In this document: positions 1 to 64,000 of the stretch, in pieces | Numbering within the stretch: the first letter of the stretch is position 1 | Layout: the number at the start of each line of letters is the position of its first letter | Origin: a virus | Strand: one strand, 5' to 3' | IMG/VR virus record: IMGVR_UViG_3300005573_001035 | Span: 32,001 to 96,000 of that record | Length of the DNA stretch: 64,000 bases | Program-made: the position numbers and the translations under genes | Notes under the pieces: generated by a model | The model's input: only the letters and a program-made list of their open reading frames with translations | The model's database searches: none | What the model was told of the DNA's origin: nothing

Positions 1-917
1 TGAATCTTGTCTTTCGTTTGTAACTTAATAGAAGATACATACTGATTGTACTTATTTGTAATTTCTGATTCTTTTTGTTTTGCTTCTGCTCGAATTCTAG
101 ATAATCTTTCCGACTCAAGATTAATTTCATTTTGTTTATCTTGAAAAGCAGAATTTAAAGACTCGAATTCCCTTGTAGTTGCATCTTTATCATACTGGGC
201 TAGAAGATTTCGTAGTTCCAGTATCTTATTTGTAATATTACTTAATCTTATTTGCTTATCTTTTTGAAAAGAATCGTATTCCAATTGTAAAGATTCAAGT
301 TGTGTTCTACATTCTTTTAGTACTTGCTCCAAGGTATGAATCTCAGACATAATAGATTGGTGTTTCTTATTTGCTTCTTCTAGATGCTTAGAGGCATTCT
401 TTTGATATTCAGTATAACTATCTAGTTGGAGAATTTCTCGAAAAACTGCTTTTTGCTCAGCATCTGTCAGATTCGTAAAAAATGCTTTAACCTTCTGAGC
501 AAAGAATATGGTGCTCATTAGAAGGTTGGGACTAAGCACTAGATTTTCTATCATCTTATTAGCTTGCCTGATTCCTCCAGGAGTAACATCTTTTCCATCT
601 CGAAAGATTCTGACTCGGTCTTGCATTTTATGATGTTTTCGATATCTCTCAATTCGAAATAACTCATTTCCAATTGCAAATTCCAACCAAGTATAACAAT
701 CTTTTCCTTTCTTATTATTTACCACCAAGTCAGATTTTAGTCCTTTACTTGTCGTTCCGTATAGAGTATAAGGAATTGCTTCGATGAGTGTGGTTTTTCC
801 GCTTCCATTGGCCCCAGTAATTAGTGTTAAACCAGGGTCTTTAAGTTTAAGAATCATAGGTTCTTCAAATAAACAGAAATTTTCCATTCCTACTTCATAG
901 AAAGTGACCTCTTTCAT
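1..917 (-). CDS. sbcC: SbcC/Rad50 (T4 gp46-like) SMC-family ATPase, runs off the window edge
   Basis: Not in the ORF track. Manual translation from ATG 917 gives MKEVTFYEVGMENFCLFEE...LITGANGSGKTTLIEAIPYTLYG (Walker A), then coiled-coil-like sequence. ATGA overlap with the sbcD stop. Confidence 0.9.
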   Translation of the reverse strand, partial: MKEVTFYEVGMENFCLFEEPMILKLKDPGLTLITGANGSGKTTLIEAIPYTLYGTTSKGLKSDLVVNNKKGKDCYTWLEFAIGNELFRIERYRKHHKMQDRVRIFRDGKDVTPGGIRQANKMIENLVLSPNLLMSTIFFAQKVKAFFTNLTDAEQKAVFREILQLDSYTEYQKNASKHLEEANKKHQSIMSEIHTLEQVLKECRTQLESLQLEYDSFQKDKQIRLSNITNKILELRNLLAQYDKDATTREFESLNSAFQDKQNEINLESERLSRIRAEAKQKESEITNKYNQYVSSIKLQTKDKI

Positions 918-1921
918 CCTTCTTCTATCTCCTTTATAGATTCACACTCGTTGATAATTGTCTTTGCAACATCAATATATAGGTCTTTACTTTCAGGGGG
1001 AATTCCTCTAATATCTAAGTATCTAGATAACTTCTCATCTAAAGACATCTCTCTAGCAATTCCCCTGTTAGTCACTTCTGAATTACTCTTATCAATAATT
1101 ACGACATCTGGTAAATCCGAAGCATCAATTTGGTTAGTCTTTACCTCGCTCCAAATGACCACAAAATTACCCTGGGAAGTTAGATCTCTGCTCTCTTTCT
1201 TAACCTTGTCAATGTCTCCCTCAGAGTGTATCTCTAAGACATAATGCTTGGGATATCCCTCTGTGGGTATTGAATCAATTCTTCCCGAATCGAAATCAAC
1301 AAGTAACATTCTTTTTTCTTCGTTTCTTTCTCCCCAATCGAATTGATACGGATTTCCTACGTAATAAACTTGGGTTTGTCCCATAGAAAGTTCCTGGGGT
1401 TTATGATAGTGGCCCAGGAGGACCATGCCGTATCTGGAACATAGGTCCTTCATGCTAATGTTTGATACAATTGATATACCACTTGACAAAACCGCTTCGT
1501 TTAAACCAAAATGTGAAATTAGCCAAGGGTTTGAATTCGTTTTAACTTCTTGTTCAAGATTCTTTGAAAACGGAATAAATAGAATATTGGAGATCAACTG
1601 GGTTTCCCCAACGTACAAGACATTGGGTACATGTTTCAATAGACTAATGGTGGACACAGGTTCAGAAGATTCCGAGAGGTCATGATTTCCATCTAACAAA
1701 ATAAATGTAATATCCGGATTTGCCTCTAAAATTGAAACCAGCTCCTTTGCAGCTTCGGAATAAAGAATCGATTTATGATGAAATACGTCTCCTGCGACAA
1801 TGATATGTCCAATGTTATTATTCTTACAGTAAGATGTAATCCAAGATACAACATTCACACAAGTTTCTAACTTTTTTCTAGAACGACTAAAATGCCAGTC
1901 CGCCGTCACGATCGCCTTCAT
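914..1921 (-). CDS. sbcD: SbcD/Mre11 (T4 gp47-like) metallophosphoesterase nuclease
   Basis: Motifs ADWH, AGDVFH, GNHD, SH and GHYH; coupled to the SbcC-like gene. Confidence 0.9.
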   Translation of the reverse strand: MKAIVTADWHFSRSRKKLETCVNVVSWITSYCKNNNIGHIIVAGDVFHHKSILYSEAAKELVSILEANPDITFILLDGNHDLSESSEPVSTISLLKHVPNVLYVGETQLISNILFIPFSKNLEQEVKTNSNPWLISHFGLNEAVLSSGISIVSNISMKDLCSRYGMVLLGHYHKPQELSMGQTQVYYVGNPYQFDWGERNEEKRMLLVDFDSGRIDSIPTEGYPKHYVLEIHSEGDIDKVKKESRDLTSQGNFVVIWSEVKTNQIDASDLPDVVIIDKSNSEVTNRGIAREMSLDEKLSRYLDIRGIPPESKDLYIDVAKTIINECESIKEIEEG

Positions 1922-1951
1922 ACTCTAGTCTCCTCTCTTTTGTAATCCCCC

Positions 1952-3253
1952 TTACAAAGTATACAAGGTTCCAAACGGTACACTTGGAAGTTTTGTCTGA
2001 CCTACTCCTCGGACAATTACCCAGATGACTGGATAGGGAGGGATTTTATCTGGAAATGTACCCATCAAATCTGTAAAGAATAGGAGGAGTTTAGGATTAA
2101 GCTTCCTTCTGGCTATGTCCTCGAAAACAGGGCGAAAATCGGTGCCCCCTCCTCCTCTAACTTCAAAGGGGATAGTTGGATTCTCATAGAATGCATGAAT
2201 AGCACAATCAATAACCCAACCATACATATTGTCACATACTGGTTGGATTTTCTTCAATGCACCCATAAAGTATGACAGTTCCGTTGAAGAAATTGATCCA
2301 GATGAATCTATGGCGAAAGCCACCTCAGTATACTTCTTTAAAGTTCCGGGTAGTCGAAGCCCTTTCTTCTGGTAAATTGCTCGACTATAACATGGAATTT
2401 TGCAGTACGTATATCCATATCTTTCCTGACCCAAGAGAGATAGGGATTTTCTTGTTACTAATTCTATGATTCCTTTGCATGAGTTATGAATATTAAATTC
2501 TCTTCTCATATCTCCAGGAATAGATCCAATTGCTTTTAGTAATTCTTCTCTAGCAACACTAGATCCACTTATTGGTTTTTGCGTTGAAAGGTCATTAGGA
2601 ATTACTGTCGATGGATTCGATCCTTGTATTGTGTTACCAGAAAAAATTTCTTTTGATTCGTTGGAACTTGTATTAATTGTGTACTTTGTATAATTTTCAT
2701 TCTTAGTCTCAGACTGAATCATTTGACCCAGAAGTTGTTCTGTAGCTTGATCCGCGCTCCCCTGGTTGGACTTTTCTCCATCCGCTTTGCTTTGTCCTTT
2801 TCGTTGTTTTGTCTTTGCCATTTGTTGTAGTTTATGTAGGATTTCCCTGTATACAACTTCACAGGGACCCTTAGAAAATTCATTACTAAGAAGCAGAAAG
2901 TTATACTTGGCTAATTCCTTGTCGTCAGTAATTCCAAGTTGTATCATAAGGGAATTTACAACATGATCAATTGCAATGCTCCAAATGAATTGAATTCTTC
3001 CTGCTCCTCTTCTTATATGGTCTAGAGCGGAATGAATCATTTCATGAATAAAATCCAGAAGTACTCCTTTTTTGTCTTGATCAAAACAAATCGCAATCTC
3101 ATTATCTTTCGTAATGTAAGTATCTTTTTCTGAGTAACTAGGAACAATTGGAACGTACAACGCAAATGACATTCCTGTTTTCTGGAATGCGACCATTCTA
3201 AGCCACTTTTCTTTAGTTTTATCGATAGTTGTAAGTTTGGAATTGGTCTTCAT
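1952..3253 (-). CDS. DUF2201-like putative metallopeptidase plus vWA domain protein
   Basis: HExxH (HEMIH) near the N-terminus; C-terminal MIDAS AIDSSGSI, GGGGTDFRPVF and FFTD; adjacent to a MoxR-type ATPase. Confidence 0.8.
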   Translation of the reverse strand: MKTNSKLTTIDKTKEKWLRMVAFQKTGMSFALYVPIVPSYSEKDTYITKDNEIAICFDQDKKGVLLDFIHEMIHSALDHIRRGAGRIQFIWSIAIDHVVNSLMIQLGITDDKELAKYNFLLLSNEFSKGPCEVVYREILHKLQQMAKTKQRKGQSKADGEKSNQGSADQATEQLLGQMIQSETKNENYTKYTINTSSNESKEIFSGNTIQGSNPSTVIPNDLSTQKPISGSSVAREELLKAIGSIPGDMRREFNIHNSCKGIIELVTRKSLSLLGQERYGYTYCKIPCYSRAIYQKKGLRLPGTLKKYTEVAFAIDSSGSISSTELSYFMGALKKIQPVCDNMYGWVIDCAIHAFYENPTIPFEVRGGGGTDFRPVFEDIARRKLNPKLLLFFTDLMGTFPDKIPPYPVIWVIVRGVGQTKLPSVPFGTLYTL

Positions 3254-4269
3254 GATTCTTCCTCCACTATACCTTCGTTCGAATCATCATAGGCAAGAAT
3301 AGAAACAATTTCTTTAAACATTTTGTCAAAGGCTGGATCGTTCATGAAAGAAAGTAACGCATGTTTCTGGTTCAAGTAAGCACTTCTAAGATAGAAAAAC
3401 TTACTCTCTTCCGTTAGATTCTTTTGGACCCATTCTAGAATTTTCTTTTCCACTGGATACGTAGACAGTATCGCTGCTGCCACTACTTGGTCCTTAAATG
3501 TCATTGGAGGTCTGGCCATTATTTCTTCCTTGCTTCGATTTAGCATTTCCCAAGAATCCACTAGTTTGGTTCCTGCTAAATAGCCAATTGTACCAACTGC
3601 GGTTTCAATAGGTAGACCAATCTTTAGATTACGATCCAAATTCATCCATGATCTAGGAGAATGAAATGGAGTGGTAGGATCTGGTTCCGCGGTAAATAGA
3701 TAATCCGGATTAGCCATTAGAAAGGCCAGCAACTTTGGATTGACTTTCTTGGCTTGGGCGTAAGTTACGAAATCATTTACGGTTGGAGTAAATTCAACAC
3801 ATAGATCAAATCTATTCATAACTGGAGCTAAGATTTCTTGTGCTCCGGATCCAGAAGTTGAGAAGTTTCCAGCTGCGATAAATCTGGTACTATCTGGAGT
3901 CCGGTGCCCATTGATTGACCTCTTAAGAAGAAGCTCAAAGAGAGCAGACTGTTGAATTTCGAGATTCAAATGACAATCATCAAAAAATAGTACCGTATTC
4001 TCTTTCTCCGGAAGCCAAGATGGTCTGCTCCAAATCGTTCGAAGCCCTCCAGAAGAATCCTCTTTAACATCTGGAATGCCCTTGGCTTCCCCAGGTTCTT
4101 TTAGATAGAGTCTTTCTTCTACCAAGTTCATTCCTAGTTCTTCGCAACATTGCTCAGTAATTTCCGACTTACCACATCCAGGAGGAGAAGATATAAGCAT
4201 GGATCGATTATTCTTGATACAAATCTTGATGAGCTTCTTTAGAGCAGCGCCGCCTTCGACTTTATACAT
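3250..4269 (-). CDS. MoxR-like AAA+ ATPase
   Basis: Walker A PPGCGKS, degenerate Walker B LFFDD, AAGN, NRF and SPRSW. Start moved to ATG 4269 because AAGGAGG lies just upstream. Confidence 0.85.
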   Translation of the reverse strand: MYKVEGGAALKKLIKICIKNNRSMLISSPPGCGKSEITEQCCEELGMNLVEERLYLKEPGEAKGIPDVKEDSSGGLRTIWSRPSWLPEKENTVLFFDDCHLNLEIQQSALFELLLKRSINGHRTPDSTRFIAAGNFSTSGSGAQEILAPVMNRFDLCVEFTPTVNDFVTYAQAKKVNPKLLAFLMANPDYLFTAEPDPTTPFHSPRSWMNLDRNLKIGLPIETAVGTIGYLAGTKLVDSWEMLNRSKEEIMARPPMTFKDQVVAAAILSTYPVEKKILEWVQKNLTEESKFFYLRSAYLNQKHALLSFMNDPAFDKMFKEIVSILAYDDSNEGIVEEES

Positions 4270-4362
4270 GTCGTATACCTCCTTCGTTTTTTCGTAATTC
4301 TTTATGTGTGGGTTCTTCTTTTTCTTCAACCAAATGAAAGATTACAAAAGTTAGAATCTTTA

Positions 4363-4665
4363 TTATTTAGGAATGATTCTATCCGGAAGGCTTATTTGAA
4401 TATTCTTTACCAATTTTCTAAGACAAGGAATGGAATTCAGGATAGCCCTTCGGATTCTTTCATACATGATGCTAAGAAAAGTGGGTCGTTTTATCATGGT
4501 TACTTTCCCTTGTTTTCGAGAGGACTCTTTCAGGTAGTAGAGAATCGCATTTTTCTTCATACATTTCGTTTGGTTACAATAGAGTCCTTCTTTTAGACAC
4601 GTATAATCAGATAAGTAACAACATTTCTGGCAACATAGAGGAACGATGCGTATATTTTCTTCCAT
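4363..4665 (-). CDS. Hypothetical Cys-rich protein
   Basis: 100-aa ORF with AAGGAG upstream and an N-terminal Cys cluster (CCQKCC..C..C..C). Confidence 0.55.
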   Translation of the reverse strand: MEENIRIVPLCCQKCCYLSDYTCLKEGLYCNQTKCMKKNAILYYLKESSRKQGKVTMIKRPTFLSIMYERIRRAILNSIPCLRKLVKNIQISLPDRIIPK

Positions 4666-4708
4666 GTCTTCATCTCCTTAACGAATTTAGGTGCTCGTTA
4701 GATGTTAA

Positions 4709-4831
4709 TCAAAAGAAAACCGAAAGAAGAATCCAAGATAAACCTAGAAGAGCGAAAAGCGCAAATAGCTTAATTATTTCTATAATAACTTCCTCTTTTG
4801 TTACTTCTGAAGGAAAGATATTTTTCATCAT
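4709..4831 (-). CDS. Small single-transmembrane protein (40 aa)
   Basis: Below the ORF-track cutoff. MMKNIFPSEVTKEEVIIEIIKLFALFALLGLSWILLSVFF, with a strong SD (GAGAGGAGGG) 8 nt upstream. Confidence 0.6.
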   Translation of the reverse strand: MMKNIFPSEVTKEEVIIEIIKLFALFALLGLSWILLSVFF

Positions 4832-4868
4832 GGTAAAAACCCTCCTCTCTCTAGATGAGTTTTTTGAT

Positions 4869-4916
4869 GAGAAGGAGGAGGGAGAGATTTCTTAGCTCCC
4901 CCCCCCTCTTCCTCTC
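4869..4916 (-). promoter_or_regulatory. Purine/pyrimidine hairpin with an anti-SD arm in the leader of the small TM gene
   Basis: On the minus strand GAGAGGAAGAGGGGGGGGGAG pairs with CTCTCCCTCCTCCTTCTC, using G-U pairs. The 3' arm is also complementary to the downstream SD. Confidence 0.5.
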
Positions 4917-4949
4917 TTTCTTCTAGTTTAGATCTTACATCATTTTTTC

Positions 4950-5552
4950 TTACTTTGTAGAGTCATTGCTAAGATAAAACTGAGTGAGAAGCTTGGAGTT
5001 GTTTGTTCCTAACATTCTAATTGAAATCTTTGAAGGAGTAGGTCGAAATTGCTCTATTGCGTTTGATACGTTTTGGAATTTGTCAATATGTTGCTTATTT
5101 TTTCTAATCTTGACTCTTTCAATTTCTAGCACATCTCTATAAGGGTTAGCAATAGATTTAGCCTTAGAACGAAATATAATCCATTCTTGCTCCTTATCAA
5201 AAAGGAATATATTTGCGATACTACATGGCTTTTCTAGCATTTCGCAAGACTCGTACTCCTCGTAGTAAACGACTATTTGCCTTCGATCTAAGTGGTTACT
5301 TTGCCACAAATCTATCTTGTCGGAGTTTGTGATTGTTGCGAATTTAACATCTTTCTCATTCAAATCTGCTAAACTAATAGCATACTCAGCGCAATCGCTT
5401 TGTTGGACTAAGATTTGATCTATGTAACAAGATCCATTCTGGTCTTGGTATATTATGTGATCGAGTCCTTGACTTTGAAGTATAAAACTATCCTGCCAGT
5501 TACTTGGATTAACAAATACGATAATTCCCAGTAACATAGATCTTATGTTCAT
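4950..5552 (-). CDS. Hypothetical protein, paralog of 5581-6207
   Basis: N-terminus MLLGIIVFVNPSNWQ resembles the neighbour's MLMGFFVFIHPSDWK. Start moved to ATG 5552 after GAGGGGG. Confidence 0.7.
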   Translation of the reverse strand: MNIRSMLLGIIVFVNPSNWQDSFILQSQGLDHIIYQDQNGSCYIDQILVQQSDCAEYAISLADLNEKDVKFATITNSDKIDLWQSNHLDRRQIVVYYEEYESCEMLEKPCSIANIFLFDKEQEWIIFRSKAKSIANPYRDVLEIERVKIRKNKQHIDKFQNVSNAIEQFRPTPSKISIRMLGTNNSKLLTQFYLSNDSTK

Positions 5553-5580
5553 CTCTAGAAGAACCCCCTCTCTTACCACA

Positions 5581-6207
5581 TTACTTTGGTCTCATTAGAT
5601 GAAGAAGGTATCTGACGCTTCCTTTTTCGGTTGCGAAGATTGCCATTTTCTGTGGGTCTGGTATACCTAAGTTCTTCTTAGCAAACTCAAAAAAGTCTAC
5701 AACATTTCTATAACTTTCTTTCCCCTCCCATGTAGCCTTCTCTTTGTTGTACTCAAAGATTCCGACTCCTTCAAGATCAGTAAGTGATTTATCCTTCTTG
5801 GTATATGCTAGAACAAATTGAAATGGCCCAGACTTATCTCTTAAGAACACAACAAAATCTACAAGTTCAAAATTTGGTTCGGGCATGTATATGAGCGCGC
5901 AAAAAGTAATATGCTTTCGTTCCATTGGTAACGAGGACCAAGTCTGCCAAACTTGAGGGTCTGGTTGACTAAATCTTAGTTTCTCGTTAACCATTGGATT
6001 AAAAGACAAGATAATGTTATTTGAAGTTTTAGAATCAACAGGAACTTGGTTCATAAATTTCTTACCTTCATTATTCTCAGTACAAATAACGGTTCTAAGA
6101 ACATCTAGACTAAGATTATGCATTACATTATTTTGCTTCCAATCTGAGGGATGGATAAATACAAAGAATCCCATCAGCATGGTGGATATGCGCTTATGCA
6201 TAAACAT
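5581..6207 (-). CDS. Hypothetical protein, paralog of 4950-5552
   Basis: 208-aa ORF with AAGGAG upstream and a shared N-terminal motif. Confidence 0.7.
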   Translation of the reverse strand: MFMHKRISTMLMGFFVFIHPSDWKQNNVMHNLSLDVLRTVICTENNEGKKFMNQVPVDSKTSNNIILSFNPMVNEKLRFSQPDPQVWQTWSSLPMERKHITFCALIYMPEPNFELVDFVVFLRDKSGPFQFVLAYTKKDKSLTDLEGVGIFEYNKEKATWEGKESYRNVVDFFEFAKKNLGIPDPQKMAIFATEKGSVRYLLHLMRPK

Positions 6208-6214
6208 GGCATGT

Positions 6215-7693
6215 TCACTCCTTTCTTTTTGTTACGTTGTTCAGGATCTGCAATGCTTCGGATTTTGAAAGATTCTCGATCTTATTTTTCATAACATCAT
6301 AAAGACGGTATTCAACATCCCATTGTTTCTGATTGTAAACTTTAAGCCTAGTATAGTAAGATGAAGCAATCTCAGCACAGCCAAAATCAACAATATCGAA
6401 AAATACAGGATCTTTCTTCCCAGGATAGATTCTAAGAATCCTTCCACAAAGCTGTTCTACATTTTGAACGGGAGTTGCCATAATGAGACAATCTTTATGA
6501 GGAGCATCAATTCCATCTCGTATCTTTTGGGGAGTTGCAAGAACAATTGGATTATCCAAGTTTTCTAGCGTATCTGCTTGAATGAAGGTAGAAGGATTGA
6601 ATTTTGTAAATAAGTCTACAAGCTTTGTTATAAACTTAATTCTTTCACAAATGAAGAGAATGTTTCGTTCTTTATCAATTGCTGTTCGTAAAAGCTTACA
6701 GCATAGTTTAAAGAAAGCCTCACTTGCGCATAACTTAGTTATATATCTTGGTCTTTGGAATATGTTATTCCAGTATATATACTTGTTGGGTCTTTGTATA
6801 TTAGTAAATTTTCCAAGAATAACCACAATTAGTGGTCTCATAGTGGTTGTTCCTTCTTGGATCTGAAAAACATCACCCAGATGATACTGGATTATATCTG
6901 AATTTCCATCAAATCGATAAGGAGTTGCTGACAATCCATAACTATACTTAGTAGGAATCAAAATAGAGCACTTACTAAAAGTAGGAGCCCCAACGCTCGT
7001 ATGAACCTCATCTGCTATAAACACGCCAAAGCCAGCATCTTTTAGTAAATCTAAGAACTCAGTTCTTCTTTCCTCTTCTTTCAGTTGAGAAATAAAGAAC
7101 TGATCAGTAGTTATTACAATTGGTTTTTGCAATTCCTCAGAAATATTCTTTCTGGATCTTAGAGTTCCAATCTGCTCAGGTTCAATGTTGGTGCAATCTA
7201 GAAATCTGTTAAACCATTGGTCAACCAACTGAGACCGGTGTGTCAGAATAATTGTTTTTAGTTTCCTAGTACAAATCATATGAATAGAAATAACAGTTTT
7301 TCCAGATCCTGGGGGAAGTTGGAGAATTCCATTTTCATTTCGAATAAGGTAATTGTAAGCCAGTTCTTGAGCCTCATCTCGAAGCTTGATCTTGCTTTCC
7401 AACCAAGGAATTTGGACAGGATCTTTTATGTTATCTTCAATGACAAATTCCCCTGAATAGCACTTATGTATCGGGAAATATCTTGGTACCAGAAGATAGT
7501 CTCCATCTTCTTCATAAAACTTGACAATAGAAACATCTTCGCTCGTATATTCCTTAACCGTTCTAGTTAGCATTCTTTTAGCTCTAGAAATAAGTTCTGG
7601 ATATGCATATGGAATTCGGATTCCAGATGTCCTTTCTAGATATATCATTTCATTCTCCAAGTACTGAAAGAGAGACCTTTGTAATTTTCTCAT
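6215..7693 (-). CDS. Superfamily 2 DNA helicase (UvsW/XPB-like)
   Basis: Q motif LRDEAQ, PPGSGKT, DEVH, SAT and QLCGRILR. Confidence 0.88.
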   Translation of the reverse strand: MRKLQRSLFQYLENEMIYLERTSGIRIPYAYPELISRAKRMLTRTVKEYTSEDVSIVKFYEEDGDYLLVPRYFPIHKCYSGEFVIEDNIKDPVQIPWLESKIKLRDEAQELAYNYLIRNENGILQLPPGSGKTVISIHMICTRKLKTIILTHRSQLVDQWFNRFLDCTNIEPEQIGTLRSRKNISEELQKPIVITTDQFFISQLKEEERRTEFLDLLKDAGFGVFIADEVHTSVGAPTFSKCSILIPTKYSYGLSATPYRFDGNSDIIQYHLGDVFQIQEGTTTMRPLIVVILGKFTNIQRPNKYIYWNNIFQRPRYITKLCASEAFFKLCCKLLRTAIDKERNILFICERIKFITKLVDLFTKFNPSTFIQADTLENLDNPIVLATPQKIRDGIDAPHKDCLIMATPVQNVEQLCGRILRIYPGKKDPVFFDIVDFGCAEIASSYYTRLKVYNQKQWDVEYRLYDVMKNKIENLSKSEALQILNNVTKRKE

Positions 7694-7696
7694 TCT

Positions 7697-8338
7697 TTAC
7701 TTCTGGTTCTGAGCCAATTCGTTGAACCTTCTTTGAAAATATTGTAGCATTTGCTCACTAGTAAGCCTAGCAGAACAATTAGCCGTTTCATATAACTGTA
7801 TAGATTCAAGACCCTTACTTCTTTGTTTTATGACTAATTGATTCCATATCCAGATAAGCATATTCTCGGCGGTTGGATTAAAGGGAATGATATCGTTAAC
7901 TTTCTGATGATCTAGCAAATTAACGATGGTGTTTACCTCTTCTTTAAGAGTAGAAAAATCTAGACTTATTCCGGTATCTCGAACAGGAAGGCAGAAAGCT
8001 ACGTTTAGAATATAAGAATGTCCATGTAGATTTGCGCACTTTCCATCATACTTGTTTAGATAATGCGCAGATTCGAAACGAAATTCTCTTTCCACACTAA
8101 CTCTGGGGGCTAAGTATAAAGATTTGAGACATTCCTTCGAGCATACATATACTATGTTACTCGGAAGGAAATCTAGCTTTGGAGTTAACATGACTCGAGC
8201 CCATGACACATCTGAGATAGAATCGCACCAAAAACATTTCCTTACATCTCTTGTAACTGGACTATCATCAAGCGTCAATCTAGAAAATTCTTGAAAGGCT
8301 GGGGTAAGAAACAAATCAATGCTGTTCATTTGTTCCAT
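7697..8338 (-). CDS. queD: 6-carboxy-5,6,7,8-tetrahydropterin synthase (QueD) with an N-terminal Cys4 extension
   Basis: FESAHYL, C-x3-HGHSY, DF, LDH, PTAEN and YET. N-terminal CFWC...CSKEC. Confidence 0.88.
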   Translation of the reverse strand: MEQMNSIDLFLTPAFQEFSRLTLDDSPVTRDVRKCFWCDSISDVSWARVMLTPKLDFLPSNIVYVCSKECLKSLYLAPRVSVEREFRFESAHYLNKYDGKCANLHGHSYILNVAFCLPVRDTGISLDFSTLKEEVNTIVNLLDHQKVNDIIPFNPTAENMLIWIWNQLVIKQRSKGLESIQLYETANCSARLTSEQMLQYFQRRFNELAQNQK

Positions 8339-8352
8339 GCTATCTTCCCTCC

Positions 8353-9657
8353 TTATAAGATAGTTCTATACAAGTCTAGAACAAAACCATTTAGATCGCC
8401 TAGTTTGGCAGAAAAGTTATCTCTTTTTGTTGCTAGCTCCCCAGAGTCAGTGGAAAGAGTTAGAATCTTCATAATTCGATGCTTCGATATTACAAGTCTT
8501 ATATCATCTTCACTACAACCTGACTTCTGGCATAAAGCCTGAATTGCCAAATTCTGGTTAGAAATACTTGACGAAACCTCTGAGATATAAGGCTTTATCT
8601 TTTCAATGATATCTAACTCACGAATCTGCTCATTAATTTTATTAATTTGGTCTTCTAGGTATATTTTAGTATATTCTTTAAAAACAGAATAACAAGTTAA
8701 TAGCATCTCATCTGGAGATACCAATCTAATATTTTTCTTGTCCTTATCTACTACGTAACATTCAAACTGAATGCTTCCTTCCAAGATAGAGTCGAGAGTC
8801 TTAACCAAAGATTCTAAGATCTCGCTTTTATTTCTTTGTCTTATTACTTGGAAGGTTATTTTTGTTGAGGTTGTTGACTCGTCTAAGTAACCAATATCTT
8901 TTCTATTGAGAAATTCGGAAAGTTTGTTTAGCAAAGTTTCAAATCTTCTTCCATCTGGCCATGAGTAAAGGGTTATTCTAGCTTTGGCTTCATCGACTTC
9001 GTACCTGCCTCTGACCTTAATTGTTGCCTTTCCCTTGGTTAGAAGTTGCTCAAGGTCTGATTCTGAGGAAATAATATCGCAATCTGAAATCGGCTTTATT
9101 GTTGGTCTCGTTTTTCTTTCCCCAATTAACCACAGCAATCTTTCAAATAGATCTTCTATCTTGTAACAAGGAATCAGAGTTCTGTATCCAAACCCAATGC
9201 CCACTGTGTATTCCCGACCCATGAGGCAAAAGGGAAACATGGTAGGCAAGAATTTTGGTTCTTTATCTAATTCGGATTCTTCCATCGGAACGTAATCAAT
9301 ATAGGAAAAAGCCATGGTTTGAATCTTTTTATTTAACTTAGCTTCTGTATATCTCATTGCTGCGGCTGGAGTTTCTTCAATACCCACGTTAGTTCCCCAG
9401 TTTCCCTGCCCATCTACAAAACCCTGATGGACGAGCTGAACTAAGCTAGAATATGACGATCCATGGGGATGATAATGGCCAAGACAATGTCCATCAATTC
9501 TAGCGGATTTTACAAACTTATCCCTAGCTATCTCATAAACGGAAAGAAGTAATCGTCTTTCGACTGGTTTTAGGCCATCAATAATGTACGGAAATGCTCG
9601 AAATGTGTTAATGTATCTTCCATAACTCCGGTAAAAGTTCTTAACAATCTTTTCCAC
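8353..9657 (-). CDS. gyrA: Type IIA topoisomerase subunit A (GyrA/ParC/gp52-like) without the C-terminal pinwheel
   Basis: DGLKPVERR, YHPHG and AAAMRYTEA (catalytic Tyr). Only 434 aa. Confidence 0.9.
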   Translation of the reverse strand: MEKIVKNFYRSYGRYINTFRAFPYIIDGLKPVERRLLLSVYEIARDKFVKSARIDGHCLGHYHPHGSSYSSLVQLVHQGFVDGQGNWGTNVGIEETPAAAMRYTEAKLNKKIQTMAFSYIDYVPMEESELDKEPKFLPTMFPFCLMGREYTVGIGFGYRTLIPCYKIEDLFERLLWLIGERKTRPTIKPISDCDIISSESDLEQLLTKGKATIKVRGRYEVDEAKARITLYSWPDGRRFETLLNKLSEFLNRKDIGYLDESTTSTKITFQVIRQRNKSEILESLVKTLDSILEGSIQFECYVVDKDKKNIRLVSPDEMLLTCYSVFKEYTKIYLEDQINKINEQIRELDIIEKIKPYISEVSSSISNQNLAIQALCQKSGCSEDDIRLVISKHRIMKILTLSTDSGELATKRDNFSAKLGDLNGFVLDLYRTIL

Positions 9658-11435
9658 TAGAATTCCTCCTCGCTATCTTGCTCTGCAAGAAGTTCTTTTT
9701 TCTTTTCCACAGATGAAAACAATTTTAAGATATCATCTAAATTAGACGGAAATGAAACAGGGATTAATTTTCTACCTGGTTCTAGAGCAACTTTCTTTAG
9801 TTGATGAGGAGAAAATTCTCCCAGCCCTTTAAACCTAGTTATTGTCCGATTTGCCGCTCTAGCTTGACTTAATTGATTGACATCCCAAAGAGGAATAAAT
9901 GTTTTCTTCTCATTGATTGCATACAGAGGAGTTACACAGATATAAAGCTTACCGCTTTTAATGATCTCAGGCATTAAGACAGAAAACATGGCTAAAAGCA
10001 AACAACATATATGCTTTCCATCCTCGTCATAATCAGAAAGAATTATAACTTTATCATATCTCAGCTTAGATATATCCATGTTGGGAACAATCCCCGTTCC
10101 CACTGCCTGAATAATTTCGGAGATCTCGTTATTGGAAAGAAGGTCTTTCTTCGTTACTACAGACGGTATTTTTCCTTTGAGGGGCATCACAGCGTGGATC
10201 TTAGGGTCTCGACACTGGAGAAGAGATCCAGCAGCACTTTGTCCCTCGACAATAAAAAGCTCCCCATCCCTATGGCTACAATCTCTAAGCCGAGTAAACT
10301 TGGTCAAGTATCTTTTATTTCCTACATCTCCAATGACTTTCTTTGAATTTAGCTTTGCTCGATAATCTGCGAAGTGTTGAAGAAGAATATCTAATTGGTC
10401 TGGATTCTTTGAAAAGAATGCTTCTAGTTGTCTTTGCAAAGGAGAGAATAGATGCTCTAATTCTTGCTTCTGGTTAATTAGTCGATCTTTGGTTTGGCCG
10501 CTAAAAGATGGATTTTCTAGAAGCAAATGCAAATGCGCTCTTAAACCAAAGAAAATATCTCCGGCTAGGAAATTGAATTTCTTAGAATTCTTTCCAAGAA
10601 CGTTCTTCAATACGTCTTGAAACATCAAAATATGAGTTCCTCCCTCTACTGGGAGCAAGTTTACGTTGGATTTAATTTTTGGTGTCTGGGACCCAGTTAA
10701 ATTATAACATAAGAGAACGAAAATAGATTCTGACCCGCTCTTATGAGAAATAGAAATGATAGAAGAAAACTCATCGTTGGCATCCAGGTCTCTTTTAAAG
10801 ATTTCTTCTTTGGTGCAGGTAATAGAAGAGAGTTTTGAGTTCACATTGTACAGAAAGTTAACTCCTGGAAAGTGAGCTGCCGCAAGTTCTAATCTGTCTT
10901 TAATAAAATCCGTATTAGGAACCAGAGATGAAAAGTACTTTTCGCTTGGAATAAACGTCACTCGAGTTGAGTAAGGAATCTTTCCGGTGTAAGGTTCTTC
11001 AATTTTTTGGAGCAACTTGGAAAAGACATACTCATAGTAACATCTTTTACCATCTCGAAATACCTCCACAATAAATTTCTTGCTCAAAGCATTTACGGCA
11101 ACTAATCCCACACCATGCATACCTAAGCTAATTTTGTAAGCTGTCTTTTTTCCTTTAAACTTGGCTCCAGAAAACAACTTACTACAAACTGTATCAATTT
11201 GAGTTAAGGGAATTCCTCGACCATTATCGTAAATAGAATAAGTGAAATTTGCAGAATCTATGTCAAGAAGTATAATCGTGGCATACCCTGCTTCGGCCTC
11301 ATCTAGAGCATTATCTAAGATCTCTTCTACCAGAGAGGTTGGGTCTGACGTATCTCCAACATACATTCCCGGATTGGTCTGAATGTGCTCAATTTCTGAT
11401 AGAACTTGTATGTCCTTGTCTGTGTAAGATACCAC
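9657..11435 (-). CDS. gyrB: Type IIA topoisomerase subunit B (GyrB/ParE-like)
   Basis: PGMYVG, EILDNALDE, DNGRGIP, GMHGVG, TOPRIM VEGQSA, PLKGK, DYDEDG and RFKGLGE. Start set at GTG 11435 after AAGGAGG. Confidence 0.92.
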   Translation of the reverse strand: MVSYTDKDIQVLSEIEHIQTNPGMYVGDTSDPTSLVEEILDNALDEAEAGYATIILLDIDSANFTYSIYDNGRGIPLTQIDTVCSKLFSGAKFKGKKTAYKISLGMHGVGLVAVNALSKKFIVEVFRDGKRCYYEYVFSKLLQKIEEPYTGKIPYSTRVTFIPSEKYFSSLVPNTDFIKDRLELAAAHFPGVNFLYNVNSKLSSITCTKEEIFKRDLDANDEFSSIISISHKSGSESIFVLLCYNLTGSQTPKIKSNVNLLPVEGGTHILMFQDVLKNVLGKNSKKFNFLAGDIFFGLRAHLHLLLENPSFSGQTKDRLINQKQELEHLFSPLQRQLEAFFSKNPDQLDILLQHFADYRAKLNSKKVIGDVGNKRYLTKFTRLRDCSHRDGELFIVEGQSAAGSLLQCRDPKIHAVMPLKGKIPSVVTKKDLLSNNEISEIIQAVGTGIVPNMDISKLRYDKVIILSDYDEDGKHICCLLLAMFSVLMPEIIKSGKLYICVTPLYAINEKKTFIPLWDVNQLSQARAANRTITRFKGLGEFSPHQLKKVALEPGRKLIPVSFPSNLDDILKLFSSVEKKKELLAEQDSEEEF

Positions 11436-11460
11436 TCGTATCCTCCTTCCCCATATATAC

Positions 11461-11535
11461 GAAAAAATAGAGAGAAGCAAGAGGAGTTTAGTTGCTTAGA
11501 AAATCTAGCCCTCTCCCTCTTGCTTCTCTTTTTTC
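11461..11535. terminator. Probable bidirectional intrinsic terminator
   Basis: 14-bp perfect stem AGAGAAGCAAGAGG (11471-11484) / CCTCTTGCTTCTCT (11516-11529), with a U-tract on both strands; long loop. Confidence 0.65.
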
Positions 11536-11537
11536 AT

Positions 11538-12488
11538 CTAGAATGGAATATCATCATCCCCTGCTATCATAGCATCTATGTCGATTCCAAGACCCCTCTT
11601 CTTAGGTTTAGAGGTAGGCGGTGGAGACACCGATGGAATTGGCGGAGGAGGAGTGGGTTCTGGACCGGGCTTGCTTGTTTCACTCTCTATGGGAGGAACG
11701 ATCTCTTGAGGAGGGGTATCTTCTAGAGTGCTAGAATCTATATAGCCAGAAGACATGTTCTGGCTCCAATCAAATTTCTGGTCAAACTTAGAAACCAACG
11801 ACGTAGCCATCTTCAATAGATCTTGAATTTGCTCCTTATCTAACTCTTTTACTTTCTCCAAGTGAAAACAGTCTTTATCTCCAAATCTAGTTGGAACTTT
11901 TCCAACTCGAATTCTAGTTAGAAATCGTCTTGTATTCACAGAGCTTCTTTCCAGAGCATCATCATGACTTGATACTAGATGCAGCAATGGCTCTGCTTGA
12001 TAAATTTCAGATAAGTATTCATTTACTGGGCCGTACTTAATGCCTTTAGCTCGAATGAAGATAAAGACTGGCTTACCAGACTCATCGAGAATTACATCTC
12101 CATCTGGCTTGGTCAATAAACCAGCAACTATGAGATTAGATCTACATGGTCTGCAATACTCGACTGCCGCTCTTGCCTGAGAATTCTTTCCGCATTGCAA
12201 ACCACTAGTCCCAAAGTATGGAGGATTGCCTTTTCGGTAGCTAAAACACTCAATCCTGGTTTGATTTGGATTGTTTGGATCCGGAACTTCTTTAACTAGG
12301 ATCTGCTTAATGAATAGGATCGCCATGTAAACTTCGGATAGATTATAATCGAAGCCCCTGATCTGTAGTTTCCCAGGAACCTCCACGATTCCCTTGTGAT
12401 TGGTTCTGCTAGCTCCGGAGATGTACACACTCTTCCAGAATTCCTCTTCTGGTGCAATCTGCTTCCGGCTGGTAACATCTTGATACAT
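11538..12488 (-). CDS. Putative single-stranded DNA-binding/recombination protein with an SSB-type acidic tail
   Basis: Pro-rich linker ending GDDDIPF, the canonical bacterial SSB-Ct. Cys cluster in the core; located in the replication cluster. Confidence 0.65.
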   Translation of the reverse strand: MYQDVTSRKQIAPEEEFWKSVYISGASRTNHKGIVEVPGKLQIRGFDYNLSEVYMAILFIKQILVKEVPDPNNPNQTRIECFSYRKGNPPYFGTSGLQCGKNSQARAAVEYCRPCRSNLIVAGLLTKPDGDVILDESGKPVFIFIRAKGIKYGPVNEYLSEIYQAEPLLHLVSSHDDALERSSVNTRRFLTRIRVGKVPTRFGDKDCFHLEKVKELDKEQIQDLLKMATSLVSKFDQKFDWSQNMSSGYIDSSTLEDTPPQEIVPPIESETSKPGPEPTPPPPIPSVSPPPTSKPKKRGLGIDIDAMIAGDDDIPF

Positions 12489-12499
12489 TTTTCATCTCC

Positions 12500-13066
12500 T
12501 TATCTTGTGGGTTTGAGTACAAAATCTGAGTAGCTGTAGGTGCCATTCGGCAAAAGAATTATATAGAACTCCTCGTTAAACCAGCATTGGATTTGATACT
12601 CGGCGAGTTTGTCAGAACTAAATTCTTTCTTAACTTTGCTCTCGAATTGAGAGGTGTCAATTCTAGATGTGAAGAAAGACGTGAAGATTCGAACTTTATT
12701 AGAAGTAATTGGTCCTCTCATCAATTTTGTGTGAGGGCAATACGCTACAAACGTAATTCCGCTTTGAACGGGATAGAAAATCTCATTCTTAACGAAGTAC
12801 ATTCCTGTATCTAAATCTTTAACTATTCGTTCTGCTTCTTGAATTCTTTGAATTGAGGTATGAATCCTACACATACTTTGGTCTGGTCTTGAGATGCTTT
12901 GGCAATCTGAACAATCTTCAGGTTTGATATCAAATAAATCGTAGTTTTTAACTTCCCTAAGCCTTAAGATCTTCGATCGATTGAGAAGAAATTTAACCAG
13001 CGTTATCGGATATATGATCCCATCCAGTTTGTTCTTGCAAAAATCTTCCGCTTTAATTTCATACAT
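12500..13066 (-). CDS. Hypothetical protein with a possible Zn site
   Basis: 188 aa, CSDC...CRIH, SD GGAGGT. Confidence 0.7.
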   Translation of the reverse strand: MYEIKAEDFCKNKLDGIIYPITLVKFLLNRSKILRLREVKNYDLFDIKPEDCSDCQSISRPDQSMCRIHTSIQRIQEAERIVKDLDTGMYFVKNEIFYPVQSGITFVAYCPHTKLMRGPITSNKVRIFTSFFTSRIDTSQFESKVKKEFSSDKLAEYQIQCWFNEEFYIILLPNGTYSYSDFVLKPTR

Positions 13067-13234
13067 GATATGTTACCTCCCTTTCGTAAAGTTCATAACA
13101 AGTTATCCCTTTTTCGTAATCGAAAGTAGATCCAACTATTTGCCTCCTTTCCAGTTACTTTTCTTTTTCTAGCTATTCTCTCTGGTATGTATATCACATT
13201 TTCTCATTCCTCCTTTCTTTCCCTACAACGAATT

Positions 13235-13454
13235 TTTCGAACAAAAAATCTGCATTATATTAGATTCTAATCTCTCCCATCATCACCATTGAGGGGGGGA
13301 TCAAAAAAGATCGCCCTCAATGGCGATGACAGGAGAGACATGTAAATTTCGAACAAAAAATCTACAAAACTTACTCTAAAAATCAAGACTATTGAAGATC
13401 TAGGCTAAAAGAGGCCAAAAGAAAGACCTCTCTTAGGCTAGACCTTCAATGGTC
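13235..13454. repeat. Two units of a 17-bp direct repeat plus a 68-nt imperfect hairpin (candidate structured ncRNA or cis element)
   Basis: TTTCGAACAAAAAATCT at 13235-13251 and 13347-13363. Hairpins at 13271-13338 and 13387-13454 share C(C/T)TCAATGG in the right arm. Confidence 0.75.
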
Positions 13455-13520
13455 CTACGAATTTCCAATAATTAATATATAAAGTTAATGGCTTCCAAAA
13501 CAGAATAATTCTAGTAGAAA

Positions 13521-13826
13521 CTAACTAACTTCTTCAGAATTACTAGCTACATTTTGCTCAGATTTCTTCTCTGGAGGAGAAGGTATATTGACCTGAACCG
13601 GTCTAAGAGGATTATCAAGATCAAAAACCACATTCGCAGAAGGGGAGGGATTTAGATCGCATAGAAGCCTCTTCATAGCCGGAGGGAAATCTGGATCATC
13701 ATACGTGAGAGTAAGCCTAGATTTAAACGTAAAATGGACTCCATCTGAGGTTTCTTGGACACCAAGAAACTGGCTTCTTTCACATTCAGCTACGAAACTC
13801 CCTTTCTTAATGGTTATCTTGCTCAT
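13521..13826 (-). CDS. Hypothetical protein
   Basis: 101-aa ORF with SD AAGGAGG. Confidence 0.7.
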   Translation of the reverse strand: MSKITIKKGSFVAECERSQFLGVQETSDGVHFTFKSRLTLTYDDPDFPPAMKRLLCDLNPSPSANVVFDLDNPLRPVQVNIPSPPEKKSEQNVASNSEEVS

Positions 13827-14445
13827 TTTTCACCTGGCCTCCTTTTTCTATGTTTTCTTCTAAAACAAACGGAAATTCTTCTGAGTTTAAATCCATCCTC
13901 CGAAACAAATAATTTAAGATAACTATAGACTTATTTGTTCTTAGAACATAACTAATAAGGGGATTTCTAATCTTGGGTAACAAGAAAGAAAGCATTTCAT
14001 AGATCTTTGTAAACATTTGAGAATCAATCTCATTCTTTTCGATCCAATTTCGATTAGCTCGAATAGATTTCCAAATTGGATATACCAAGTCCATATCTAA
14101 GCCATCTTCCCAATATACAATGCTTCTAATAATAAATTCTGCAGCGCTTTTATCAGCTATGGTAAGAAAGTCTAAGTTTGCTAATCCATATTTCTGCAAC
14201 CAAGCTTCATACAAACAATTGGCTAGTTTAATCCTACTTTCTTCATCCATCCAACCAAAGATCACATCATATAGGGCTTCGTAAGTTGGAATAAAATCTT
14301 TGCTTGCTAGAGCATCTTGGAGTTGAGAAATATAGAGATCTTGTAAGCTTTGGTTAGCAATGTCATATGAATCAGAATCTTCATCATCTCGATAGGGATC
14401 TTGTGGAGTATCTAACCATATGGAGTCAATTTTTGTTATTTCCAT
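13807..14445 (-). CDS. Hypothetical acidic helical protein
   Basis: 212-aa ORF with SD AAGGAG, immediately downstream of the RNAP genes. Confidence 0.7.
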   Translation of the reverse strand: MEITKIDSIWLDTPQDPYRDDEDSDSYDIANQSLQDLYISQLQDALASKDFIPTYEALYDVIFGWMDEESRIKLANCLYEAWLQKYGLANLDFLTIADKSAAEFIIRSIVYWEDGLDMDLVYPIWKSIRANRNWIEKNEIDSQMFTKIYEMLSFLLPKIRNPLISYVLRTNKSIVILNYLFRRMDLNSEEFPFVLEENIEKGGQVKNEQDNH

Positions 14446-14477
14446 TTGTTTTTTTGGCTCCTTTCTAACCCCGGCTC

Positions 14478-16043
14478 TTAGCCGGTTAACATGATACTTG
14501 TTAAATATGCTTTGAGCAATTCTTTAGGAGTATTTGTCTTTGCCTCAACAAAAGACGAATGTCCTGTTTGGATTATGTTACTAATAATTTCATTTTTTGA
14601 TACAACATCGTCCGCTATTGGACCAAAGAACTCACTCAAAAGAGCTAAACAATTGTATCCAATGAGAACATACGTCTCAGCCTCGCCTAGTCTCTGACCC
14701 CCACCTCTCGATTTTCCTGCTACTGGTTGCCTAGTTTTAGATGTATACAATCCAGTGGACCTAGCATGGACCTTGAACTCAGCAATATGTTCTAGTTTAT
14801 TAATATACATGTAACCCACAGGAACTGGGTAGTATGTTTTTTGGTTATCATAACATGGTAGCACTAGGTGGTATTTTGTTTGTAACCCAGCCGCTTTCAA
14901 AGCAAGTAAAATCTCCTTATACGTAGGAGCTTTAAATGGCGGAATAAGAATAGGAAAAAATTCAAACTTTTTTGTTTGTTCTAGTAACTCCCTAAATTGA
15001 GAGGGAGAAGAGGTTTGAATGAAACGAATTACCGAACTAGAATAACGCTGATTTGGAGTCTTATCTAATAAGGGAAGAATTAAACTAACAATTCTTTCTA
15101 CATTTTGTTTAGTGGGGCTAGATAGAATCTTTCTTGCCATCCATTTAGAAAGAAGGCCCACATAGAGTTCATAAAGCTGACCCACATTCATTCTATTAAC
15201 AATGCCAAGGGGGTTTAAGATAAGCTCAACTCTTTCTCCCCACGGAGTTATAGGCATAGAGTCTTCATCTTCAATCAAGGCAATCGTCCCTTTGTTACCA
15301 TGACGATTAGAGAGTTTGTCCCCAGTGGTTATATTTAGCTGGAATCTAAGATAGAATTTCAATAGGGTCTTTTCTAATTTCTCCCCCTTGTTAGTTAGAA
15401 TTTGAGAAGGACTGATATTATATCTTTTTCTCGTCTCTTGTGACAAACCATGTAAGATAGGTGGAGGATTGTTACTGAAACAATCAATTTGCATAATAAA
15501 CCCACCTGGACTTTTCTTCACATAGAGTCCAGATTCCATTTCTTCTAATTCTTCTTCTGAGACTTGAAAGATAGATTCTAGATTACCAGGAACTTTCTTC
15601 AATAATGGTTCGCCTTTTTTGGTATCCGTTCCTTCTGGAACAATGTACACAACTCGATCATCTGGTTCAATTTCTTCTTCGATAACCAAGGAGTGGTAAG
15701 AAACCAACTTTTGTTGCTCAACTACTGAGCTGCTAATCACAATGGCATCTTCGAAGTTATAACCCTTGTACGGCATTATAGCGGTTAGAAAGTTTCTTCC
15801 TGTACTAATGCTTCCATAAGATACGCATGCCCCCTCAGCAATGATCTGGTTCTTTTGAACGATCTCTCCTGGAGACACAACAGGATGAAAAACAGATAGC
15901 GTATGCTTTCCACTCCCACTTCGTAGTATAGTAGGTCTTATATCAATAGAAATCCTATTGCTAGCGGATAGGCCATCTTTTTGAGATGGGGAGTATCGAA
16001 CTTGCTCAATAAGACCGTCCTGTTGTTGTGTTTCTTCTAACAC
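14478..16043 (-). CDS. rpoB: Multisubunit RNA polymerase beta subunit, C-terminal part
   Basis: GYNFEDAIV, GDKLSNRHGNKG, LNPLGIVNRMNVGQ, YMYINKLEH, HARSTG and GGQRLGEAE. Confidence 0.93.
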   Translation of the reverse strand: MLEETQQQDGLIEQVRYSPSQKDGLSASNRISIDIRPTILRSGSGKHTLSVFHPVVSPGEIVQKNQIIAEGACVSYGSISTGRNFLTAIMPYKGYNFEDAIVISSSVVEQQKLVSYHSLVIEEEIEPDDRVVYIVPEGTDTKKGEPLLKKVPGNLESIFQVSEEELEEMESGLYVKKSPGGFIMQIDCFSNNPPPILHGLSQETRKRYNISPSQILTNKGEKLEKTLLKFYLRFQLNITTGDKLSNRHGNKGTIALIEDEDSMPITPWGERVELILNPLGIVNRMNVGQLYELYVGLLSKWMARKILSSPTKQNVERIVSLILPLLDKTPNQRYSSSVIRFIQTSSPSQFRELLEQTKKFEFFPILIPPFKAPTYKEILLALKAAGLQTKYHLVLPCYDNQKTYYPVPVGYMYINKLEHIAEFKVHARSTGLYTSKTRQPVAGKSRGGGQRLGEAETYVLIGYNCLALLSEFFGPIADDVVSKNEIISNIIQTGHSSFVEAKTNTPKELLKAYLTSIMLTG

Positions 16044-16067
16044 CTTAGTTTGGTTCTCCTCTCTTTT

Positions 16068-18776
16068 TTACGAAAGTGGTTGGAGAATAATACTATCTTG
16101 ACTAACATTTAGAACCCGAGCTTTAGTAGGAGACCTCTTGACAAATTTATCTGACAAGTAATTGGTTAAAATTCCTTCATACCCGCTCATTACGGCAGGG
16201 GGCTCAGGATTGCTGAGCGGAAGAGCTTGTTTCATTTGCTGAGTTGCCATCATGACCCTGGCCCCATCATTCATTTCTATAAAGGGAATTAAAGAAGAGG
16301 TTGTGCTTAGAATACCAGAACCCTCACTATTAGACCCATCGCTCTTTCCAAATATACCCCTAGCACTGCTTATATAACTCCCAATAGCAAGTTGTTGGTT
16401 AATTCCGATATTTCCTCCTTCTGGGGTATCAACTGGGTCAATGTTGGAGTAATATGATGGATCTAAATTTCTCTTTGCCACTGAGACTGCTTCTCTTGAT
16501 ATGGCGCCCGTAGTTTTTCCTACGAACGTAACTTTCGTTATTTCTGCTAGTTCCTCTACTGGATTCTGGTATTCCATCTTAGAAACAATCTCGGAATTTC
16601 GAAATTGGGTTAGAACCTTATTGGGTTCAATTTCAAGTTTAGCGTTATAGTTTCCAGCTAAAATCTGCTCTCTATACAATGAGTACTGGGCTAAGATGTA
16701 TTTTTGAAGATAATTAACAAAGATCTCAGAACTTCGAAGTCGATAATATGTTAGATCATTTGGCCTATGGGTTTTTCCTTCTGAAATTCCATGGCACATG
16801 TAGTATATGATTTGTGGAAGATTTACAGGCAAGTACATACTAAGAAGAATCTGTTTAGCCATGGAGTCAACGATATTAGATAGAATCTCAAATAGAACAT
16901 AAACTACTCTTCTACTTCCAGACACGATCTCAATAATATCTTTGTATAAATCTTTGCTCTCGATTGGTTTATCTGTAGAAGATGGAAACTTTATTCTTCT
17001 GAATGAATTTGCAAATAGCTCTTGTTCCTTATTTCTTATGCCTGTGATTATAAGAAAGAGGTTAGTCGCAACTTTTATAAGCAACTCTCCCTCGGAAATA
17101 TTTCTGGGTCTTTTGGTTTCAATTCGATATGATAACGAAAACAATTCAAGCGCCTCTTTAAGTCCCATGTAAGCACAAAGAACTAAGGCCAAAGGATACT
17201 GACCAGCAGCAATAAAGATACTAAAGTAATTGTAACTTCTAGTTTCCTTTAAACTAATCGTAAAGGTAGAATAGGCGCTCCTAAATACACTAACTCCCCT
17301 TTCAGGAAATGTTATTGGAACTATAAATAACTGGTTAACAAGAAGGTTAATCTTGCCATCAATAAGCATTCTACCATCTGATTGGACTTTTGGAATATAA
17401 ATCTGTATCTTTTGTAATTGATTATTGTAATTTCTAATTGTAATCTGCAAAATTGAAATATCACTAGGAGAAACGTCATATTTTGATGGTTGATATTCTT
17501 TGATTTGATATGATACAATCTTTGTAGGAATATCTTTTGATTCCAGAACCTTGAATGTTTCTATTGAGTCCTTTATTAAGTTAGTTTCAAAGTCCTTTTT
17601 CCTCTTCTCAACTATATGGCCTGGTACCTTGTCATCTACCAGCTCAGTCACAGGAGCTGCTTTCACAACAGGATGGCTGGCTTGAGTTTGAACTTTCTCT
17701 GGTTCTAAGAACTCATCTTTTAGGTTTGTCACAAGTTTTGCTAAAACTTGTTTCTTTTCCTTGGTGGTAAGACTGGAAGCTATTCTGGCGATCCTGCTTG
17801 GATTAGGAATTGTCCTAGAAACGATAGACTTAAAAGCTAAGTCAATAGATTTGTGGACAATGGGTTCGGGTGGTTTTGAAATAAGAGATGGAATCTTTTT
17901 CTTCTCAGCATTAGAAGGCTCAGGAACCGAAGATGCATATACGAGAATGTCATTATCCGCGTCTTCCAAATTCTTTTTAACCAGGTAAGATGATATACTT
18001 TTTTGAATAACTTCCTGGTCTACTTCTGGAACTTCCTCATTCACAACCGGGGAGACAGCACTTGCAATAGTACTAGCATGTTGCTCAACTTCTTTGGAAT
18101 CAAGATTGGATCCTTGTTTACTTGCTTCGGTTTTAATCATTGTAATTCGATTTAAGACCCTCACATAGTTCACGTCTCGGTCTTTAACTAAAAGACGGTA
18201 TAAGACTCCTTTTGTCGGGGAAATTGTACATAACAACAAATCATCAAATGGCAACTCAGTTGGCTGTGTTTTTAGAAGTTTTAAGATTGGAAATAACTTA
18301 GAATTCATATAGTAGGGAACATTCTTTGATACATCTACCATATAGATCAAGACTTTTCGGTGGCGCGGAAATTGACTTAACGTAGAAAATAAGAACCTGG
18401 TAATAAATTGTCCATAACGCATTCTGTAGTTGGTGGGTTTAAACTTAATATCCATAGAAGAGAAAAACCAACTATAATCAATCATAAAATTGCGAGCAAT
18501 CATACTTATCGTTGGAGTCATTTTAAGAGGAACCAACCTTTTCTTTCGATACAAAGTTATGAGCTTCGCAGATAAGAAAGTTCTGGGAATAACCGTGCTA
18601 GGAACTACAACATGAAAAGAATCAATCCTTCTAATTTTAAGTGCTTCGTAGTTTTCTAACATTGTGGTATTCTCAGGAAAGAAAACAAGCAAATAAGGCC
18701 TAGTTTTCGTATACGGAAAATAGACCTGAGAAACCACTTGGACATAAGGAATAAGTTGGTCTAGACGTCTAGCCAC
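16068..18776 (-). CDS. rpoB: Multisubunit RNA polymerase beta subunit, N-terminal part with a long N-terminal extension
   Basis: IPKVQSDGRMLIDGKINLLVNQL, IDPVDTPEGGNIG and SLIPFIEMNDGARVMMATQQMKQALPL match RpoB conserved regions. Confidence 0.88.
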   Translation of the reverse strand: MARRLDQLIPYVQVVSQVYFPYTKTRPYLLVFFPENTTMLENYEALKIRRIDSFHVVVPSTVIPRTFLSAKLITLYRKKRLVPLKMTPTISMIARNFMIDYSWFFSSMDIKFKPTNYRMRYGQFITRFLFSTLSQFPRHRKVLIYMVDVSKNVPYYMNSKLFPILKLLKTQPTELPFDDLLLCTISPTKGVLYRLLVKDRDVNYVRVLNRITMIKTEASKQGSNLDSKEVEQHASTIASAVSPVVNEEVPEVDQEVIQKSISSYLVKKNLEDADNDILVYASSVPEPSNAEKKKIPSLISKPPEPIVHKSIDLAFKSIVSRTIPNPSRIARIASSLTTKEKKQVLAKLVTNLKDEFLEPEKVQTQASHPVVKAAPVTELVDDKVPGHIVEKRKKDFETNLIKDSIETFKVLESKDIPTKIVSYQIKEYQPSKYDVSPSDISILQITIRNYNNQLQKIQIYIPKVQSDGRMLIDGKINLLVNQLFIVPITFPERGVSVFRSAYSTFTISLKETRSYNYFSIFIAAGQYPLALVLCAYMGLKEALELFSLSYRIETKRPRNISEGELLIKVATNLFLIITGIRNKEQELFANSFRRIKFPSSTDKPIESKDLYKDIIEIVSGSRRVVYVLFEILSNIVDSMAKQILLSMYLPVNLPQIIYYMCHGISEGKTHRPNDLTYYRLRSSEIFVNYLQKYILAQYSLYREQILAGNYNAKLEIEPNKVLTQFRNSEIVSKMEYQNPVEELAEITKVTFVGKTTGAISREAVSVAKRNLDPSYYSNIDPVDTPEGGNIGINQQLAIGSYISSARGIFGKSDGSNSEGSGILSTTSSLIPFIEMNDGARVMMATQQMKQALPLSNPEPPAVMSGYEGILTNYLSDKFVKRSPTKARVLNVSQDSIILQPLS

Positions 18777-18800
18777 TTTGTTTTGTTTTCCTCCTGAGAG

Positions 18801-21800
18801 TTACTTCTTTGTAAATTTCCCCTGGATTTCTTTAAAATCTCCCGCCAAAACTTGCTCTAAGATACTAAGTTCTTCTGGAGATTTCTCAGATAGAAGACCT
18901 AACATAATACTTTTGTTTACATTCTCAAACGCCAGGCCTTGAAGCGGTGACTGAACAAAAACTACCTCTTTAATATTTAAGAGGATTGGTTCATATGGCT
19001 CAATTAGCCTAGCGGGTTTAGACAAATCTTTCTTTGCTCTGAGTACGTGGCTCACTAAGACCTCTAAATGGACTAAATCCATAGCCCCAAACGAGGAGTA
19101 TACTGATACAAGACGACTTAAAAGATGGTGGGGGCCTTTCGTAATTTCTCTTCCAGATAGAAGACGCTGAACATATAGAACTTGTTTTTGAACATCGCTT
19201 ATGGTAGAAGGTACTTTTAGTAGATCATCTTCCTCTCCGTAGCTTATTTCAATAACTTCCTCTCTTTTCACAACGCTAGAACCAAGTTGCAATTCTACAG
19301 GATAATCTAAAATGAGTTCTAAACGATAACCATCTGAAAATAAAACTGTAGCAATAAGTGACTTAACCCAGATAGAAGTTTCTTTTATTACAAGATTATA
19401 ATTATACGTATAGAATGGATCTAAGACAATAGTCAATCTACATGGCATTTTGGTTATGAGCCGAGTTTGGTCTTGATACAAATACTTAGATAAAAGCGTC
19501 TTATCTCGAATCTCAAAATTGTTTTCTGTAATGTCTTTTAGTATATCTGGAATCTGAACATTGACCGTCCCACCTAAGTGGAATACTCGCATTATAAGCT
19601 GCGTTCCCCTCTCTCCTATCACTTGGGCTGCTATAAGCCCAACGTAAGGAGATCGAGTTTGCATCCATAAGTTACCATAACATGTATGACAAATCTTAGG
19701 ACTCTTGCAAAAGATAGGACTTCGTAACTTAATTGTATCTCCATCTGCAAAGTTATCTAAGTCAAGAAATTCCACTTTCTTGGTCTTATCGTTTATAATA
19801 AAGCGACCAGAAAGACGAGATCTAAGATCTTTATTTAACTTAACCTGGACTGCTCTTTGTGTCCCGCAATCTGTAAGAGTCCTATGCAACTCAACAGAAT
19901 TTAGAACGTAAGCCAAAATTCTAGAAAAATAACCTGTATCTGCCGTATTTATAACTCGGTTGATAATTCCGTATCTCGCTCCATATCCCATGTTAAAGTA
20001 CTCATTAGGAGTCAAACCATCTGCCAGGCCCTTAGAGATTGTTGGTAAGATATTTCCCTCAGCGTCAGATACGGTTCCTTTCGCAGCGATAATCTGAAGT
20101 GGCTGCTGCCAAGATTTAGCACCTCCAGATTCCACGAGATCATATAGAGAAGAATCTTTAAGAAGCTCAGGTAACTCAGCTTTCATCTTTGTTAGGATCT
20201 TCTCAGCCTGTTCTGGGGTTGCCATTGCAAGCTGTTGTTTGTAATGATTTAATTTTTCGGAAACCGTTAGATCATCTAAACTTATTGAAGGTGCGAACAA
20301 AGTAGCGTACTTAAAACCAAGATCTTGTAATTCGTATGCAATGTTTGCTATCTGATCTTGAGGATATCCTTTTGCAAGCAAATCTTTAAAGATCTGATCT
20401 ATTACCTTTCTGTCGGCTGGTTTGCTAGAAACATAAGATTGGAATTCTTCAGGAAGTTTTAACGCTAGAATCCATCTTCCAACGGTCATTACTTTTCCTC
20501 TGAAAGACACTAACTGATATATATCGGACATCCTCTTTATAGATTCCTCATTCTGAACCGTAATAACCGTTGAGGGATGACTTGGTGGGGGATCTTTTGT
20601 GAGAAGATACAATCCAGTATACATTTCTTTGCTTAAAGAAAATGCTAAACCCCCAACAGTGGCTGAGTTGTGGAAGGACATCATTTTAGTTCGAGCTTCT
20701 AGTTGTGCCTCATCTGTAAGAGGGTGATAGACTGCCATCGTGTCTCCATCAAAATCCGCATTAAAACCACCCACTTGCAGAGAGGGAATTCCAATTGTAT
20801 CTGTATCTGAGAGAACAGGATAAAACGCTCGGACAGATTCTCGATGCAAAACTGGGTCTCTTTTTGCGATTACTACCCTACCAGCCATGCTTGCTTCGGT
20901 GGCGTTCCACATAATTCGTTTAAGTCTATCAGGAATATGATCTCCGTCTTTAATGGCTCGTATGACTTTTAGAATCACATCGACTGATAGGGGCTCATTG
21001 GTAAATTCTTTAAGAGCTTCCCTTAGTTCGCTTGTATCTTCTCCAGAATACAAAAGCTTATGGATTATAAATGGTTCAAACATTTTAACTGCCATCTTAA
21101 ATGGCAGAGATATTTCATTTATTCGCAACGAAGGATTAGCGGAAATAACTGCTCGACCAGAATAATCAACTCGTTTACCTAGTATACTAGACCGAATCAA
21201 CCCAAATTTCTTTCCAATTCTGGCTCGGGCCAGATCATCGTATTTCATAACTTCTTCTTGTAAGTGGAATATTGAGATCGCCCCAGTTACTCCACTGGTG
21301 GTCACAGGACCAAGTGTCCGTCTAAGAATTTTAATGTAAGCATCATTAATAGAATCAATGATCCAACGACCATCAGATGATTTGAATGCTGGCCTAAAAT
21401 CAGGAGGAATAACTGGTATCTTTTGGACTGTAAAGAGCCTATCTTGGTATGCTTTTAAGAGGAAGTTATAAATCTTAGCTCTTTCACCAGTTAGATTGGC
21501 AAATCGAATCTCAGGGAATCTCTTAACAAAACCAGGAATTCCTACAATGTCTCCTCCGTTAGGGTCTTCTACTAGCTCTCCTTTGGAATTTATAGAATAG
21601 CGAGTTTGGGCCGAGAAAACATTTACGAGATTTCTAGATAATCTTATTAACATTCTGTATACAGATGGATGCAAGATAGGAACTTTCAAATCAATGTAAG
21701 AATACGTCTTTAATCTCTGAGGAGTTAAAAGAGGGCCAAAAATCGTCTCTGAAAATAGACCATCTTGATGGAAGACATCTGGTTGAGAAAATATATCTGG

Positions 21801-21857
21801 AGATGTGACTGGAATCAAACCAGAAACAAACTTTTCAACGTCAAGCAATTTAAACAT
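18801..21857 (-). CDS. rpoC: Multisubunit RNA polymerase beta' subunit (single polypeptide)
   Basis: DGLFSETIFGP, IPVIPPDFRP, GKRVDYSGRAVI, RDPVLH, NADFDGD, TADTGY, RSPIFC..CHTCYG and AAQVIGERGTQLIMRVFH. Confidence 0.95.
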   Translation of the reverse strand: MFKLLDVEKFVSGLIPVTSPDIFSQPDVFHQDGLFSETIFGPLLTPQRLKTYSYIDLKVPILHPSVYRMLIRLSRNLVNVFSAQTRYSINSKGELVEDPNGGDIVGIPGFVKRFPEIRFANLTGERAKIYNFLLKAYQDRLFTVQKIPVIPPDFRPAFKSSDGRWIIDSINDAYIKILRRTLGPVTTSGVTGAISIFHLQEEVMKYDDLARARIGKKFGLIRSSILGKRVDYSGRAVISANPSLRINEISLPFKMAVKMFEPFIIHKLLYSGEDTSELREALKEFTNEPLSVDVILKVIRAIKDGDHIPDRLKRIMWNATEASMAGRVVIAKRDPVLHRESVRAFYPVLSDTDTIGIPSLQVGGFNADFDGDTMAVYHPLTDEAQLEARTKMMSFHNSATVGGLAFSLSKEMYTGLYLLTKDPPPSHPSTVITVQNEESIKRMSDIYQLVSFRGKVMTVGRWILALKLPEEFQSYVSSKPADRKVIDQIFKDLLAKGYPQDQIANIAYELQDLGFKYATLFAPSISLDDLTVSEKLNHYKQQLAMATPEQAEKILTKMKAELPELLKDSSLYDLVESGGAKSWQQPLQIIAAKGTVSDAEGNILPTISKGLADGLTPNEYFNMGYGARYGIINRVINTADTGYFSRILAYVLNSVELHRTLTDCGTQRAVQVKLNKDLRSRLSGRFIINDKTKKVEFLDLDNFADGDTIKLRSPIFCKSPKICHTCYGNLWMQTRSPYVGLIAAQVIGERGTQLIMRVFHLGGTVNVQIPDILKDITENNFEIRDKTLLSKYLYQDQTRLITKMPCRLTIVLDPFYTYNYNLVIKETSIWVKSLIATVLFSDGYRLELILDYPVELQLGSSVVKREEVIEISYGEEDDLLKVPSTISDVQKQVLYVQRLLSGREITKGPHHLLSRLVSVYSSFGAMDLVHLEVLVSHVLRAKKDLSKPARLIEPYEPILLNIKEVVFVQSPLQGLAFENVNKSIMLGLLSEKSPEELSILEQVLAGDFKEIQGKFTKK

Positions 21858-21870
21858 ATCGTTTTCTTCC

Positions 21871-22575
21871 TCACAGAATTTTGGCCCTTATAGGAGTAAA
21901 AGATTTGAGCTCAGATAATGGAACCTCCATACATCTTAGTCCAGTAATTGACAAAGAATCTAGAACTATAGCCCCATTGTTTCTAGAATTTCTTTGTAAT
22001 TCCAGATTGGGAATTCCAGATCTAGCTTTGCTTAGTTCAATTGTATAACGAGATCCATTCTCAGGCTTCAATTCAAAGAATCTTCGAAGAAGAAAACGAA
22101 TAGAATCAATCTTCATCTTTCTACTAAATTCTAACGCTATATGAAAAGACGTCTTTCCTGTAAATCGAATACTAGCTGATATGGTCAAAGGAAAAGATTC
22201 TAATAAACTTATATAACAAAAGCTAGTAACTTGCTTTGCCTTGTTAAAATCATCTGAATCGATATCTATAACGGCTCTATTATCGTAAGCATTGAAAACG
22301 GAATGAATAGACAAAGTCCTACCCGTAACAAAAGAATCATAGTTTCGACTAGTTAAAGAGAGGGGTTGACCATTAGAATCTTTCCTTCTAACAACGATTT
22401 GGGGCGAGTCACTATCACCAAGCATCATGAATACAAAGACATTTCTCCCAAGAACCTGCTTTAGTATACTTGGTTTAACTTTTTGGTAGTAATTCCAGAT
22501 ATCAATTTCTTTAAGTCCTTGGGGATAGTAATTGTTTCTTAGAACAATGGTGTCTGGGTGAGCTGGATATGACAT
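21871..22575 (-). CDS. Stand-alone LigD polymerase-domain-like archaeo-eukaryotic primase-polymerase
   Basis: YPQGLKEIDIWNYYQKVKPSILKQVLGR resembles the PolDom N-terminus. DxD motif (VIDID) and TGKTSFHI motif II. Confidence 0.7.
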   Translation of the reverse strand: MSYPAHPDTIVLRNNYYPQGLKEIDIWNYYQKVKPSILKQVLGRNVFVFMMLGDSDSPQIVVRRKDSNGQPLSLTSRNYDSFVTGRTLSIHSVFNAYDNRAVIDIDSDDFNKAKQVTSFCYISLLESFPLTISASIRFTGKTSFHIALEFSRKMKIDSIRFLLRRFFELKPENGSRYTIELSKARSGIPNLELQRNSRNNGAIVLDSLSITGLRCMEVPLSELKSFTPIRAKIL

Positions 22576-22642
22576 TTTTTGGGCAACCCCTCTCTTTTTT
22601 TAGTTCAAGATAGATTAGTTCTCATTTTTTTTGTTCAGAATG

Positions 22643-24088
22643 TTACAAACTCTTACTAATAGCGAGTTGTAATTTAGATATAACGTCATCCATTGAGCTA
22701 CTAAAAAGGAGAGAAAGGAACTTAATTGTTTCTTCTTCTATCTTTCTGGATGGTTTAAGAAGGAGCCTTTCTTTTGTTACAATATGGTAGAAATCTGTTC
22801 TTAAGAATTTACCAACGTAATGGCTAATAATTTTACATGGCAAAGTCTTAGTTTTAAACCCGAAGAAAGTTGATCCTTCCTGGCTATCAAGAAACTCCTT
22901 CAAGAACTTAATTCGATAAGTAGTGGATACAACCCCTCCCACGTTTCCGTTCTTAGAACCAGGATAATAGAATAGAGCTTGAGAAATTGTTTTAAAATCT
23001 TTGCTTGCATACTTGGGAAGAAGCATTCCCAGATATGCTGACAAGACAGCCGCTTGGTCAGGAAACAAATCAAGAAAACTTTGATATGGGATCTTCAGAG
23101 CCTTAGATAAAAGAGGATAAGTTACACACTCAGTTAAAGGAGAGATCATCGAAATATCTTTTGTGATATCTGGAAGAGATTTCTCTGGATCTTCTAGAAG
23201 ATTACTTTCAAAAAGATGGTGCAAGTTTCTACTAGCGACAATCCATAAACGGTTCAATGTGCTAGAAGAACAAAGGGCCTTCAGGTTGCTTCCTTGGCTA
23301 TTCTCATGAATTCGAGTAGAGCAAATACCATCATCATATAGAATTGAGTCTCGATACACACCCCTTAGCAACCATTTTACCGACTCATCAACTACGGTTG
23401 AGAAAAACGTAACCGGGTTTCTATCTGGAGAACAAAGAACAAGAATACTTTGCATAATGAAATTAAAAATCTCTATAACATGAATATCCATAGTTTTATT
23501 TTTTACCCTCTTAATATAATTCCACATAGCCCTATCTGTTAGACCGTATCGAAAAACCTTCGTCTTCACAACTTCATAGATTTTAGAAATAATCTGATCT
23601 TCAACCAAATCTTTTACAAACTCATTGTAAACTATTCTATGTCTCCAGTTAGAAAATGCCAAGTCACTATTATAGATTAGAGCATAAACCTTCAAGTAAG
23701 ATGAGATCAGAATAATTTTTCTAAGTTCTTCTTCGTCGAAAAAAATCGTGGTTTTCTTAACTTTGCTTCGGTTTATAAAAGAGGAAAAATCGACATTCAA
23801 AAAATCTAAGTACCTAGAAACGTAAGACTTAATATCTGGAATCTTAGACATAAAAAACTCAAATCTTTTCTCCTCATCTTCTGTTTCTTGAAAGAAAGTT
23901 AGAATCTCACATAACATATTGCCAAATGCAGGATCAAATTTGCTGAGAGATTCCAAAAATTCAGTAACTACATTAAACTTATTGGTTATCGTTCCCCGCT
24001 CTAAGTTAAGAAGACTTACGCACCTATCTCCACAACAAACTTTATAGACACTTGGATTATCTTTGATAAATTGAATGTCCTCTCCCAC
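22643..24088 (-). CDS. Large helical protein, candidate sigma-like RNAP specificity subunit
   Basis: 481 aa, strong SD, two genes upstream of rpoC. The CDS is clear; the function is inference only. Confidence 0.45.
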   Translation of the reverse strand: MGEDIQFIKDNPSVYKVCCGDRCVSLLNLERGTITNKFNVVTEFLESLSKFDPAFGNMLCEILTFFQETEDEEKRFEFFMSKIPDIKSYVSRYLDFLNVDFSSFINRSKVKKTTIFFDEEELRKIILISSYLKVYALIYNSDLAFSNWRHRIVYNEFVKDLVEDQIISKIYEVVKTKVFRYGLTDRAMWNYIKRVKNKTMDIHVIEIFNFIMQSILVLCSPDRNPVTFFSTVVDESVKWLLRGVYRDSILYDDGICSTRIHENSQGSNLKALCSSSTLNRLWIVASRNLHHLFESNLLEDPEKSLPDITKDISMISPLTECVTYPLLSKALKIPYQSFLDLFPDQAAVLSAYLGMLLPKYASKDFKTISQALFYYPGSKNGNVGGVVSTTYRIKFLKEFLDSQEGSTFFGFKTKTLPCKIISHYVGKFLRTDFYHIVTKERLLLKPSRKIEEETIKFLSLLFSSSMDDVISKLQLAISKSL

Positions 24089-24121
24089 CCCAGTTCTCCT
24101 CCTTTACGTAAGCTACTTTTT

Positions 24122-24973
24122 TTATTCGTTAAAAAATGGAGTCATTCTAAGACCTCTTTTACAATCTAAGAACGGTCTCTGCTCAAATTCATTCATAATT
24201 AGATCTTTTGTAACTCGTTTCATTAAATCTAATCTTGGTAGTTTGGAACCTTGTCTAAGCTCTTCAGTAAAGAAAAACGTAAATGCTCCAAAAAAGTCAC
24301 CGTTCAGGTATGCATCCGCAGATGTTTGATTTTCTTGACAAGCAGAAAATACCGCGTACGGTAACTGGGTTGGGAAACTGGAGACTAATTTCTTGCTTTT
24401 GTGAATAGGTCTAGAGCTTCTAGATAGAAGCTTTCGAATAGGCGTATCGTAGTTTACTGAAAGAAGCAAGTCTACAGGTGGGGGTAAAAAACGAGGAAAC
24501 CATCTCCTTTGAACAGGCAAGCTCACCAAGGCGTCTAGAGTTCTAGTTCCAGTCCCAGAAAAGCAGCAATCTAAGATAACATTCGCTTGAACTTTCTTAC
24601 CTTTGAGTGTAGAAAATATTCGTCCAAGGTCGTCATCTGAAATGTAATTACCATTCCAATCCATATCGCTTGGACATAGAACCTCATCTAACTTATCTAT
24701 CTCATCACCACTAGTGTCTGGAACTTGGCTTCCATGACCAGAAAAATGGAAAACTAACCAGTCCCCTTCATTACATTCAGTTAACCATGAGAGCTCGCTT
24801 AGTATTGCTTCTTTTCTTGCATCATAATCAAGCAACATATGAATACTTTCTTCTGGAAAAGAAAACACATCAATAAGAACATTTTTCATACGAATAACGT
24901 CATTGCGACACCCGTTTAAATTCGCTCCTGGTATTTTGTACTTATTAATTCCAACCAATAAAGCTTTTTTCAT
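24122..24973 (-). CDS. Metacaspase/caspase-like peptidase C14
   Basis: KKALLVGIN, LNGCRND, FSGHG (His), ILDCCFSG (Cys), SACQENQTSAD and GAFT. Confidence 0.93.
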   Translation of the reverse strand: MKKALLVGINKYKIPGANLNGCRNDVIRMKNVLIDVFSFPEESIHMLLDYDARKEAILSELSWLTECNEGDWLVFHFSGHGSQVPDTSGDEIDKLDEVLCPSDMDWNGNYISDDDLGRIFSTLKGKKVQANVILDCCFSGTGTRTLDALVSLPVQRRWFPRFLPPPVDLLLSVNYDTPIRKLLSRSSRPIHKSKKLVSSFPTQLPYAVFSACQENQTSADAYLNGDFFGAFTFFFTEELRQGSKLPRLDLMKRVTKDLIMNEFEQRPFLDCKRGLRMTPFFNE

Positions 24974-25031
24974 TAGTTTTCTCCTTTACTAGTTATTTTT
25001 GTAGAATATATATAAAGATCTTTCAACCATA

Positions 25032-25568
25032 TCAGAATGAATCTTCTAGTCTGAGTTTAGAAATAACTTGAAGTACGGTCTCTGGGTCTGGAGAGGAGTT
25101 AGGATCATAACTACATGATTCCCAGATCCCAAATTGATCTGGTCTCAAGTACTTCCTCGATTTAAGAACGTTAAAATTATGAGCATAACCATAGATATTG
25201 GGGTCTGACCTTGTGAAAATTACAATCCCCGGTTTCGACTCCCTAAAGTAACTATTGCATAGGTGGGGTAAGAAATTGTCTACCGATATCCACAAATCGC
25301 AACTTTTAATTAACTCAGCAACTTCTCGAAAGGAAAGAGAAAACTCAGTTCGATCTACTCCAGGAAGAATCTTTTCTCCATCTACACCTATTTGTATAAT
25401 CTCAGAGTCAGGGAAAGCTTCTTTGATCATTCTTAAAAGTCTTTCCCAATGAGCATAGTGTTTCGCATTTTCTCTATTTGGATCATCAGTTCGAAGCTTC
25501 CTACTAAAAGGACTAATAACAATACGCATTGCTCCGCTAAATCCCCTCCTCTCTCTTGTTTCTTTCAT
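25032..25568 (-). CDS. GT9 (heptosyltransferase-like) C-terminal Rossmann half
   Basis: IVISP...AKHY..W, IIQIG, SFREVAELIKSCDLWISVDNFLPHL and PGIVIF. Confidence 0.75.
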   Translation of the reverse strand: MKETRERRGFSGAMRIVISPFSRKLRTDDPNRENAKHYAHWERLLRMIKEAFPDSEIIQIGVDGEKILPGVDRTEFSLSFREVAELIKSCDLWISVDNFLPHLCNSYFRESKPGIVIFTRSDPNIYGYAHNFNVLKSRKYLRPDQFGIWESCSYDPNSSPDPETVLQVISKLRLEDSF

Positions 25569-28500
25569 ATAGTTGCTTTTAGATACAATTCTCGATACGC
25601 ATCTATAAGACTACTTTTCCAATTTCTTTCATCTGCAAAACGATAGATATTCATTCGATCCACCTGATCTGGACCCAATAATTCTTTCGCATCTGCAATA
25701 CTAATTAGAACAACATTACCGTCTTCTTCCACTACGTCTTCAAAAACATCAGGATAACAAACTGCCATTACAATCTTTCGATCTGGAAATGCTGACCTTA
25801 CCTCTGGGAAAATAGTTCTAAACATATAATGGTCCCCAATTCCATTGTCAAGAACAATGAATTTTGGAGGAACTGGGACAATATTCCATTGTTTTAGAAA
25901 AGAAGCAAAGATCCCTTCGTCATGGTTCCACATCTCTGCTCTGGTTCCTGAACGAATCCCGCCTTGCTCCTCTCTTAGATGCCAGGTAATGGCCTCAGAA
26001 TCTACAAGTAACTTATATCCCTTCCTATACATAGAATATGTAAAGATTGTTTCCTCTCTATGTGCCACCTGAGATAGATCCAAACAGTAATCTACAATCT
26101 TCGCTCGATAAAGGAAGGAACTATATAGATGCTCTACATAGAATACTGGGAATCTCCCGCTGGTTGGGTCTCTCTCATGTTTGTACCACTGGATATTAGG
26201 AGCCCAGTAAATGTCTTTAATTTCATTGAAAGAAAGGATGTTAGATCTTGGAGAGACATTAGCTTTGGTGGGTAGAACCAGGCCAGCTACTGCTCCAATC
26301 TTCTTTTGGTCTGAATCTTCAATAAAGTGACTTAAAAGGATCTCCAAAGTCTTAGGTTCTGCAATCTCGTCATCATCTATCCTCCAGACTAGATCTTTTG
26401 CCATCTCTTGGCTTTTCTGGTGGTTATGGTGTTGACCTAGTCTGGGAGTAAAGAAAACAGACCACTTGATGCCTTTCTGAGATATCAAAGAAAAGATATT
26501 TTGATATGTACTATTCTCTCTTAGATCTTTCTGCTCTCCATCATCGAAGATAACCAGCTCATCTGGGGGAACCGTTTGATTCGCAATTGAGATTAATGTC
26601 ATGGGTAACGTAGTAAAATAACGGTCCTTCGTTGAGATACAGCACAAAACGTGGGGCTTAGAAGATGCTGGCTGGATTGTCTCAATGTTGTGTTGTGATT
26701 CTTCGATCTGAGATTCTTCATTCTTAATTTCGGAAGATGTGTCATCATTACTAGGTTGCTCTTCTAGAATCGTAGGCATGTTTTCTTGTTCCTCCTTTTT
26801 ACTAGTTTCTGGGAATCGAGTTGAGAAGATTATAGCTTTATCTCTACATTTTGAACATACAGGTTTTCCTTCAAAAAGCTCATATATTTCCTCTAAGCAA
26901 GATGAGCAGTGGTAGATCTTCCTATATGTTTTTCCTTTTTCCCATTTCATAAGCATGATATTAAAGATCCCCTGGGGATATACCCTAGATGGAATCTTCC
27001 ATGGTACATTAGAAATAAGACCATCTTCATTCATGTAATAGTAATCGAAATCAGGAAAATGCTCTTCTCCTAAGCCATGTAACTTGTGGTGGAATCCCCA
27101 GAAACCATACGGCTCTCGATAAGGAACAGAAACAAGCAACTTAGAACAGCTCTTCTTTAAAGAATTTAGAAATTCGACCCCGTTTTCTAAGTGCTCAATG
27201 GTATCAAAACACACAATGGTATCGACACTAACATTCTCCCATATAAACGTCTTTGTAATATCTGCTTGCATAAACATAGCTTCTGGGTAATTTGCTCTAG
27301 CAAATTCAATAATATTACCATCAATATCGACTCCCAGATACGTACATCCTTTCTCTATAAAGTACATACATCCATAACCGGACCCACAACCAAGCTCAAG
27401 TATTGATTCTCCAGGGAGAACTTGGTCGGAACCCCACTTGTATTTTTCATGCTCTCGAGTTGGAGGTCGTATGAATCTAGGAATCACAGGCCTTTCATAC
27501 TGATTGCCATATTTCTGTTGTAGGTAAGTTAAATTGTATCTTTCTTTTAGAATTTGGCTATTCCTCTTAAAAGATTCATCCCACTGGGGTAAACCATGAA
27601 CCGTAGCCTCTCCTTTATGGTAAATTGGAAAGCCTCCAACTAGTACCCCAGGCTCAGAATCAGATCTTTGTAAAGTTCCCGGCTCTGGAACCTGAACAAG
27701 CTTGTAACCATAATATCTAGCCTTAACACAAAAATCAGTATCTTCTCCTGCTCCAGGATAAAAAGTTTCGTCTAAAAGTCCAACTTGGTCAAAAACTTGT
27801 CTCTTAATCATAACACAAAAGAAAACGATAAATTCTTGTTGCGCCGGCTCACTTGTTGTAAGAATTGGTCCAGTAATACCAACTGAGTCATCGTTTAGAA
27901 AAGGCGTTACCAATAGATCCAACCAGTTATTAGGATAACGAGGATATATAACAACATCATTATTCAGTAGGACTACAAACTGGCCTTTGCTAACGTTAAT
28001 TCCTTCGTTTACTGCTCGACCATAGCCCAGAGGTTCGGAAAAACTTAGTAGCTTAACGTAGGGGTGATTAAGACTTCGAACAAAATCTTCGGTTCCATCT
28101 GAACAGCCGTTAGCAACAACTATGATTTCAGTATCTCCATTTTTGAAATTTGTATTTTCAATAACACTCTGAAGGCATGGTTTTAAGCAATCTTCTAAAT
28201 GATTATACGTTGGGATAATAATAGAGTACTTCATTTTATCAAAGTATCGATCTTTGATAATTTGCATATTTCTATTATAGATATCATCCCATTGTGGAAG
28301 ATCAAAAACCGTTTTCTCAGCAGCATGATAAATAGGGAAGCTCGTGGTATATGTCCAAGTATCTCTTTCTTCTGGCACCTCGACTATTTTGTATCCCCCA
28401 AGAATAACTTTCATACAGTAATCTATATCTTCACCAGATCCAGGAGAAAACACTTCATCGAGAAGACCAAATTTCTGGATTATCTCTCTTTTGATCATAA

Positions 28501-28942
28501 CTGTGGAGAAAACCAAAAATTTCTTACTTCCCAAGAACTCCGGTCTTTGTAGCTTGTTAGTTCCTGTAATTGCTACAAGTGGGTCTTCTAAAAATGGTTT
28601 TACAAGTATATTAAGCCAATCATCTGGAGCTTGCCAATCAAGTAGAACAACATCGTTATTTAAAAGAACGATAAACTCACCCTTAGCAACTTTAAGCCCC
28701 TCATTGGTAGCTCTCGTATAACCAAGGGGAGCAGGAAAGGTCAGCAACTTAAAAATATCATTGGAATAGCGCTCTTGAAGAGCAGAAACATATTGCTCCG
28801 TTCCATCTACACAACCATTCGCAACAATAATGATTTCGATTTCTCCTGGTCTTAGCGTAGTTGTTTTAATAAGACTTTCTATACAAGGTCTTAAACAATC
28901 GTTTAGGTGGTTATATGTGGGAATTATAACAGAGTACTTCAT
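25565..28942 (-). CDS. Multidomain glycosyltransferase: GT2-GT2-SAM methyltransferase-Zn ribbon-GT-A-GT9 N-half
   Basis: Two MKYSxIIPTYNH...LLNND...GEDxD repeats; LELGCGSGYG; CSSC/CSKC; RIDDDE; C-terminal DNGIGDH. Confidence 0.88.
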   Translation of the reverse strand: MKYSVIIPTYNHLNDCLRPCIESLIKTTTLRPGEIEIIIVANGCVDGTEQYVSALQERYSNDIFKLLTFPAPLGYTRATNEGLKVAKGEFIVLLNNDVVLLDWQAPDDWLNILVKPFLEDPLVAITGTNKLQRPEFLGSKKFLVFSTVMIKREIIQKFGLLDEVFSPGSGEDIDYCMKVILGGYKIVEVPEERDTWTYTTSFPIYHAAEKTVFDLPQWDDIYNRNMQIIKDRYFDKMKYSIIIPTYNHLEDCLKPCLQSVIENTNFKNGDTEIIVVANGCSDGTEDFVRSLNHPYVKLLSFSEPLGYGRAVNEGINVSKGQFVVLLNNDVVIYPRYPNNWLDLLVTPFLNDDSVGITGPILTTSEPAQQEFIVFFCVMIKRQVFDQVGLLDETFYPGAGEDTDFCVKARYYGYKLVQVPEPGTLQRSDSEPGVLVGGFPIYHKGEATVHGLPQWDESFKRNSQILKERYNLTYLQQKYGNQYERPVIPRFIRPPTREHEKYKWGSDQVLPGESILELGCGSGYGCMYFIEKGCTYLGVDIDGNIIEFARANYPEAMFMQADITKTFIWENVSVDTIVCFDTIEHLENGVEFLNSLKKSCSKLLVSVPYREPYGFWGFHHKLHGLGEEHFPDFDYYYMNEDGLISNVPWKIPSRVYPQGIFNIMLMKWEKGKTYRKIYHCSSCLEEIYELFEGKPVCSKCRDKAIIFSTRFPETSKKEEQENMPTILEEQPSNDDTSSEIKNEESQIEESQHNIETIQPASSKPHVLCCISTKDRYFTTLPMTLISIANQTVPPDELVIFDDGEQKDLRENSTYQNIFSLISQKGIKWSVFFTPRLGQHHNHQKSQEMAKDLVWRIDDDEIAEPKTLEILLSHFIEDSDQKKIGAVAGLVLPTKANVSPRSNILSFNEIKDIYWAPNIQWYKHERDPTSGRFPVFYVEHLYSSFLYRAKIVDYCLDLSQVAHREETIFTYSMYRKGYKLLVDSEAITWHLREEQGGIRSGTRAEMWNHDEGIFASFLKQWNIVPVPPKFIVLDNGIGDHYMFRTIFPEVRSAFPDRKIVMAVCYPDVFEDVVEEDGNVVLISIADAKELLGPDQVDRMNIYRFADERNWKSSLIDAYRELYLKATI

Positions 28943-31518
28943 GGTTTGAAAGTCCTGACTAGTTTCTTTTCTATGAATTTAGCTAAATTCTTAGTTACAA
29001 ATTCTGGATAACTAGAATCAATTTCAACAAATTGAAATGCTATATCTTTTCTACCAAACACATCTTGGCCTTTTTCTAAGCAAGATAAAATATAGTTCGG
29101 ATCTTTGAACTGAGGTGAGTTGTATTCTTGATGTGCATAGCTTTCAATTTTTGAAACTATATGATTGACATCTCCCAAAAAACTAAAGTGCCACCCTCCA
29201 TTCGGAATTATGTTCTCGCTCTCAGTATATCGAATTTGCTCAGGAGTCATATCTTTTGCTTTTGAGTAAGGTAAAATCTTAAACCACCGCCAAGTCCCGA
29301 GTTCTTTACAGTTAAGAAAATAGTAATAGAGACTTTGTTCAAGAGTTGAGAAACCATCTTTTAGTCGGTAGTTTCTTAAGACGGAAGCTCTGGGTATTTC
29401 ATCAACATCTGAGACACAAACCAAATCTCCATCTGAACAATTTTTCCAGCCTCTTGAAATGCAACTTCTCTGATATCTCTCTCTAACCCAAGGATCTGGT
29501 CCCGAGGGCATATCATCAACGACAATATGAATAACTTTATCTAGAAACTTTTCAAATCTTTTCTTATTGGTTTCAAAGTACAGAGGTTTATCTTTGTCAG
29601 AAAAGGTTCTAGTTGCTTCCACAAGAACAAAGTAATCAACCACATCATATAACTCGTTAAAACGAATCTCTAACACATCCAACTCATTATAGAAAATAAA
29701 TCCATCATATAAGAACGGTTTCCTACTCAACCAAATATTGCCATTTACCAAGACATGAAAACCCAGTTCTTCAAGAACCGCATTTCTAACAGAATCAGAA
29801 AGAAAATCATGCCCAGCTAATCCCCCGCCCCCCTTAACTTTTGGATACCAGTAAAGAATCGTTCTTTTAACTTCCTTCGTAGAATGCCCAGTATCAATGA
29901 AAACGAAGTCAAAGAACTTATCTCGAAAAACCTTACTTGCATCTATGGAATCCATTTGCATTAGGGTTACATAGGAGGATAAACCAAACTTAGCAATGTT
30001 ACTTACAAATTCCTTGTAAACAGAATCAAACATTTCTTTCGTCCAGCCCTGAAAGAAAGGCTCTCCTTCGCTTCCAGCAAAAGTATCGATAGCATAAACT
30101 TTTAGATTCTTATTTTTGATTACATCCGCAACTGAGCACAAAGATCTTCCTTTCCAAACTCCCAGCTCAGCAATAATGGCATTTTGGGGTAACATAGAAA
30201 GGGCTATTCGATACGCATTTATATCCTCTCTAGGAAACCATCCATCTGGAAACTCATCGTTACATTTATCAGAGATGATTTCTCCATCAGATGGTTCAAT
30301 TTGAGAAAAATCTTTAGCTTTTTTGCACTCAATTCTAAAGTTTCGACCCCAGTGGTGGACATATACTGGGTCTTTTCTTTGAAATGAATCAAATCCAGCC
30401 CCATAAAGATGGTCAATTAGTATCTCATCATACCATCCAAACTTATGAGGAGTCTGGGGTAGAGTTGTCCCATATATGCAATTCAATAGAATGTATCTTT
30501 CTTGTTTCGAAACATAGGGAAATGCTTGACAAATTTGTAATATATCAGGCATTTCAATAAAGAGCTTTCCCCCTGGTTTCAAAACTCGGTTCCACTCCTT
30601 AAACATTGCCATGACTTCTCTTGGATCAAAATGCTCAACTAAATGAGAAGCATGAATCTCATCAATGCTTGACGAATCAAAAGGTAAAGATCTTGCATCT
30701 GCCTTAACATCCGCAAACTCACTATCAATATCAACGTTTATACAGTTGGGCATAATCCAGTTACCACAACCTAGATTTAACCTTTTTCTGGTGGTAAGAT
30801 TTCGGTGTTTTTGAAGAAGTAAGGATTCATTCCTAGTCATAATCTTAGAGACATCTTCCGGAATCCATCTTGAGAAAGTTCTGTTTCCTTTATGGTAAAT
30901 TGGAAATTCTCCAAACATATGAGTTGGAGTGTATTTGGGGGATTGTTTCTCAGGAACCTGCACAATTTTGTAACCTAAATCGTATACTCGAATACAAAAA
31001 TCTACATCTTCACAAAAACCAGGAGAAAAATCCTCATCAAGCCCACCCAAAGCCAGAAATAAAGACTTGTATGTCATAACACAGAAGAACATAGCATAAT
31101 CTACACCTAGAACTTTGTGCTTAGCAACCATGGGACCAGAAATTCCAGTTCGATAATCTTTCTTAAAAGGTTCTTCTAGAATTCGAATCCAGGTACTAGA
31201 AGATCCAGAATCTAGAATTACAACATCATCATTAAGTATAATAATCTTATCTCCATTTGCCTTAGAAACTCCTGTGTTTACGGCTTTGGGAAAACCCACT
31301 GGTTCTCGAATCCAGTACAAACGAAACTCTTTTCCATAACTCCTTACATGGTCGTGAGTTGTGTCTGTGCACCCATTGGCAACAACTATAATCTCAGTAT
31401 CTTCAGATGAGAAATCGGTATTTTTCTCAATTGATTTTAAACATTCTTTTAAGTTTTCCACATTATTATACGTAGGAATGATTATAGAATACTTAATTTT
31501 AGGATTCGGTTGGTTCAT
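28939..31518 (-). CDS. Multidomain protein: GT2-methyltransferase-Methyltransf_24-GT17
   Basis: SIIIPTYN/LNDD; LNLGCG..HLVEH; ELGVWKGRS..FIDTGH..GHDF; FIFYNELDVLEIR..SDVDEIP..GGWHFSFLG. Confidence 0.88.
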   Translation of the reverse strand: MNQPNPKIKYSIIIPTYNNVENLKECLKSIEKNTDFSSEDTEIIVVANGCTDTTHDHVRSYGKEFRLYWIREPVGFPKAVNTGVSKANGDKIIILNDDVVILDSGSSSTWIRILEEPFKKDYRTGISGPMVAKHKVLGVDYAMFFCVMTYKSLFLALGGLDEDFSPGFCEDVDFCIRVYDLGYKIVQVPEKQSPKYTPTHMFGEFPIYHKGNRTFSRWIPEDVSKIMTRNESLLLQKHRNLTTRKRLNLGCGNWIMPNCINVDIDSEFADVKADARSLPFDSSSIDEIHASHLVEHFDPREVMAMFKEWNRVLKPGGKLFIEMPDILQICQAFPYVSKQERYILLNCIYGTTLPQTPHKFGWYDEILIDHLYGAGFDSFQRKDPVYVHHWGRNFRIECKKAKDFSQIEPSDGEIISDKCNDEFPDGWFPREDINAYRIALSMLPQNAIIAELGVWKGRSLCSVADVIKNKNLKVYAIDTFAGSEGEPFFQGWTKEMFDSVYKEFVSNIAKFGLSSYVTLMQMDSIDASKVFRDKFFDFVFIDTGHSTKEVKRTILYWYPKVKGGGGLAGHDFLSDSVRNAVLEELGFHVLVNGNIWLSRKPFLYDGFIFYNELDVLEIRFNELYDVVDYFVLVEATRTFSDKDKPLYFETNKKRFEKFLDKVIHIVVDDMPSGPDPWVRERYQRSCISRGWKNCSDGDLVCVSDVDEIPRASVLRNYRLKDGFSTLEQSLYYYFLNCKELGTWRWFKILPYSKAKDMTPEQIRYTESENIIPNGGWHFSFLGDVNHIVSKIESYAHQEYNSPQFKDPNYILSCLEKGQDVFGRKDIAFQFVEIDSSYPEFVTKNLAKFIEKKLVRTFKP

Positions 31519-31540
31519 TTTTGTAAGGCACCCCCTCTTC

Positions 31541-32185
31541 TCAAAGACTTAGCTTTCTACAAACATGAGTATCTTCAAAAATCAAGACCAATTGGAGAGC
31601 TAAGTCTGGATCTGGTTGTGAATCTAAATCAATGGGCTCTGATGTCCAAACATCAAACTGAAATTTTCTTGCTTTCCCCAAGTACAAGTTTAAATTCTGA
31701 GGGTGACCAAATAAGGACGGTTTGGATTTTGTAAAGATTACCACTCCTGGTTTTCCTACTTCGTTGGCAAGATGTTGAAAAAAGTTATCGACACTAATCC
31801 AATAATGGCACTTAGCAATGTAGGACTTAAGTTCAGAAAGCGAAAGGTCATAATATATATTATCAATCAAGTCCGGACATAGAATTGGTTCTCCACTTAG
31901 AGAAAACTGGATAAATTTTCTTTTTCTTCCCCCACTTTCTTTTAGTTTCTCCAAGAATGGAATCCAATATAAATAGTTTTTTGCACATGTAAGGACATAT
32001 GGGGGACTACTATTTAGTAAGAAATCATTTCGTTGGGTTATTAGTTTATAATCTGGTTTGATTATGCTTCGACTATAAGGACTAATTAGAACTGTGATGT
32101 AATCTCCATCCTTTTCCAGCATTGGCAAAGTCTCCATTATTGATTCGTTCAGTTCTATCTTCTTCCTTCTTGCATAAAGATTCAT
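31541..32185 (-). CDS. GT9-like C-terminal half (second copy)
   Basis: VLISP..AKNY..W and WISVDNFFQHLA..KPGVVIF; paralog of 25032-25568. The true start may be an internal Met. Confidence 0.72.
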   Translation of the reverse strand: MNLYARRKKIELNESIMETLPMLEKDGDYITVLISPYSRSIIKPDYKLITQRNDFLLNSSPPYVLTCAKNYLYWIPFLEKLKESGGRKRKFIQFSLSGEPILCPDLIDNIYYDLSLSELKSYIAKCHYWISVDNFFQHLANEVGKPGVVIFTKSKPSLFGHPQNLNLYLGKARKFQFDVWTSEPIDLDSQPDPDLALQLVLIFEDTHVCRKLSL

Positions 32186-33911
32186 TGCTGGTGGTGGCAG
32201 TGGAAGGTATCATACTAGTATTCGAAAAATTAGAAGGTACTTGTTGTGGTTGAGAGCAGTACATAGCCCTAAAAGAATCAGAAAAAGGTCTATCATGAGG
32301 CCAGTTTACAGACCAACAAAACGCATATGGATTATCTCCACTAGGATACATTCTAGATAGTTCCTTTGAAGAAACGAAAAATATATCTCGACCCAAGTAC
32401 TGACCACAAGTTAGATCATTTTCATTAGTGAGCAGATCAGAGAAAACTTCTGGGAATGTTGGAGAGATAATTATTGTTCTGTCTGGATTGGCCGCAAGGA
32501 TATCTCCCAACGCACTCTTGAAAAGAATGTTGTCTCCTACCCCTCCAGTAGCCAGGCAGATTCTAGGAGGAAGAATCTTCACGCCAAATCTCTCATCAAT
32601 GATGGAAAGAAGAGTTACCATTTGCTCTTGTAACTGGTCATTAGAAATACCTCGCATTCCTCCCATCGGATACGCGAAGTTAGTTACCCTCGCCCGAGTA
32701 TCCACATGTAAAGATAATCCAGATAGAAACAAAGAATTCGTAAATAGAACATGAAACCACGTTAAGAAATCTGGAGAAAATCTTGAATCGTAACAAGAAA
32801 ACTCTTTTACATAACCTATGTCAGGTTTCCTACATACGTATGAACTCACCAAGTACTCATTCCCAGTTAAAAGATAAGGATTAGGAATAAAGCGCTCACC
32901 AAATTGCACACTAGGAAAGATAGAAAAAGTCTTAAGAATGTTTCTAGAAATAAACTCATAGATCAATCCATCACGAGGAAGAAGAATACTTGGAGAAACT
33001 GCACCCAAAGAAGAGTCTTCTTGAAAGTGCTCTAATAAGAAAGCCAAAGCATCCGGGGCCACGATATGATCATCAGATAAGAACCAACATAAATCTTCCA
33101 CCAAATCCAAAGCTTGGATAATAGAATCAAATTTACTTCCGCCTTTCTTTAATGGATGACCCACTAGAATTTCACATCCTTTTGAAGAAGCAAGGGAGAA
33201 GATGCCACTAAAATCAGCAATAGAAGGCAAATCTAAAGGTGACTCACTAGAGTCGATTATCACAATTCTATTAGGTACCCTCAGTTGGTTCACAAGGGAA
33301 ATCAGAACCATGCTTAAGCAGGAGTATCGATCTTTTGTAGGAATAATACATGTGACATGCTCTCGGTTCTCTTCTAGTTGAGGCATTAGAGATTCCTCTT
33401 TCTTCAAGCGTAGGTACTCAATGCAAATAACTTGTTGTAAATCATTCGTTTCTTCCCATGGAAAATCTCGAATATTGCCTTTCGAGTTAATAAATGTTTT
33501 CTTCGCTCTGATTCCAGGTAAGGGTATAGCAATAGGTTCTTTGATATCTGAACTAAATGGAGCTACAAAAAAGAACTTGTAGAATCCAAATTCAGTTTCT
33601 AATCTCAGGTAGCTTTTTGCTATGGTGGCAACCTCGTCAATGCTACTACATAGAAACAAAGCAATCTTCTTCTTGCCCGCACCATTACCTTTAGTAGGAA
33701 TTAGTAATCTGGAAACCTTTACAATTCTCGAACTCAAGAAATCTCCCACGCTTAGCTGAGAAAACTTCTTAGCTACCCCCAACAGAAACTCACTACAAAA
33801 ATCTGGGACGATAATTTCTAGTAAGAATTCTGGATTCTTGGCCAATGATTTTGTTAGAAGAATTCTAGAATAAACTGCTTGGATCTGAGAGTTCGTTATA
33901 CTTTCTGGCAT
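32082..33911 (-). CDS. GT-A-like protein with a C-terminal GT9 N-half
   Basis: HVTCIIPTKDRY..LSDD parallels the third GT domain of 25565-28942; ends with ATGGVGDNILF. Confidence 0.75.
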   Translation of the reverse strand: MPESITNSQIQAVYSRILLTKSLAKNPEFLLEIIVPDFCSEFLLGVAKKFSQLSVGDFLSSRIVKVSRLLIPTKGNGAGKKKIALFLCSSIDEVATIAKSYLRLETEFGFYKFFFVAPFSSDIKEPIAIPLPGIRAKKTFINSKGNIRDFPWEETNDLQQVICIEYLRLKKEESLMPQLEENREHVTCIIPTKDRYSCLSMVLISLVNQLRVPNRIVIIDSSESPLDLPSIADFSGIFSLASSKGCEILVGHPLKKGGSKFDSIIQALDLVEDLCWFLSDDHIVAPDALAFLLEHFQEDSSLGAVSPSILLPRDGLIYEFISRNILKTFSIFPSVQFGERFIPNPYLLTGNEYLVSSYVCRKPDIGYVKEFSCYDSRFSPDFLTWFHVLFTNSLFLSGLSLHVDTRARVTNFAYPMGGMRGISNDQLQEQMVTLLSIIDERFGVKILPPRICLATGGVGDNILFKSALGDILAANPDRTIIISPTFPEVFSDLLTNENDLTCGQYLGRDIFFVSSKELSRMYPSGDNPYAFCWSVNWPHDRPFSDSFRAMYCSQPQQVPSNFSNTSMIPSTATTSNESLCKKEEDRTERINNGDFANAGKGWRLHHSSN

Positions 33912-33964
33912 ATTTCTTCTCTCTCTCGTTTTCTACATACTCGTATAAAAAAGAGCATAGAGAT

Positions 33965-35992
33965 TTAAACCGTGGTTTGAGCCAAGACTGTTTCAGAAGA
34001 ATTCTCAAACCTAGCACAAAGATAAAGGGTTTTAGGGGAAGTTCCAGATACTTTCAAAAATAAAGCAACATTATTTGAACTGGGATTACTTGGATCAGAA
34101 TCCACTTTATTTAGAATGATTTCTCCTGCCTTTCCAATCCACATTCTATCCACTAAGGTTTGTTCGTTGCTTCCTGCTGCCCCAACTTGACTTGTAGCTA
34201 AAATGACTCGTCCGGGGGTTCCAGATCCAGTTGCCGCTCCACCTGCAACTCTAAAATCTGCTCCTCCGATATTTGTTCCACTTCCCTTAGTTGCAGACAA
34301 TGTAAAATTCCATGGACTAGAACTTAACACACCATTTCCCAAGAACCCACTATAACAGGGACCTATAACCAGTTGGTAACTAGCAGTTGGCCTAATGCCC
34401 TGGTTTCCAATAGCTACGACACCAGACAAAGCATCCGTAGTTGGTCCACAATCATAACCTATGCATACCGAATCTATAAGATTTATAACTCTGGAACCTG
34501 CAAGTCCACCAACAAGAACAGATCTTGTTAAGTTGCTACCACTAAATCCTGTCCTATAACCTAGAAATGTCCCGTAATCAGCATAGTTGGCTGAGGTTAT
34601 GCTCGACTCACCTATTGCGCAGATATTAGAAGAGGTTAACCCTCTTCCAGCCATGTATCCAATAATGACGCTGGAGTTAGTACTGCATGTTTCTCCAGCA
34701 AATGCCCCAACAAACACATTCCCAGAAAGATTCCCTATAGGGCCCCTAGCTGCATAGTAACCTAGAACGCAATTATAACTAAACGTTCGAATGTCTGACT
34801 GGCTCATAGCAAGATATCCAACCACTGAGTTGCCTACATAATAGCAGCCAGATGCATTACAAGCACTAATCCCAATAATAACTTGGCCTCCGGTTCCTGA
34901 CGTATACGCTACTGAATTATAACCCATTACAATACTAGAACTGTAGCCACTTGAATTATATCCAACCCAGTGACCAATGAAAATCCCACCACCTGCTCCA
35001 TTAGCTCTCCCAGCATTATTACCAATCGCTACTGCGTTAGAAAATCCACTTGCACCATAACCTGCATAGTTACCAATCATAACGGAAGTATTGCCCCCAG
35101 AACAATAAGCCGCAGAATACTGGCCAATAGCAACACTTCCGCTTATATTACTGTAATAACTGTAACCAGCGTAATAACCTATACAAACCGAACCTTTCGA
35201 ATTTGTAAAATCTATTCCGCCAAAATGACAGTACTGACCAATTGAAACCGAATAAGCAGGGCCACTAATACCTGTTCCAATAGAAATCGTGTATGGACCA
35301 ACTGAATTTACAGTTCCACTAAGAGCTATGGCTAAGCTTCCGTACTGACCAGTGGTTGCTGCAGTACCAATGGCAATCGTAGCGGCGCTGCCAGAGAAAA
35401 GGTTGCCATGACCCGACCTAACAATTTGACCGGAATACAAATCAAGATATCGAACAGATACCGCGTTAGTGGCAAGATAAAGTGGAGACTGGTTCCCTGG
35501 TCCATCTGTCACAACTTGCCAGGTTGTAGATAATGTACTAGCTGTCTTTAGATTATACGTTCCTGTCCCGCTCCACCCCGAGTACCCCGAAAACCCTGAG
35601 TATCCTGAATAGCCACTCGAGCCGGGGTTATCTCCCGAATACCCACTATAACCTGAGTAACCACTAGTGCCTGGGTTATCTCCCGAGAATCCAGAATAGC
35701 CACTAAAACCAGAATACCCCGAATAGCCACTCGATCCAGAATACCCGCTAAAACCAGAATACCCCGAATAGCCACTTTCGCCCTTAGGGCCAATGTCTCC
35801 CGAATACCCGCTATAGCCTGAATAACCACTAGTGCCAGGGTTATCTCCTGAGTACCCACTAAAACCAGACACTCCGCTCCATCCGGAGTAACCACTAAAA
35901 CCAGACAAACCACTCCTACCTGAGTAGCCTGAGAAACCAGAAAGCCCCTCAAAACGAGTCTTAGAGTAACCACTTACAGAAATGATTTTCAT
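33965..35992 (-). CDS. Fibre/adhesin-like protein: short G-(F/Y)-S repeat plus YadA-head-like beta-roll repeats
   Basis: About 135 aa of SGYSGF triplets, then many SVxIGxxAG repeats of 14-16 aa. Confidence 0.75.
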   Translation of the reverse strand: MKIISVSGYSKTRFEGLSGFSGYSGRSGLSGFSGYSGWSGVSGFSGYSGDNPGTSGYSGYSGYSGDIGPKGESGYSGYSGFSGYSGSSGYSGYSGFSGYSGFSGDNPGTSGYSGYSGYSGDNPGSSGYSGYSGFSGYSGWSGTGTYNLKTASTLSTTWQVVTDGPGNQSPLYLATNAVSVRYLDLYSGQIVRSGHGNLFSGSAATIAIGTAATTGQYGSLAIALSGTVNSVGPYTISIGTGISGPAYSVSIGQYCHFGGIDFTNSKGSVCIGYYAGYSYYSNISGSVAIGQYSAAYCSGGNTSVMIGNYAGYGASGFSNAVAIGNNAGRANGAGGGIFIGHWVGYNSSGYSSSIVMGYNSVAYTSGTGGQVIIGISACNASGCYYVGNSVVGYLAMSQSDIRTFSYNCVLGYYAARGPIGNLSGNVFVGAFAGETCSTNSSVIIGYMAGRGLTSSNICAIGESSITSANYADYGTFLGYRTGFSGSNLTRSVLVGGLAGSRVINLIDSVCIGYDCGPTTDALSGVVAIGNQGIRPTASYQLVIGPCYSGFLGNGVLSSSPWNFTLSATKGSGTNIGGADFRVAGGAATGSGTPGRVILATSQVGAAGSNEQTLVDRMWIGKAGEIILNKVDSDPSNPSSNNVALFLKVSGTSPKTLYLCARFENSSETVLAQTTV

Positions 35993-36067
35993 TCTCTTGG
36001 CTCCAAGAATCCAAGTTTACTCGAAAAAGACTAGAATAATCTTCCAAAGATTCATTCTTTTTTCCCT

Positions 36068-37615
36068 CTACTCTGAGCAACCAGCATAGTTCGATTGCCT
36101 TATCAAACCATCAACCTTAGATCTAACATTTATCCTGCTTCCCAGCCCATCGCAAGAAGCAATACTAGAATGAAACAACAACCACTTATTTCCAAATGTC
36201 ACACACCCACCAAAACAAGACGAGAATACAAGTTTCGATGGAGGATAAGCATGGACATATACAGTCCCACTTCTTGAATCTACAAGAAACCAAGAATATG
36301 TAGCTCCAGATGCAAAAAGTTGAGGAATCTGTGTAGTAGAATCTCTAACTGAACGAGATGAGATACTCGCATTTCTATAGAGCGGAACAGAAAATATTAG
36401 AATACCACTAATATACCAATCAACGTAAGCTCCAAAACCACTCAGATTTCCTGGGTAGCCATCCCAGAAAGCAAATGGCGCGCCACTAGAATAAACGCTA
36501 TTTAACCACGATGTAAGAGGATCAGCACTAACCTGTACTGCCCAATGGCTACCATAAAGATACAAGCCTCTGCTGTAATAATTGTACAAACCTATGCCTC
36601 CAGAAATGGAAGTCCAACTAGATCCATCATAGCATGTTATAGGAACGTATCCGCTCCCACTTATAATTGAGGTCGCCATCAGATAATCATTTACAACATT
36701 AAGTCGGTTAAAAATAGCGCTAGAGTCACCAACTCCCGCCATAGATTTAGAAACAAAAGAAAAAGAAGTACCATCAAAAACCACAATTTTCGAAGACGTA
36801 TTATCCGATGCCGTTACCATGTTATGGGTTGCCATATAGAGCTTATCTTTATAGACTCGCATAGAACGAAAGTACAGGTCGTCACTACTCAGACCAATAT
36901 CAGAATGCGTATAGATCCTGGAAACCTCATTCGTATCAGGAGAAAAAACTACTAGTTTAGACTTTCTCGAATTGTTGCATTGAACTGAGCAGTACAATTC
37001 GTCTCTATAAACCTCCATCGCCCATATACCCGTGTAGAACTCACCTTGGACCAAATCAGAAGAAGGCATTGAGAGAGAAGACCAGGAATCTTGTCTATAA
37101 TCATAGACAAGAATCTTCGAGTAATCATCATATTCAGTGCTAGGCATCGCAGGTTGAGTAACACCAGTTCTAGGATAACTAGCACTAAATCCCATTGATA
37201 TGTAGACCCTTTCTCCCCAAGCAACTACGCAGGTAAAAGTTGAAGCAAACCCAGTCTTAGCACTAGGAATATTTTCTAGAGTCCCAGTAAGTCCAGGCAG
37301 AGTTCGAAAAAAGCCAGGATAGAGAGTATTCCTGGGTCCTCCACAAGTAGAGCATACAAGATCCATTAAAGAATAAACTTTCCCGCTTTTTGAACCCGAA
37401 GTAAAAGAAAAGTATACGTTTCTTGATTCCTCTAGAACTAAGGCACTAGATACATTTGGTAACAAACCACTAAGCGGAACTGGACTGGTCCCACTAGAAA
37501 AATATACACTCCCCGATTGAAAAGAAAGAACAGGAGTTCCAGATACATAGCTTAAACTTAGAACAGAATTATTCTCAATTGTTTTTTGTCTTCCAAACTT
37601 ATCTATTACTAGCAT
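36068..37615 (-). CDS. Beta-propeller-like virion protein
   Basis: Repeats xxYxDxLY...KIxVxDGxxF; paralog of the two upstream genes. Confidence 0.6.
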   Translation of the reverse strand: MLVIDKFGRQKTIENNSVLSLSYVSGTPVLSFQSGSVYFSSGTSPVPLSGLLPNVSSALVLEESRNVYFSFTSGSKSGKVYSLMDLVCSTCGGPRNTLYPGFFRTLPGLTGTLENIPSAKTGFASTFTCVVAWGERVYISMGFSASYPRTGVTQPAMPSTEYDDYSKILVYDYRQDSWSSLSMPSSDLVQGEFYTGIWAMEVYRDELYCSVQCNNSRKSKLVVFSPDTNEVSRIYTHSDIGLSSDDLYFRSMRVYKDKLYMATHNMVTASDNTSSKIVVFDGTSFSFVSKSMAGVGDSSAIFNRLNVVNDYLMATSIISGSGYVPITCYDGSSWTSISGGIGLYNYYSRGLYLYGSHWAVQVSADPLTSWLNSVYSSGAPFAFWDGYPGNLSGFGAYVDWYISGILIFSVPLYRNASISSRSVRDSTTQIPQLFASGATYSWFLVDSRSGTVYVHAYPPSKLVFSSCFGGCVTFGNKWLLFHSSIASCDGLGSRINVRSKVDGLIRQSNYAGCSE

Positions 37616-37641
37616 GTTCTTTTCTCGCCTGAACCAAGTTT

Positions 37642-39030
37642 TTACCAGTTCGTTCCCTTACATATAACTTTCGGTCCTAGATTATACATATCGCTAGAGA
37701 CCCAAGCATTGTAAGTAAATATATACAATGACCCATTAAAGACTTTCATGGAATGAATTGATTCACCACTGTTATAACGAATAAACCATTGATAGTTTGG
37801 CATGGTTGAACCAAGATTAGCTTGAAACGGACGACAATCTATTTGAGTATAACATGCAAAACCGACTCCTGTGGTCTGCTTCTGTCCCCCAGCACACAAA
37901 GCCCCATTAAAGTAAGCAAGTGACCAGATATAAACTGGAGGAGTTGATGAACCCCGAGTTATCTCCCTCCACTTAGTGCCATCATAGACAAGAATCTTAG
38001 TACCTTGGTAATCGTAGAGAGAGGTATTCGTACTATACACGCTAATATATAGATAGCTTCCAGTACTCAAAAAAGCCGGAAACAAGGTATGCCCAGCTAC
38101 GCAGTTTATCTGAGATTTTAGTATCGTAGACCAGGTAGTTCCATCATAAACTAGAAGCTTAGCACCATTGATATCGGTAGCAGCAGTTGTATTATAAGTT
38201 CCCATGTAAGCTTTTCCATTGAACTCAGCTAACCCGTTAAAAGAAGTATCCGCATTAACACACCCTAGATTAGATTTTGGGATAAGAACAAAACTGGTCC
38301 CATCAAAAAGTATAATCTTGGCCGCCGTTAGATCGGTAGCAGCAGTCGAATTGCTAGTTGCTAAGAAAAGTTTATTTTGGTAGATTCCCAGGGGCATAAT
38401 TCTGGTATCATTTGCGTTTAGTCCAATGTCACTTTTCGTATAGACTTGGAAATTAGTCCCATCGAACGCTATAAGGCAAGTGGCAGTCCTATCAGTATTA
38501 GTGCTAGAATTTTGCATCTCAAAGTACAATCGGTTCTTATAAACACAAAATTGCCTACTACCACTATGATCTGCAGAAGGTAATCCCATAGCCTGCTTAG
38601 TGTAAGTTGAAAAGGAGGTTCCATCGTATACAAATAACTTAGCCCCGCTAGAGGTATTAGAAACCGTTGAATTTAGACTTGCAAAATAGAGCTTACCTTG
38701 AAATACCTCAGCCCCAGCAAACCCAGTATCATTGGCGTGGGCACCCATTATGGCTTTCGTAAACAACCGGTACGAATCTCCTTTAGGATAGATTAGATCA
38801 ATTAAGTCACTAATTTTGAATGATACTCGGTTGTTTTGAATTCGAATATCTCCATCAATAATATAAGAACTATCTGGATCATAGTTCTTTGTAGAAACTA
38901 GCTTCTTGTTTAAGTCCATATCTCCTAGTACTATGTAATGTTTAGTTCTGGCAGATGAGTCACTATCAAGAAACCAATATAGGTCATTGCTTGTTACTTT
39001 CTTTTCACCTTTATTTGTAATGACTTTCAT
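37642..39030 (-). CDS. Beta-propeller-like virion protein
   Basis: About 55-aa repeats (FxGKLYF...AKLxVYDGTxF..KxxxG). Confidence 0.65.
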   Translation of the reverse strand: MKVITNKGEKKVTSNDLYWFLDSDSSARTKHYIVLGDMDLNKKLVSTKNYDPDSSYIIDGDIRIQNNRVSFKISDLIDLIYPKGDSYRLFTKAIMGAHANDTGFAGAEVFQGKLYFASLNSTVSNTSSGAKLFVYDGTSFSTYTKQAMGLPSADHSGSRQFCVYKNRLYFEMQNSSTNTDRTATCLIAFDGTNFQVYTKSDIGLNANDTRIMPLGIYQNKLFLATSNSTAATDLTAAKIILFDGTSFVLIPKSNLGCVNADTSFNGLAEFNGKAYMGTYNTTAATDINGAKLLVYDGTTWSTILKSQINCVAGHTLFPAFLSTGSYLYISVYSTNTSLYDYQGTKILVYDGTKWREITRGSSTPPVYIWSLAYFNGALCAGGQKQTTGVGFACYTQIDCRPFQANLGSTMPNYQWFIRYNSGESIHSMKVFNGSLYIFTYNAWVSSDMYNLGPKVICKGTNW

Positions 39031-39060
39031 AAATCTCCTATACTCCTCCTCTCCCTCTTC

Positions 39061-40443
39061 TTAGTACCATACTCTTCCAGGAGGTCTAATAACTAAGATC
39101 TTCGCAGCAGAAGAATCCATATTTGATGATGGGTTGCTTGTCATAATGTACAAATCGTAGTTAAAACTAGTAGGAAACAAACCAATATCTCCAGAAACCA
39201 AAGGTCCTGGCAAGTTTGTCTTCGGAAAAAACGTTGGAGAGTACCCAAGTCTTTGAACTGAAATTTGAGACCCACTTAGATCCATCCTTTGGATGCTAGA
39301 TAGCTCGTTCCCAATAATCAAAGCATCATCCCAAATCGTTGTTTGGATACTCCTAGTACTACCGCTAATAACTGGATTGGTCTCAGCATATGAATTTAGT
39401 AGATATATTTGGGGTCGGAACCACAAACTTATAGAATGCGCACCAGAATAACGAGTCATTATAAATCCATAGTCAGCAACCCATCTTGAACCAGAATTAA
39501 ACTCCCTATAAGTTTCCGGCATTCTATAACCACTCCAGGTTATACCATCGAACGTAACATAGTGATAATAGTCAGAAGTCCCAGAACAAACTGAACCTAC
39601 GAAGGCCGCCCCATATGATGGAACAAAGAATATGGGAACAAACTCATAAACGTAAGCGCCACTAAATAGACTAGTCTTAGGAATACCAGAACATCCAGTC
39701 CCACTAAAGATATAGATTTTTGCCACGTTAGTTGCGTGCGTAGAATAAGATCCAAAGATTATTCTATTGTCGCCAAACTTGATACCATTAGCAAGGATTC
39801 TTTCGTTAGCCGTTATACCTAGGTTACCCTTAGTGAGATAGGTCCAAGTTGTACCATCAAAACAAAGAATTTTAGTTGCTGTCGCATCTGTAGCGACCGT
39901 TGCATTATCAGAGACAAAATATAACTTGCCACTTATATCCCCAAGAAACTTAACGCTGTCCGAAGCCCCAATATTTGTTTGGGATCTCGTATAGTACTGA
40001 AATTGGCTTCCATCAAAAACATATAACTTACGTCCATTAGCATCTGTACTTGCGGACGAGTTGTCTGTTATAAAATACAACTTGTTATCATAAACTACCA
40101 AAGGACGAAACCCAGTATCAGCACTTACGCATCCAGGAATATCTGCCTTGGTAATTACCTGGGGAGGAGATCCTTTTCGAGTTAAGAATTCATAGATGGC
40201 CGATAAACTTCCTCTCGTAAATTTAGCCTCGTTTACAAGGTCTCTAACAACGATATCGCCAGACACGATTGTCATTCGACAAGTAGGGTCCAAGTCTCCA
40301 ACATTACTAGACCCAACTAAGATTTTCGTATAAGGATTGACTAAACCAATAGTTGTTTTCCCATCAGAGCTTGCTTGGTCTGGACCCCCCTTCCAGTCAC
40401 ATGCTTTGGTTTTTTCTCTTCCGTTCTTATCGATAATCTTCAT
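39061..40443 (-). CDS. Beta-propeller-like virion protein
   Basis: Repeats YDNKLYF..KLYVFDG and GKLYF..KILCFDG; N-terminus MKIIDKNG is shared with its paralogs. Confidence 0.65.
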   Translation of the reverse strand: MKIIDKNGREKTKACDWKGGPDQASSDGKTTIGLVNPYTKILVGSSNVGDLDPTCRMTIVSGDIVVRDLVNEAKFTRGSLSAIYEFLTRKGSPPQVITKADIPGCVSADTGFRPLVVYDNKLYFITDNSSASTDANGRKLYVFDGSQFQYYTRSQTNIGASDSVKFLGDISGKLYFVSDNATVATDATATKILCFDGTTWTYLTKGNLGITANERILANGIKFGDNRIIFGSYSTHATNVAKIYIFSGTGCSGIPKTSLFSGAYVYEFVPIFFVPSYGAAFVGSVCSGTSDYYHYVTFDGITWSGYRMPETYREFNSGSRWVADYGFIMTRYSGAHSISLWFRPQIYLLNSYAETNPVISGSTRSIQTTIWDDALIIGNELSSIQRMDLSGSQISVQRLGYSPTFFPKTNLPGPLVSGDIGLFPTSFNYDLYIMTSNPSSNMDSSAAKILVIRPPGRVWY

Positions 40444-40471
40444 CGTTTCCTAGAAAGCCCCCCCTAGAATG

Positions 40472-40807
40472 CTAAGAAGCATCTCCCCAACTAGCAACAA
40501 ACTCCAAAGCACTAGTTGGAGTTGATCCTAGTACAACTTCGATGCTTTTCGAAGAAGAGTCCAGAACTATAACCTCATTCACATCTCCAAAAATGAACGT
40601 ATCTCCGCCATCTAGGGTTCCAGACCATATACGTCGGTAACTAGAATTATTATTGACTCGAATTGAAACTGAGATTCCCCCATTTGCTTCAGGATTATAG
40701 ATAGAAAAGTACTTGACTATTCGTCTTCCAGAACTAGGTCCAGATACAATCGTTACTGGGCTTGTAGAACTAATTGTTCCATCATTTCCACCTTCTTGGA
40801 ATGCCAT
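40472..40807 (-). CDS. Small beta-rich putative structural protein
   Basis: 111 aa, SD AAGGAGG, inside the fibre cluster. Confidence 0.6.
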   Translation of the reverse strand: MAFQEGGNDGTISSTSPVTIVSGPSSGRRIVKYFSIYNPEANGGISVSIRVNNNSSYRRIWSGTLDGGDTFIFGDVNEVIVLDSSSKSIEVVLGSTPTSALEFVASWGDAS

Positions 40808-40852
40808 CGCTTGTACTAGACCTCCTTTTTCTCAAGTAAAAAAGATTCTTTC

Positions 40853-43800
40853 TTATAGTCCAAACCAAGATCTTTGGACTGCTTCGGAAACATCTCCTGT
40901 TCCCCCGCCCCCACTAATTGTTACTCGAACTAGGCCACCCCCCACATCTTCCGCAACAACTGCGGTTCCCACAAAGTTTAGCCCCGAGATACTCGCAAGA
41001 ACTAAATTTCCTTCATCATATACCGCTATATCTTGACCTGCTCCACTATAGCCTGAGATTCCCGAGTAGCCACTCACGCCTGAGTAACCAGAATAACCAC
41101 TCGAACCAGGATTATCGCCCGAATAACCTGAGAAACCACTAAAACCCGAGTATCCCGAATAGCCACTTGAACCAGAATACCCACTGAAACCCGAGTATCC
41201 ATTAACACCACTATAACCTGAATAGCCACTAAAACCACTTATTCCTGAGTAGCCAGAGAAACCACTTGTTCCTGAGTAACCAGAATAACCAGAATAACCA
41301 CTCGAACCAGGGTTATCACCCGAGAATCCTGAGTAGCCAGAGAAACCACTTGTTCCTGAGTAGCCAGAGAAACCACTAAAACCCGAATACCCACTAAAAC
41401 CACTCGTACCTGTGGGGCCTTGAGGACCAGAATACCCAGAGAAACCACTCGTACCAGAGTAGCCAGAGAAACCACTTGTTCCTGAGTAGCCAGAATAACC
41501 GCTCGAACCCGGATTATCTCCTGAAAAGCCAGAATAACCACTAAATCCACTCTTCCCAGAGAAACCACTAAAACCAGAATACCCACTAAAACCACTCGTA
41601 CCTGTGGGGCCTTGTGGCCCAGAATACCCAGAGAAACCACTCGTACCAGAATAACCCGAGAAACCACTCACACCTGAGTAACCAGAATAACCGCTTGAAC
41701 CAGGGTTATCACCTGAGAATCCTGAGTACCCCGAAAACCCTGAGTATCCCGAATAGCCACTCGAGCCGGGATTATCGCCCGAGAATCCTGAGTAGCCTGA
41801 GAAACCACTCAAGCCACTGTAACCAGAAAAACCACTCGTACCAGAATACCCAGAAAAACCGCTTACGCCAGAATAGCCACTAAAACCACTCCTACCAGAG
41901 TAACCCGAGAAACCACTCACGCCTGAGTAACCAGAATAACCACTCGAACCAGGGTTATCGCCCGAGAATCCCGAGTAACCACTAAATCCACTCCTACCAG
42001 AGTAACCCGAGAAACCACTCACGCCTGAGTAGCCAGAATAACCACTTATTCCGGCGGGACCTTGAAGACCAGAATAGCCAGAGAAACCGCTTACGCCAGA
42101 ATAGCCACTAAAACCACTTATACCTGAGTATCCCGAATAACCACTCGAACCAGGATTATCGCCCGAGTATCCTGAGTAACCACTAAATCCACTCGTACCA
42201 GAATACCCCGAAAAACCACTTACTCCCGAGTATCCTGAGTAACCACTTATTCCAGCAGGACCCTGAGGACCAGAATACCCGGAGAAACCACTCGTACCTT
42301 CAGGACCTTGTGGGCCAGAGTACCCACTGAATCCACTAAAACCTGAGTAGCCACTAAAGCCGCTTGTTCCTTCAGGACCTTGTGAACCAGAATACCCACT
42401 GAATCCACTTACACCAGAGTAACCAGAGAAACCGCTTGTTCCTTCAGGACCTTGTGGACCGGAATATCCCGAGAACCCACTTACTCCTGAATAACCACTA
42501 AAGCCGCTAGTTCCTTGAGGACCCTGAGGTCCAGAAAAACCTGAGTAGCCAGAGAAACCACTTATTCCAGCGGGACCTTGAGGACCAGAATAACCCGAGA
42601 AACCACTCACTCCTGAGTAACCACTAAAGCCGCTTGTTCCTTCAGGACCTTGTGGACCGGAATATCCCGAGAACCCACTAAAACCTGAGTATCCTGAGTA
42701 ACCACTCGAGCCAGGGCTATCTCCAGAATAACCCGAGAATCCACTAAAACCTGAGTATCCTGAATAGCCACTCGAGCCAGGGCTATCTCCAGAATAACCC
42801 GAGAATCCACTAAAACCTGAGTATCCTGAATAGCCACTCGAGCCAGGCATATCGCCGCTATAGCCCGAGAATCCACTAAAACCAGAATACCCACTAAAAC
42901 CACTTATTCCTTCAGGTCCTTGTGGACCAGAGTAGCCAGAGAAACCACTAAAACCTGAGTAGCCAGAATAACCACTTATTCCAGTGGGACCTTGTGGTCC
43001 AGAATAACCCGAGAATCCACTAAAACCAGAATACCCACTAAAACCACTTATTCCTTCAGGTCCTTGAGAGCCAGAATAACCCGAGAAACCACTCACTCCT
43101 GAGTAGCCACTAAAACCAGAAACACCTTCTAACCCAGAATATCCTGAGAAACCGCTCGTACCAGAATACCCACTAAAACCGCTAGTTCCTGCAGGACCCT
43201 GAGGACCAGAATACCCGGAGAAACCACTTGTGCCCGAATAACCACTAAAACCAGATGTTCCCGAAACGCCTTGAGGTCCAGAATATCCTGAGAAGCCACT
43301 AAAACCAGAATACCCACTAAAACCGCTAGTTCCTGCTGGTCCTTGAGGTCCAGAATATCCTGAGAAGCCACTAAAACCTGAGTATCCTGAGTAACCACTC
43401 GAACCGGGTATATCGCCACTATAACCCGAGAATCCACTAAAACCAGAATACCCACTAAAACCACTAGTTCCTGCTGGTCCTTGAGGTCCAGAATACCCTG
43501 AGAATCCACTAAAACCTGAGTAACCACTCGAGCCAGCAGGGCCCTGGGGTCCTGAGAAACCGCTAGAACCTGAGTAGCCAGAGAAACCACTTATTCCAGC
43601 GGGACCTTGAGGACCAGAGTAACCAGAAAAACCACTAAAACCTGAGTATCCAGAATAACCACTTATTCCAGCGGGACCTTGAGGACCAGAGTAACCAGAA
43701 AAACCACTTGCGCCAGAATAGCCACTTGAGCCAGGAAGATCACCACTAAAACCCGAGTATCCCGAATAGCCACTCCACCCGCTTACTCCAGAATAACCTG

Positions 43801-44350
43801 AGTAACCACTAAGACCAGTTCCAGAATATCCACTAAAACCTGAGTAGCCACTCCACCCACTCACTCCAGAATAACCTGAGTAACCCGAATAGCCACTCCG
43901 CCCACTCGTTCCAGAATAACCCGAGAAACCACTTGGGCCTGCTGGACCTGGAGAACCCGAGTAACCCGAATAGCCACTCCGCCCACTCGTTCCAGAATAA
44001 CCTGAGTATCCAGACCATCCAGATCTACCACTCGTTCCAGAATAACCCGAGTAACCCGAATAGCCACTCCGCCCACTCGTTCCAGAATACCCAGAGAAAC
44101 CACTATAACCTACTGGACCTGGAGAACCCGAGTAACCAGACCATCCAGAGAAACCCATCCTACCACTATAACCACTCACTCCTGAGTAGCCACTAAATCC
44201 AGAGAAACCACTATGACCAGAAACTGCCTTCTTAGTAGAGGGAAAATAACTAGAACTAATAGAATAAGGTAAATCTGGAGCTTTCTCCTCTCCTGCAAAT
44301 CCAGGAGGAGTAGGTAAGGATATAGGAGGTTTAGTTGGGTTGTTTGCCAT
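40853..44350 (-). CDS. Collagen-like fibre protein of Gly-(Phe/Tyr)-Ser triplets
   Basis: About 1,060 aa of G-X-Y (GFS, GYS, GPQ, GPA) with GDxPG interruptions. Short C-terminal domain IAVYDEG..LNFVG. Confidence 0.85.
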   Translation of the reverse strand: MANNPTKPPISLPTPPGFAGEEKAPDLPYSISSSYFPSTKKAVSGHSGFSGFSGYSGVSGYSGRMGFSGWSGYSGSPGPVGYSGFSGYSGTSGRSGYSGYSGYSGTSGRSGWSGYSGYSGTSGRSGYSGYSGSPGPAGPSGFSGYSGTSGRSGYSGYSGYSGVSGWSGYSGFSGYSGTGLSGYSGYSGVSGWSGYSGYSGFSGDLPGSSGYSGASGFSGYSGPQGPAGISGYSGYSGFSGFSGYSGPQGPAGISGFSGYSGSSGFSGPQGPAGSSGYSGFSGFSGYSGPQGPAGTSGFSGYSGFSGFSGYSGDIPGSSGYSGYSGFSGFSGYSGPQGPAGTSGFSGYSGFSGFSGYSGPQGVSGTSGFSGYSGTSGFSGYSGPQGPAGTSGFSGYSGTSGFSGYSGLEGVSGFSGYSGVSGFSGYSGSQGPEGISGFSGYSGFSGFSGYSGPQGPTGISGYSGYSGFSGFSGYSGPQGPEGISGFSGYSGFSGFSGYSGDMPGSSGYSGYSGFSGFSGYSGDSPGSSGYSGYSGFSGFSGYSGDSPGSSGYSGYSGFSGFSGYSGPQGPEGTSGFSGYSGVSGFSGYSGPQGPAGISGFSGYSGFSGPQGPQGTSGFSGYSGVSGFSGYSGPQGPEGTSGFSGYSGVSGFSGYSGSQGPEGTSGFSGYSGFSGFSGYSGPQGPEGTSGFSGYSGPQGPAGISGYSGYSGVSGFSGYSGTSGFSGYSGYSGDNPGSSGYSGYSGISGFSGYSGVSGFSGYSGLQGPAGISGYSGYSGVSGFSGYSGRSGFSGYSGFSGDNPGSSGYSGYSGVSGFSGYSGRSGFSGYSGVSGFSGYSGTSGFSGYSGLSGFSGYSGFSGDNPGSSGYSGYSGFSGYSGFSGDNPGSSGYSGYSGVSGFSGYSGTSGFSGYSGPQGPTGTSGFSGYSGFSGFSGKSGFSGYSGFSGDNPGSSGYSGYSGTSGFSGYSGTSGFSGYSGPQGPTGTSGFSGYSGFSGFSGYSGTSGFSGYSGFSGDNPGSSGYSGYSGYSGTSGFSGYSGISGFSGYSGYSGVNGYSGFSGYSGSSGYSGYSGFSGFSGYSGDNPGSSGYSGYSGVSGYSGISGYSGAGQDIAVYDEGNLVLASISGLNFVGTAVVAEDVGGGLVRVTISGGGGTGDVSEAVQRSWFGL
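41040..44222 (-). repeat. Coding low-complexity 9-nt-period repeat (SG[FY])
   Basis: Recurrent ccactaaaa/ccagaata units with synonymous variation. Confidence 0.9.
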
Positions 44351-44460
44351 ATTCTCTTGTATAAATCTCTCCTTGTTTATTTTAGAAGCTACTAGAACTA
44401 TTCTCGTTATAGAGTTAAGTCAGCAAAAAGAAATAAACACCCCAACAGAAAAAAGCATAC

Positions 44461-44988
44461 CTACTTTACTATCCCAAAAACTACATGTAACCATCCGTCA
44501 TATGGAATCTTATGAAAGAAACATTCTTCAATGAATTTCTGGATTCTGTCTTTTGGTTCTTGCTCGTTGCTATTTGTCGTAGGAATCATAGAATTCATTA
44601 GCAAGAATCCTACTAGACCACCCGTTCTATCTTTACCTCCAGCGCAATGGATCCAAACTTTTTTCTTTGAGCAGATACTCGATTGAGCCACAGAAACAAA
44701 ATGACGAAATCTTTCTAAATCTTCTTCTTTCATAATACCAGTCGAAGAGAAATCATAGCACAAGTGTAAAACTGGCTTGGTTCGAAAAAAGTTAATCTCA
44801 GCCGCCTCAGGACCTCTTCTTTGATCTGGTCGAATGTTCATTGCTAAGACCACATCTGGTTTCATTAACCAGTACATAAGCCTAAGTCTAATGGGACCAA
44901 ATTGTCCACTTCGATATAACTGATCAGATAGAACTACGCCAAAGTTTTTCCATAATCTAGCAAGCAGCCATGAAAAGAATTGAGACAT
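44461..44988 (-). CDS. Protein tyrosine / dual-specificity phosphatase
   Basis: LYRSGQ and the CX5R loop HCAGGKDRTG. Confidence 0.88.
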   Translation of the reverse strand: MSQFFSWLLARLWKNFGVVLSDQLYRSGQFGPIRLRLMYWLMKPDVVLAMNIRPDQRRGPEAAEINFFRTKPVLHLCYDFSSTGIMKEEDLERFRHFVSVAQSSICSKKKVWIHCAGGKDRTGGLVGFLLMNSMIPTTNSNEQEPKDRIQKFIEECFFHKIPYDGWLHVVFGIVK

Positions 44989-45092
44989 ATCTTTGCCTTT
45001 ACTCCTTTTTTATTTGTAGAGAGTTTTGTTCTTTAGACAAAGAGCAAAGCTTCCCCTTCCTCATATATTTCATAGTACATTCAAACTAAGAT

Positions 45093-46238
45093 CTATTCTT
45101 CATACATTCCTGCGTTTTGAATATTCAAAATTAATAGAGGGGAAGAAATAGTTTCCCTATACATTCTATTATTTAGTTCTACAACTTGCTTATTAGAAGA
45201 GTAATCAATATAGAACTCATTAGGACTAACTTGCTTAACTGGGTAAAAGAATCTAGATGGAATCACACCATCAAACCATCTAATTTTTTCGTATATTCTC
45301 ACCCGAATCCTATTTCTAGCATTATATTTTGTTGCTATTCTCCGTAGTGTTCTTAGGTTATCGATGTGTTCAGAAAGCATTTCGTTGCTTAGAAAAGGAA
45401 AATCATTTAAGAGAGTTATTTCTGCGGTTCCGTTGTGTTTGATAATCTCTTCAATTAGCTCTAAGCCCTTAACTACGTCATATCCTTTTTGTAATGTATC
45501 TACTATGGTTTGGGATAAAGCCTCTAGACCAATTAGAAATACATACTGAGAAAGGTCTCTATCTTGAAAAATAGAGACATCTAGATCTGGTCTAATAAAG
45601 AACTCAACAAAGATATTCTCAGGGAGATTCAAACTGGTAAACGCCTTCTCAAGAGTAGGACCAGGAACAGAATCTTGGCATGTAAAAATATAGATCTTGC
45701 TATCTATACTAGAAAGTCTTCCCCCAACATTTGCAAGTTCTGCTAAGACCTCGATAGATCCAGGTCGATTGTATCGAGATACATACTTTGAGTAACAAAA
45801 TAGACAATCTCCATAGTAACAACCATTTGCTATACTAAATGAGAATACTACGTTTTTAATCTTCTCATTTGAAGATAGCATCTTTTTAATGAAATCTTCA
45901 AAGTAGAAACTAAAATTGGATGAGATATCTAAACCAAATGCTCTTTCAAAGGGCCCAGTAATAACTCGACACCTTGTTTCTTGAATAAAATCCATTAAGG
46001 GACCACCAAGAGTAAACTTATCTGTAATTATGCTCTTGACCCTAGCATACTGGCTAGTAAAAAATAGAGATAAGAAGACATTATCCGAATCATTAAATAC
46101 GTAATTAGTATGAAAATTAGATGGAATAAATACATGTAAATAATCATTCTCTTTAAGATAGTCATCGAAAAAGGAGTAGCCATTGAATATTCTTAAAGAA
46201 TTGCCAGATATGCTATACAAAGTGATTGCATAGTTCAT
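45093..46238 (-). CDS. Radical SAM protein (B12-dependent-class-like)
   Basis: LGGP, GCYYGDCLFC (CX4CX2C) and IGLEALSQ..LQKG. Confidence 0.72.
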   Translation of the reverse strand: MNYAITLYSISGNSLRIFNGYSFFDDYLKENDYLHVFIPSNFHTNYVFNDSDNVFLSLFFTSQYARVKSIITDKFTLGGPLMDFIQETRCRVITGPFERAFGLDISSNFSFYFEDFIKKMLSSNEKIKNVVFSFSIANGCYYGDCLFCYSKYVSRYNRPGSIEVLAELANVGGRLSSIDSKIYIFTCQDSVPGPTLEKAFTSLNLPENIFVEFFIRPDLDVSIFQDRDLSQYVFLIGLEALSQTIVDTLQKGYDVVKGLELIEEIIKHNGTAEITLLNDFPFLSNEMLSEHIDNLRTLRRIATKYNARNRIRVRIYEKIRWFDGVIPSRFFYPVKQVSPNEFYIDYSSNKQVVELNNRMYRETISSPLLILNIQNAGMYEE

Positions 46239-46267
46239 TTCTACTTTTTCCCTCTTTCAGAAAAAAG

Positions 46268-46852
46268 CTACATGCTTATAATCTTACAACCAGGATCTTT
46301 GCTTAACTCATCAATGGAATCTAAGTCGTAAAAAAGCTCCCTATCAGATCGATTAAATAGGATAAGATGAACGTCCCCATCAGAATCTTTCATAATAACA
46401 AATTTGTTTTGTTTCAAAATTGTAAGTAAATTAATGATCCACATATTCTTTACTGAGTACTGGGGTATTTCAATACTCAGATCCATACATATGATTATCT
46501 TTCCAGTGCTTTCTTCACATACGTTCTTAATAACAAATCTTACATCACAAAAATCATATGGAATAATTTTACAGAACTCAACAAGATTCGAATTCTTAGC
46601 AAAAGATATACATTCTTCATTCTTTTTATCGATAACAAATACGATGTCTATCCCATGATAAGATTCAATCTCAGTGCTCCGAATCATAGACAATAAGAAC
46701 TCTAAAAAACTATCTTCCGAAACTCCCTCATCTACCAAAATTAGAATAAGAACTTCTTTTTCTTTATTTGGGCTTGATCCAAGGAGATGGAGAAAATTAG
46801 TATACCGAAGATTGAATTCTACCTTGCCACATTTCTTTTTAACAAACTTCAT
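46268..46852 (-). CDS. Degenerate GT-A-like hypothetical protein
   Basis: IVFVID and STGKIIICMD loosely resemble a GT2 core. Confidence 0.4.
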   Translation of the reverse strand: MKFVKKKCGKVEFNLRYTNFLHLLGSSPNKEKEVLILILVDEGVSEDSFLEFLLSMIRSTEIESYHGIDIVFVIDKKNEECISFAKNSNLVEFCKIIPYDFCDVRFVIKNVCEESTGKIIICMDLSIEIPQYSVKNMWIINLLTILKQNKFVIMKDSDGDVHLILFNRSDRELFYDLDSIDELSKDPGCKIISM

Positions 46853-46887
46853 TCTTTCCTCTCAAACTTAGTCTTAAAGAAAAAGAA

Positions 46888-47544
46888 CTAGATCTTAGTC
46901 AAAACAAATTGTATATCCGAAACTACGTTATTATAGTTCTTTTGAGCAAATGCAATTCTATCTCTCGGTTGAATTGATGGAGACCAATCTTCGGTTGTAG
47001 ACAGAAAGAAACTTTCAAGCTTAAAGTAAGGTTTGTTCTCTATACCGTATCTAAGAAGCAAGTCTTTAGAAAACTCGTACCATGGATCACTATCTTCAAT
47101 CTTAATCCATGGTAGAACAGATAGCTCTGAAACAAATCTTTTTACTTTGTAACAAACCGTTTGATTTATACTCGTATAGTAAGTACTTTGAATTAGCAAT
47201 GTCCCACTAGATTTTAGCAAAGTATGTAAATTTTTCATTAAGGTGTGAATATCTGTAACTTGTTCAAACTGGTAGTACAAAAAAATCTTATCAAACTCAA
47301 CGCGTTGAAATAAAAGACTATCTAGATCCTCTGGATCATGATAAGCATAGAATGTAGACTTATTGTCCTCAGGCGGCAGGCCCACCTTGCAATATGATTC
47401 TGGAAGAATAAGAACTAGCTCTTTGTAAGATTCAAGATCGTGGAAAGGTTTCTTTCCTGGTTTCGACCTGCTAGTTTCATTACTACTAGTTAGATTCGTT
47501 ACTTTAGGCTCTTTGAGTTTTTCTTCCATCTTAATTTCCCCCAA
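46888..47544 (-). CDS. Degenerate class I methyltransferase-like protein
   Basis: FDKIFLYYQFEQV..MKNLHTLLKSSG resembles the C-terminal half of a methyltransferase, but no glycine-rich motif I is visible. Confidence 0.5.
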   Translation of the reverse strand: MGEIKMEEKLKEPKVTNLTSSNETSRSKPGKKPFHDLESYKELVLILPESYCKVGLPPEDNKSTFYAYHDPEDLDSLLFQRVEFDKIFLYYQFEQVTDIHTLMKNLHTLLKSSGTLLIQSTYYTSINQTVCYKVKRFVSELSVLPWIKIEDSDPWYEFSKDLLLRYGIENKPYFKLESFFLSTTEDWSPSIQPRDRIAFAQKNYNNVVSDIQFVLTKI

Positions 47545-47568
47545 CTTTCTCTTCTTTGTACATGTTTT

Positions 47569-48438
47569 CTAGAATACCTCTCCTGTGAATATATTCAAAT
47601 GGCCAAGTACAATCCCAGTATGAACCGCCAGTTTGTAACCATTTTCAACAGCTTTCTTCATAAAGAATAAATCTTGAGTTGAGTAGGCAATCGTTCCAAC
47701 TTCGGTAATTTCATTCTGAGTCTTAAACCATTTACCATCTGTTTTAAGCCTAGGATCTTCGAAAAGAGTTCTCTTCATTAGAGTGAACCCCATTCCCATA
47801 CCATTACACTCAACAATGTCTCCTGGTTTCCAGTCCGTTCTTGGGGAAAAGTTATCTTCACCTGGAGTTCCCAAGATAAGAGGAGTAGGAGGAATTCCTT
47901 TTGTATGGTACAAGCCCCCAACAATATCATACTTATCGGTTAATTTCACAAGCTCTAAGAATGGGCCCTGTGTATTGGGCATAGATGGAATCAGTATATC
48001 ATCTTCAACAAACAAAAAGAATGGTATATTATCAAATGCTTTATTTCTTAAGATCTCCTCAATTACTACATTGTATGCATCTGCGACTTCGAAACCCACA
48101 GCAAACATTCTGAAAAAAGGATGGTTCAAAGGCTTTATAATCCTATCCCAAGAATCAACTACCATGGGATGGATTCCAGTTACGATAGTCGTTTCAACTT
48201 GCTCAACCTTACCGCAATTCTTACAAACAATATTCTTTCTCTTTACATACTTGCCCCTAGTAGCTACTATCATTATACAGCCTAGATTCTTAAAAGAATT
48301 CCCAAATAGAAACTTAGATCGTTTATCTTTTACGGAAGAATCTGAAACTAGATTTTCTATAGTGGTAATGGGGGCATTGGTAACTTTTTTCGGAATTCTC
48401 TTCTTAGATTGTCTCTTCATTTTCTGATTCTCGTCCAT
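47569..48438 (-). CDS. GT-A fold glycosyltransferase-like protein
   Basis: FLFVEDD, DIVGGLY, GMGFTLMKR, QDLFF and LGH; CKNC insert. Confidence 0.75.
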   Translation of the reverse strand: MDENQKMKRQSKKRIPKKVTNAPITTIENLVSDSSVKDKRSKFLFGNSFKNLGCIMIVATRGKYVKRKNIVCKNCGKVEQVETTIVTGIHPMVVDSWDRIIKPLNHPFFRMFAVGFEVADAYNVVIEEILRNKAFDNIPFFLFVEDDILIPSMPNTQGPFLELVKLTDKYDIVGGLYHTKGIPPTPLILGTPGEDNFSPRTDWKPGDIVECNGMGMGFTLMKRTLFEDPRLKTDGKWFKTQNEITEVGTIAYSTQDLFFMKKAVENGYKLAVHTGIVLGHLNIFTGEVF

Positions 48439-49243
48439 CTTTCTTTCCTACCTCCTAGATCCAAGTATATCTCGTGGTGGTTTCTATACATCTTTCCAAG
48501 AAATCGGCTTAGAGATTCCTATGCATTTTTCAGAAGATCTCCCCCTTGCCATTGAACAAATTGTCTAAAGCTAGAAACGAGAATCAATTTCTCTGTAATA
48601 AGAAGAATCTCGTCTGTCTAATCGACATATATAAACTAGTCCAGCCTCCAACAAAGCTGGATTCATTATACGATGTTTAAGAATAAGACAAAAAAATCAT
48701 CAAAATCTTTCATAAAACCACAGTTTTCTTAGTTGTATATCTAAGAAAGCTAACTTTGAGTAAGAACTAATAGGAGTAACCAGGTAGGGAGTTTTCTCAA
48801 CAGATAGTTCTTGGATGCTTCTTACCTTAAAGAATGATAGTTTCTTAAGAGTGTCGCTTTCAATCCAAGAAATAGGCTGGTCTTCAGAGTTTACTCGTAT
48901 TTTGTTCAAGAATCTAAGGACCAAGTAATCTAATAGGTCTGATCTTTTGGTCTCAAACTTTTCCCTACAAAGTAACGAATCGAAGATTCATTCACAATAT
49001 AACAATCTATAGAAAGTAAAGAATCTGAGTAATAAACTCACAATGTACCACGTCTTTGTATTCTCACCGATTAGAATTTGTTGCCAAAGATCATTAATTT
49101 CAAACCAATCAGAATATAACTCGTTTTGAATGGTGGATGGTAGAAAACTATCTCTTATATACTCAGTAATGTAGTACTACCAACCTGGAAAGGTTCAAAC
49201 ATTATTCTTGGCTCTTTCTTTTTTATGATACTAGCAAAACTAG

Positions 49244-50077
49244 TTAAGCAGCTCCAGTTTCTGGATCTATGGACGTAAACAGAATGTAAGGAATAACACA
49301 TCCTCCCTGGTCAGTTACTATTTGCGTATTTAGAATTGAAGATGGAAGGTTGTACGTAATCAGACCACCCCGACCTCCAACAAACGGAGCTGGAAACCGA
49401 GTGCCAAGAATTCCATCGGCTATTAAACCGCTGAGACTATAAGTCGAGGCAGTTGCTCCAGATCCCACAACATATCCTTTTACTCTCTGACCTACTATAT
49501 AGATTTCGTATCCACTTGTGGTCCAGGAAGTTCCGAAAACACCAATTAGATATGTACTTCCGCCTACCAAGTTCACATTAAAGCTAGTCTGAAAAAGAAG
49601 CGCGTATCCGGAAATAGACCCCTCACCTGAGAATCCGAACCAACCGTCCGTATAACTAGCGGTTGAAAACGTATTTCCAGTCTTGGTATATATACCAATC
49701 TCAATAGTGTACTCATTACTCCAAGTTGCTGGTGAGGTTTCTAGATTATTTGTAAGCAAGATAGGTAATCTAACCGAGACAGCACTTACATTCCCAGGGA
49801 CATATACTAAAGAAAAGATCGGCACTGCATCATAACATCGGTGCGCTTCCGTTAGTTCTGGGATGGCGTTATTTCCGAGAGTGCAGAACCATCGCATTGA
49901 TGAGAAAACAGTACTTCCGCCTACCAAGTCAACGTAAGATCCACCATTTATAGATTTCTTTAGTTTCAAAGTCGAGCTATCAAGGATAATATCACCCTCA
50001 TTAGAACTAGATACAGAAGGAGATGTACAAGAACGAAGATTTTCCAGTACCTCTGTAAGAGTGCCTCGGAATTCCAT
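49244..50077 (-). CDS. Putative virion protein, paralog of 50082-50876
   Basis: Shared MEFxGT, SSSNE, YVPGN, GTRFPAP.VGGR and PYILFTSIDPETGA. Confidence 0.7.
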   Translation of the reverse strand: MEFRGTLTEVLENLRSCTSPSVSSSNEGDIILDSSTLKLKKSINGGSYVDLVGGSTVFSSMRWFCTLGNNAIPELTEAHRCYDAVPIFSLVYVPGNVSAVSVRLPILLTNNLETSPATWSNEYTIEIGIYTKTGNTFSTASYTDGWFGFSGEGSISGYALLFQTSFNVNLVGGSTYLIGVFGTSWTTSGYEIYIVGQRVKGYVVGSGATASTYSLSGLIADGILGTRFPAPFVGGRGGLITYNLPSSILNTQIVTDQGGCVIPYILFTSIDPETGAA

Positions 50078-50081
50078 TTCT

Positions 50082-50876
50082 TTATAGGGTCGCTCCAGTT
50101 TCTGGATCTATCGATGTAAAGAGAATGTATGGAACAACAAATCCTCCCAGGTCAGATTTTATCTGGGTCGCAGATATGGGTGAAGGCAAAGCGGCGGTTG
50201 TCGTAGAAAACCGACCCCCAACAAGCGGAGCCGGGAACCGAGTACCAGCACCTCCCTCTGTTACTAAGCCTGCTATACTTACAGATGGTCCCGACATCTG
50301 TTTTCCAACTATAAACGCGTTGCCAGAAGTATTTGCCCTAGCAACTAGAACCCCAACTAAGTAATAGCTCCCAGACGCCAGCACCACAGAATTATTTTGT
50401 ATCGCACTAGATGATATATTAACAAAGTAGGCCTTACTATTCAGTAAAGTTGAGGACCCACTAAACGATACTGTTGCCGTCTGAACGAGAGCCCAGGTTG
50501 AGAAACCTCCAGTATATAAACCAAAAGTTGCCGTATATGAGTTTGCTCCACTGGCGGTAAAATAAAAAGCCAATCTAATTAATTTTGCTGTCAGATTTCC
50601 TGGTACATACATAGAACTTAGCACCAGGTACTTATCGGTAGCTTGTGTAATATTAGTTAAACTCACCACAGCTGAGATTCCATCTGTCGCGGTAAACCAT
50701 AACAAACTTAATGGTCTGCACCCTATTTCCGAATACGATCCACCACTAATAGAGGCTTTTAGCTTCATATCATTGGCATCTAAGATAATATTAGCTTCGT
50801 TAGAACTTGATACAGGTGGTGATGATACCGCCTTAAGAGTTAGTTTTATCTTTTTGGTTGTACCCTTAAATTCCAA
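50082..50876 (-). CDS. Putative virion protein, paralog of 49244-50077
   Basis: Same shared motifs; TTG start after AAGGAGG. Confidence 0.7.
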   Translation of the reverse strand: MEFKGTTKKIKLTLKAVSSPPVSSSNEANIILDANDMKLKASISGGSYSEIGCRPLSLLWFTATDGISAVVSLTNITQATDKYLVLSSMYVPGNLTAKLIRLAFYFTASGANSYTATFGLYTGGFSTWALVQTATVSFSGSSTLLNSKAYFVNISSSAIQNNSVVLASGSYYLVGVLVARANTSGNAFIVGKQMSGPSVSIAGLVTEGGAGTRFPAPLVGGRFSTTTAALPSPISATQIKSDLGGFVVPYILFTSIDPETGATL

Positions 50877-50906
50877 CTTACCAGAAAACCTCCTTCGACA
50901 GTTATT

Positions 50907-53900
50907 TTAGACAGCAGCTATAACCACCCTGCCATTAAATCTTGAATCTGGACTAGAACTAACATATATTCTTACATTATTAGAATCAATAATTGTAATC
51001 TGATCTGGAAATACAAGATTTCCAGTAGACGTATCCCACGTGCTAACTAACAGGGCTGAAGAATTAAGATTGTGAGTAAACGTTATGTAATAGTTACCGG
51101 TTCCAGAAGTCCACGATGTCGTATTATTGAACGTAGTTGTGTACCTAGAAAGAGATCCGCTAAAACCCGAGTAACCACTAAAACCACTTACTCCAGAGTA
51201 ACCACTAAAACCAGATTTACCACTAAAACCACTTACTCCAGAGTAACCACTAAAACCACTTACGCCTGAATAGCCCGAGTAGCCACTAAAACCAGATTTA
51301 CCACTAAAACCACTTACTCCATCTAGTCCTTGAGAACCAGAATAACCCGAGTAGCCACTAAAACCAGATTTACCACTAAAACCACTTACTCCATCTAGTC
51401 CTTGAGAACCAGAATAACCCGAGAAACCGCTTACGCCAGAATAGCCACTAAAACCACTTACTCCATCTAGTCCTTGAGAACCAGAATAACCCGAGAAACC
51501 GCTTACGCCAGAATAGCCACTAAAACCACTTACTCCATCTAGTCCTTGAGAACCAGAATACCCACTAAAACCACTTGTTCCCGAATACCCACTAAAACCA
51601 CTTGTTCCTTCGAGACCTTGAGAACCAGAATATCCTGAGAAACCACTTACGCCCGAATACCCACTAAAACCACTTGTTCCTTGAGGACCAGAATACCCCG
51701 AAAAGCCGCTCGTACCAGAATATCCACTATATCCACTCGTACCTGTGGGGCCTTGAGGACCAGAATACCCAGAGAAACCACTTACACCAGAGTAACCCGA
51801 AAAGCCACTTGTTCCAGAATACCCACTAAATCCACTAGTTCCCTCAGGTCCTTGAGACCCAGAATACCCACTAAAACCAGAAACACCTTGTGGTCCAGAA
51901 TACCCTGAAAAGCCACTTACACCAGAATACCCACTAAAACCACTTATTCCTTCCGGACCCTGAAGACCAGAGTATCCAGAGAAACCACTAGTACCACTTA
52001 TTCCAGAATACCCACTAAAACCACTTGTTCCCGAATACCCACTAAAACCACTTGTTCCCGCAGGACCTTGCAACCCAGAATATCCAGAGAAACCACTTTC
52101 GCCCGAATAGCCACTAAACCCAGATGTTCCTTCTGGTCCTTGAGAACCAGAATACCCCGAGAAACCACTTATACCTGAGTAGCCAGAGAAACCAGATTTA
52201 CCACTAACACCACTCGCCCCAGAATACCCCGAGAAACCACTTACACCCGAGTAACCACTAAAACCAGATGTTCCTTCTGGTCCTTGTGAGCCAGAATATC
52301 CCGAGAAACCACTTACACCCGAGTAACCACTAAAACCAGAAGTACCTTGTAGTCCAGAATACCCACTAAATCCACTCGTTCCTATGGGACCTTGTGGGCC
52401 TGAATATCCAGAGAAACCACTTACACCTGAGTAGCCCGAGAAACCACTTGTTCCTGTAGGACCTTGAGGACCCGAGTACCCACTAAAACCACTTTCACCC
52501 GAGTAACCACTAAAACCACTCACACCTGTAGGACCTTGAGGTCCAGAATATCCACTAAATCCACTTACACCAGAGTAACCAGAGAAACCACTTGTTCCTT
52601 CGGGTCCTTGAGGACCAGAATAGCCCGAGAAACCACTAAAACCACTCGTACCTGTTGGGCCTTGAGGTCCAGAATATCCACTAAATCCACTTACACCAGA
52701 GTAACCAGACAAACCACTTGGTCCCGAGTAACCACTAAAACCAGAAATTCCTTCTGGTCCTTGTGGGCCGGAATATCCACTAAAACCAGACCTCCCACTT
52801 ACACCCGAGTAACCCGAAAAGCCACTGGTTCCAGAATACCCACTAAATCCACTCGTTCCTGTAGGGCCTTGAGGACCAGAATACCCAGAGAAACCACTCG
52901 TACCAGAATAGCCACTAAATCCAGACGTTCCTTCTGGGCCTTGAGAACCAGAATACCCAGAGAAACCACTCGTACCAGAATAGCCACTAAATCCAGAAGT
53001 ACCCTGGGGTCCAGAATACCCAGAGAAACCACTTACACCAGAGTAACCCGAAAAGCCACTCGTCCCCTGGGGCCCTGGTTCTCCACTATATCCACTATAT
53101 CCACTCGTTCCAGTGGGACCCTGAGAACCAGAATATCCCGAGAAACCACTAACGCCCGAATAGCCACTAAAACCAGAAGTTCCAGTGGGACCCTGAGAAC
53201 CAGAATATCCCGAGAAACCACTAACGCCCGAATAGCCACTAAAACCAGAAGTTCCAGTGGGACCCTGAGAACCAGAGTAGCCACTAAATCCACTTAGACC
53301 CGAATAGCCACTAAATCCAGAAGTTCCCTGGGGTCCTGGTTCTCCACTATATCCACTATATCCACTCGTTCCAGCGGGGCCTTGAGACCCGGAATACCCA
53401 GAGAAACCACTCGTACCCGAATAGCCACTAAAACCAGAAGTTCCCTGGGGTCCTGGTTCTCCACTATATCCACTAAAACCAGATGTTCCCTCTGGACCCT
53501 GAGAACCAGAGTAGCCACTAAATCCACTTAGACCCGAATAGCCACTAAAACCAGATGTTCCAGTAGAGCCCTGGGGTCCGGAATAACCCGAGAATCCACT
53601 CGTTCCAGAATACCCACTAAAACCAGATGTTCCCTCTGGACCCTGAGAACCAGAATATCCCGAAAAGCCACTCGCGCCCGAATAGCCAGAGAAACCACTT
53701 GGTCCAGAATAGCCACTAAAACCACTTGTTCCCTGAGGTCCTGGTTCTCCACTATATCCACTATATCCACTCGTTCCTTGAGGGCCCTGACAACCAGAAT
53801 ACCCCGAAAAGCCACTCGTGCCCGAATAGCCAGAGAAACCACTTGTACCTGAGTAACCAGAAAAGCCACTTGGGCCAGAATACCCAGAGAAACCACTTAG

Positions 53901-55718
53901 ACCCGAATAACCACTAAAACCAGATGTTCCCTGAGGACCAGTCTCCCCACTGTATCCACTAAAACCAGACGTTCCCGAAACGCCTTGTGGACCAGAATAG
54001 CCAGAGAAACCACTTGTACCTGAGTAACCAGAAAAGCCACTTGGCCCCGAATAACCACTAAATCCGGATGTTCCCTGGGGTCCAGCTTCTCCACTATACC
54101 CACTAAATCCCGAGTAACCACTTAGACCAGACCTTCCACTATAACCACTAAAACCCGAATAGCCACTCGAACCAGGAGCATCCCCACTATAGCCCGAAAA
54201 GCCACTAAATCCCGAGTAACCACTTAGACCTGAGTAGCCACTAAAACCACTAAAACCCGAATAGCCACTGGTTCCCGAAGGCCCAGAAAAACCACTAAAT
54301 CCCGAGTACCCACTTAGACCAGGCCCCCCACTATAACCACTAAAACCCGAGTAGCCACTGGAACCTGAGTAACCAGACAATCCGCTAAATCCTGAGTACC
54401 CACTATAACCACTAGGCCCTGGGGGTCCAGAGGAACCACTATAACCGCTCCTGCCCGACTGGCCACTAGCTCCAGAATAACCGCTAAATCCACTCTTGCC
54501 AGAGAAACCACTCAACCCACTTACACCTGCAGGACCTGGCTGCCCAGACCAACCACTAAAACCTGAGAAACCAGACAAACCAGGTACTCCGGGTAAGCCA
54601 CTCCAACCAGAGTATCCACTCCATCCAGAAAAACCACTTTGTCCACTAAAACCACTAAAACCTGATTGGCCTGGTTCTCCACCACCGCCACTACCGCCAC
54701 TACCTCCTTCTCCCCCACCACCACCGCCGCCACCAGTACCAGCCGAAGAACCAGGGCCACTATACGAAGGAGGAAGATACGAAGGTGGAGGTTGCTTATC
54801 TCCTGCGAAACCTGGAGGAGCAGGCATAGCCTGAGGAACTGAACTAGGGGTTGAAGGCGTGGATGGAGTATGAGTTCTCTCAGAAAAGGATTCCCAGGGA
54901 CAATTTCTATCTCCTATTGGATTAGCTCTTTCTGCATATTTGGCTAGTCCTGTTTGATCACATCTCTTACGACCATCAGTGTTTATGTCTTTGTCAGCTC
55001 GAAGATTAAACTCATCTTTGGTCCATATTCGAATCTCACCATCAGCAATAATATGAATCTTCTTTCCAACTTTCAGAAATAAGTTTCCTTCTGTTTCAAG
55101 GTGAACATCGTCTTTAAATTTCGCATGGAATTGTCTCTTAGTAATATCAACCCGGAAGAAATCTCCAAGATACGTTCTAAATAGAAATTGTTCCTGTTCT
55201 TCTCTCTCATCTAAAACAAGGACGGTTTGATTATCATCAACTTTACAGATAGATGCTATGTCACCAGCAGGCGGGTTAGTCAGGAGGCGCTTTTTCCCTG
55301 TAATTTCCCAGCGCTCATCTTGAGGGTCGTCAGATATGACAATCGTTCTGCCTTCTGGAGATTTGAAGAGAACCCACTTATCTTCATACTTTCCGACTTG
55401 GCACTCAGGTAAGACTTTCGAAGATTCAATTTCCAGGGATGCAAAATAGTAGGGTCTGTTTGCATTTCCCTGCTCAAAAAAGACCCAAACCCAAGACCCT
55501 TTTCTAGGAACTAAGCAAGCACCATAGTACCAATTCTCAGGGTTCGCTTCTAAGTTTCTTCCACCCAGATACGTATTAGCTGGACGGGCCCAGATTGCCT
55601 TTTCTTTATCTAGCTCAGGCATCAAAGCTGGAATCCAGACCTTGACCCTGCCAAATTGCTCTGGGTCTCTATTATCTATGACTTCTGCTCTGAAGAAGCC
55701 ATTCAGAAGTTGCTCCAT
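50907..55718 (-). CDS. gp5/VgrG-like baseplate spike fused to a long G-(F/Y)-S collagen-like shaft and a small tip domain
   Basis: OB-fold signature RAEVIDNRDPEQFGRVKVWIP..WARP..VPRKGSWVWVFFEQGNANRPYY, then a beta-helix-like segment, a Pro/Gly linker, about 1,170 aa of triplets and a C-terminal ITFTHNLNS domain. Confidence 0.85.
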   Translation of the reverse strand: MEQLLNGFFRAEVIDNRDPEQFGRVKVWIPALMPELDKEKAIWARPANTYLGGRNLEANPENWYYGACLVPRKGSWVWVFFEQGNANRPYYFASLEIESSKVLPECQVGKYEDKWVLFKSPEGRTIVISDDPQDERWEITGKKRLLTNPPAGDIASICKVDDNQTVLVLDEREEQEQFLFRTYLGDFFRVDITKRQFHAKFKDDVHLETEGNLFLKVGKKIHIIADGEIRIWTKDEFNLRADKDINTDGRKRCDQTGLAKYAERANPIGDRNCPWESFSERTHTPSTPSTPSSVPQAMPAPPGFAGDKQPPPSYLPPSYSGPGSSAGTGGGGGGGGEGGSGGSGGGGEPGQSGFSGFSGQSGFSGWSGYSGWSGLPGVPGLSGFSGFSGWSGQPGPAGVSGLSGFSGKSGFSGYSGASGQSGRSGYSGSSGPPGPSGYSGYSGFSGLSGYSGSSGYSGFSGYSGGPGLSGYSGFSGFSGPSGTSGYSGFSGFSGYSGLSGYSGFSGFSGYSGDAPGSSGYSGFSGYSGRSGLSGYSGFSGYSGEAGPQGTSGFSGYSGPSGFSGYSGTSGFSGYSGPQGVSGTSGFSGYSGETGPQGTSGFSGYSGLSGFSGYSGPSGFSGYSGTSGFSGYSGTSGFSGYSGCQGPQGTSGYSGYSGEPGPQGTSGFSGYSGPSGFSGYSGASGFSGYSGSQGPEGTSGFSGYSGTSGFSGYSGPQGSTGTSGFSGYSGLSGFSGYSGSQGPEGTSGFSGYSGEPGPQGTSGFSGYSGTSGFSGYSGSQGPAGTSGYSGYSGEPGPQGTSGFSGYSGLSGFSGYSGSQGPTGTSGFSGYSGVSGFSGYSGSQGPTGTSGFSGYSGVSGFSGYSGSQGPTGTSGYSGYSGEPGPQGTSGFSGYSGVSGFSGYSGPQGTSGFSGYSGTSGFSGYSGSQGPEGTSGFSGYSGTSGFSGYSGPQGPTGTSGFSGYSGTSGFSGYSGVSGRSGFSGYSGPQGPEGISGFSGYSGPSGLSGYSGVSGFSGYSGPQGPTGTSGFSGFSGYSGPQGPEGTSGFSGYSGVSGFSGYSGPQGPTGVSGFSGYSGESGFSGYSGPQGPTGTSGFSGYSGVSGFSGYSGPQGPIGTSGFSGYSGLQGTSGFSGYSGVSGFSGYSGSQGPEGTSGFSGYSGVSGFSGYSGASGVSGKSGFSGYSGISGFSGYSGSQGPEGTSGFSGYSGESGFSGYSGLQGPAGTSGFSGYSGTSGFSGYSGISGTSGFSGYSGLQGPEGISGFSGYSGVSGFSGYSGPQGVSGFSGYSGSQGPEGTSGFSGYSGTSGFSGYSGVSGFSGYSGPQGPTGTSGYSGYSGTSGFSGYSGPQGTSGFSGYSGVSGFSGYSGSQGLEGTSGFSGYSGTSGFSGYSGSQGLDGVSGFSGYSGVSGFSGYSGSQGLDGVSGFSGYSGVSGFSGYSGSQGLDGVSGFSGKSGFSGYSGYSGSQGLDGVSGFSGKSGFSGYSGYSGVSGFSGYSGVSGFSGKSGFSGYSGVSGFSGYSGFSGSLSRYTTTFNNTTSWTSGTGNYYITFTHNLNSSALLVSTWDTSTGNLVFPDQITIIDSNNVRIYVSSSPDSRFNGRVVIAAV
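51150..54670 (-). repeat. Coding low-complexity 9-nt-period repeat (SG[FY]/GPQ)
   Basis: Triplet repeat with local exact 63-nt tandem duplications, for example near 51250-51560 and 53110-53275. Confidence 0.9.
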
Positions 55719-55765
55719 TTTCTACCCTATCCACCAGAAAGTTAGTTTCCTTTCCATACCGTTGC

Positions 55766-56689
55766 TTATAATCTCGTTACAATTATCTCGATAGCTTTTG
55801 ATATACGGGTATAAGAATAAGAATGAAACTTCGAGAAAAATGAACCAGCAATGGTTGATCCTTTAAGCTCAGAGCAAATAAAGAATGAGACAAACCTACC
55901 ATAATCTTCCAGCGCAGCCACAAAACTAGATCCAAAACTACGAAATAATACTGACGAAAATACAAAGGGGCTTATACCCGGCATAATAGAAAAGTCAGAT
56001 AGGGCAGCTACAAAACTAGTAATCTTGGAAAAATCATATGATTCTAACCTATCTTTTATTAGATCAGGAGAGAACCCAGACATAGAACTAGCTCTTAGAT
56101 AAAGTCTATCTCCACTGGGGATACTAAAAAACGAACTCAAAACATAACACGCGACCATAAACTTAAGAGAGCCAATAAGATAAGAGTAACTTGTAAGAAG
56201 ACCATATTTCTTACCAAATACTCGAATTAAGATAGCAGATAAGAAATCGCATATAAAAGAGGCATAGTCCTCTGACATTCGGCCTCGTTCTAGACCATGC
56301 ACATGATACAAAATAAACCCGTACAATGCTAGACCATATAAATTTCTGTAATCAACTCGACCTATGTTACTGGCAGAAAAATAAGATATGTTTAAAAAGA
56401 CTTGTTTCTCGGACTTAACATACGCTGCTGGTAAAACATATGAGGGAGCTAAACATATGGTAAATGCTTTTGGATTATTTTGTAAGAATCTAACTAGTGG
56501 CTCCTTACTATAATGGCTAATCGTAGGAAGGCTAGAGCCAATAATAGAAACTAGGTCTTTTTGGGTGGCAATTTGTTGAATTTGACCCAATTCTGACTTC
56601 GTTTTTGCAATATTAGGGGTCTTTTCGAGTAGTTCAAAGTCGTATTTTTTCTCCTTTCCAGATCCAAGAAAAGAAACAATTCTAGCCAT
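55766..56689 (-). CDS. Hypothetical protein
   Basis: 307-aa ORF in the baseplate region; no motif recognised. Confidence 0.7.
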   Translation of the reverse strand: MARIVSFLGSGKEKKYDFELLEKTPNIAKTKSELGQIQQIATQKDLVSIIGSSLPTISHYSKEPLVRFLQNNPKAFTICLAPSYVLPAAYVKSEKQVFLNISYFSASNIGRVDYRNLYGLALYGFILYHVHGLERGRMSEDYASFICDFLSAILIRVFGKKYGLLTSYSYLIGSLKFMVACYVLSSFFSIPSGDRLYLRASSMSGFSPDLIKDRLESYDFSKITSFVAALSDFSIMPGISPFVFSSVLFRSFGSSFVAALEDYGRFVSFFICSELKGSTIAGSFFSKFHSYSYTRISKAIEIIVTRL

Positions 56690-56785
56690 GCTCCAGACTG
56701 CTTGACCTCTCTTTCTTATATATACGCACCTCTGAACCTATGTAAAGCAAAAAAAGAGACAAGACCCTAAGAAAAACTAGTTTCT

Positions 56786-57175
56786 CTATAAGGGAAAAGA
56801 CCTAAGATCAGAAACTGGTTTTGGAAGAAATCTATCTCTTGCAACTTCTAGGATTGCGGCAAAGTCAGGAACTAAAATTGTGGGCATTACGAATTCCTCT
56901 ATGCTGTAAGCCCCATTAACGAAAAGAATAAGAGGCCAAAGAACCACAGTTCCATATTCCTGGTAAGATACATAGTCTGGTCTGTATTTAAGTTTCGGGG
57001 TCATAGGAATCTGTTTCGATCTTTGTAATAAGTAGAATAAGTTCTTCTCAACTGCCCACACCTCAAAAGATGGAAAAATAAATAGTCCATTCTCAGTCTT
57101 ATACTGAGCCCTTAAGTTATCAATATCCGTAGTTAAAGATATGTTAGAATTTGTCTCGGCGTCCAGAGTGTACAT
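56786..57175 (-). CDS. Baseplate wedge protein (T4 gp53/LysM-like)
   Basis: YRPDYVSYQEYGTVVLWPLILFVNG signature; close to the gp5-like gene. Confidence 0.7.
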   Translation of the reverse strand: MYTLDAETNSNISLTTDIDNLRAQYKTENGLFIFPSFEVWAVEKNLFYLLQRSKQIPMTPKLKYRPDYVSYQEYGTVVLWPLILFVNGAYSIEEFVMPTILVPDFAAILEVARDRFLPKPVSDLRSFPL

Positions 57176-57184
57176 TCTTAAGAT

Positions 57185-57895
57185 TTACTCTCCTTTTTCC
57201 TCTGGGTTTTTGTCGCTTAGAACCATTCCAGGATAATGGTTTGACCACCAAGAAGGAAACTTAGTCCAAGATTGAACCGCTAATCTAGAATTTATTTCTT
57301 CCAGATCATAAGTATCGAAGACTAAATTCGATAGACACCAAAGATAGTCTCCCTGAACTAAGTTAATAGGAATATCAAGTTTTCCATTATGAAATTTTTC
57401 ATGCATAGTTTCTGTCAAGGGAACATAGCCTAGACGATTTTGATAGTGGATTTCAATTACATCTCTCGCAATATCGAAAGTACAGAACTCCTTCTCCTCT
57501 TTCATATATTTTTGAATCACACCCTTAACTAAAAGAAACAAAGAAGGAATATGGTGATGAATACAAATAGAAACATCTTCTTTGCTTTCAAACGTTATGG
57601 CGCATTTGCTAACTTTTAGAACTTCAAGAATGTATTGTCTCCAAAGAGAAAATTCATAGCTCTTTCTAACGAGGGATTCTACGTTCTTTATAAATTTAAC
57701 GAATTGTTTATCATCTTCAAACTCTCTAATTCTTAAAGACAAAGAAAAGGCGTAGTTAGGAGAAAAAAGAATCTTATCAGAAGTATTCGCAGTAATAAGA
57801 CTAGATCTATCTTCCTTGCTTTCTGGTTGGAGAAAAAGACCCTCTTCCTGTTGCTTAAGAAGATCTTCTAAGCAAATACTTGGTTTATCCTGCAA
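57185..57895 (-). CDS. HNH-like fold protein
   Basis: CAIT..ICIHHH..GYVPLTETMHEKFH pattern. Confidence 0.5.
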   Translation of the reverse strand: MQDKPSICLEDLLKQQEEGLFLQPESKEDRSSLITANTSDKILFSPNYAFSLSLRIREFEDDKQFVKFIKNVESLVRKSYEFSLWRQYILEVLKVSKCAITFESKEDVSICIHHHIPSLFLLVKGVIQKYMKEEKEFCTFDIARDVIEIHYQNRLGYVPLTETMHEKFHNGKLDIPINLVQGDYLWCLSNLVFDTYDLEEINSRLAVQSWTKFPSWWSNHYPGMVLSDKNPEEKGE

Positions 57896-57935
57896 TTCTT
57901 CTTTTCCTCTCTTTTATCTTTTTATGTATATTTTA

Positions 57936-59126
57936 CTAAGATAAACTATTCAGTAACCTCTTTCTAGAGACTCCAATTCTAGAAAATATAGGATTTTTCA
58001 ATTGGCTTGGTTCAACAATATCAGAAGAAAGCTTCATATTCGCAAATAAGACTCGATAAGAAACAGCTGCGCATAGATCTTTAAATGGGTGTATACAAAA
58101 ATAAACAGAGGAGGATACATTGTCAACAACACAGAGGTCAGTCCATCCAGATAACCTAGCTCTAAATCTTAGTTTTCCTTGTGCCAAAAGATCATAGTTC
58201 TGGATTGATTGCCTAGATAAAATCACATGGAGCAATTTAAAGTTTTCCGGCTTGTAATGAACCATAGCTTCCAAACTAGGAGGAGATCCAGATGTAAGAA
58301 CCCTAACTAATTTACTTGTATATACTTTTCTCCAGGTTCTATACAACTTTTTTGTAATTCTTCTGCCCGCCATCACAAATAAATTTAGTAGAGCAGGTCT
58401 GGTTATATCCGAGATTAGAACTTTGCTAATTTTCTCAGCAGGCATCTTAAAGAAAAGACACTTGACACCAAGAATTACGTTCACCGATTCTTCCGAACTG
58501 GCCTTTGACTTCTTAAATTCTTCAGTTGAGCCTGTAAGGGTTTGACCTTTCTCACCAAAATCATACTGAAATTTTTGCGAAGTCACAACATTGTCAACTA
58601 ACTCAGATTTGGTTAGCCGGATAACAATCCATGTTGGATCTGGATATAACTCAGTTACTATAGTGGGTGCACTACGGGGCTCGGCACTAATCGTAGGTGG
58701 GGGCGTGGAACTAGGAACAGGACATGGGCCACCAGCACATGGTCCTCCTCCACCTTTGCCAGCAGTTGGATGGGGCCCTTTGGGGGGCGGGGGCGAATAA
58801 GGTACAGGCAAGTTAGACCCAGATTGCGATTTTTCTACTGATAGTTGCCATGGTATCTTAAAAGTATCGGAGAGAGAAGAACTTGGCTTTAACCCATACC
58901 TCCGAAGAATAGAAGATACTAGTCTCTCAAGGCCAGGTTTATTGATCTTAAATGTTCGTTCCGCCCCTGGTATTTTCATTACACTCCTAGCCCATTCTGG
59001 AAGAAGAGAATTAAGAATTATATCTAGACTATATATAAGAGCTAGACGCTCTATAGATTTTCCGATTACAGCGGCTACGTTATCATCAACATCATCTGAA
59101 ACCAAAACTGGGATTATATAGATCAT
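57936..59126 (-). CDS. Hypothetical protein with an internal Pro/Gly-rich linker
   Basis: 396-aa ORF containing PPPPKGPHPTAGKGGGGPC. Confidence 0.65.
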   Translation of the reverse strand: MIYIIPVLVSDDVDDNVAAVIGKSIERLALIYSLDIILNSLLPEWARSVMKIPGAERTFKINKPGLERLVSSILRRYGLKPSSSLSDTFKIPWQLSVEKSQSGSNLPVPYSPPPPKGPHPTAGKGGGGPCAGGPCPVPSSTPPPTISAEPRSAPTIVTELYPDPTWIVIRLTKSELVDNVVTSQKFQYDFGEKGQTLTGSTEEFKKSKASSEESVNVILGVKCLFFKMPAEKISKVLISDITRPALLNLFVMAGRRITKKLYRTWRKVYTSKLVRVLTSGSPPSLEAMVHYKPENFKLLHVILSRQSIQNYDLLAQGKLRFRARLSGWTDLCVVDNVSSSVYFCIHPFKDLCAAVSYRVLFANMKLSSDIVEPSQLKNPIFSRIGVSRKRLLNSLS

Positions 59127-59176
59127 ATTCGTTTTACCCCCAGGAGAAAAAACTCTAAGAAAGAAAAATATGGTGC

Positions 59177-60115
59177 TTAGTAAGACTTTGATGCCAAAAG
59201 ATTCGTAATCTTTGATTCAGGCAAATCTTCTAAACAAGATTTACAAAGATTCTGAAAACTACAAAAATAACAACTTTCTCTTTCATATTCGGGAGGTGGA
59301 ATAGTAGATTTCGATAAGTATTCTAAAAGTTTGAGAGATCGATTCAGAAATGTCTCTCCTACTTTCTGGTCATAGGGAAAAGTCTCGAATTGAATAAGTC
59401 TGTCTTTAGGTTTGTAGTAAATTATCTCAACGTTACGAATTGAATAACCGTATTCTAAATTTAAAACGCAAGCATATGTTTGGACTTGGTCAAAATCTTT
59501 CTTGCTTGGTAACCCAGTCTTAATATCAAAAAGAGTAGATTCTGTAATCGCGTCAACTCGGCCTTTTAACATGTATGTATCTGACTTAAATGATTTCTCA
59601 GTCTCTAAGAACTGATAGTACTTATAGAATAAAGAATGAATAAAGGTGCCAATTTCTTGGTCAAAAACTAAGAATGGATCTTCTTGCTTCTCTTCTAGGG
59701 GGTACTTTTTTCTCGTAAAGTAGGCAGATCGCAAACAACCAACTACCTCAGAGACCGAGTTATAAGTCTTTGTGTACGAAAGCTGCCTTCTTTTTTGTTC
59801 CCTAAGAACTGATACCAAATTAGACTTAAACAACTCGTAATCAAAACAATGGGAAATAGAAGAAGGCTTAGAACTATTCCCAGAATAACTAAGACTAAGA
59901 TCTGAGTAACCTGTTGTATTACTAGCACTTAGTTCCTCTTTTTTAACTTCCCAAAACGAGGTTTCTTCCTTATCAGATACTTGGCTGCTAATAGTAGTAG
60001 AAATCGAAGTTTGCTTATTAGACTCTAAAATCTTTCTTTTCTTATTTTCTTCCTCCACTATTTCTAGAAGCTTCGAATAAATAGACATTGTTCTGTCCTT
60101 GTGGTTTTCTAACAT
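59177..60115 (-). CDS. Cas4-like PD-(D/E)XK exonuclease with an Fe-S Cys set
   Basis: SVSEVVGC, GTFIH, GRVDA, FDIKT, QVQTY and CYFC..C. Confidence 0.8.
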   Translation of the reverse strand: MLENHKDRTMSIYSKLLEIVEEENKKRKILESNKQTSISTTISSQVSDKEETSFWEVKKEELSASNTTGYSDLSLSYSGNSSKPSSISHCFDYELFKSNLVSVLREQKRRQLSYTKTYNSVSEVVGCLRSAYFTRKKYPLEEKQEDPFLVFDQEIGTFIHSLFYKYYQFLETEKSFKSDTYMLKGRVDAITESTLFDIKTGLPSKKDFDQVQTYACVLNLEYGYSIRNVEIIYYKPKDRLIQFETFPYDQKVGETFLNRSLKLLEYLSKSTIPPPEYERESCYFCSFQNLCKSCLEDLPESKITNLLASKSY

Positions 60116-60132
60116 ATCGAAATTTCGTTACA

Positions 60133-60732
60133 TTACTTGGCATTTTCAGAAGTTATTTCTCGTATTAGAATTGCAAACTCAACCAACGATTCTCTTAGTA
60201 TATTATAAGCATCAAATGCAAGCCTTCCCTTCCTAGAAGAAAAATACGCAGCAACTTCTGGTTGCTCACTAATAGGCCTTCCTAAAAGCAATCGATCACA
60301 TGCTAACCCAAGCCCCACCTTTTCTACCTTTTCAGATATGTATTTCTGGACCTTTGAGCTGGTTCGATCTTTCATCTTAGAGACTTTCTTAATAACCGAT
60401 TCTCGAATCATTTTCCTTGTTTCCTGCTCAAGAAGGGCCTGTTTTGCATAGAGCTTAGCAGAATCAGAAGCCAACTTTGCCTCTTTTAAAAGTTTGCTTT
60501 TTGAAGAAGGCACAGACCCGGTAAGAAATTTTGAAGCAACATAATGCATATCAGAATACATCTCAATGAGAACCGATAAGACCGCAGCCTTGGTGGTCAT
60601 GTATTCCTTTATAACTTGAGGACAACATATTCCAGATAACTCAGTTACTGGCTTTTGAAAAAATAAGTAATCTAACGAATACAAACATTCCAAGATACGA
60701 ACTTTTGTGCTTTTGGGCAAAGAAACAGACAT
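60133..60732 (-). CDS. Hypothetical helical protein
   Basis: 199-aa ORF with SD AAGGGGGG. Confidence 0.65.
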   Translation of the reverse strand: MSVSLPKSTKVRILECLYSLDYLFFQKPVTELSGICCPQVIKEYMTTKAAVLSVLIEMYSDMHYVASKFLTGSVPSSKSKLLKEAKLASDSAKLYAKQALLEQETRKMIRESVIKKVSKMKDRTSSKVQKYISEKVEKVGLGLACDRLLLGRPISEQPEVAAYFSSRKGRLAFDAYNILRESLVEFAILIREITSENAK

Positions 60733-60755
60733 GTGTATATCCCCCCTTAAATGTC

Positions 60756-61103
60756 CTAATCGTCTTCACTACTAGACCCAGACGAATTAGCAGAACTAAA
60801 TGTATGCAAAGATCTTTTAGATGGAATAAACCTTTCATCCTCTAAAAGCTCCAAACGAACCTTTCTAGTATCATCTGGAAACTTTACATTTTTAACCGAA
60901 TTCAGAATTTTTACCAGAGCAGAGATGGTGGCGCCTTTCTTACCAATAATCTTACCATAATCGCTCTTATGAGCTTGCACTTGGATTAGAATCATTTTCG
61001 TAGTTAAAAGAATACCAATCTTCACATCTTCTGGTTTGCATACCAGATTCTTTAGAATATTATATGATGCATCCATCAGAGCTTCTTTCATATTTGTTGT
61101 CAT
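60756..61103 (-). CDS. khpA: KH-domain RNA-binding protein (KhpA/UPF0109)
   Basis: ILKNLVCKPEDVKI..DYGKIIGKKGATISAL..KVRLEL. Confidence 0.88.
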   Translation of the reverse strand: MTTNMKEALMDASYNILKNLVCKPEDVKIGILLTTKMILIQVQAHKSDYGKIIGKKGATISALVKILNSVKNVKFPDDTRKVRLELLEDERFIPSKRSLHTFSSANSSGSSSEDD

Positions 61104-61222
61104 GATTGTTAGTTCCTCCTCTTTACGTATTTCTTATTCTCGTTCCTTACTTGTATATATAGTTTTGTTCAAATCTTATGCTTTTCTTTTCTTCGAACTT
61201 CTTTTTAGTAAGGATCAAATTT

Positions 61223-61855
61223 CTAACTTTCTGACCTATGTCTACTAAGAACTACTCGGTCTTTTGCTTTTCCCCTATAAGCATAAGAAAGTCTATAGTT
61301 TCCATACATATGCGCTAACTTACAAGTAAAGAAACTACTCCAAAAAGAACTCATTGGGAATGCGCATTGGATTTCATCTGCAACGGAAACCGCAACGAAG
61401 TACCTGTCTTGGTAAGATAAGACTTCAACGGAAATCTGACCAAGTTCATATAGATGATCAAGGGCGTAATCTAAAGATACTTTTAAAATTGGAGGTATGA
61501 TCCTATACAAAATCGGGTCTTCAACATCGATATAAGGCAAACATGGCTTTATATCACATACTATAGAATCATTATGGTATACATCTATGTTGGTGACAAA
61601 AGAAAGATATAGAACAAAACAATGAGCCTCAAACCAATTACTAAACTCAAAGAACTTAGTAATATTTTGATACGAAACTGCTATAATACACCCATCTCTT
61701 TCCCAGCTTATGACATATATGGTATGAATCTTAGGAATAACATCTTTCCTAAGGTACTTTTCCAAAGATTGTAGAATGTATTCTCTTCTAGTCTTATACG
61801 TCCTATACTGACGAATATTTCGAAGTAATTTCCGAATCGATGGCATCCGTAACAT
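61223..61855 (-). CDS. Hypothetical protein with an internal two-fold repeat
   Basis: IIAVSY..FEFSNWF versus FVAVSV..FPMSSFW. Start uncertain because it overlaps the recA end. Confidence 0.55.
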   Translation of the reverse strand: MLRMPSIRKLLRNIRQYRTYKTRREYILQSLEKYLRKDVIPKIHTIYVISWERDGCIIAVSYQNITKFFEFSNWFEAHCFVLYLSFVTNIDVYHNDSIVCDIKPCLPYIDVEDPILYRIIPPILKVSLDYALDHLYELGQISVEVLSYQDRYFVAVSVADEIQCAFPMSSFWSSFFTCKLAHMYGNYRLSYAYRGKAKDRVVLSRHRSES

Positions 61856-63257
61856 TTTTCTCGAACTCCTCTCTAAATTTCTGATCTGTCATATATCTTT
61901 CGAGAGCATCTCGAGTTCGAAATTTAACATTTGGCATCGTTTGGAGGTAATTCCAGGCCCCCGATACTATTCTTTTAGTCAGTTTCAAGAAAGAGAAATT
62001 TGACCAAAAATCACTAAACCCACTATTATAATCTAGAATTAGAGGAACTCGAATATTCAAAGCAAAAAGCTTATTCTTAGAACACTTAGCAATAACCTCA
62101 ATTCCATCAAATCCATACATATCTGGTTTAAGAGCGGAACTTATAGTAAGTTCTAAAAGATGAAACGCATTGTATTTTAATGAATTCCCGCCCGGCATCT
62201 CTTTTCCAGCAGATAGAAACTTCAAGTCTCTGGGTGTTGCATATGGTCCCAATTGAAGAAGATCTCTAAGTTGGTTTACAACAATAAATAAGATATTGTA
62301 CTTGCTACAATTAGCAACGTACTTGGGAATCAACAAAGACATTAATCTACTTCGATAACCTACCACCTTAGCAGGATCTGTAGTTTCTAGTTCTTTTTCA
62401 GAAAGTGTATTTGCTAAACTATCCCAAACTACGATACTAGGTACATCAACCAGTTGCTTGCTTTCTTTAAACAAACACATAGCCTGGAGGACCTTAAAAA
62501 CTTTCTCAAGAGTTAAGTCAGTATAAGGTTTAATCTTGGGGTTTCGAACCCCCAATTGAGCCAATCTTTGAGTTGTAACTGCGTGTTCCGAATCCAGATA
62601 TACACTTAAACATTCTTTTCCAAACATATTTTGAGCATTTGCAATTACTTGGGCTGCCAAGGTGCTCTTACCACATCCAGGAGCTCCTGTGATAACTGGC
62701 ATTGTGCCTATAGCAAACCCACCTCCCAAAATAGCATCAAGAAGGCGGATTCCTGTTGGAATAAGGTTCTTAGTTCCGCTAGAAGATTCTATCTTAGCCT
62801 GAACTCTCATGTATTCAGAAAACTGGATATAGATATCCTCCTTGTCCTCGTCAGTAGATGGCTCTGAGAGGCTTCCTTCTTGAGATTCTTCAAGAGAAGT
62901 AGTTCTGGGTTTTCTTCCTCTTCTTTTAGGAGAGCCAATGATTTCTTCGCTTGGTGGGGACAATGAACTTAGCTCTTCATGAACCTTAGACGCAGCAGAA
63001 AAGAAATCATCCACCACTTCCGACTCAAATCTAGGTTCTTCCAGAATAAGAGAATCATCATTAGAAGACAATAAGTTATCTTCTGGGAAATTTGGTTCGT
63101 TCGTTTCATAAACCAAAGCAGAATCCTCATCATTTACATCTAGATGAGTTTCCCCGCCCCCCTCACCTTCTTCTACAAAGACTCCATCTTCAAAAATTTC
63201 TGAGCTTCTTTTTATCATCTTTCGCCTATCCTCCTCAGAAAAAATGTTGGGTTTCAT
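61803..63257 (-). CDS. recA: RecA/UvsX recombinase with a long acidic N-terminal extension
   Basis: IPTGIRLLDAILGGG, GAPGCGKST, YLDSE, VVWDSLA, VNQLR and PGGNSLKY. Confidence 0.9.
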   Translation of the reverse strand: MKPNIFSEEDRRKMIKRSSEIFEDGVFVEEGEGGGETHLDVNDEDSALVYETNEPNFPEDNLLSSNDDSLILEEPRFESEVVDDFFSAASKVHEELSSLSPPSEEIIGSPKRRGRKPRTTSLEESQEGSLSEPSTDEDKEDIYIQFSEYMRVQAKIESSSGTKNLIPTGIRLLDAILGGGFAIGTMPVITGAPGCGKSTLAAQVIANAQNMFGKECLSVYLDSEHAVTTQRLAQLGVRNPKIKPYTDLTLEKVFKVLQAMCLFKESKQLVDVPSIVVWDSLANTLSEKELETTDPAKVVGYRSRLMSLLIPKYVANCSKYNILFIVVNQLRDLLQLGPYATPRDLKFLSAGKEMPGGNSLKYNAFHLLELTISSALKPDMYGFDGIEVIAKCSKNKLFALNIRVPLILDYNSGFSDFWSNFSFLKLTKRIVSGAWNYLQTMPNVKFRTRDALERYMTDQKFREEFEKNVTDAIDSEITSKYSSV

Positions 63258-63269
63258 CCAATTATTGTT

Positions 63270-63914
63270 CTAGAAGGAAAAGAAACAAGAATCATTTTTA
63301 GATAGGAATATATGACCCCTAAAAGATGGTACATACACTCCTACTCGGAACAAAGAGGGATTTGTAGAAAGAAACTGAGTTACCGCTCTTTTAACATCCG
63401 GAATATAATCAAAGTCATCTATCAAAACATGGGTACAGAACTTAGAAAATAATGCTAGATCAGAATAACAAAAATCAAAATCATGGTTTCCATCAATGTA
63501 TCCGAGATCAAAACTAGAAGGAAGTTCTTTTATTGTGCTTGAATCGCATATCATAAATTCAATCTTCACCGAAGGAAACGAAGAAAGAAGTAACTTTTTA
63601 GCATGTTCAATATAGCCAACCATACCACCATGCAAAGACGAGTTGTTATCTATGCCAAGATATCGTTCTACATATTCCTTAGCCCCAGATAACAAGGCAT
63701 AAGATGAGTAACCCCCACGAACACCAATTTCTACGATTGATCTAGGTCTGAGTCCTCTAGCAAAGAAATATAGAAGATTGTAGTATCTTTGTTTATAACT
63801 TTCGTAATCCTTGCTTGTCTTATCCCCTGGAACCCAAATAGAAAAAGGAATCTCCCACTTTAAATCTAAGAATTCTTCTCTCCTATCCAAAAGATCACAT
63901 CTTATGAGATTCAC
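63270..63914 (-). CDS. Class I SAM methyltransferase (Methyltransf_24-like)
   Basis: VEIGVRGGYS, YIDGNH and LIDD. Confidence 0.82.
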   Translation of the reverse strand: MNLIRCDLLDRREEFLDLKWEIPFSIWVPGDKTSKDYESYKQRYYNLLYFFARGLRPRSIVEIGVRGGYSSYALLSGAKEYVERYLGIDNNSSLHGGMVGYIEHAKKLLLSSFPSVKIEFMICDSSTIKELPSSFDLGYIDGNHDFDFCYSDLALFSKFCTHVLIDDFDYIPDVKRAVTQFLSTNPSLFRVGVYVPSFRGHIFLSKNDSCFFSF

Positions 63915-64000
63915 TCTTCTCTATATCCTTTCTTTGTTAGATATCTAGGACATCTTTAAGATTAGTTAGAGAAAATGATTCATTCTCGTCTTCAGGCTCT

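Follow-up and report, generated by a model that had tools for sequence, protein, structure and literature searches.

A phage locus in which collagen-like fibres are probably glycosylated by enzymes encoded beside them

Glycosylated repetitive proteins in bacteria and viruses

Glycosylated collagen-like proteins are known from the exosporium hairs of bacterial spores, namely BclA3, with its enzyme SgtA, in Clostridioides difficile and BclA in Bacillus anthracis. As described in PMC7157674, SgtA is a soluble, Mn-dependent glycosyltransferase (GT) of the GT-A type which is encoded beside bclA3 and adds O-GlcNAc to Thr of the collagen repeat. Galactosylation of Thr has been reported to convert (Gly-Pro-Thr)10 from a coil to a triple helix (PMC11923368). 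In the TibC/TibA and Aah/AIDA-I systems (BAHT, TIGR04414) a cytoplasmic enzyme of GT9 fold hyperglycosylates a repetitive adhesin, the sugar of TibC being heptose (PMC4358343). Viral enzymes also act on viral proteins: the soluble GT-GT-methyltransferase A064R of chlorovirus PBCV-1, together with A061L, makes the glycan on a structural protein of the same virus and caps it with methyl groups, and the giant-virus protein L230, a lysyl hydroxylase and glucosyltransferase, glycosylates a viral collagen-like protein (both in PMC9614988).

In this work we have analysed a window of 64,000 nucleotides (positions 32,001 to 96,000 of the IMG/VR record IMGVR_UViG_3300005573_001035), in which three collagen-like fibre genes are interleaved with genes for GT and methyltransferase enzymes. 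The region from 25032 to 55718 most likely serves an uncultured jumbo phage as a module for tail and baseplate fibres. The first-pass annotation had likened it to animal proteoglycans, a likeness which we rejected, as the Pfam scans showed no xylosyltransferase of GT14 type and only about 1–2% of the residues in the fibre repeats are acidic. BclA3/SgtA and TibC/TibA appear to be the closer precedents. With BclA3/SgtA the locus shares an adjacent GT gene and a Gly-X-Y repeat in which Y is a hydroxy amino acid, but the BclA3 acceptor is Thr in Gly-Pro-Thr on a bacterial spore, whereas the candidate acceptor in the phage is Ser after an aromatic or aliphatic X; the phage core, a GT2 enzyme plus a split GT9-like GT-B in a set of up to eight GT domains, is set apart from SgtA by description. 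TibC modifies Ser. In structural searches it ranked in the top three for GT9f, a small phage protein encoded after a GT2 domain, but unlike TibC GT9f comprises just the C-terminal half of a GT9 enzyme and gave no match to TIGR04414 at E 0.01 or better. The beta-barrel, iron finger and dodecamer are features of TibC, and GT9f is likened to it by fold and profile. The PBCV-1 enzyme, compared here by description only, belongs to a eukaryotic virus, acts on an N-linked capsid-protein glycan and represents other GT families. L230 differs in that its chemistry proceeds via hydroxylysine: the phage repeats are very poor in Lys (below 0.5% in the two long repeat domains and 0.8% in the short one), and no hydroxylase is present in the window. 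Another split GT-B is Alg13/Alg14, whose donor-binding C-half and acceptor-side N-half are made separately and then assembled; the putative N-half in the phage would differ in its small size, about 100 aa, and in being a C-terminal extension of a GT-A domain. A literature search found no paper describing phage Gly-hydrophobic-Ser fibres with a split GT9-like cassette, nor one on phage Gly-[S/T]-Ser fibres beside true TibC-like enzymes.

Fibre genes and the enzyme cassette

The three fibre genes are the following:

50907..55718, minus strand: spike-collagen fusion protein, 1603 aa (PF01391 E 2.5e-162; also PF04717, phrog_430 and phrog_16122)
40853..44350, minus strand: collagen-like fibre protein, 1165 aa (PF01391 E 2e-139)
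33965..35992, minus strand: short collagen-stalk fibre, 675 aa (PF01391 E 6.9e-13; tail-fibre PHROGs)

When only runs of at least five triplets in the translations are counted, their Gly-X-Y repeats total 2367 residues, in agreement with the more than 2,300 claimed at first: 1194 in 50907–55718, 1047 in 40853–44350 and 126 in 33965–35992. In the same order, Ser occupies Y in 312 of 398, 291 of 349 and 36 of 42 triplets, and the proteins contain 316, 293 and 55 Ser-Gly dipeptides. X is mostly Tyr or Phe in all three, so that the initial description of the repeat (X mostly Phe/Tyr, Y mostly Ser, hundreds of Ser-Gly) is borne out by these counts. The DNA repeats have diverged (60–93% matches; periods 27, 45, 72 and 144) and both TCN and AGY codons are in use for Ser, which argues that the repeats are under protein-level selection and are no assembly artefact. 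Their composition includes 5% Pro, about 2.6% charged residues and 0–1 KGE/KGD triplets.

The largest protein begins with a gp5/VgrG-type OB domain (residues 10–94, window 55437–55691; PF04717 E 1.2e-8; phrog_430 'baseplate hub subunit and tail lysozyme', E 6.9e-10), after which come a stretch resembling a beta-helix, a linker that is rich in Pro and contains a Gly run, the Gly-[Y/F]-Ser repeat (about 51150–54671) and an 80-aa C-terminal domain; its last 97 aa match phrog_16122 'virion structural protein' (E 7.7e-8). As the OB domain of this fibre is of the baseplate-spike kind, we take all three to be virion parts. In 40853–44350 the Gly-[Y/F]-Ser repeat, with G-x-x-P-G breaks and periodic GPQGP islands, is preceded by a short peptide and followed by a C-terminal domain of 60 aa. 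The shortest fibre, which matches tail-fibre PHROGs (e.g. phrog_5073, E 2e-14), passes from its Gly-[Y/F]-Ser repeat into a domain of 530 aa that is rich in Gly and shows an IG..AG-like pattern over and over. Pfam and PHROG searches found no family for its C-terminal 531 aa. By its sequence, the Gly-rich domain may resemble beta-roll adhesin heads.

The enzyme genes of the cassette are:

25032..25568, minus strand: GT9f copy 1, 178 aa (PF01075 E 0.0033, 17.2 bits against a cut-off of 22)
25565..28942, minus strand: 1125-aa enzyme with two GT2 domains, a class-I methyltransferase, a third GT2 domain (GT2c) and a C-terminal G-I-G-D-H subdomain (Pfam)
28939..31518, minus strand: 859-aa four-domain enzyme, GT2, Methyltransf_11, Methyltransf_24 and GT17 (Pfam E 4e-18, 6e-11, 2.4e-19 and 2.3e-35)
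31541..32185, minus strand: GT9f copy 2, 214 aa, corresponding to the donor-binding C-terminal half of a GT9-like GT-B but encoded on its own (PF01075 E 9.7e-5, 22.2 bits against a cut-off of 22)
32082..33911, minus strand: 609-aa protein with a second, divergent GT2c copy and a C-terminal G-x-G-D-N subdomain (BLAST, Pfam)

In the 1125-aa enzyme Pfam recognises GT2 in three stretches (6e-49) and Methyltransf_11 (7e-12). GT2c covers residues 762–1020 and the G-I-G-D-H subdomain residues 1021–1125 (both approximate), with the motif at residue 1034, and DD, RxDDD and GxGD columns are invariant across 33 homologues. The start codon of GT9f copy 1 overlaps the stop codon of the upstream gene (ATGA), and copy 2 is 39% identical to copy 1. 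The 609-aa protein shows 28% identity (BLAST E 2e-35) to residues 738–1120, the third GT2 domain, of the 1125-aa enzyme; its Pfam GT2 match has E 0.01 and its GVGDN motif lies at residue 457. The GT families reported at first (GT2/GT-A, GT17 and split GT9) were found again, but the count of about ten domains came down to about eight firm ones (GT2, GT17 and two split GT9-like) and one weak candidate (47569–48438). Three methyltransferase domains are firm by Pfam, in keeping with the several that had been proposed. No clear membrane segment was seen in the GT proteins (maximal 19-residue hydropathy 0.76–1.68, the 609-aa protein giving one borderline value), and no flippase or polymerase was found beside the GT genes of the region.

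The GT9f profile aligns to residues 184–294 of WaaC and keeps the columns aligning with its Lys, Asp and His, which we take to be donor-site residues. For the AF2 model of copy 1 (pLDDT 91.7) the top Foldseek matches were WaaF, TibC and WaaC, and GT9f scores against the LPS enzymes WaaF and WaaC equally to TibC. Could the missing half of the fold be carried by another protein? The C-terminal GxGD subdomain of GT2c (about 100 aa) is a putative N-half: in the complex model its GxGD loop was placed against the GT9f donor site, with at least 97% of contacts in common between runs and partner pLDDT of at least 86. The median ipSAE was 0.76, against 0.36 for the best of three controls, and 116 of 157 solved complexes attain this mark, as do 2 of 215 mismatched pairs; since GT9 enzymes have solved structures, the pass indicates likeness to a whole GT-B fold and not proven binding. 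A fold search with the N-half gave a best E of 0.11 and PDB sequence searches gave no confirmation. The split is kept in 82 of 83 loci, and in the remaining one (L103) the GT2c and GT9f parts are encoded as one ORF, a natural fusion. The profile alignment, the Foldseek matches, the invariant columns and the complex model thus support the split-GT9 reading of the first-pass annotation.

Co-occurrence with a fibre class and the likely target

GT9f is nearly restricted to viruses, with 373 relatives in IMG/VR, three matches, each on a MAG contig, in a prokaryote set that represents 185,579 species by one genome apiece, and one among 50,697 INPHARED records. GT2c precedes it in 83 of 83 GT9f loci. 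A collagen-like ORF lies in the fetched flank of 19 of these; Y is rich in Ser in all 19, X is at least 60% hydrophobic in 16, and in 12 loci the collagen gene is immediately downstream of GT9f. In the other 64 the fetched flank contains no collagen gene; short contigs are common among them, and the five long records that were examined further all carry such ORFs elsewhere (14 ORFs, Y=Ser 0.59–0.98). One carrier is cultured, phage P19250A, a 38.7-kb siphophage of a betaproteobacterium, in which three enzyme genes directly follow a Gly-hydrophobic-Ser fibre gene. Syntenic cassettes (GT2-GT2-MT fusion, GT2c and GT9f; 41–49% identity) adjoin Gly-[Y/I/F]-Ser fibre genes in unrelated phages, the backgrounds being T4-like contigs (L011 and L013–L016, with neck protein, gp15 and T4-type terminase), L017 and P19250A.

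Co-occurrence across phage genomes had been named at the outset as a test of the idea, and it proved strong and specific. In a pattern-defined sample GT9f was present, among the matches listed, in 21 of 32 Gly-[Y/F]-Ser records, at less than 8 kb from the repeat in 20 of these, and in 0 of 9 Gly-[Y/F]-Thr records. A generic sample gave, again among the matches listed, 0 of 28 for collagens of Pro/Thr/Gln type and, at strong score, 0 of 11 for Gly-[S/T]-Ser. Pooled, GT9f occurred in 22 of 35 Gly-hydrophobic-Ser and 0 of 48 other-collagen records (among the matches listed; Fisher p 2e-11), a p-value which overstates certainty because the samples are non-random, the contigs are fragments and the records are phylogenetically non-independent. 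The 11 of 32 Gly-[Y/F]-Ser records with GT9f missing among the matches listed were all less than 80% complete by CheckV. One of these records, G025, has terminal repeats and nine GFS triplets but neither GT9f nor a PF01075 match, and the boundary of the fibre class is not sharp, since in three loci (L072, L078 and L086) the cassette stands beside Ser-rich collagens in which X is mostly non-hydrophobic. TIGR04414, the true TibC family, was found among the matches listed in 3 of 11 Gly-[S/T]-Ser records and 0 of 32 others; enzyme type tracks fibre class.

The phage probably glycosylates its own collagen-like fibres. This part of the first-pass annotation is supported by the co-occurrence and the spike fusion, but the conservation covers only the GT2/GT9f/MT cassette. 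That the enzymes O-glycosylate the fibre serines and cap the glycan with methyl groups seems to us moderately likely. The spike fibre would be anchored via its gp5-type central-spike domain. The soluble, phage-specific cassette would have as its core the GT2 (GT-A) domain whose G-x-G-D-H subdomain pairs with GT9f into a split GT-B, with extra GT2, GT17 and SAM methyltransferase domains fused around it. We infer Ser at Y as the acceptor, on which an O-glycan would be built from host nucleotide sugars in the cytoplasm of the infected cell, extended by the further GT domains and capped by the methyltransferase domains. The sugar, whatever its identity, may serve to stabilise and solubilise a triple helix that is without its usual stabilisers, Pro/Hyp and Lys-Glu/Asp salt bridges. 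Adhesion and shielding, which had been proposed at first besides stability, would be further candidate roles. The outcome would be long glycosylated fibres, of roughly 340, 300 and 36 nm at the collagen rise of about 0.29 nm per residue.

Could the GTs instead remodel envelope glycans of the host (O-antigen, capsule, teichoic acid or S-layer glycan), for superinfection block or release, and adjoin fibre genes only because both lie in a shared hypervariable host-recognition cluster? Modification of host O-chains is the published default for GTs in the host-recognition clusters of pelagimyophages (PMC7029224). PHROGs label the GT2 matches 'GtrB-like O-antigen conversion', and in NCBIfam the GT2 domains come closest to models of enzymes for exopolysaccharide and O-antigen, although all score far below their cut-offs. 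However, the cassette tracks the fibre class, in the pooled and in the Ser-versus-Thr counts given above, and no host group, its carriers spanning P19250A, T4-like phages and this jumbo phage; GT9f is essentially absent from cellular genomes, and no membrane GT, flippase or polymerase is present. We therefore regard this explanation as unlikely. Slightly less probable still is that the cassette glycosylates other virion proteins (capsid or tail tube) or another fibre residue, e.g. Tyr, and that its association with Ser-collagens reflects a shared need, the glycan being a fibre ligand or assembly cue, and not an enzyme–substrate relation. The reported glycosylation of mycobacteriophage virions by phage GTs (Freeman et al. 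2023, cited in PMC12582341) and the abundance of Tyr at X in these fibres speak for it, but Y stays Ser from carrier to carrier whereas X may be Tyr, Phe, Ile, Trp or Val, the Gly-[Y/F]-Thr fibres listed are without the cassette, and the fibre gene is its immediate neighbour in 12 loci and in P19250A. A role unrelated to the fibres, either in the synthesis of a free or lipid-linked polysaccharide or in the modification of phage DNA, is highly improbable: polysaccharide pathways typically contain multidomain GT2+MT enzymes (NCBIfam neighbours) and a QueD-like gene, also carried by this phage, suggests DNA base modification, but the specific, contiguous co-occurrence with one collagen class would be left unexplained, and Pfam, NCBIfam and hydropathy scans detected no priming transferase, transporter or DNA-binding GT family.

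Other genes between the fibres

Several further genes lie among the fibre genes:

36068..40807, minus strand: three paralogues of 515, 462 and 460 aa, together with a 111-aa gene, with a fibre gene on either side
44461..44988, minus strand: 175-aa Cys-based (PTP/DSP-like) phosphatase with an HCxxGxxR signature (HCAGGKDRT)
45093..46238, minus strand: 381-aa radical-SAM-like protein with a variant C-x4-C-x2-C motif (Pfam Radical_SAM E 0.034, below cut-off)
46888..47544, minus strand: 218-aa weak candidate SAM methyltransferase (Methyltransf_11 and Methyltransf_23, E about 0.009, below cut-off)
47569..48438, minus strand: 289-aa weak candidate GT (phrog_1574 E 3.4e-9; phrog_34859 'glycosyltransferase', E 2.4e-4; no Pfam or NCBIfam match)
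49244..50876, minus strand: two paralogous genes, 264 aa (50082–50876) and 277 aa (49244–50077), directly downstream of the spike-collagen gene

No relative of the radical-SAM-like protein, the phosphatase, the weak methyltransferase and GT candidates or the inter-fibre paralogues was found in the 83 cassette loci. These genes are linked to the fibres by adjacency in this window; what is conserved with such fibres is the GT2/GT9f/MT cassette alone. The genes of 36068–40807 gave no Pfam or PHROG match and weak beta-propeller-like leads only (Atlas scores all below 0.8); the three paralogues have internal repeats and pairwise BLAST E values of 1e-16 to 2e-23. The 264-aa and 277-aa proteins, also without a Pfam or PHROG match, are 42% identical to each other (E 6e-48). 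A phosphatase and a radical SAM enzyme had both been named at first. The signature of the former is present, but its Pfam matches (PTP-SAK, Y_phosphatase3 and DSPc) are all sub-threshold. The latter is weakly backed by its sequence, in which the C-x3-C-x2-C motif was not found, but language-model features (Atlas, 0.97) and predicted structure (TM 0.75–0.81) place it with radical SAM/B12-binding clusters.

Fibre genes and the enzymes encoded beside them

The three open reading frames with long Gly-X-Y repeats that the first-pass annotation had named were all recovered by ORF calling and translation, and five enzyme genes follow 3' of the shortest fibre. Every gene in the 64-kb window is on the minus strand. 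In the list below the enzyme genes are in transcription order; GT9f denotes a small protein corresponding to the C-terminal half of a GT9 enzyme, and GT2c the GT2 domain which precedes it.

50907–55718, minus strand: collagen-like fibre fused to a spike, 1603 aa
40853–44350, minus strand: collagen-like fibre, 1165 aa
33965–35992, minus strand: collagen-like fibre, 675 aa
32082–33911, minus strand: divergent GT2 protein with GT2c, 609 aa; first gene 3' of the shortest fibre
31541–32185, minus strand: GT9 fragment (GT9f), 214 aa; second
minus strand: GT2 / Methyltransf_11 / Methyltransf_24 / GT17 protein, 859 aa; third
25565–28942, minus strand: GT2 / GT2 / methyltransferase / GT2 protein with GT2c, 1125 aa; fourth
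25032–25568, minus strand: GT9 fragment (GT9f), 178 aa; fifth

With only runs of five or more triplets counted, the fibres (from the shortest to the longest) hold 126, 1047 and 1194 Gly-X-Y residues, 2367 in total. The Y position is Ser in 36 of 42, 291 of 349 and 312 of 398 triplets, the commonest X residue in the three fibres is Tyr or Phe, and the proteins match the collagen model PF01391 (48.6, 453.9 and 527.2 bits; cut-off 27.2). At the DNA level the repeats have diverged (60–93% matches, with higher-order periods of 72 and 144 bases) and both classes of Ser codon, TCN and AGY, are in use, which indicates that selection at the protein level has maintained the Gly-X-Y pattern of these old repeats. 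The repeat domains contain 5% Pro, about 2.6% charged residues and at most one KGE or KGD triplet. The stabilisers that a recent survey describes for collagens across all domains of life (PMC11923368) are scarce in the window repeats. The motif PPGFAG(E/D) is common to the N-terminus of the 1165-aa fibre (44240–44350, minus strand) and the pre-collagen linker of the spike fusion (about 54740–54830, minus strand), which suggests a duplication in which one fibre gave rise to the other.

The 1603-aa protein begins with a gp5/VgrG OB domain (PF04717, 35.6 bits for the N-terminal 340 aa and 30.7 for the whole protein, cut-off 23.8), and its N-terminus also matches phrog_430, 'baseplate hub subunit and tail lysozyme' (E 6.9e-10). 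Judged by its sequence, the largest fibre protein is a central spike of the baseplate with a collagen-like fibre as its continuation. The spike N-terminus (54699–55718 in the window) has four detectable homologues of 1425–1893 aa (P0004–P0007), in all of which the spike domain is present. In the two whose sequences were read, P0004 and P0007, a low-complexity linker of about 1000 aa and a similar C-terminal domain replace the collagen, so that the long extension after the spike appears to be a replaceable module. Two viral loci related to the spike N-terminus, L006 and L007, have no collagen genes and, being single-domain relatives, are uninformative. In gp5/VgrG-type spikes the chain beyond the OB domain and beta-helix is directed away from the tube. 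This topology makes an outward central fibre more likely, and a reading of the fusion as a collagen 'tape measure' was rejected.

The enzyme inventory of the first-pass annotation proved right overall. GT2 (PF00535) was found at 166.6 bits (three stretches) and at 66.3 bits (cut-off 23.3), the DD and RxDDD columns are invariant among 33 GT2c homologues, and residues 602–833 of the 859-aa protein are a GT17 domain (PF04724, 122.7 bits, cut-off 26). The part that stood less well concerns four further candidates between the two long fibres: a Cys-phosphatase, a radical-SAM-like protein, a weak methyltransferase and a weak GT, which are either weakly supported or unconserved. The phosphatase has the signature HCxxGxxR and sub-threshold Pfam matches. 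The radical-SAM-like protein reaches 14.7 bits with PF04055 (cut-off 29.5) and has the motif C-x4-C-x2-C, not C-x3-C-x2-C; only through its atlas features (0.97) and its predicted structure (TM 0.75–0.81 to radical SAM/B12-binding clusters) does the putative identity become convincing. These four and two paralogue families found no counterpart in 83 loci collected with GT9f, and we therefore do not count them as part of the conserved system. For the 462-aa paralogue between the fibres, all scores in the atlas search were below 0.8. The IMG/VR relatives of the large GT protein, L001–L005, have no collagen genes and are likewise uninformative single-domain relatives. Four viral contigs, L001 (666–7856), L024, L032 and L047, encode glycosyltransferase polyproteins of 2198–2735 aa; the latter three contain GT17-like parts, and L024 and L047 also Methyltransf_24-like parts.

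Pairing of the cassette with serine-type fibres

Co-occurrence of SG[FY]-type fibres with GT/methyltransferase loci across phage genomes had been proposed as a test, and it was borne out in both search directions. With the 1165-aa fibre as query, a scan of IMG/VR turned up 15 loci that encode Gly-[Y/I/F]-Ser fibres. In six of them, representing three lineages (L011, the near-identical L013–L016, and L017), a GT2-GT2-MT protein, GT2c and GT9f adjoin the fibres in the same order, with 41–49% identity to the window enzymes; L011 and L013–L016 are T4-like, with a neck protein, gp15 and a T4-type terminase. Five other fibre records were searched whole: GT9f lies elsewhere in two, and the remaining three are 9–68% complete. 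Four short fibre contigs have no cassette in the stretches examined. In the reverse direction, a GT9f profile found 373 relatives in IMG/VR, the best 80 of which were taken, and three matches among 185,579 prokaryotic species (one genome each), all on MAG contigs. GT2c precedes GT9f in all of these 83 cassette loci. A collagen-like ORF lies within the fetched flank in 19 of the 83, immediately after GT9f in 12 loci, while most loci show none in their short flank. The Y position of these ORFs is rich in Ser in 19/19 and X is hydrophobic to at least 60% in 16/19; three cassette loci adjoin polar Ser collagens. Five long cassette records without a fibre in the flank all have fibres elsewhere (14 ORFs, Y = Ser at 0.59–0.98). 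With two GT2c/GT9f pairs and three Gly-hydrophobic-Ser fibres, the window itself carries the cassette as defined here.

Among 50,697 catalogued phages GT9f was found in one, the 38.7-kb Methylophilaceae phage P19250A (KX815270; our locus L106), whose annotation includes host specificity protein J. Its gene P19250A_0023 (6791–10396) encodes a Gly-[Y/I/F]-Ser protein of 1201 aa, 843 of them in Gly-X-Y repeat; directly after this gene come a small methyltransferase-like gene, GT2c and GT9f. The gene is annotated as 'tail length tape-measure protein'; by sequence the product is a collagen-like fibre, and the annotation of a cultured phage is corrected accordingly.

Does the cassette accompany collagen-like repeats in general, or those of one composition? 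Two samples bear on this question. The first, drawn with a degenerate DNA pattern that encodes four triplets of the type Gly-[Y/F]-[Ser or Thr], comprised 41 records among the matches listed. Among these listed matches 21 of the 41 records carried GT9f, all 21 being Ser-type, and the 20 negatives consisted of nine Thr-type and 11 Ser-type records, which gives 21/32 for the Ser type vs 0/9 for the Thr type. By coordinates, GT9f lay less than 8 kb from the repeat in 20 of the 21 positives listed. Both complete negatives among the matches listed were Thr-type, and the 11 Ser-type negatives were all less than 80% complete by CheckV. The Ser-type record G025, probably complete, has neither GT9f nor a PF01075 match. 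The nine Gly-[Y/F]-Thr records hold sister fibres (L129, L138, L141, L143, L165, L166, L169, L177 and L178; two genomes complete); a TibC-family gene, like GT9f, was found in 0/9 of them among the matches listed. Runs of Gly-[Y/F]-[Ser/Thr] also occur on contigs labelled GVMAG (giant-virus MAG), namely L116, L118, L128, L132, L139, L157, L160, L171 and L188, with up to 14 matches in one locus among those listed.

The second sample used a composition-blind pattern of twelve GGN-spaced triplets and comprised 44 records among the matches listed. Ser at Y with hydrophobic X accounted for 8 of 136 stretches among these matches; most were of Pro, Gln and Thr types, and about 12 were Gly-[S/T]-Ser.

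Occurrence of GT9f by collagen type in the second sample (records among the matches listed)
Hydrophobic X, Ser at Y: 2 of 5
Gly-[S/T]-Ser or Gly-Pro-Ser: 0 of 11 (a single match, weak and partial)
Other collagen types: 0 of 28

When the samples were pooled and two shared records removed, GT9f was present in 22/35 vs 0/48 records among the matches listed, with a Fisher p of 2e-11 that is only a guide, as the records are neither random nor independent. TIGR04414, the family model of TibC/Aah, was distributed differently: among the matches listed it occurred in three of the 11 records of the Gly-[S/T]-Ser and Gly-Pro-Ser types (two above cut-off, one cut by the contig end) and in 0/32 others, 18 of them Gly-hydrophobic-Ser. 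Taken together, the two distributions indicate that the enzyme type follows the fibre class.

GT9f as part of a possible split enzyme

The GT9f profile aligns with residues 184–294 of the LPS heptosyltransferase WaaC, its donor-binding half (E 0.002), and the Lys, Asp and His columns K36, D97 and H102, invariant across 37 sequences, align with the WaaC donor site. GT9f thus qualifies as a GT9 C-terminal donor-binding domain, although its two copies reach no more than 17.2 and 22.2 bits with Pfam PF01075 (cut-off 22). Its AlphaFold model (pLDDT 91.7) matches WaaF, TibC and WaaC about equally in Foldseek (E 2e-5 to 3e-5), over their C-terminal halves only. Membership of the TibC/Aah (BAHT) family was rejected because TIGR04414, which matches true members in phage Gly-[S/T]-Ser records, has no match at E 0.01 or better in the two copies of GT9f, in both proteins that bear GT2c or in a fused ORF on the MAG contig L103.

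Could GT2c supply the other half? At its C-terminus lies a subdomain of about 100 aa with an invariant G-x-G-D-H/N loop, and the GT2c and GT9f genes overlap by ATGA. The predicted complex of the two places the G-x-G-D loop against the GT9f donor site, with at least 97% of contacts in common between runs and a pLDDT of at least 86 for the partners. Its median ipSAE is 0.76 vs 0.36 for the best of three controls, a mark attained by 116/157 solved complexes and 2/215 mismatched pairs; since whole GT9 enzymes have solved structures, this score shows likeness to the intact GT-B fold and is not proof of binding. In L103 the two parts are in a single frame, a natural fusion. The 120-aa C-terminal subdomain of GT2c gave no significant Foldseek match (best E 0.11) and no match to GT9 among PDB sequences. 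From these predictions we consider it likely, if not settled, that GT9f and the GT2c subdomain, as the presumed N-terminal half, make up a split GT-B. A GT9f homologue in G008, the 416-kb viral record of L018, reads through three in-frame TAA codons (404533–405024); it may be a pseudogene, or the genetic code may be altered.

Possible self-glycosylation and its meaning

No clear membrane segment is seen in the GT proteins, nor does the window encode a flippase, polymerase or priming transferase; the enzymes appear to be cytoplasmic. We propose that host nucleotide sugars would be used to O-glycosylate the Y-position Ser of nascent or assembling fibres, that further GT domains would lengthen the glycan and methyltransferase domains would cap it, and that the sugar would enable a triple helix which is rich in aromatic residues and otherwise unstabilised to fold and to remain soluble. 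In this scheme we infer the acceptor, the sugars, the capping, trimer formation and the function alike. Its closest worked precedents are four: SgtA, a GT-A enzyme encoded beside bclA3, which transfers O-GlcNAc onto Thr of Gly-Pro-Thr repeats (PMC7157674); TibC, which hyperglycosylates TibA (PMC4358343); A064R of chlorovirus PBCV-1, a GT-GT-methyltransferase that builds the capsid glycan and methylates its end (PMC9614988); and (Gly-Pro-Thr)10, which goes from coil to triple helix upon galactosylation (PMC11923368).

The strongest alternative is that the enzymes, as GTs of phage host-recognition clusters, modify the host O-chain. Such GTs were assigned to host O-chain or O-antigen modification in a genome analysis (PMC7029224), the one paper found to discuss them, and the GT2 domains here resemble polysaccharide enzymes, at low score. 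Both points count against self-glycosylation, as do the missing flank fibre in most loci, G025, and the three polar-Ser neighbours. That the enzyme type should track the fibre class is predicted by an enzyme-substrate relation and is hard to derive from a role on host glycans. Tyr as the acceptor was rejected since X varies among the carriers and Ser is constant. The analogy with animal proteoglycans drawn in the first-pass annotation failed, as no GT14 xylosyltransferase appeared in any Pfam scan of the window ORFs and acidic residues flanking Ser-Gly are scarce (Asp plus Glu about 1–2% in both long repeat domains, about 4% in the short repeat domain).

Self-glycosylation encoded by viruses and glycosylated collagen-like fibres are both already known kinds. 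In full-text searches of mainly open-access literature, no paper turned up that connects phage collagen-like fibres with these enzymes. The comparative support for the pairing of cassette and fibre is unusually good, and the cultured P19250A phage-host pair is available as a test case in which self-glycosylation is directly testable. If true, self-glycosylation of the fibres would be a post-translational system as yet undescribed and widespread among phages of aquatic and other environments, its marker gene GT9f being present on at least 373 IMG/VR contigs. Virus self-glycosylation, hitherto a matter of giant viruses and a few mycobacteriophages, would reach the tail fibres of many phage lineages, there would be a new chemical route to stable collagen without proline, hydroxyproline or salt bridges, and the reading of glycosyltransferases in phage host-recognition clusters would change. 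A split, soluble, Ser-directed glycosylation pair with a simple repeat as its substrate could be useful in the glyco-engineering of collagen-like materials as well. A wider possibility, which at present we would doubt slightly more than believe, is that at least two parallel enzyme systems, both virus-specific and of GT9 ancestry, have arisen in phages, each fitted to a serine collagen of its own: a true TibC-like enzyme for Gly-Ser/Thr-Ser, and a split GT-B docked on a GT-A for Gly-aromatic-Ser. Hyperglycosylation of hundreds of Ser would then let proline-free, uncharged, aromatic-rich chains form soluble triple helices, and in this phage a glycosylated fibre of about 340 nm would extend from the tip of the central spike, a type of appendage not yet described.

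The rest of the window belongs to a large uncultured phage, as judged from the RNA polymerase genes and from a topoisomerase II, a UvsX-like recombinase, SbcCD, a Cas4-like nuclease and a QueD-like gene, all encoded outside the fibre/enzyme span. The polymerase genes had no match at the DNA level among catalogued phages (blastn). The 1165-aa fibre likewise had no tblastn match there, but as the low-complexity filter masks queries of this kind, the result has no bearing on the frequency of such fibres in cultured phages. A gap of 0.8 kb in the otherwise tightly packed gene array has no ORF of at least 75 aa, no tRNA and no Rfam match. A caspase-like gene lies directly 3' of the glycosylation cassette.

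48439–49243: gap in the minus-strand gene array
24122–24973, minus strand: Peptidase_C14 caspase-like gene (E 2.9e-28)
14478–21857, minus strand: multisubunit RNA polymerase beta and beta' genes
7697–8338, minus strand: QueD-like 6-pyruvoyl-tetrahydropterin synthase (E 8e-29)

The QueD-like gene hints at DNA modification of the 7-deazaguanine type by the phage.

Follow-up and report, generated by a model that had tools for sequence, protein, structure and literature searches.

In contractile tails, the central spike is usually seen as a short, stiff needle to which nothing is added but enzymes, effectors or a PAAR cap; at the locus described here, such a spike is fused to a long collagen-like array. 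The locus belongs to a virus of a hot-spring habitat and lies within the window, by which we mean the whole 64,000-nt stretch that was analysed (positions 32,001 to 96,000 of IMG/VR record IMGVR_UViG_3300005573_001035). Translation of the window shows a single ATG-started open reading frame at 50907..55718 on the minus strand, with its stop codon at 50907-50909, which encodes a chain of 1,603 aa made up of four parts: a spike, a hinge, a G-X-Y array, and an all-beta knob. The initial annotation had described an in-frame passage from a gp5 OB fold and beta-helix through a Pro-rich and poly-Gly hinge into a G-X-Y array and a tip; this order is borne out by the one reading frame, and the composition of the hinge is evident in its residues. 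Pfam finds only two families on the full-length protein, Phage_base_V (E 4.2e-7, 30.7 bits) and Collagen (E 2.5e-162), and a lysozyme domain of the T4 gp5 type is not among them. The E value for Collagen rules out chance for the repeat, and the spike-collagen fusion reported from the sequence alone is confirmed. The exact 1,603-aa protein is absent from a collection of 15 billion proteins, and a 39-nt sequence taken from the start of the gene has no exact match in viral or metagenome contig collections. A promoter and terminator scan of 49000-57500 gave counts not above those of shuffled sequences, and the window holds no tRNA match and no Rfam family match.

The spike body comprises residues 1-273 (54900..55718, minus strand) and was delineated by homology, profile comparison, AF2 modelling and Foldseek as an OB fold followed by a triple-beta-helix-type segment. 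The OB-fold domain, residues 10-94 (55437..55691, minus strand), matches PF04717 Phage_base_V at E 1.1e-8 with 35.7 bits, above the gathering cut-off of 23.8, and the baseplate hub family phrog_430 at 6.2e-10, the latter match being limited to profile positions 19-105 of 868. The beta-helix-type segment, at approximately residues 175-265 (54924..55196, minus strand; approximate borders), is indicated by the spike-family profile, which matches the solved VgrG structure 8gra at 2.3e-17 in the OB domain as well as in the beta-helix, with profile positions 188-278 aligned to 8gra beta-helix residues 484-588. Matches to DUF2345 are found among the relatives of the spike, and one of them has a match to Gp5_trimer_C under its cut-off. 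The AF2 monomer of the N-terminus reaches a pLDDT of 91.1, with an extended chain in the needle part at ~95. In the PDB, Foldseek gives 17 matches to this model at E<=0.001, among which the central spikes of several contractile systems rank first, namely those of eCIS, VgrG, phage P1, phiKZ (6orj) and R2 pyocin (4s37), with P2 gpV and T4 gp5 further down the same list; the TM-scores are low, at 0.2-0.4, since the comparison used a single chain of an intertwined trimer. The named BFVD matches are likewise gp5, baseplate hub or central spike proteins, mostly from myoviruses. A gp27-like or prophage-tail family was not found at the N-terminus, which has a gp5-type OB fold instead. Collectively, the OB fold, the needle segment and the overall fold are all those of a gp5/VgrG-type spike, and the N-terminus models as the initial annotation had supposed.

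The position at which the spike ends is defined by its relatives. The spike body has 838 library matches at E<=1e-3, of which 111 reach <=1e-30, and the family shares an end motif, P-x-G-[DE]-R-[DE], which appears here as PIGDRN at residues 267-272 (54903..54920, minus strand; alignment A2). In the same alignment, 44 of the 52 short relatives end 0-4 residues past the column of residue 272, so that the remaining ~1,330 residues are an addition to the natural tip of the spike. The fusion thus lies exactly at the natural C-terminal tip, in accordance with the earlier proposal that the extension starts where gp5/VgrG normally ends. The suggested comparison of gp5 homologs with and without the repeat gave a collagen run (at least 6 G-X-Y triplets) in none of the 153 spike relatives examined; since no relative has the spike-collagen architecture, the fusion rests on one assembled sequence. 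Longer chains are frequent among the relatives, 57 of the 149 listed being longer than 400 aa, and their C-terminal cargo includes a VgrG3-like domain in two and Amidase_3 in one of those 57. In the four long relatives that are closest, the spike is followed by unrelated extensions of 1,100-1,600 aa. The spike family thus tolerates C-terminal cargo. Close viral relatives of the N-terminus are found at 2 loci with 35% identity, and metagenome relatives at 6 loci, the best of which (L004) is 49% identical on a contig that ends inside the spike domain; in neither set is the sequence behind the spike visible. A homologue in the jumbo myophage Dickeya AD1 is part of the tail module, with the tail tube gene and a 'VgrG' hub gene close by.

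Between the spike and the array lies a Pro/Ser/Thr-rich linker, residues 274-328 (54735..54899, minus strand), which contains a PPGFAGD motif. The linker aligns by blastp with the N-terminus of a neighbouring fibre protein, P0006 (E 1.2e-5, 29% over 58 residues), in low-complexity sequence; PPGFAGD is also found at that N-terminus. The end of the linker passes into a Gly-rich hinge at residues 327-349 (54672..54740, minus strand), which reads GTGGGGGGGGEGGSGGSGGGGEPG and is a candidate breakaway or processing site.

The array consists of two collagen-like segments, as determined by a register scan. Segment 1 has 62 G-X-Y triplets (residues 329-514; 54177..54734, minus strand), and segment 2 has 336 uninterrupted triplets (residues 516-1523; 51150..54173, minus strand). 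They are separated by a one-residue register shift at GDAPG (residues 512-516; 54171..54185, minus strand), and the scan and motif count agree with the initial annotation that this is the single clear interruption. The break is of the GDxPG-[ST]SGYSG type, as are 12 breaks in P0006 and 3 in a second fibre protein, P0007. The array amounts to 398 triplets and 1,195 residues, so that the annotated ~390 triplets and ~1,170 residues were right in order and slightly low in count. Judged by its glycine at every third residue over long runs, the array qualifies as a PF01391 repeat. Tyr or Phe takes the X position in 200 of the 398 triplets and Ser the Y position in 314, giving 34% Gly, 28% Ser, 8.6% Tyr, 8.1% Phe and only 4.9% Pro. 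With so little proline, it is doubtful that a triple helix would be stable at hot-spring temperature unless something else stabilises it. Collagen-typical GPQGPEG and GPQGPTG units are present in the array. Segment 2 shows a degenerate 72-nt (24-aa) periodicity, and one 9-aa unit occurs in 38 copies with 31 DNA versions. The rise of a collagen triple helix is ~0.286 nm per residue. If the array is triple-helical, its length would be ~340 nm (1,195 residues x 0.286 nm = 342 nm), of which segment 2 would contribute ~288 nm, and the earlier estimate of ~330 nm was of the right order.

The chain ends in a small all-beta domain, the knob, at residues 1524-1603 (50910..51149, minus strand), which was recognised from PHROG matches and AF2. 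A C-terminal tip domain had been annotated with ~85 aa; the domain exists, and its length is 80 aa. The knob matches phrog_16122 at 2.1e-7 and phrog_14293 at 1.3e-5, in both cases at the C-terminal ends of the profiles. The AF2 model built from a single sequence shows seven strands at a pLDDT of 59, which makes it a poor model. No relatives of the knob were found among shorter proteins, Atlas leads stayed below 0.9, and tblastn gave one phage, filed twice, at E 8e-3. A wide VIA search returned only generic Ig-like or beta-sandwich matches (Z<=5.5), which are uninformative. The knob is presumed to be a trimerisation and receptor-binding head.

The genes that surround the fusion were also considered. 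Two genes upstream encode proteins of 307 aa and 129 aa (55766..57175, minus strand), and tblastn against the L004 contig finds homologues of the 129-aa protein, the 307-aa protein and the spike N-terminus in the same order. Downstream lie two paralogous genes for proteins of 277 and 264 aa that are 42% identical (49244..50876, minus strand; ORF list), the 264-aa product having relatives of 77-82% identity that are encoded by metagenome contigs reaching 19.5 kb. Neither pair is assigned to a family by Pfam, PHROGs or NCBIfam, with a weak match of the 129-aa protein to the baseplate-wedge family phrog_22056 (8.1e-7). The 307-aa protein was considered as a hinge protease and rejected, as it has only sub-threshold zincin-like leads in the Atlas and no HExxH is seen. 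Two further collagen-like fibre genes are present, both paralogous. P0006 (40853..44350, minus strand) encodes 1,165 aa with 349 triplets and 12 GDxPG breaks, and matches Pfam Collagen at 2e-139 and the tail fiber family phrog_6320 at 1e-199. P0007 (33965..35992, minus strand) encodes 675 aa, in which 42 triplets are followed by a 530-aa Gly/Ser-rich C-terminal part; it matches Pfam Collagen at 6.9e-13 and has sub-threshold NCBIfam matches to Scl2/SclB and Lcl. Both have tail-fibre PHROG matches and share the repeat unit and the break motif with the spike fusion. Large glycosyltransferase/methyltransferase genes lie near the fibre genes, at 25565..33911. Genes for sheath, tube, hub and PAAR proteins were not seen within the window, and the 29 window proteins scanned by Pfam gave no PAAR match; beyond these, the minus strand of the window has a single additional small ORF that overlaps no other. 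The needle tip of the fusion protein is occupied by the extension. The fusion gene itself stands outside any recognisable baseplate cluster within the window.

The continuity of the gene was examined in four public runs, X1 to X4. The spike-collagen junction is crossed by a 928-nt contig of run X1 (54400-55220) and by a 664-nt contig of run X2 (54557-55220). Both match the window with 0 differences and are free of indels, joints and stops, so that the stop or misassembly that the initial annotation had named as fatal to the fusion was not found. X1 and X2 are possibly source samples and therefore do not count as independent support. The share of sampled words is 0.91 in X1, 0.90 in X2, 0.19 in X3 and 0.05 in X4. 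X3 covers 29 of 30 bins, with SNPs of its own and almost no depth over the poly-Gly stretch, and X4 covers 11 of 30; the contigs of these two runs do not bridge the junction. Across the four runs, 15 of 16 variant sites are synonymous, as are all four in the start of the collagen part (segment 1, run X3). Repeat peptides of identical sequence are likewise encoded by many synonymous DNA versions, and the gene is under purifying selection.

On balance, we regard it as fairly probable that the gene encodes a central spike with an axial collagen-like fibre of ~340 nm and a receptor-binding knob. In this jumbo phage, residues 1-273 would form the trimeric OB and beta-helix needle that plugs the tip of the contractile tail. 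Past PIGDRN, the three chains would run through the flexible hinge and, most likely, wind into one triple helix that is kinked once and capped by the 80-residue beta-sandwich knob. The helix register would be set by the spike trimer and, at the opposite end, probably by the knob. Suspended from the middle of the baseplate, the thread would serve as a single long-range central tail fibre, whose knob may bind the host surface or a surrounding layer, by which the phage could close in. Upon sheath contraction, the ~1.5 nm thread might bend out of the way, depart together with the spike, or snap at its poly-Gly hinge. Within this scheme we infer a trimeric triple helix, its presence in the virion, an adhesin role of the knob, and a release at the hinge. 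The filament may be cleaved or displaced before puncture or may reach through a thick sheath, S-layer or EPS, as the initial annotation proposed. Carried on the needle tip, the fibre could get in the way of puncture. More tentatively, and with a low probability, the needle of a hot-spring jumbo phage could anchor a collagen line of ~0.3 micrometre that is stabilised by O-glycosylation of Ser and joined by poly-Gly as a breakaway joint that parts upon firing of the tail. The products of the glycosyltransferase/methyltransferase genes at 25565..33911 would in that case modify the Ser found at nearly every Y position and thereby confer heat stability.

Four other explanations have to be weighed against the axial fibre. 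The fusion might be made and then, in the course of assembly or later, cut at the poly-Gly/Pro-rich hinge, leaving a short mature spike and a collagen part that is lost, retained by some of the virions only, or used as a separate fibre; this appears rather unlikely. It would fit the long Gly run that directly follows the natural spike end, and the linker PPGFAG[DE] resembles the P0006 N-terminus, as though an entire fibre gene had been attached. A precedent can also be drawn from TP901-1, in which the Gly-rich motif NGGGNSGGGD of Tal is described as a proteolytic processing site that leads to a mixed virion population (PMC11409707). Against the cut, no protease is identified nearby, the 307-aa protein with no HExxH seen and with sub-threshold zincin-like leads included, and an internal Met296, from which a free fibre could start, has no Shine-Dalgarno-like sequence visible upstream. 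It is improbable that the spike module is a paralogue which anchors a fibre elsewhere or serves as an exchangeable spike, the true spike being encoded elsewhere. That the gene sits amid fibre-like and glycosyltransferase genes, and not among recognisable baseplate genes, speaks for such a paralogue; the solved structures that match it best are axial central spikes, scans of 29 window proteins with Pfam and PHROGs and of a further 22 with PHROGs alone gave no other Phage_base_V match, and the synteny of the 129-aa, 307-aa and spike genes is kept in a related contig, all of which argue against it.

A similarly small chance is given to the G-[Y/F]-S array being a disordered tether or a sticky, low-complexity adhesive mass that forms no triple helix. 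The Pro-poor (4.9%) and Gly/Ser/Tyr/Phe-rich composition and the hot-spring habitat could be explained in this way, but a strict Gly period over 336 triplets would be needless for disorder, and the GPQGPEG/GPQGPTG units, the Pfam Collagen E value of 2.5e-162 and the anchoring to an obligate trimer all point to a helix. Least probable of all is an assembly artefact, in which short-read assembly joined a spike gene to a fibre gene or distorted the array length. The region would be prone to it: three paralogous arrays lie within 22 kb, the longest exact repeat in 33001-56000 that they have in common is 116 nt, only 77% of the 31-mers of the array are unique within the window, and loose ends of other repeat copies touch 54633-54665. 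The junction itself, however, is in unique sequence that the X1 and X2 contigs bridge without a difference, these two runs contain about nine tenths of the sampled words, and the frame stays open for 4.8 kb. Moreover, 99% of the array 100-mers and 100% of the 150-mers are unique, which makes the array assemblable, its exact length being without long-read confirmation.

If the axial fibre is real, a 340-nm fibre on the spike would show that myophage-type machines can also use their axis for long-range host capture, which has so far been known for non-contractile tails (Tal, central fibres), and it would raise the mechanical question of how a needle is fired with a thread on its tip. As a central fibre on a gp5/VgrG-type spike it would be the first, and its uninterrupted helix of 336 triplets would have about the length of fibrillar animal collagen. 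If stabilisation by glycosylation also holds, it would provide a new way to stabilise Hyp-free collagen. A connection between collagen-like fibres and the glycosyltransferases that a phage encodes can be put to the test at this locus. A natural Hyp-free and Pro-poor collagen design from a hot habitat, together with a well-behaved trimerising domain, could be of use for recombinant collagen materials, and the retargeting of tailocins or eCIS particles through the spike is conceivable.

The literature search, whose coverage leaves out most subscription journals, found no description of a gp5/VgrG-type spike fused to a collagen-like shaft, and several known systems invite comparison. Bacterial collagen-like proteins such as Scl1/Scl2 and Lcl form prokaryotic G-X-Y triple helices that lack Hyp and have a trimerising globular domain at one end, but they are cell-anchored adhesins with far shorter arrays and are unrelated to the spike module. 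BclA is a bacterial collagen-like surface protein of the same kind. Among phage proteins, the tail fibres and minor tail proteins of phrog_6320, phrog_5073 and phrog_1806 share the G-X-Y array followed by a small C-terminal domain, P0006 and P0007 of the window belong to this kind, and FibU of S. aureus 80alpha is predicted to be a collagen-like fibre (PMC7048315). Such fibres are peripheral and have N-terminal adaptors of their own, whereas the adaptor is here the central spike. The Tal proteins of the lactococcal P335 phages C41431 and BK5-T form a trimeric tip with short collagen-like linkers and a receptor-binding head (PMC9692632). These siphophage proteins share with the fusion the axial extension of a central tip protein to a C-terminal receptor-binding head. 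The resemblance is functional only: Tal begins with a gp27-like hub in a non-contractile tail and the present protein with a gp5-like OB fold and needle, and the collagen parts of Tal are short linkers between globular domains, in contrast to the 398-triplet shaft found here. A further comparison is with the spikes themselves. The OB fold and needle are alike in phiKZ 6orj, P1 gp5 9vzk, R2 pyocin 4s37, P2 gpV 3qr8, VgrG 8gra and eCIS 7aef/7b5h, and the end motif is common to hundreds of stand-alone gp5/VgrG relatives. T4 gp5 differs by its lysozyme domain, which the present spike does not have. The solved spikes named here end at or soon after the needle tip, whereas the present protein runs on for ~1,330 residues. 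The 'evolved' VgrG proteins and the relatives P0011, P0016 and P0100 follow the same principle, with an extra module on the C-terminal spike tip; the cargo of 'evolved' spikes is a VgrG3-like peptidoglycan hydrolase or another enzyme, and its place is taken here by a fibrous collagen-like shaft and a knob.

Nearly all genes of the 64-kb window lie on the minus strand, and the spike-collagen gene (50907..55718, minus strand) is, from the ORF list and its translation, a single ATG-started frame of 1,603 codons. The register scan of the protein revealed a first collagen segment of 62 triplets with Gly at every third residue (residues 329-514) and a second of 336 triplets without interruption (residues 516-1523), which are separated by a one-residue register break, GDAPG. 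The total of 398 triplets (62 + 336) amounts to 1,195 residues; Tyr or Phe occupies X in 200 and Ser occupies Y in 314 of the 398 triplets, and the Pro content of the array is only 4.9%. Pfam Collagen matches the whole 1,603-aa protein with an E value of 2.5e-162, and the final 80 residues are non-repetitive. The initial annotation, which proposed about 390 triplets, a single interruption and a tip domain of about 85 aa, was thus essentially right. The spike-collagen fusion gene is confirmed, and its architectural reading as a spike, a collagen-like shaft and a tip domain is supported.

Continuity of the frame was examined in four public sequencing runs labelled as hot-springs metagenome, in which the share of sampled words was 0.91 (X1), 0.90 (X2), 0.19 (X3) and 0.05 (X4), by comparing their contigs over the junction region of the spike gene (54400-56000). 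A 928-nt contig from X1 spans 54400-55220 and a 664-nt contig from X2 spans 54557-55220, both with 0 differences and with no indel or joint listed, and they run from the needle part via the linker and poly-Gly into the first ~100 residues of the array. As X1 and X2 are possibly the source samples of the window, these contigs indicate consistency rather than independence. Within the spike gene, 15 of the 16 variant sites found in the four runs are synonymous, including all four at the collagen start. Within the array, 99% of 100-mers and 100% of 150-mers are unique in the window, and the peptide GTSGFSGYS occurs in 38 copies with 31 different DNA versions; the longest exact repeat within 33001-56000 is 116 nt. 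From the synonymous variants, the unique 150-mers and the 31 DNA versions, we can conclude that the array is an old, selected and assemblable coding repeat, with its length given as assembled.

The N-terminal part can be assigned to the central spikes on several grounds. Residues 10-94 match Pfam Phage_base_V over the curated cut-off, and phrog_430 ('baseplate hub subunit and tail lysozyme') is matched across the OB part only. A search of residues 1-300 against 1.84 billion representative proteins gave 838 matches at E<=1e-3, of which 111 were at <=1e-30 and the best 150 were listed. The profile of A2, an alignment of 53 sequences built on the spike N-terminus, matched T6SS VgrG spikes of solved structure at 2.3e-17, and OB domain and beta-helix were each matched on their own. 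The AlphaFold2 model obtained with this alignment (pLDDT 91.1, pTM 0.80) found central spikes as the best Foldseek matches in the PDB, namely AlgoCIS (7aef), Anabaena CIS (7b5h), VgrG (8gra) and phage P1 gp5 (9vzk), together with PVC, AFP, the phiKZ spike (6orj) and the R2 pyocin spike (4s37); P2 gpV and T4 gp5 ranked lower, and TM-scores stayed low, since the comparison used a single chain of a trimer whose chains are intertwined. The named matches in a viral structure library were likewise gp5, baseplate hub or central spike proteins. In a tblastn search of 50,697 phage records, 60 matched the spike N-terminus, all below 60% identity and mostly jumbo Erwinia/Dickeya myophages; the 262-aa homologue of Dickeya phage AD1 belongs to the tail module, with the tail tube and a 'VgrG' hub gene close by. 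No lysozyme domain was found by Pfam in the whole protein, and the spike module represents the short type with OB fold and needle, not T4 gp5 itself.

The position at which the extension begins can be deduced from these relatives. Stand-alone proteins of 280-400 aa, ending in a conserved P-x-G-[DE]-R-[DE] motif, make up 58 of the 149 listed, and the A2 column of query residue 272 (PIGDRN here) lies 0-4 residues from the end in 44 of 52 relatives. Because most of the relatives stop at or just after this column, residues 274-1603 are, judged from the alignment, added at the C-terminus where a spike naturally ends. This end of gp5/VgrG is, in the solved structures, the distal tip, directed away from the tail tube, so that the extension must project outward along the axis and not into the tube. 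The spike C-terminal end also accepts cargo in other proteins, as 57 of the 149 listed relatives exceed 400 aa, including two with a VgrG3-like C-terminal domain, one with Amidase_3 and four with DUF2345. A run of at least six G-X-Y triplets was found in none of the 153 relatives examined, comprising the 149 from the best 150 of the 838 matches and four long ones. The closest long relatives (1,425-1,893 aa) are 42-45% identical across the spike part and carry unrelated long Ser/Asn-rich extensions. In these relatives (P0002-P0005, from outside the window), the Ser/Asn/Asp-rich extension of 1,100-1,600 aa ends with a conserved ~350-aa domain (…NFGYGSY.NPDD…YYYNPY.EW…) without a Pfam family; this domain, which matched no known family, may be an undescribed spike cargo.

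Two paralogous fibre genes of the window, both with a tail-fibre PHROG match, provide a plausible origin of the shaft. P0006 (40853..44350, minus strand) encodes 349 triplets with 12 GDxPG breaks, and P0007 (33965..35992, minus strand) 42 triplets with three; just 44 residues precede the array of P0006. The G-[Y/F]-S repeat unit is common to both and to the spike array, and the one break in the spike array has the GDxPG-[ST]SGYSG form seen in theirs. A PPGFAG[DE] motif is also present in both the spike linker and the P0006 N-terminus (blastp E 1.2e-5, low-complexity). The common break type and this motif suggest that the shaft derives from a paralogous fibre gene, and from these likenesses we infer the acquisition step. 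Directly adjoining the fibre genes is an island of large multi-domain glycosyltransferase/methyltransferase genes (25565..33911, minus strand), encoding a 1,125-aa protein with three GT2 stretches and a methyltransferase, an 859-aa protein with GT2, two methyltransferase domains and GT17, a 609-aa protein whose C-terminal part is common to the 1,125-aa protein, and a GT9-like 214-aa protein with a 178-aa paralogue. Given this adjacency and the mostly Ser Y position, the island may glycosylate the collagen-like fibres. The Pro-poor spike array may be unstable in a hot spring without help, and we speculate that O-glycosylation of Y-position Ser by these enzymes could stabilise it.

The window is part of a jumbo phage and contains multisubunit RNA polymerase pieces, topoisomerase II, SbcCD, a helicase and a UvsX-like recombinase. 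No baseplate families were recognised among the spike-gene neighbours in the window; the 129-aa and 307-aa upstream genes keep the same order beside the spike in L004, a related metagenome contig. Directly downstream lies a paralogue pair of 277 and 264 aa (49244..50876, minus strand; 42% identical, with a conserved ...PYILFTSIDPETGA end), and relatives 77-82% identical, again both together, occur on other metagenome contigs. The following ~800 bases (48439..49243), surrounded by tightly packed minus-strand genes, contain ORFs of at most 74 aa, whichever strand is read, and neither an Rfam match nor a tRNA was found in them. Between P0006 and P0007 are three paralogous genes (36068..40443, minus strand; 515, 462 and 460 aa, 31-37% identical in parts) without a match in Pfam, PHROG or NCBIfam. 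A 175-aa protein between fibre genes (44461..44988, minus strand) has sub-threshold matches to the dual-specificity and tyrosine phosphatase families PTP-SAK (1.1e-4) and Y_phosphatase3 (1.9e-4). A 396-aa protein (57936..59126, minus strand), for which no family was matched, has a Pro-rich and Gly-rich stretch (…PPPPKGPHPTAGKGGGGPCAGGPCP…) weakly like the spike linker (blastp E 0.003).

In the sequence architecture, a trimer-forming spike module continues in frame into a hinge, then a collagen-type array and finally a small beta domain, the knob, which weakly resembles C-terminal ends of phage virion proteins (phrog_16122, 2.1e-7) and gave a poor model (pLDDT 59). The needle tip would deliver three chains already in register and near the axis, and could thereby nucleate a triple helix. 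With the collagen-type rise of 0.286 nm per residue, the shaft would measure ~342 nm in total, of which ~288 nm would be unbroken. The knob may nucleate the helix too, from the opposite end; C-terminal parts are usually critical in the folding of fibrous and collagenous proteins (PMC4576200). The most likely role would be that of a single central fibre for long-range binding of the host or a surrounding layer. At firing, the thread might bend aside, depart with the spike or snap at the poly-Gly hinge; the processing site of TP901-1 Tal is a Gly-rich motif (PMC11409707). Overall, we lean slightly towards this axial-fibre mechanism.

The fusion is a metagenome singleton, and literature searches turned up no paper in which a collagen-like shaft is joined to a spike of gp5/VgrG type. 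Collagen-like shafts in eCIS are borne by peripheral fibres (PMC12923769), whereas the shaft of the window protein is on a gp5/VgrG-type spike. The proposed central fibre, with its collagen-like part and host-binding role, would resemble the extended Tal proteins of lactococcal siphophages, which bind with collagen-like linkers and a receptor-binding head (PMC9692632). The spike-collagen protein is a variant uniting two known kinds, the spike with C-terminal cargo and the collagen-like phage fibre.
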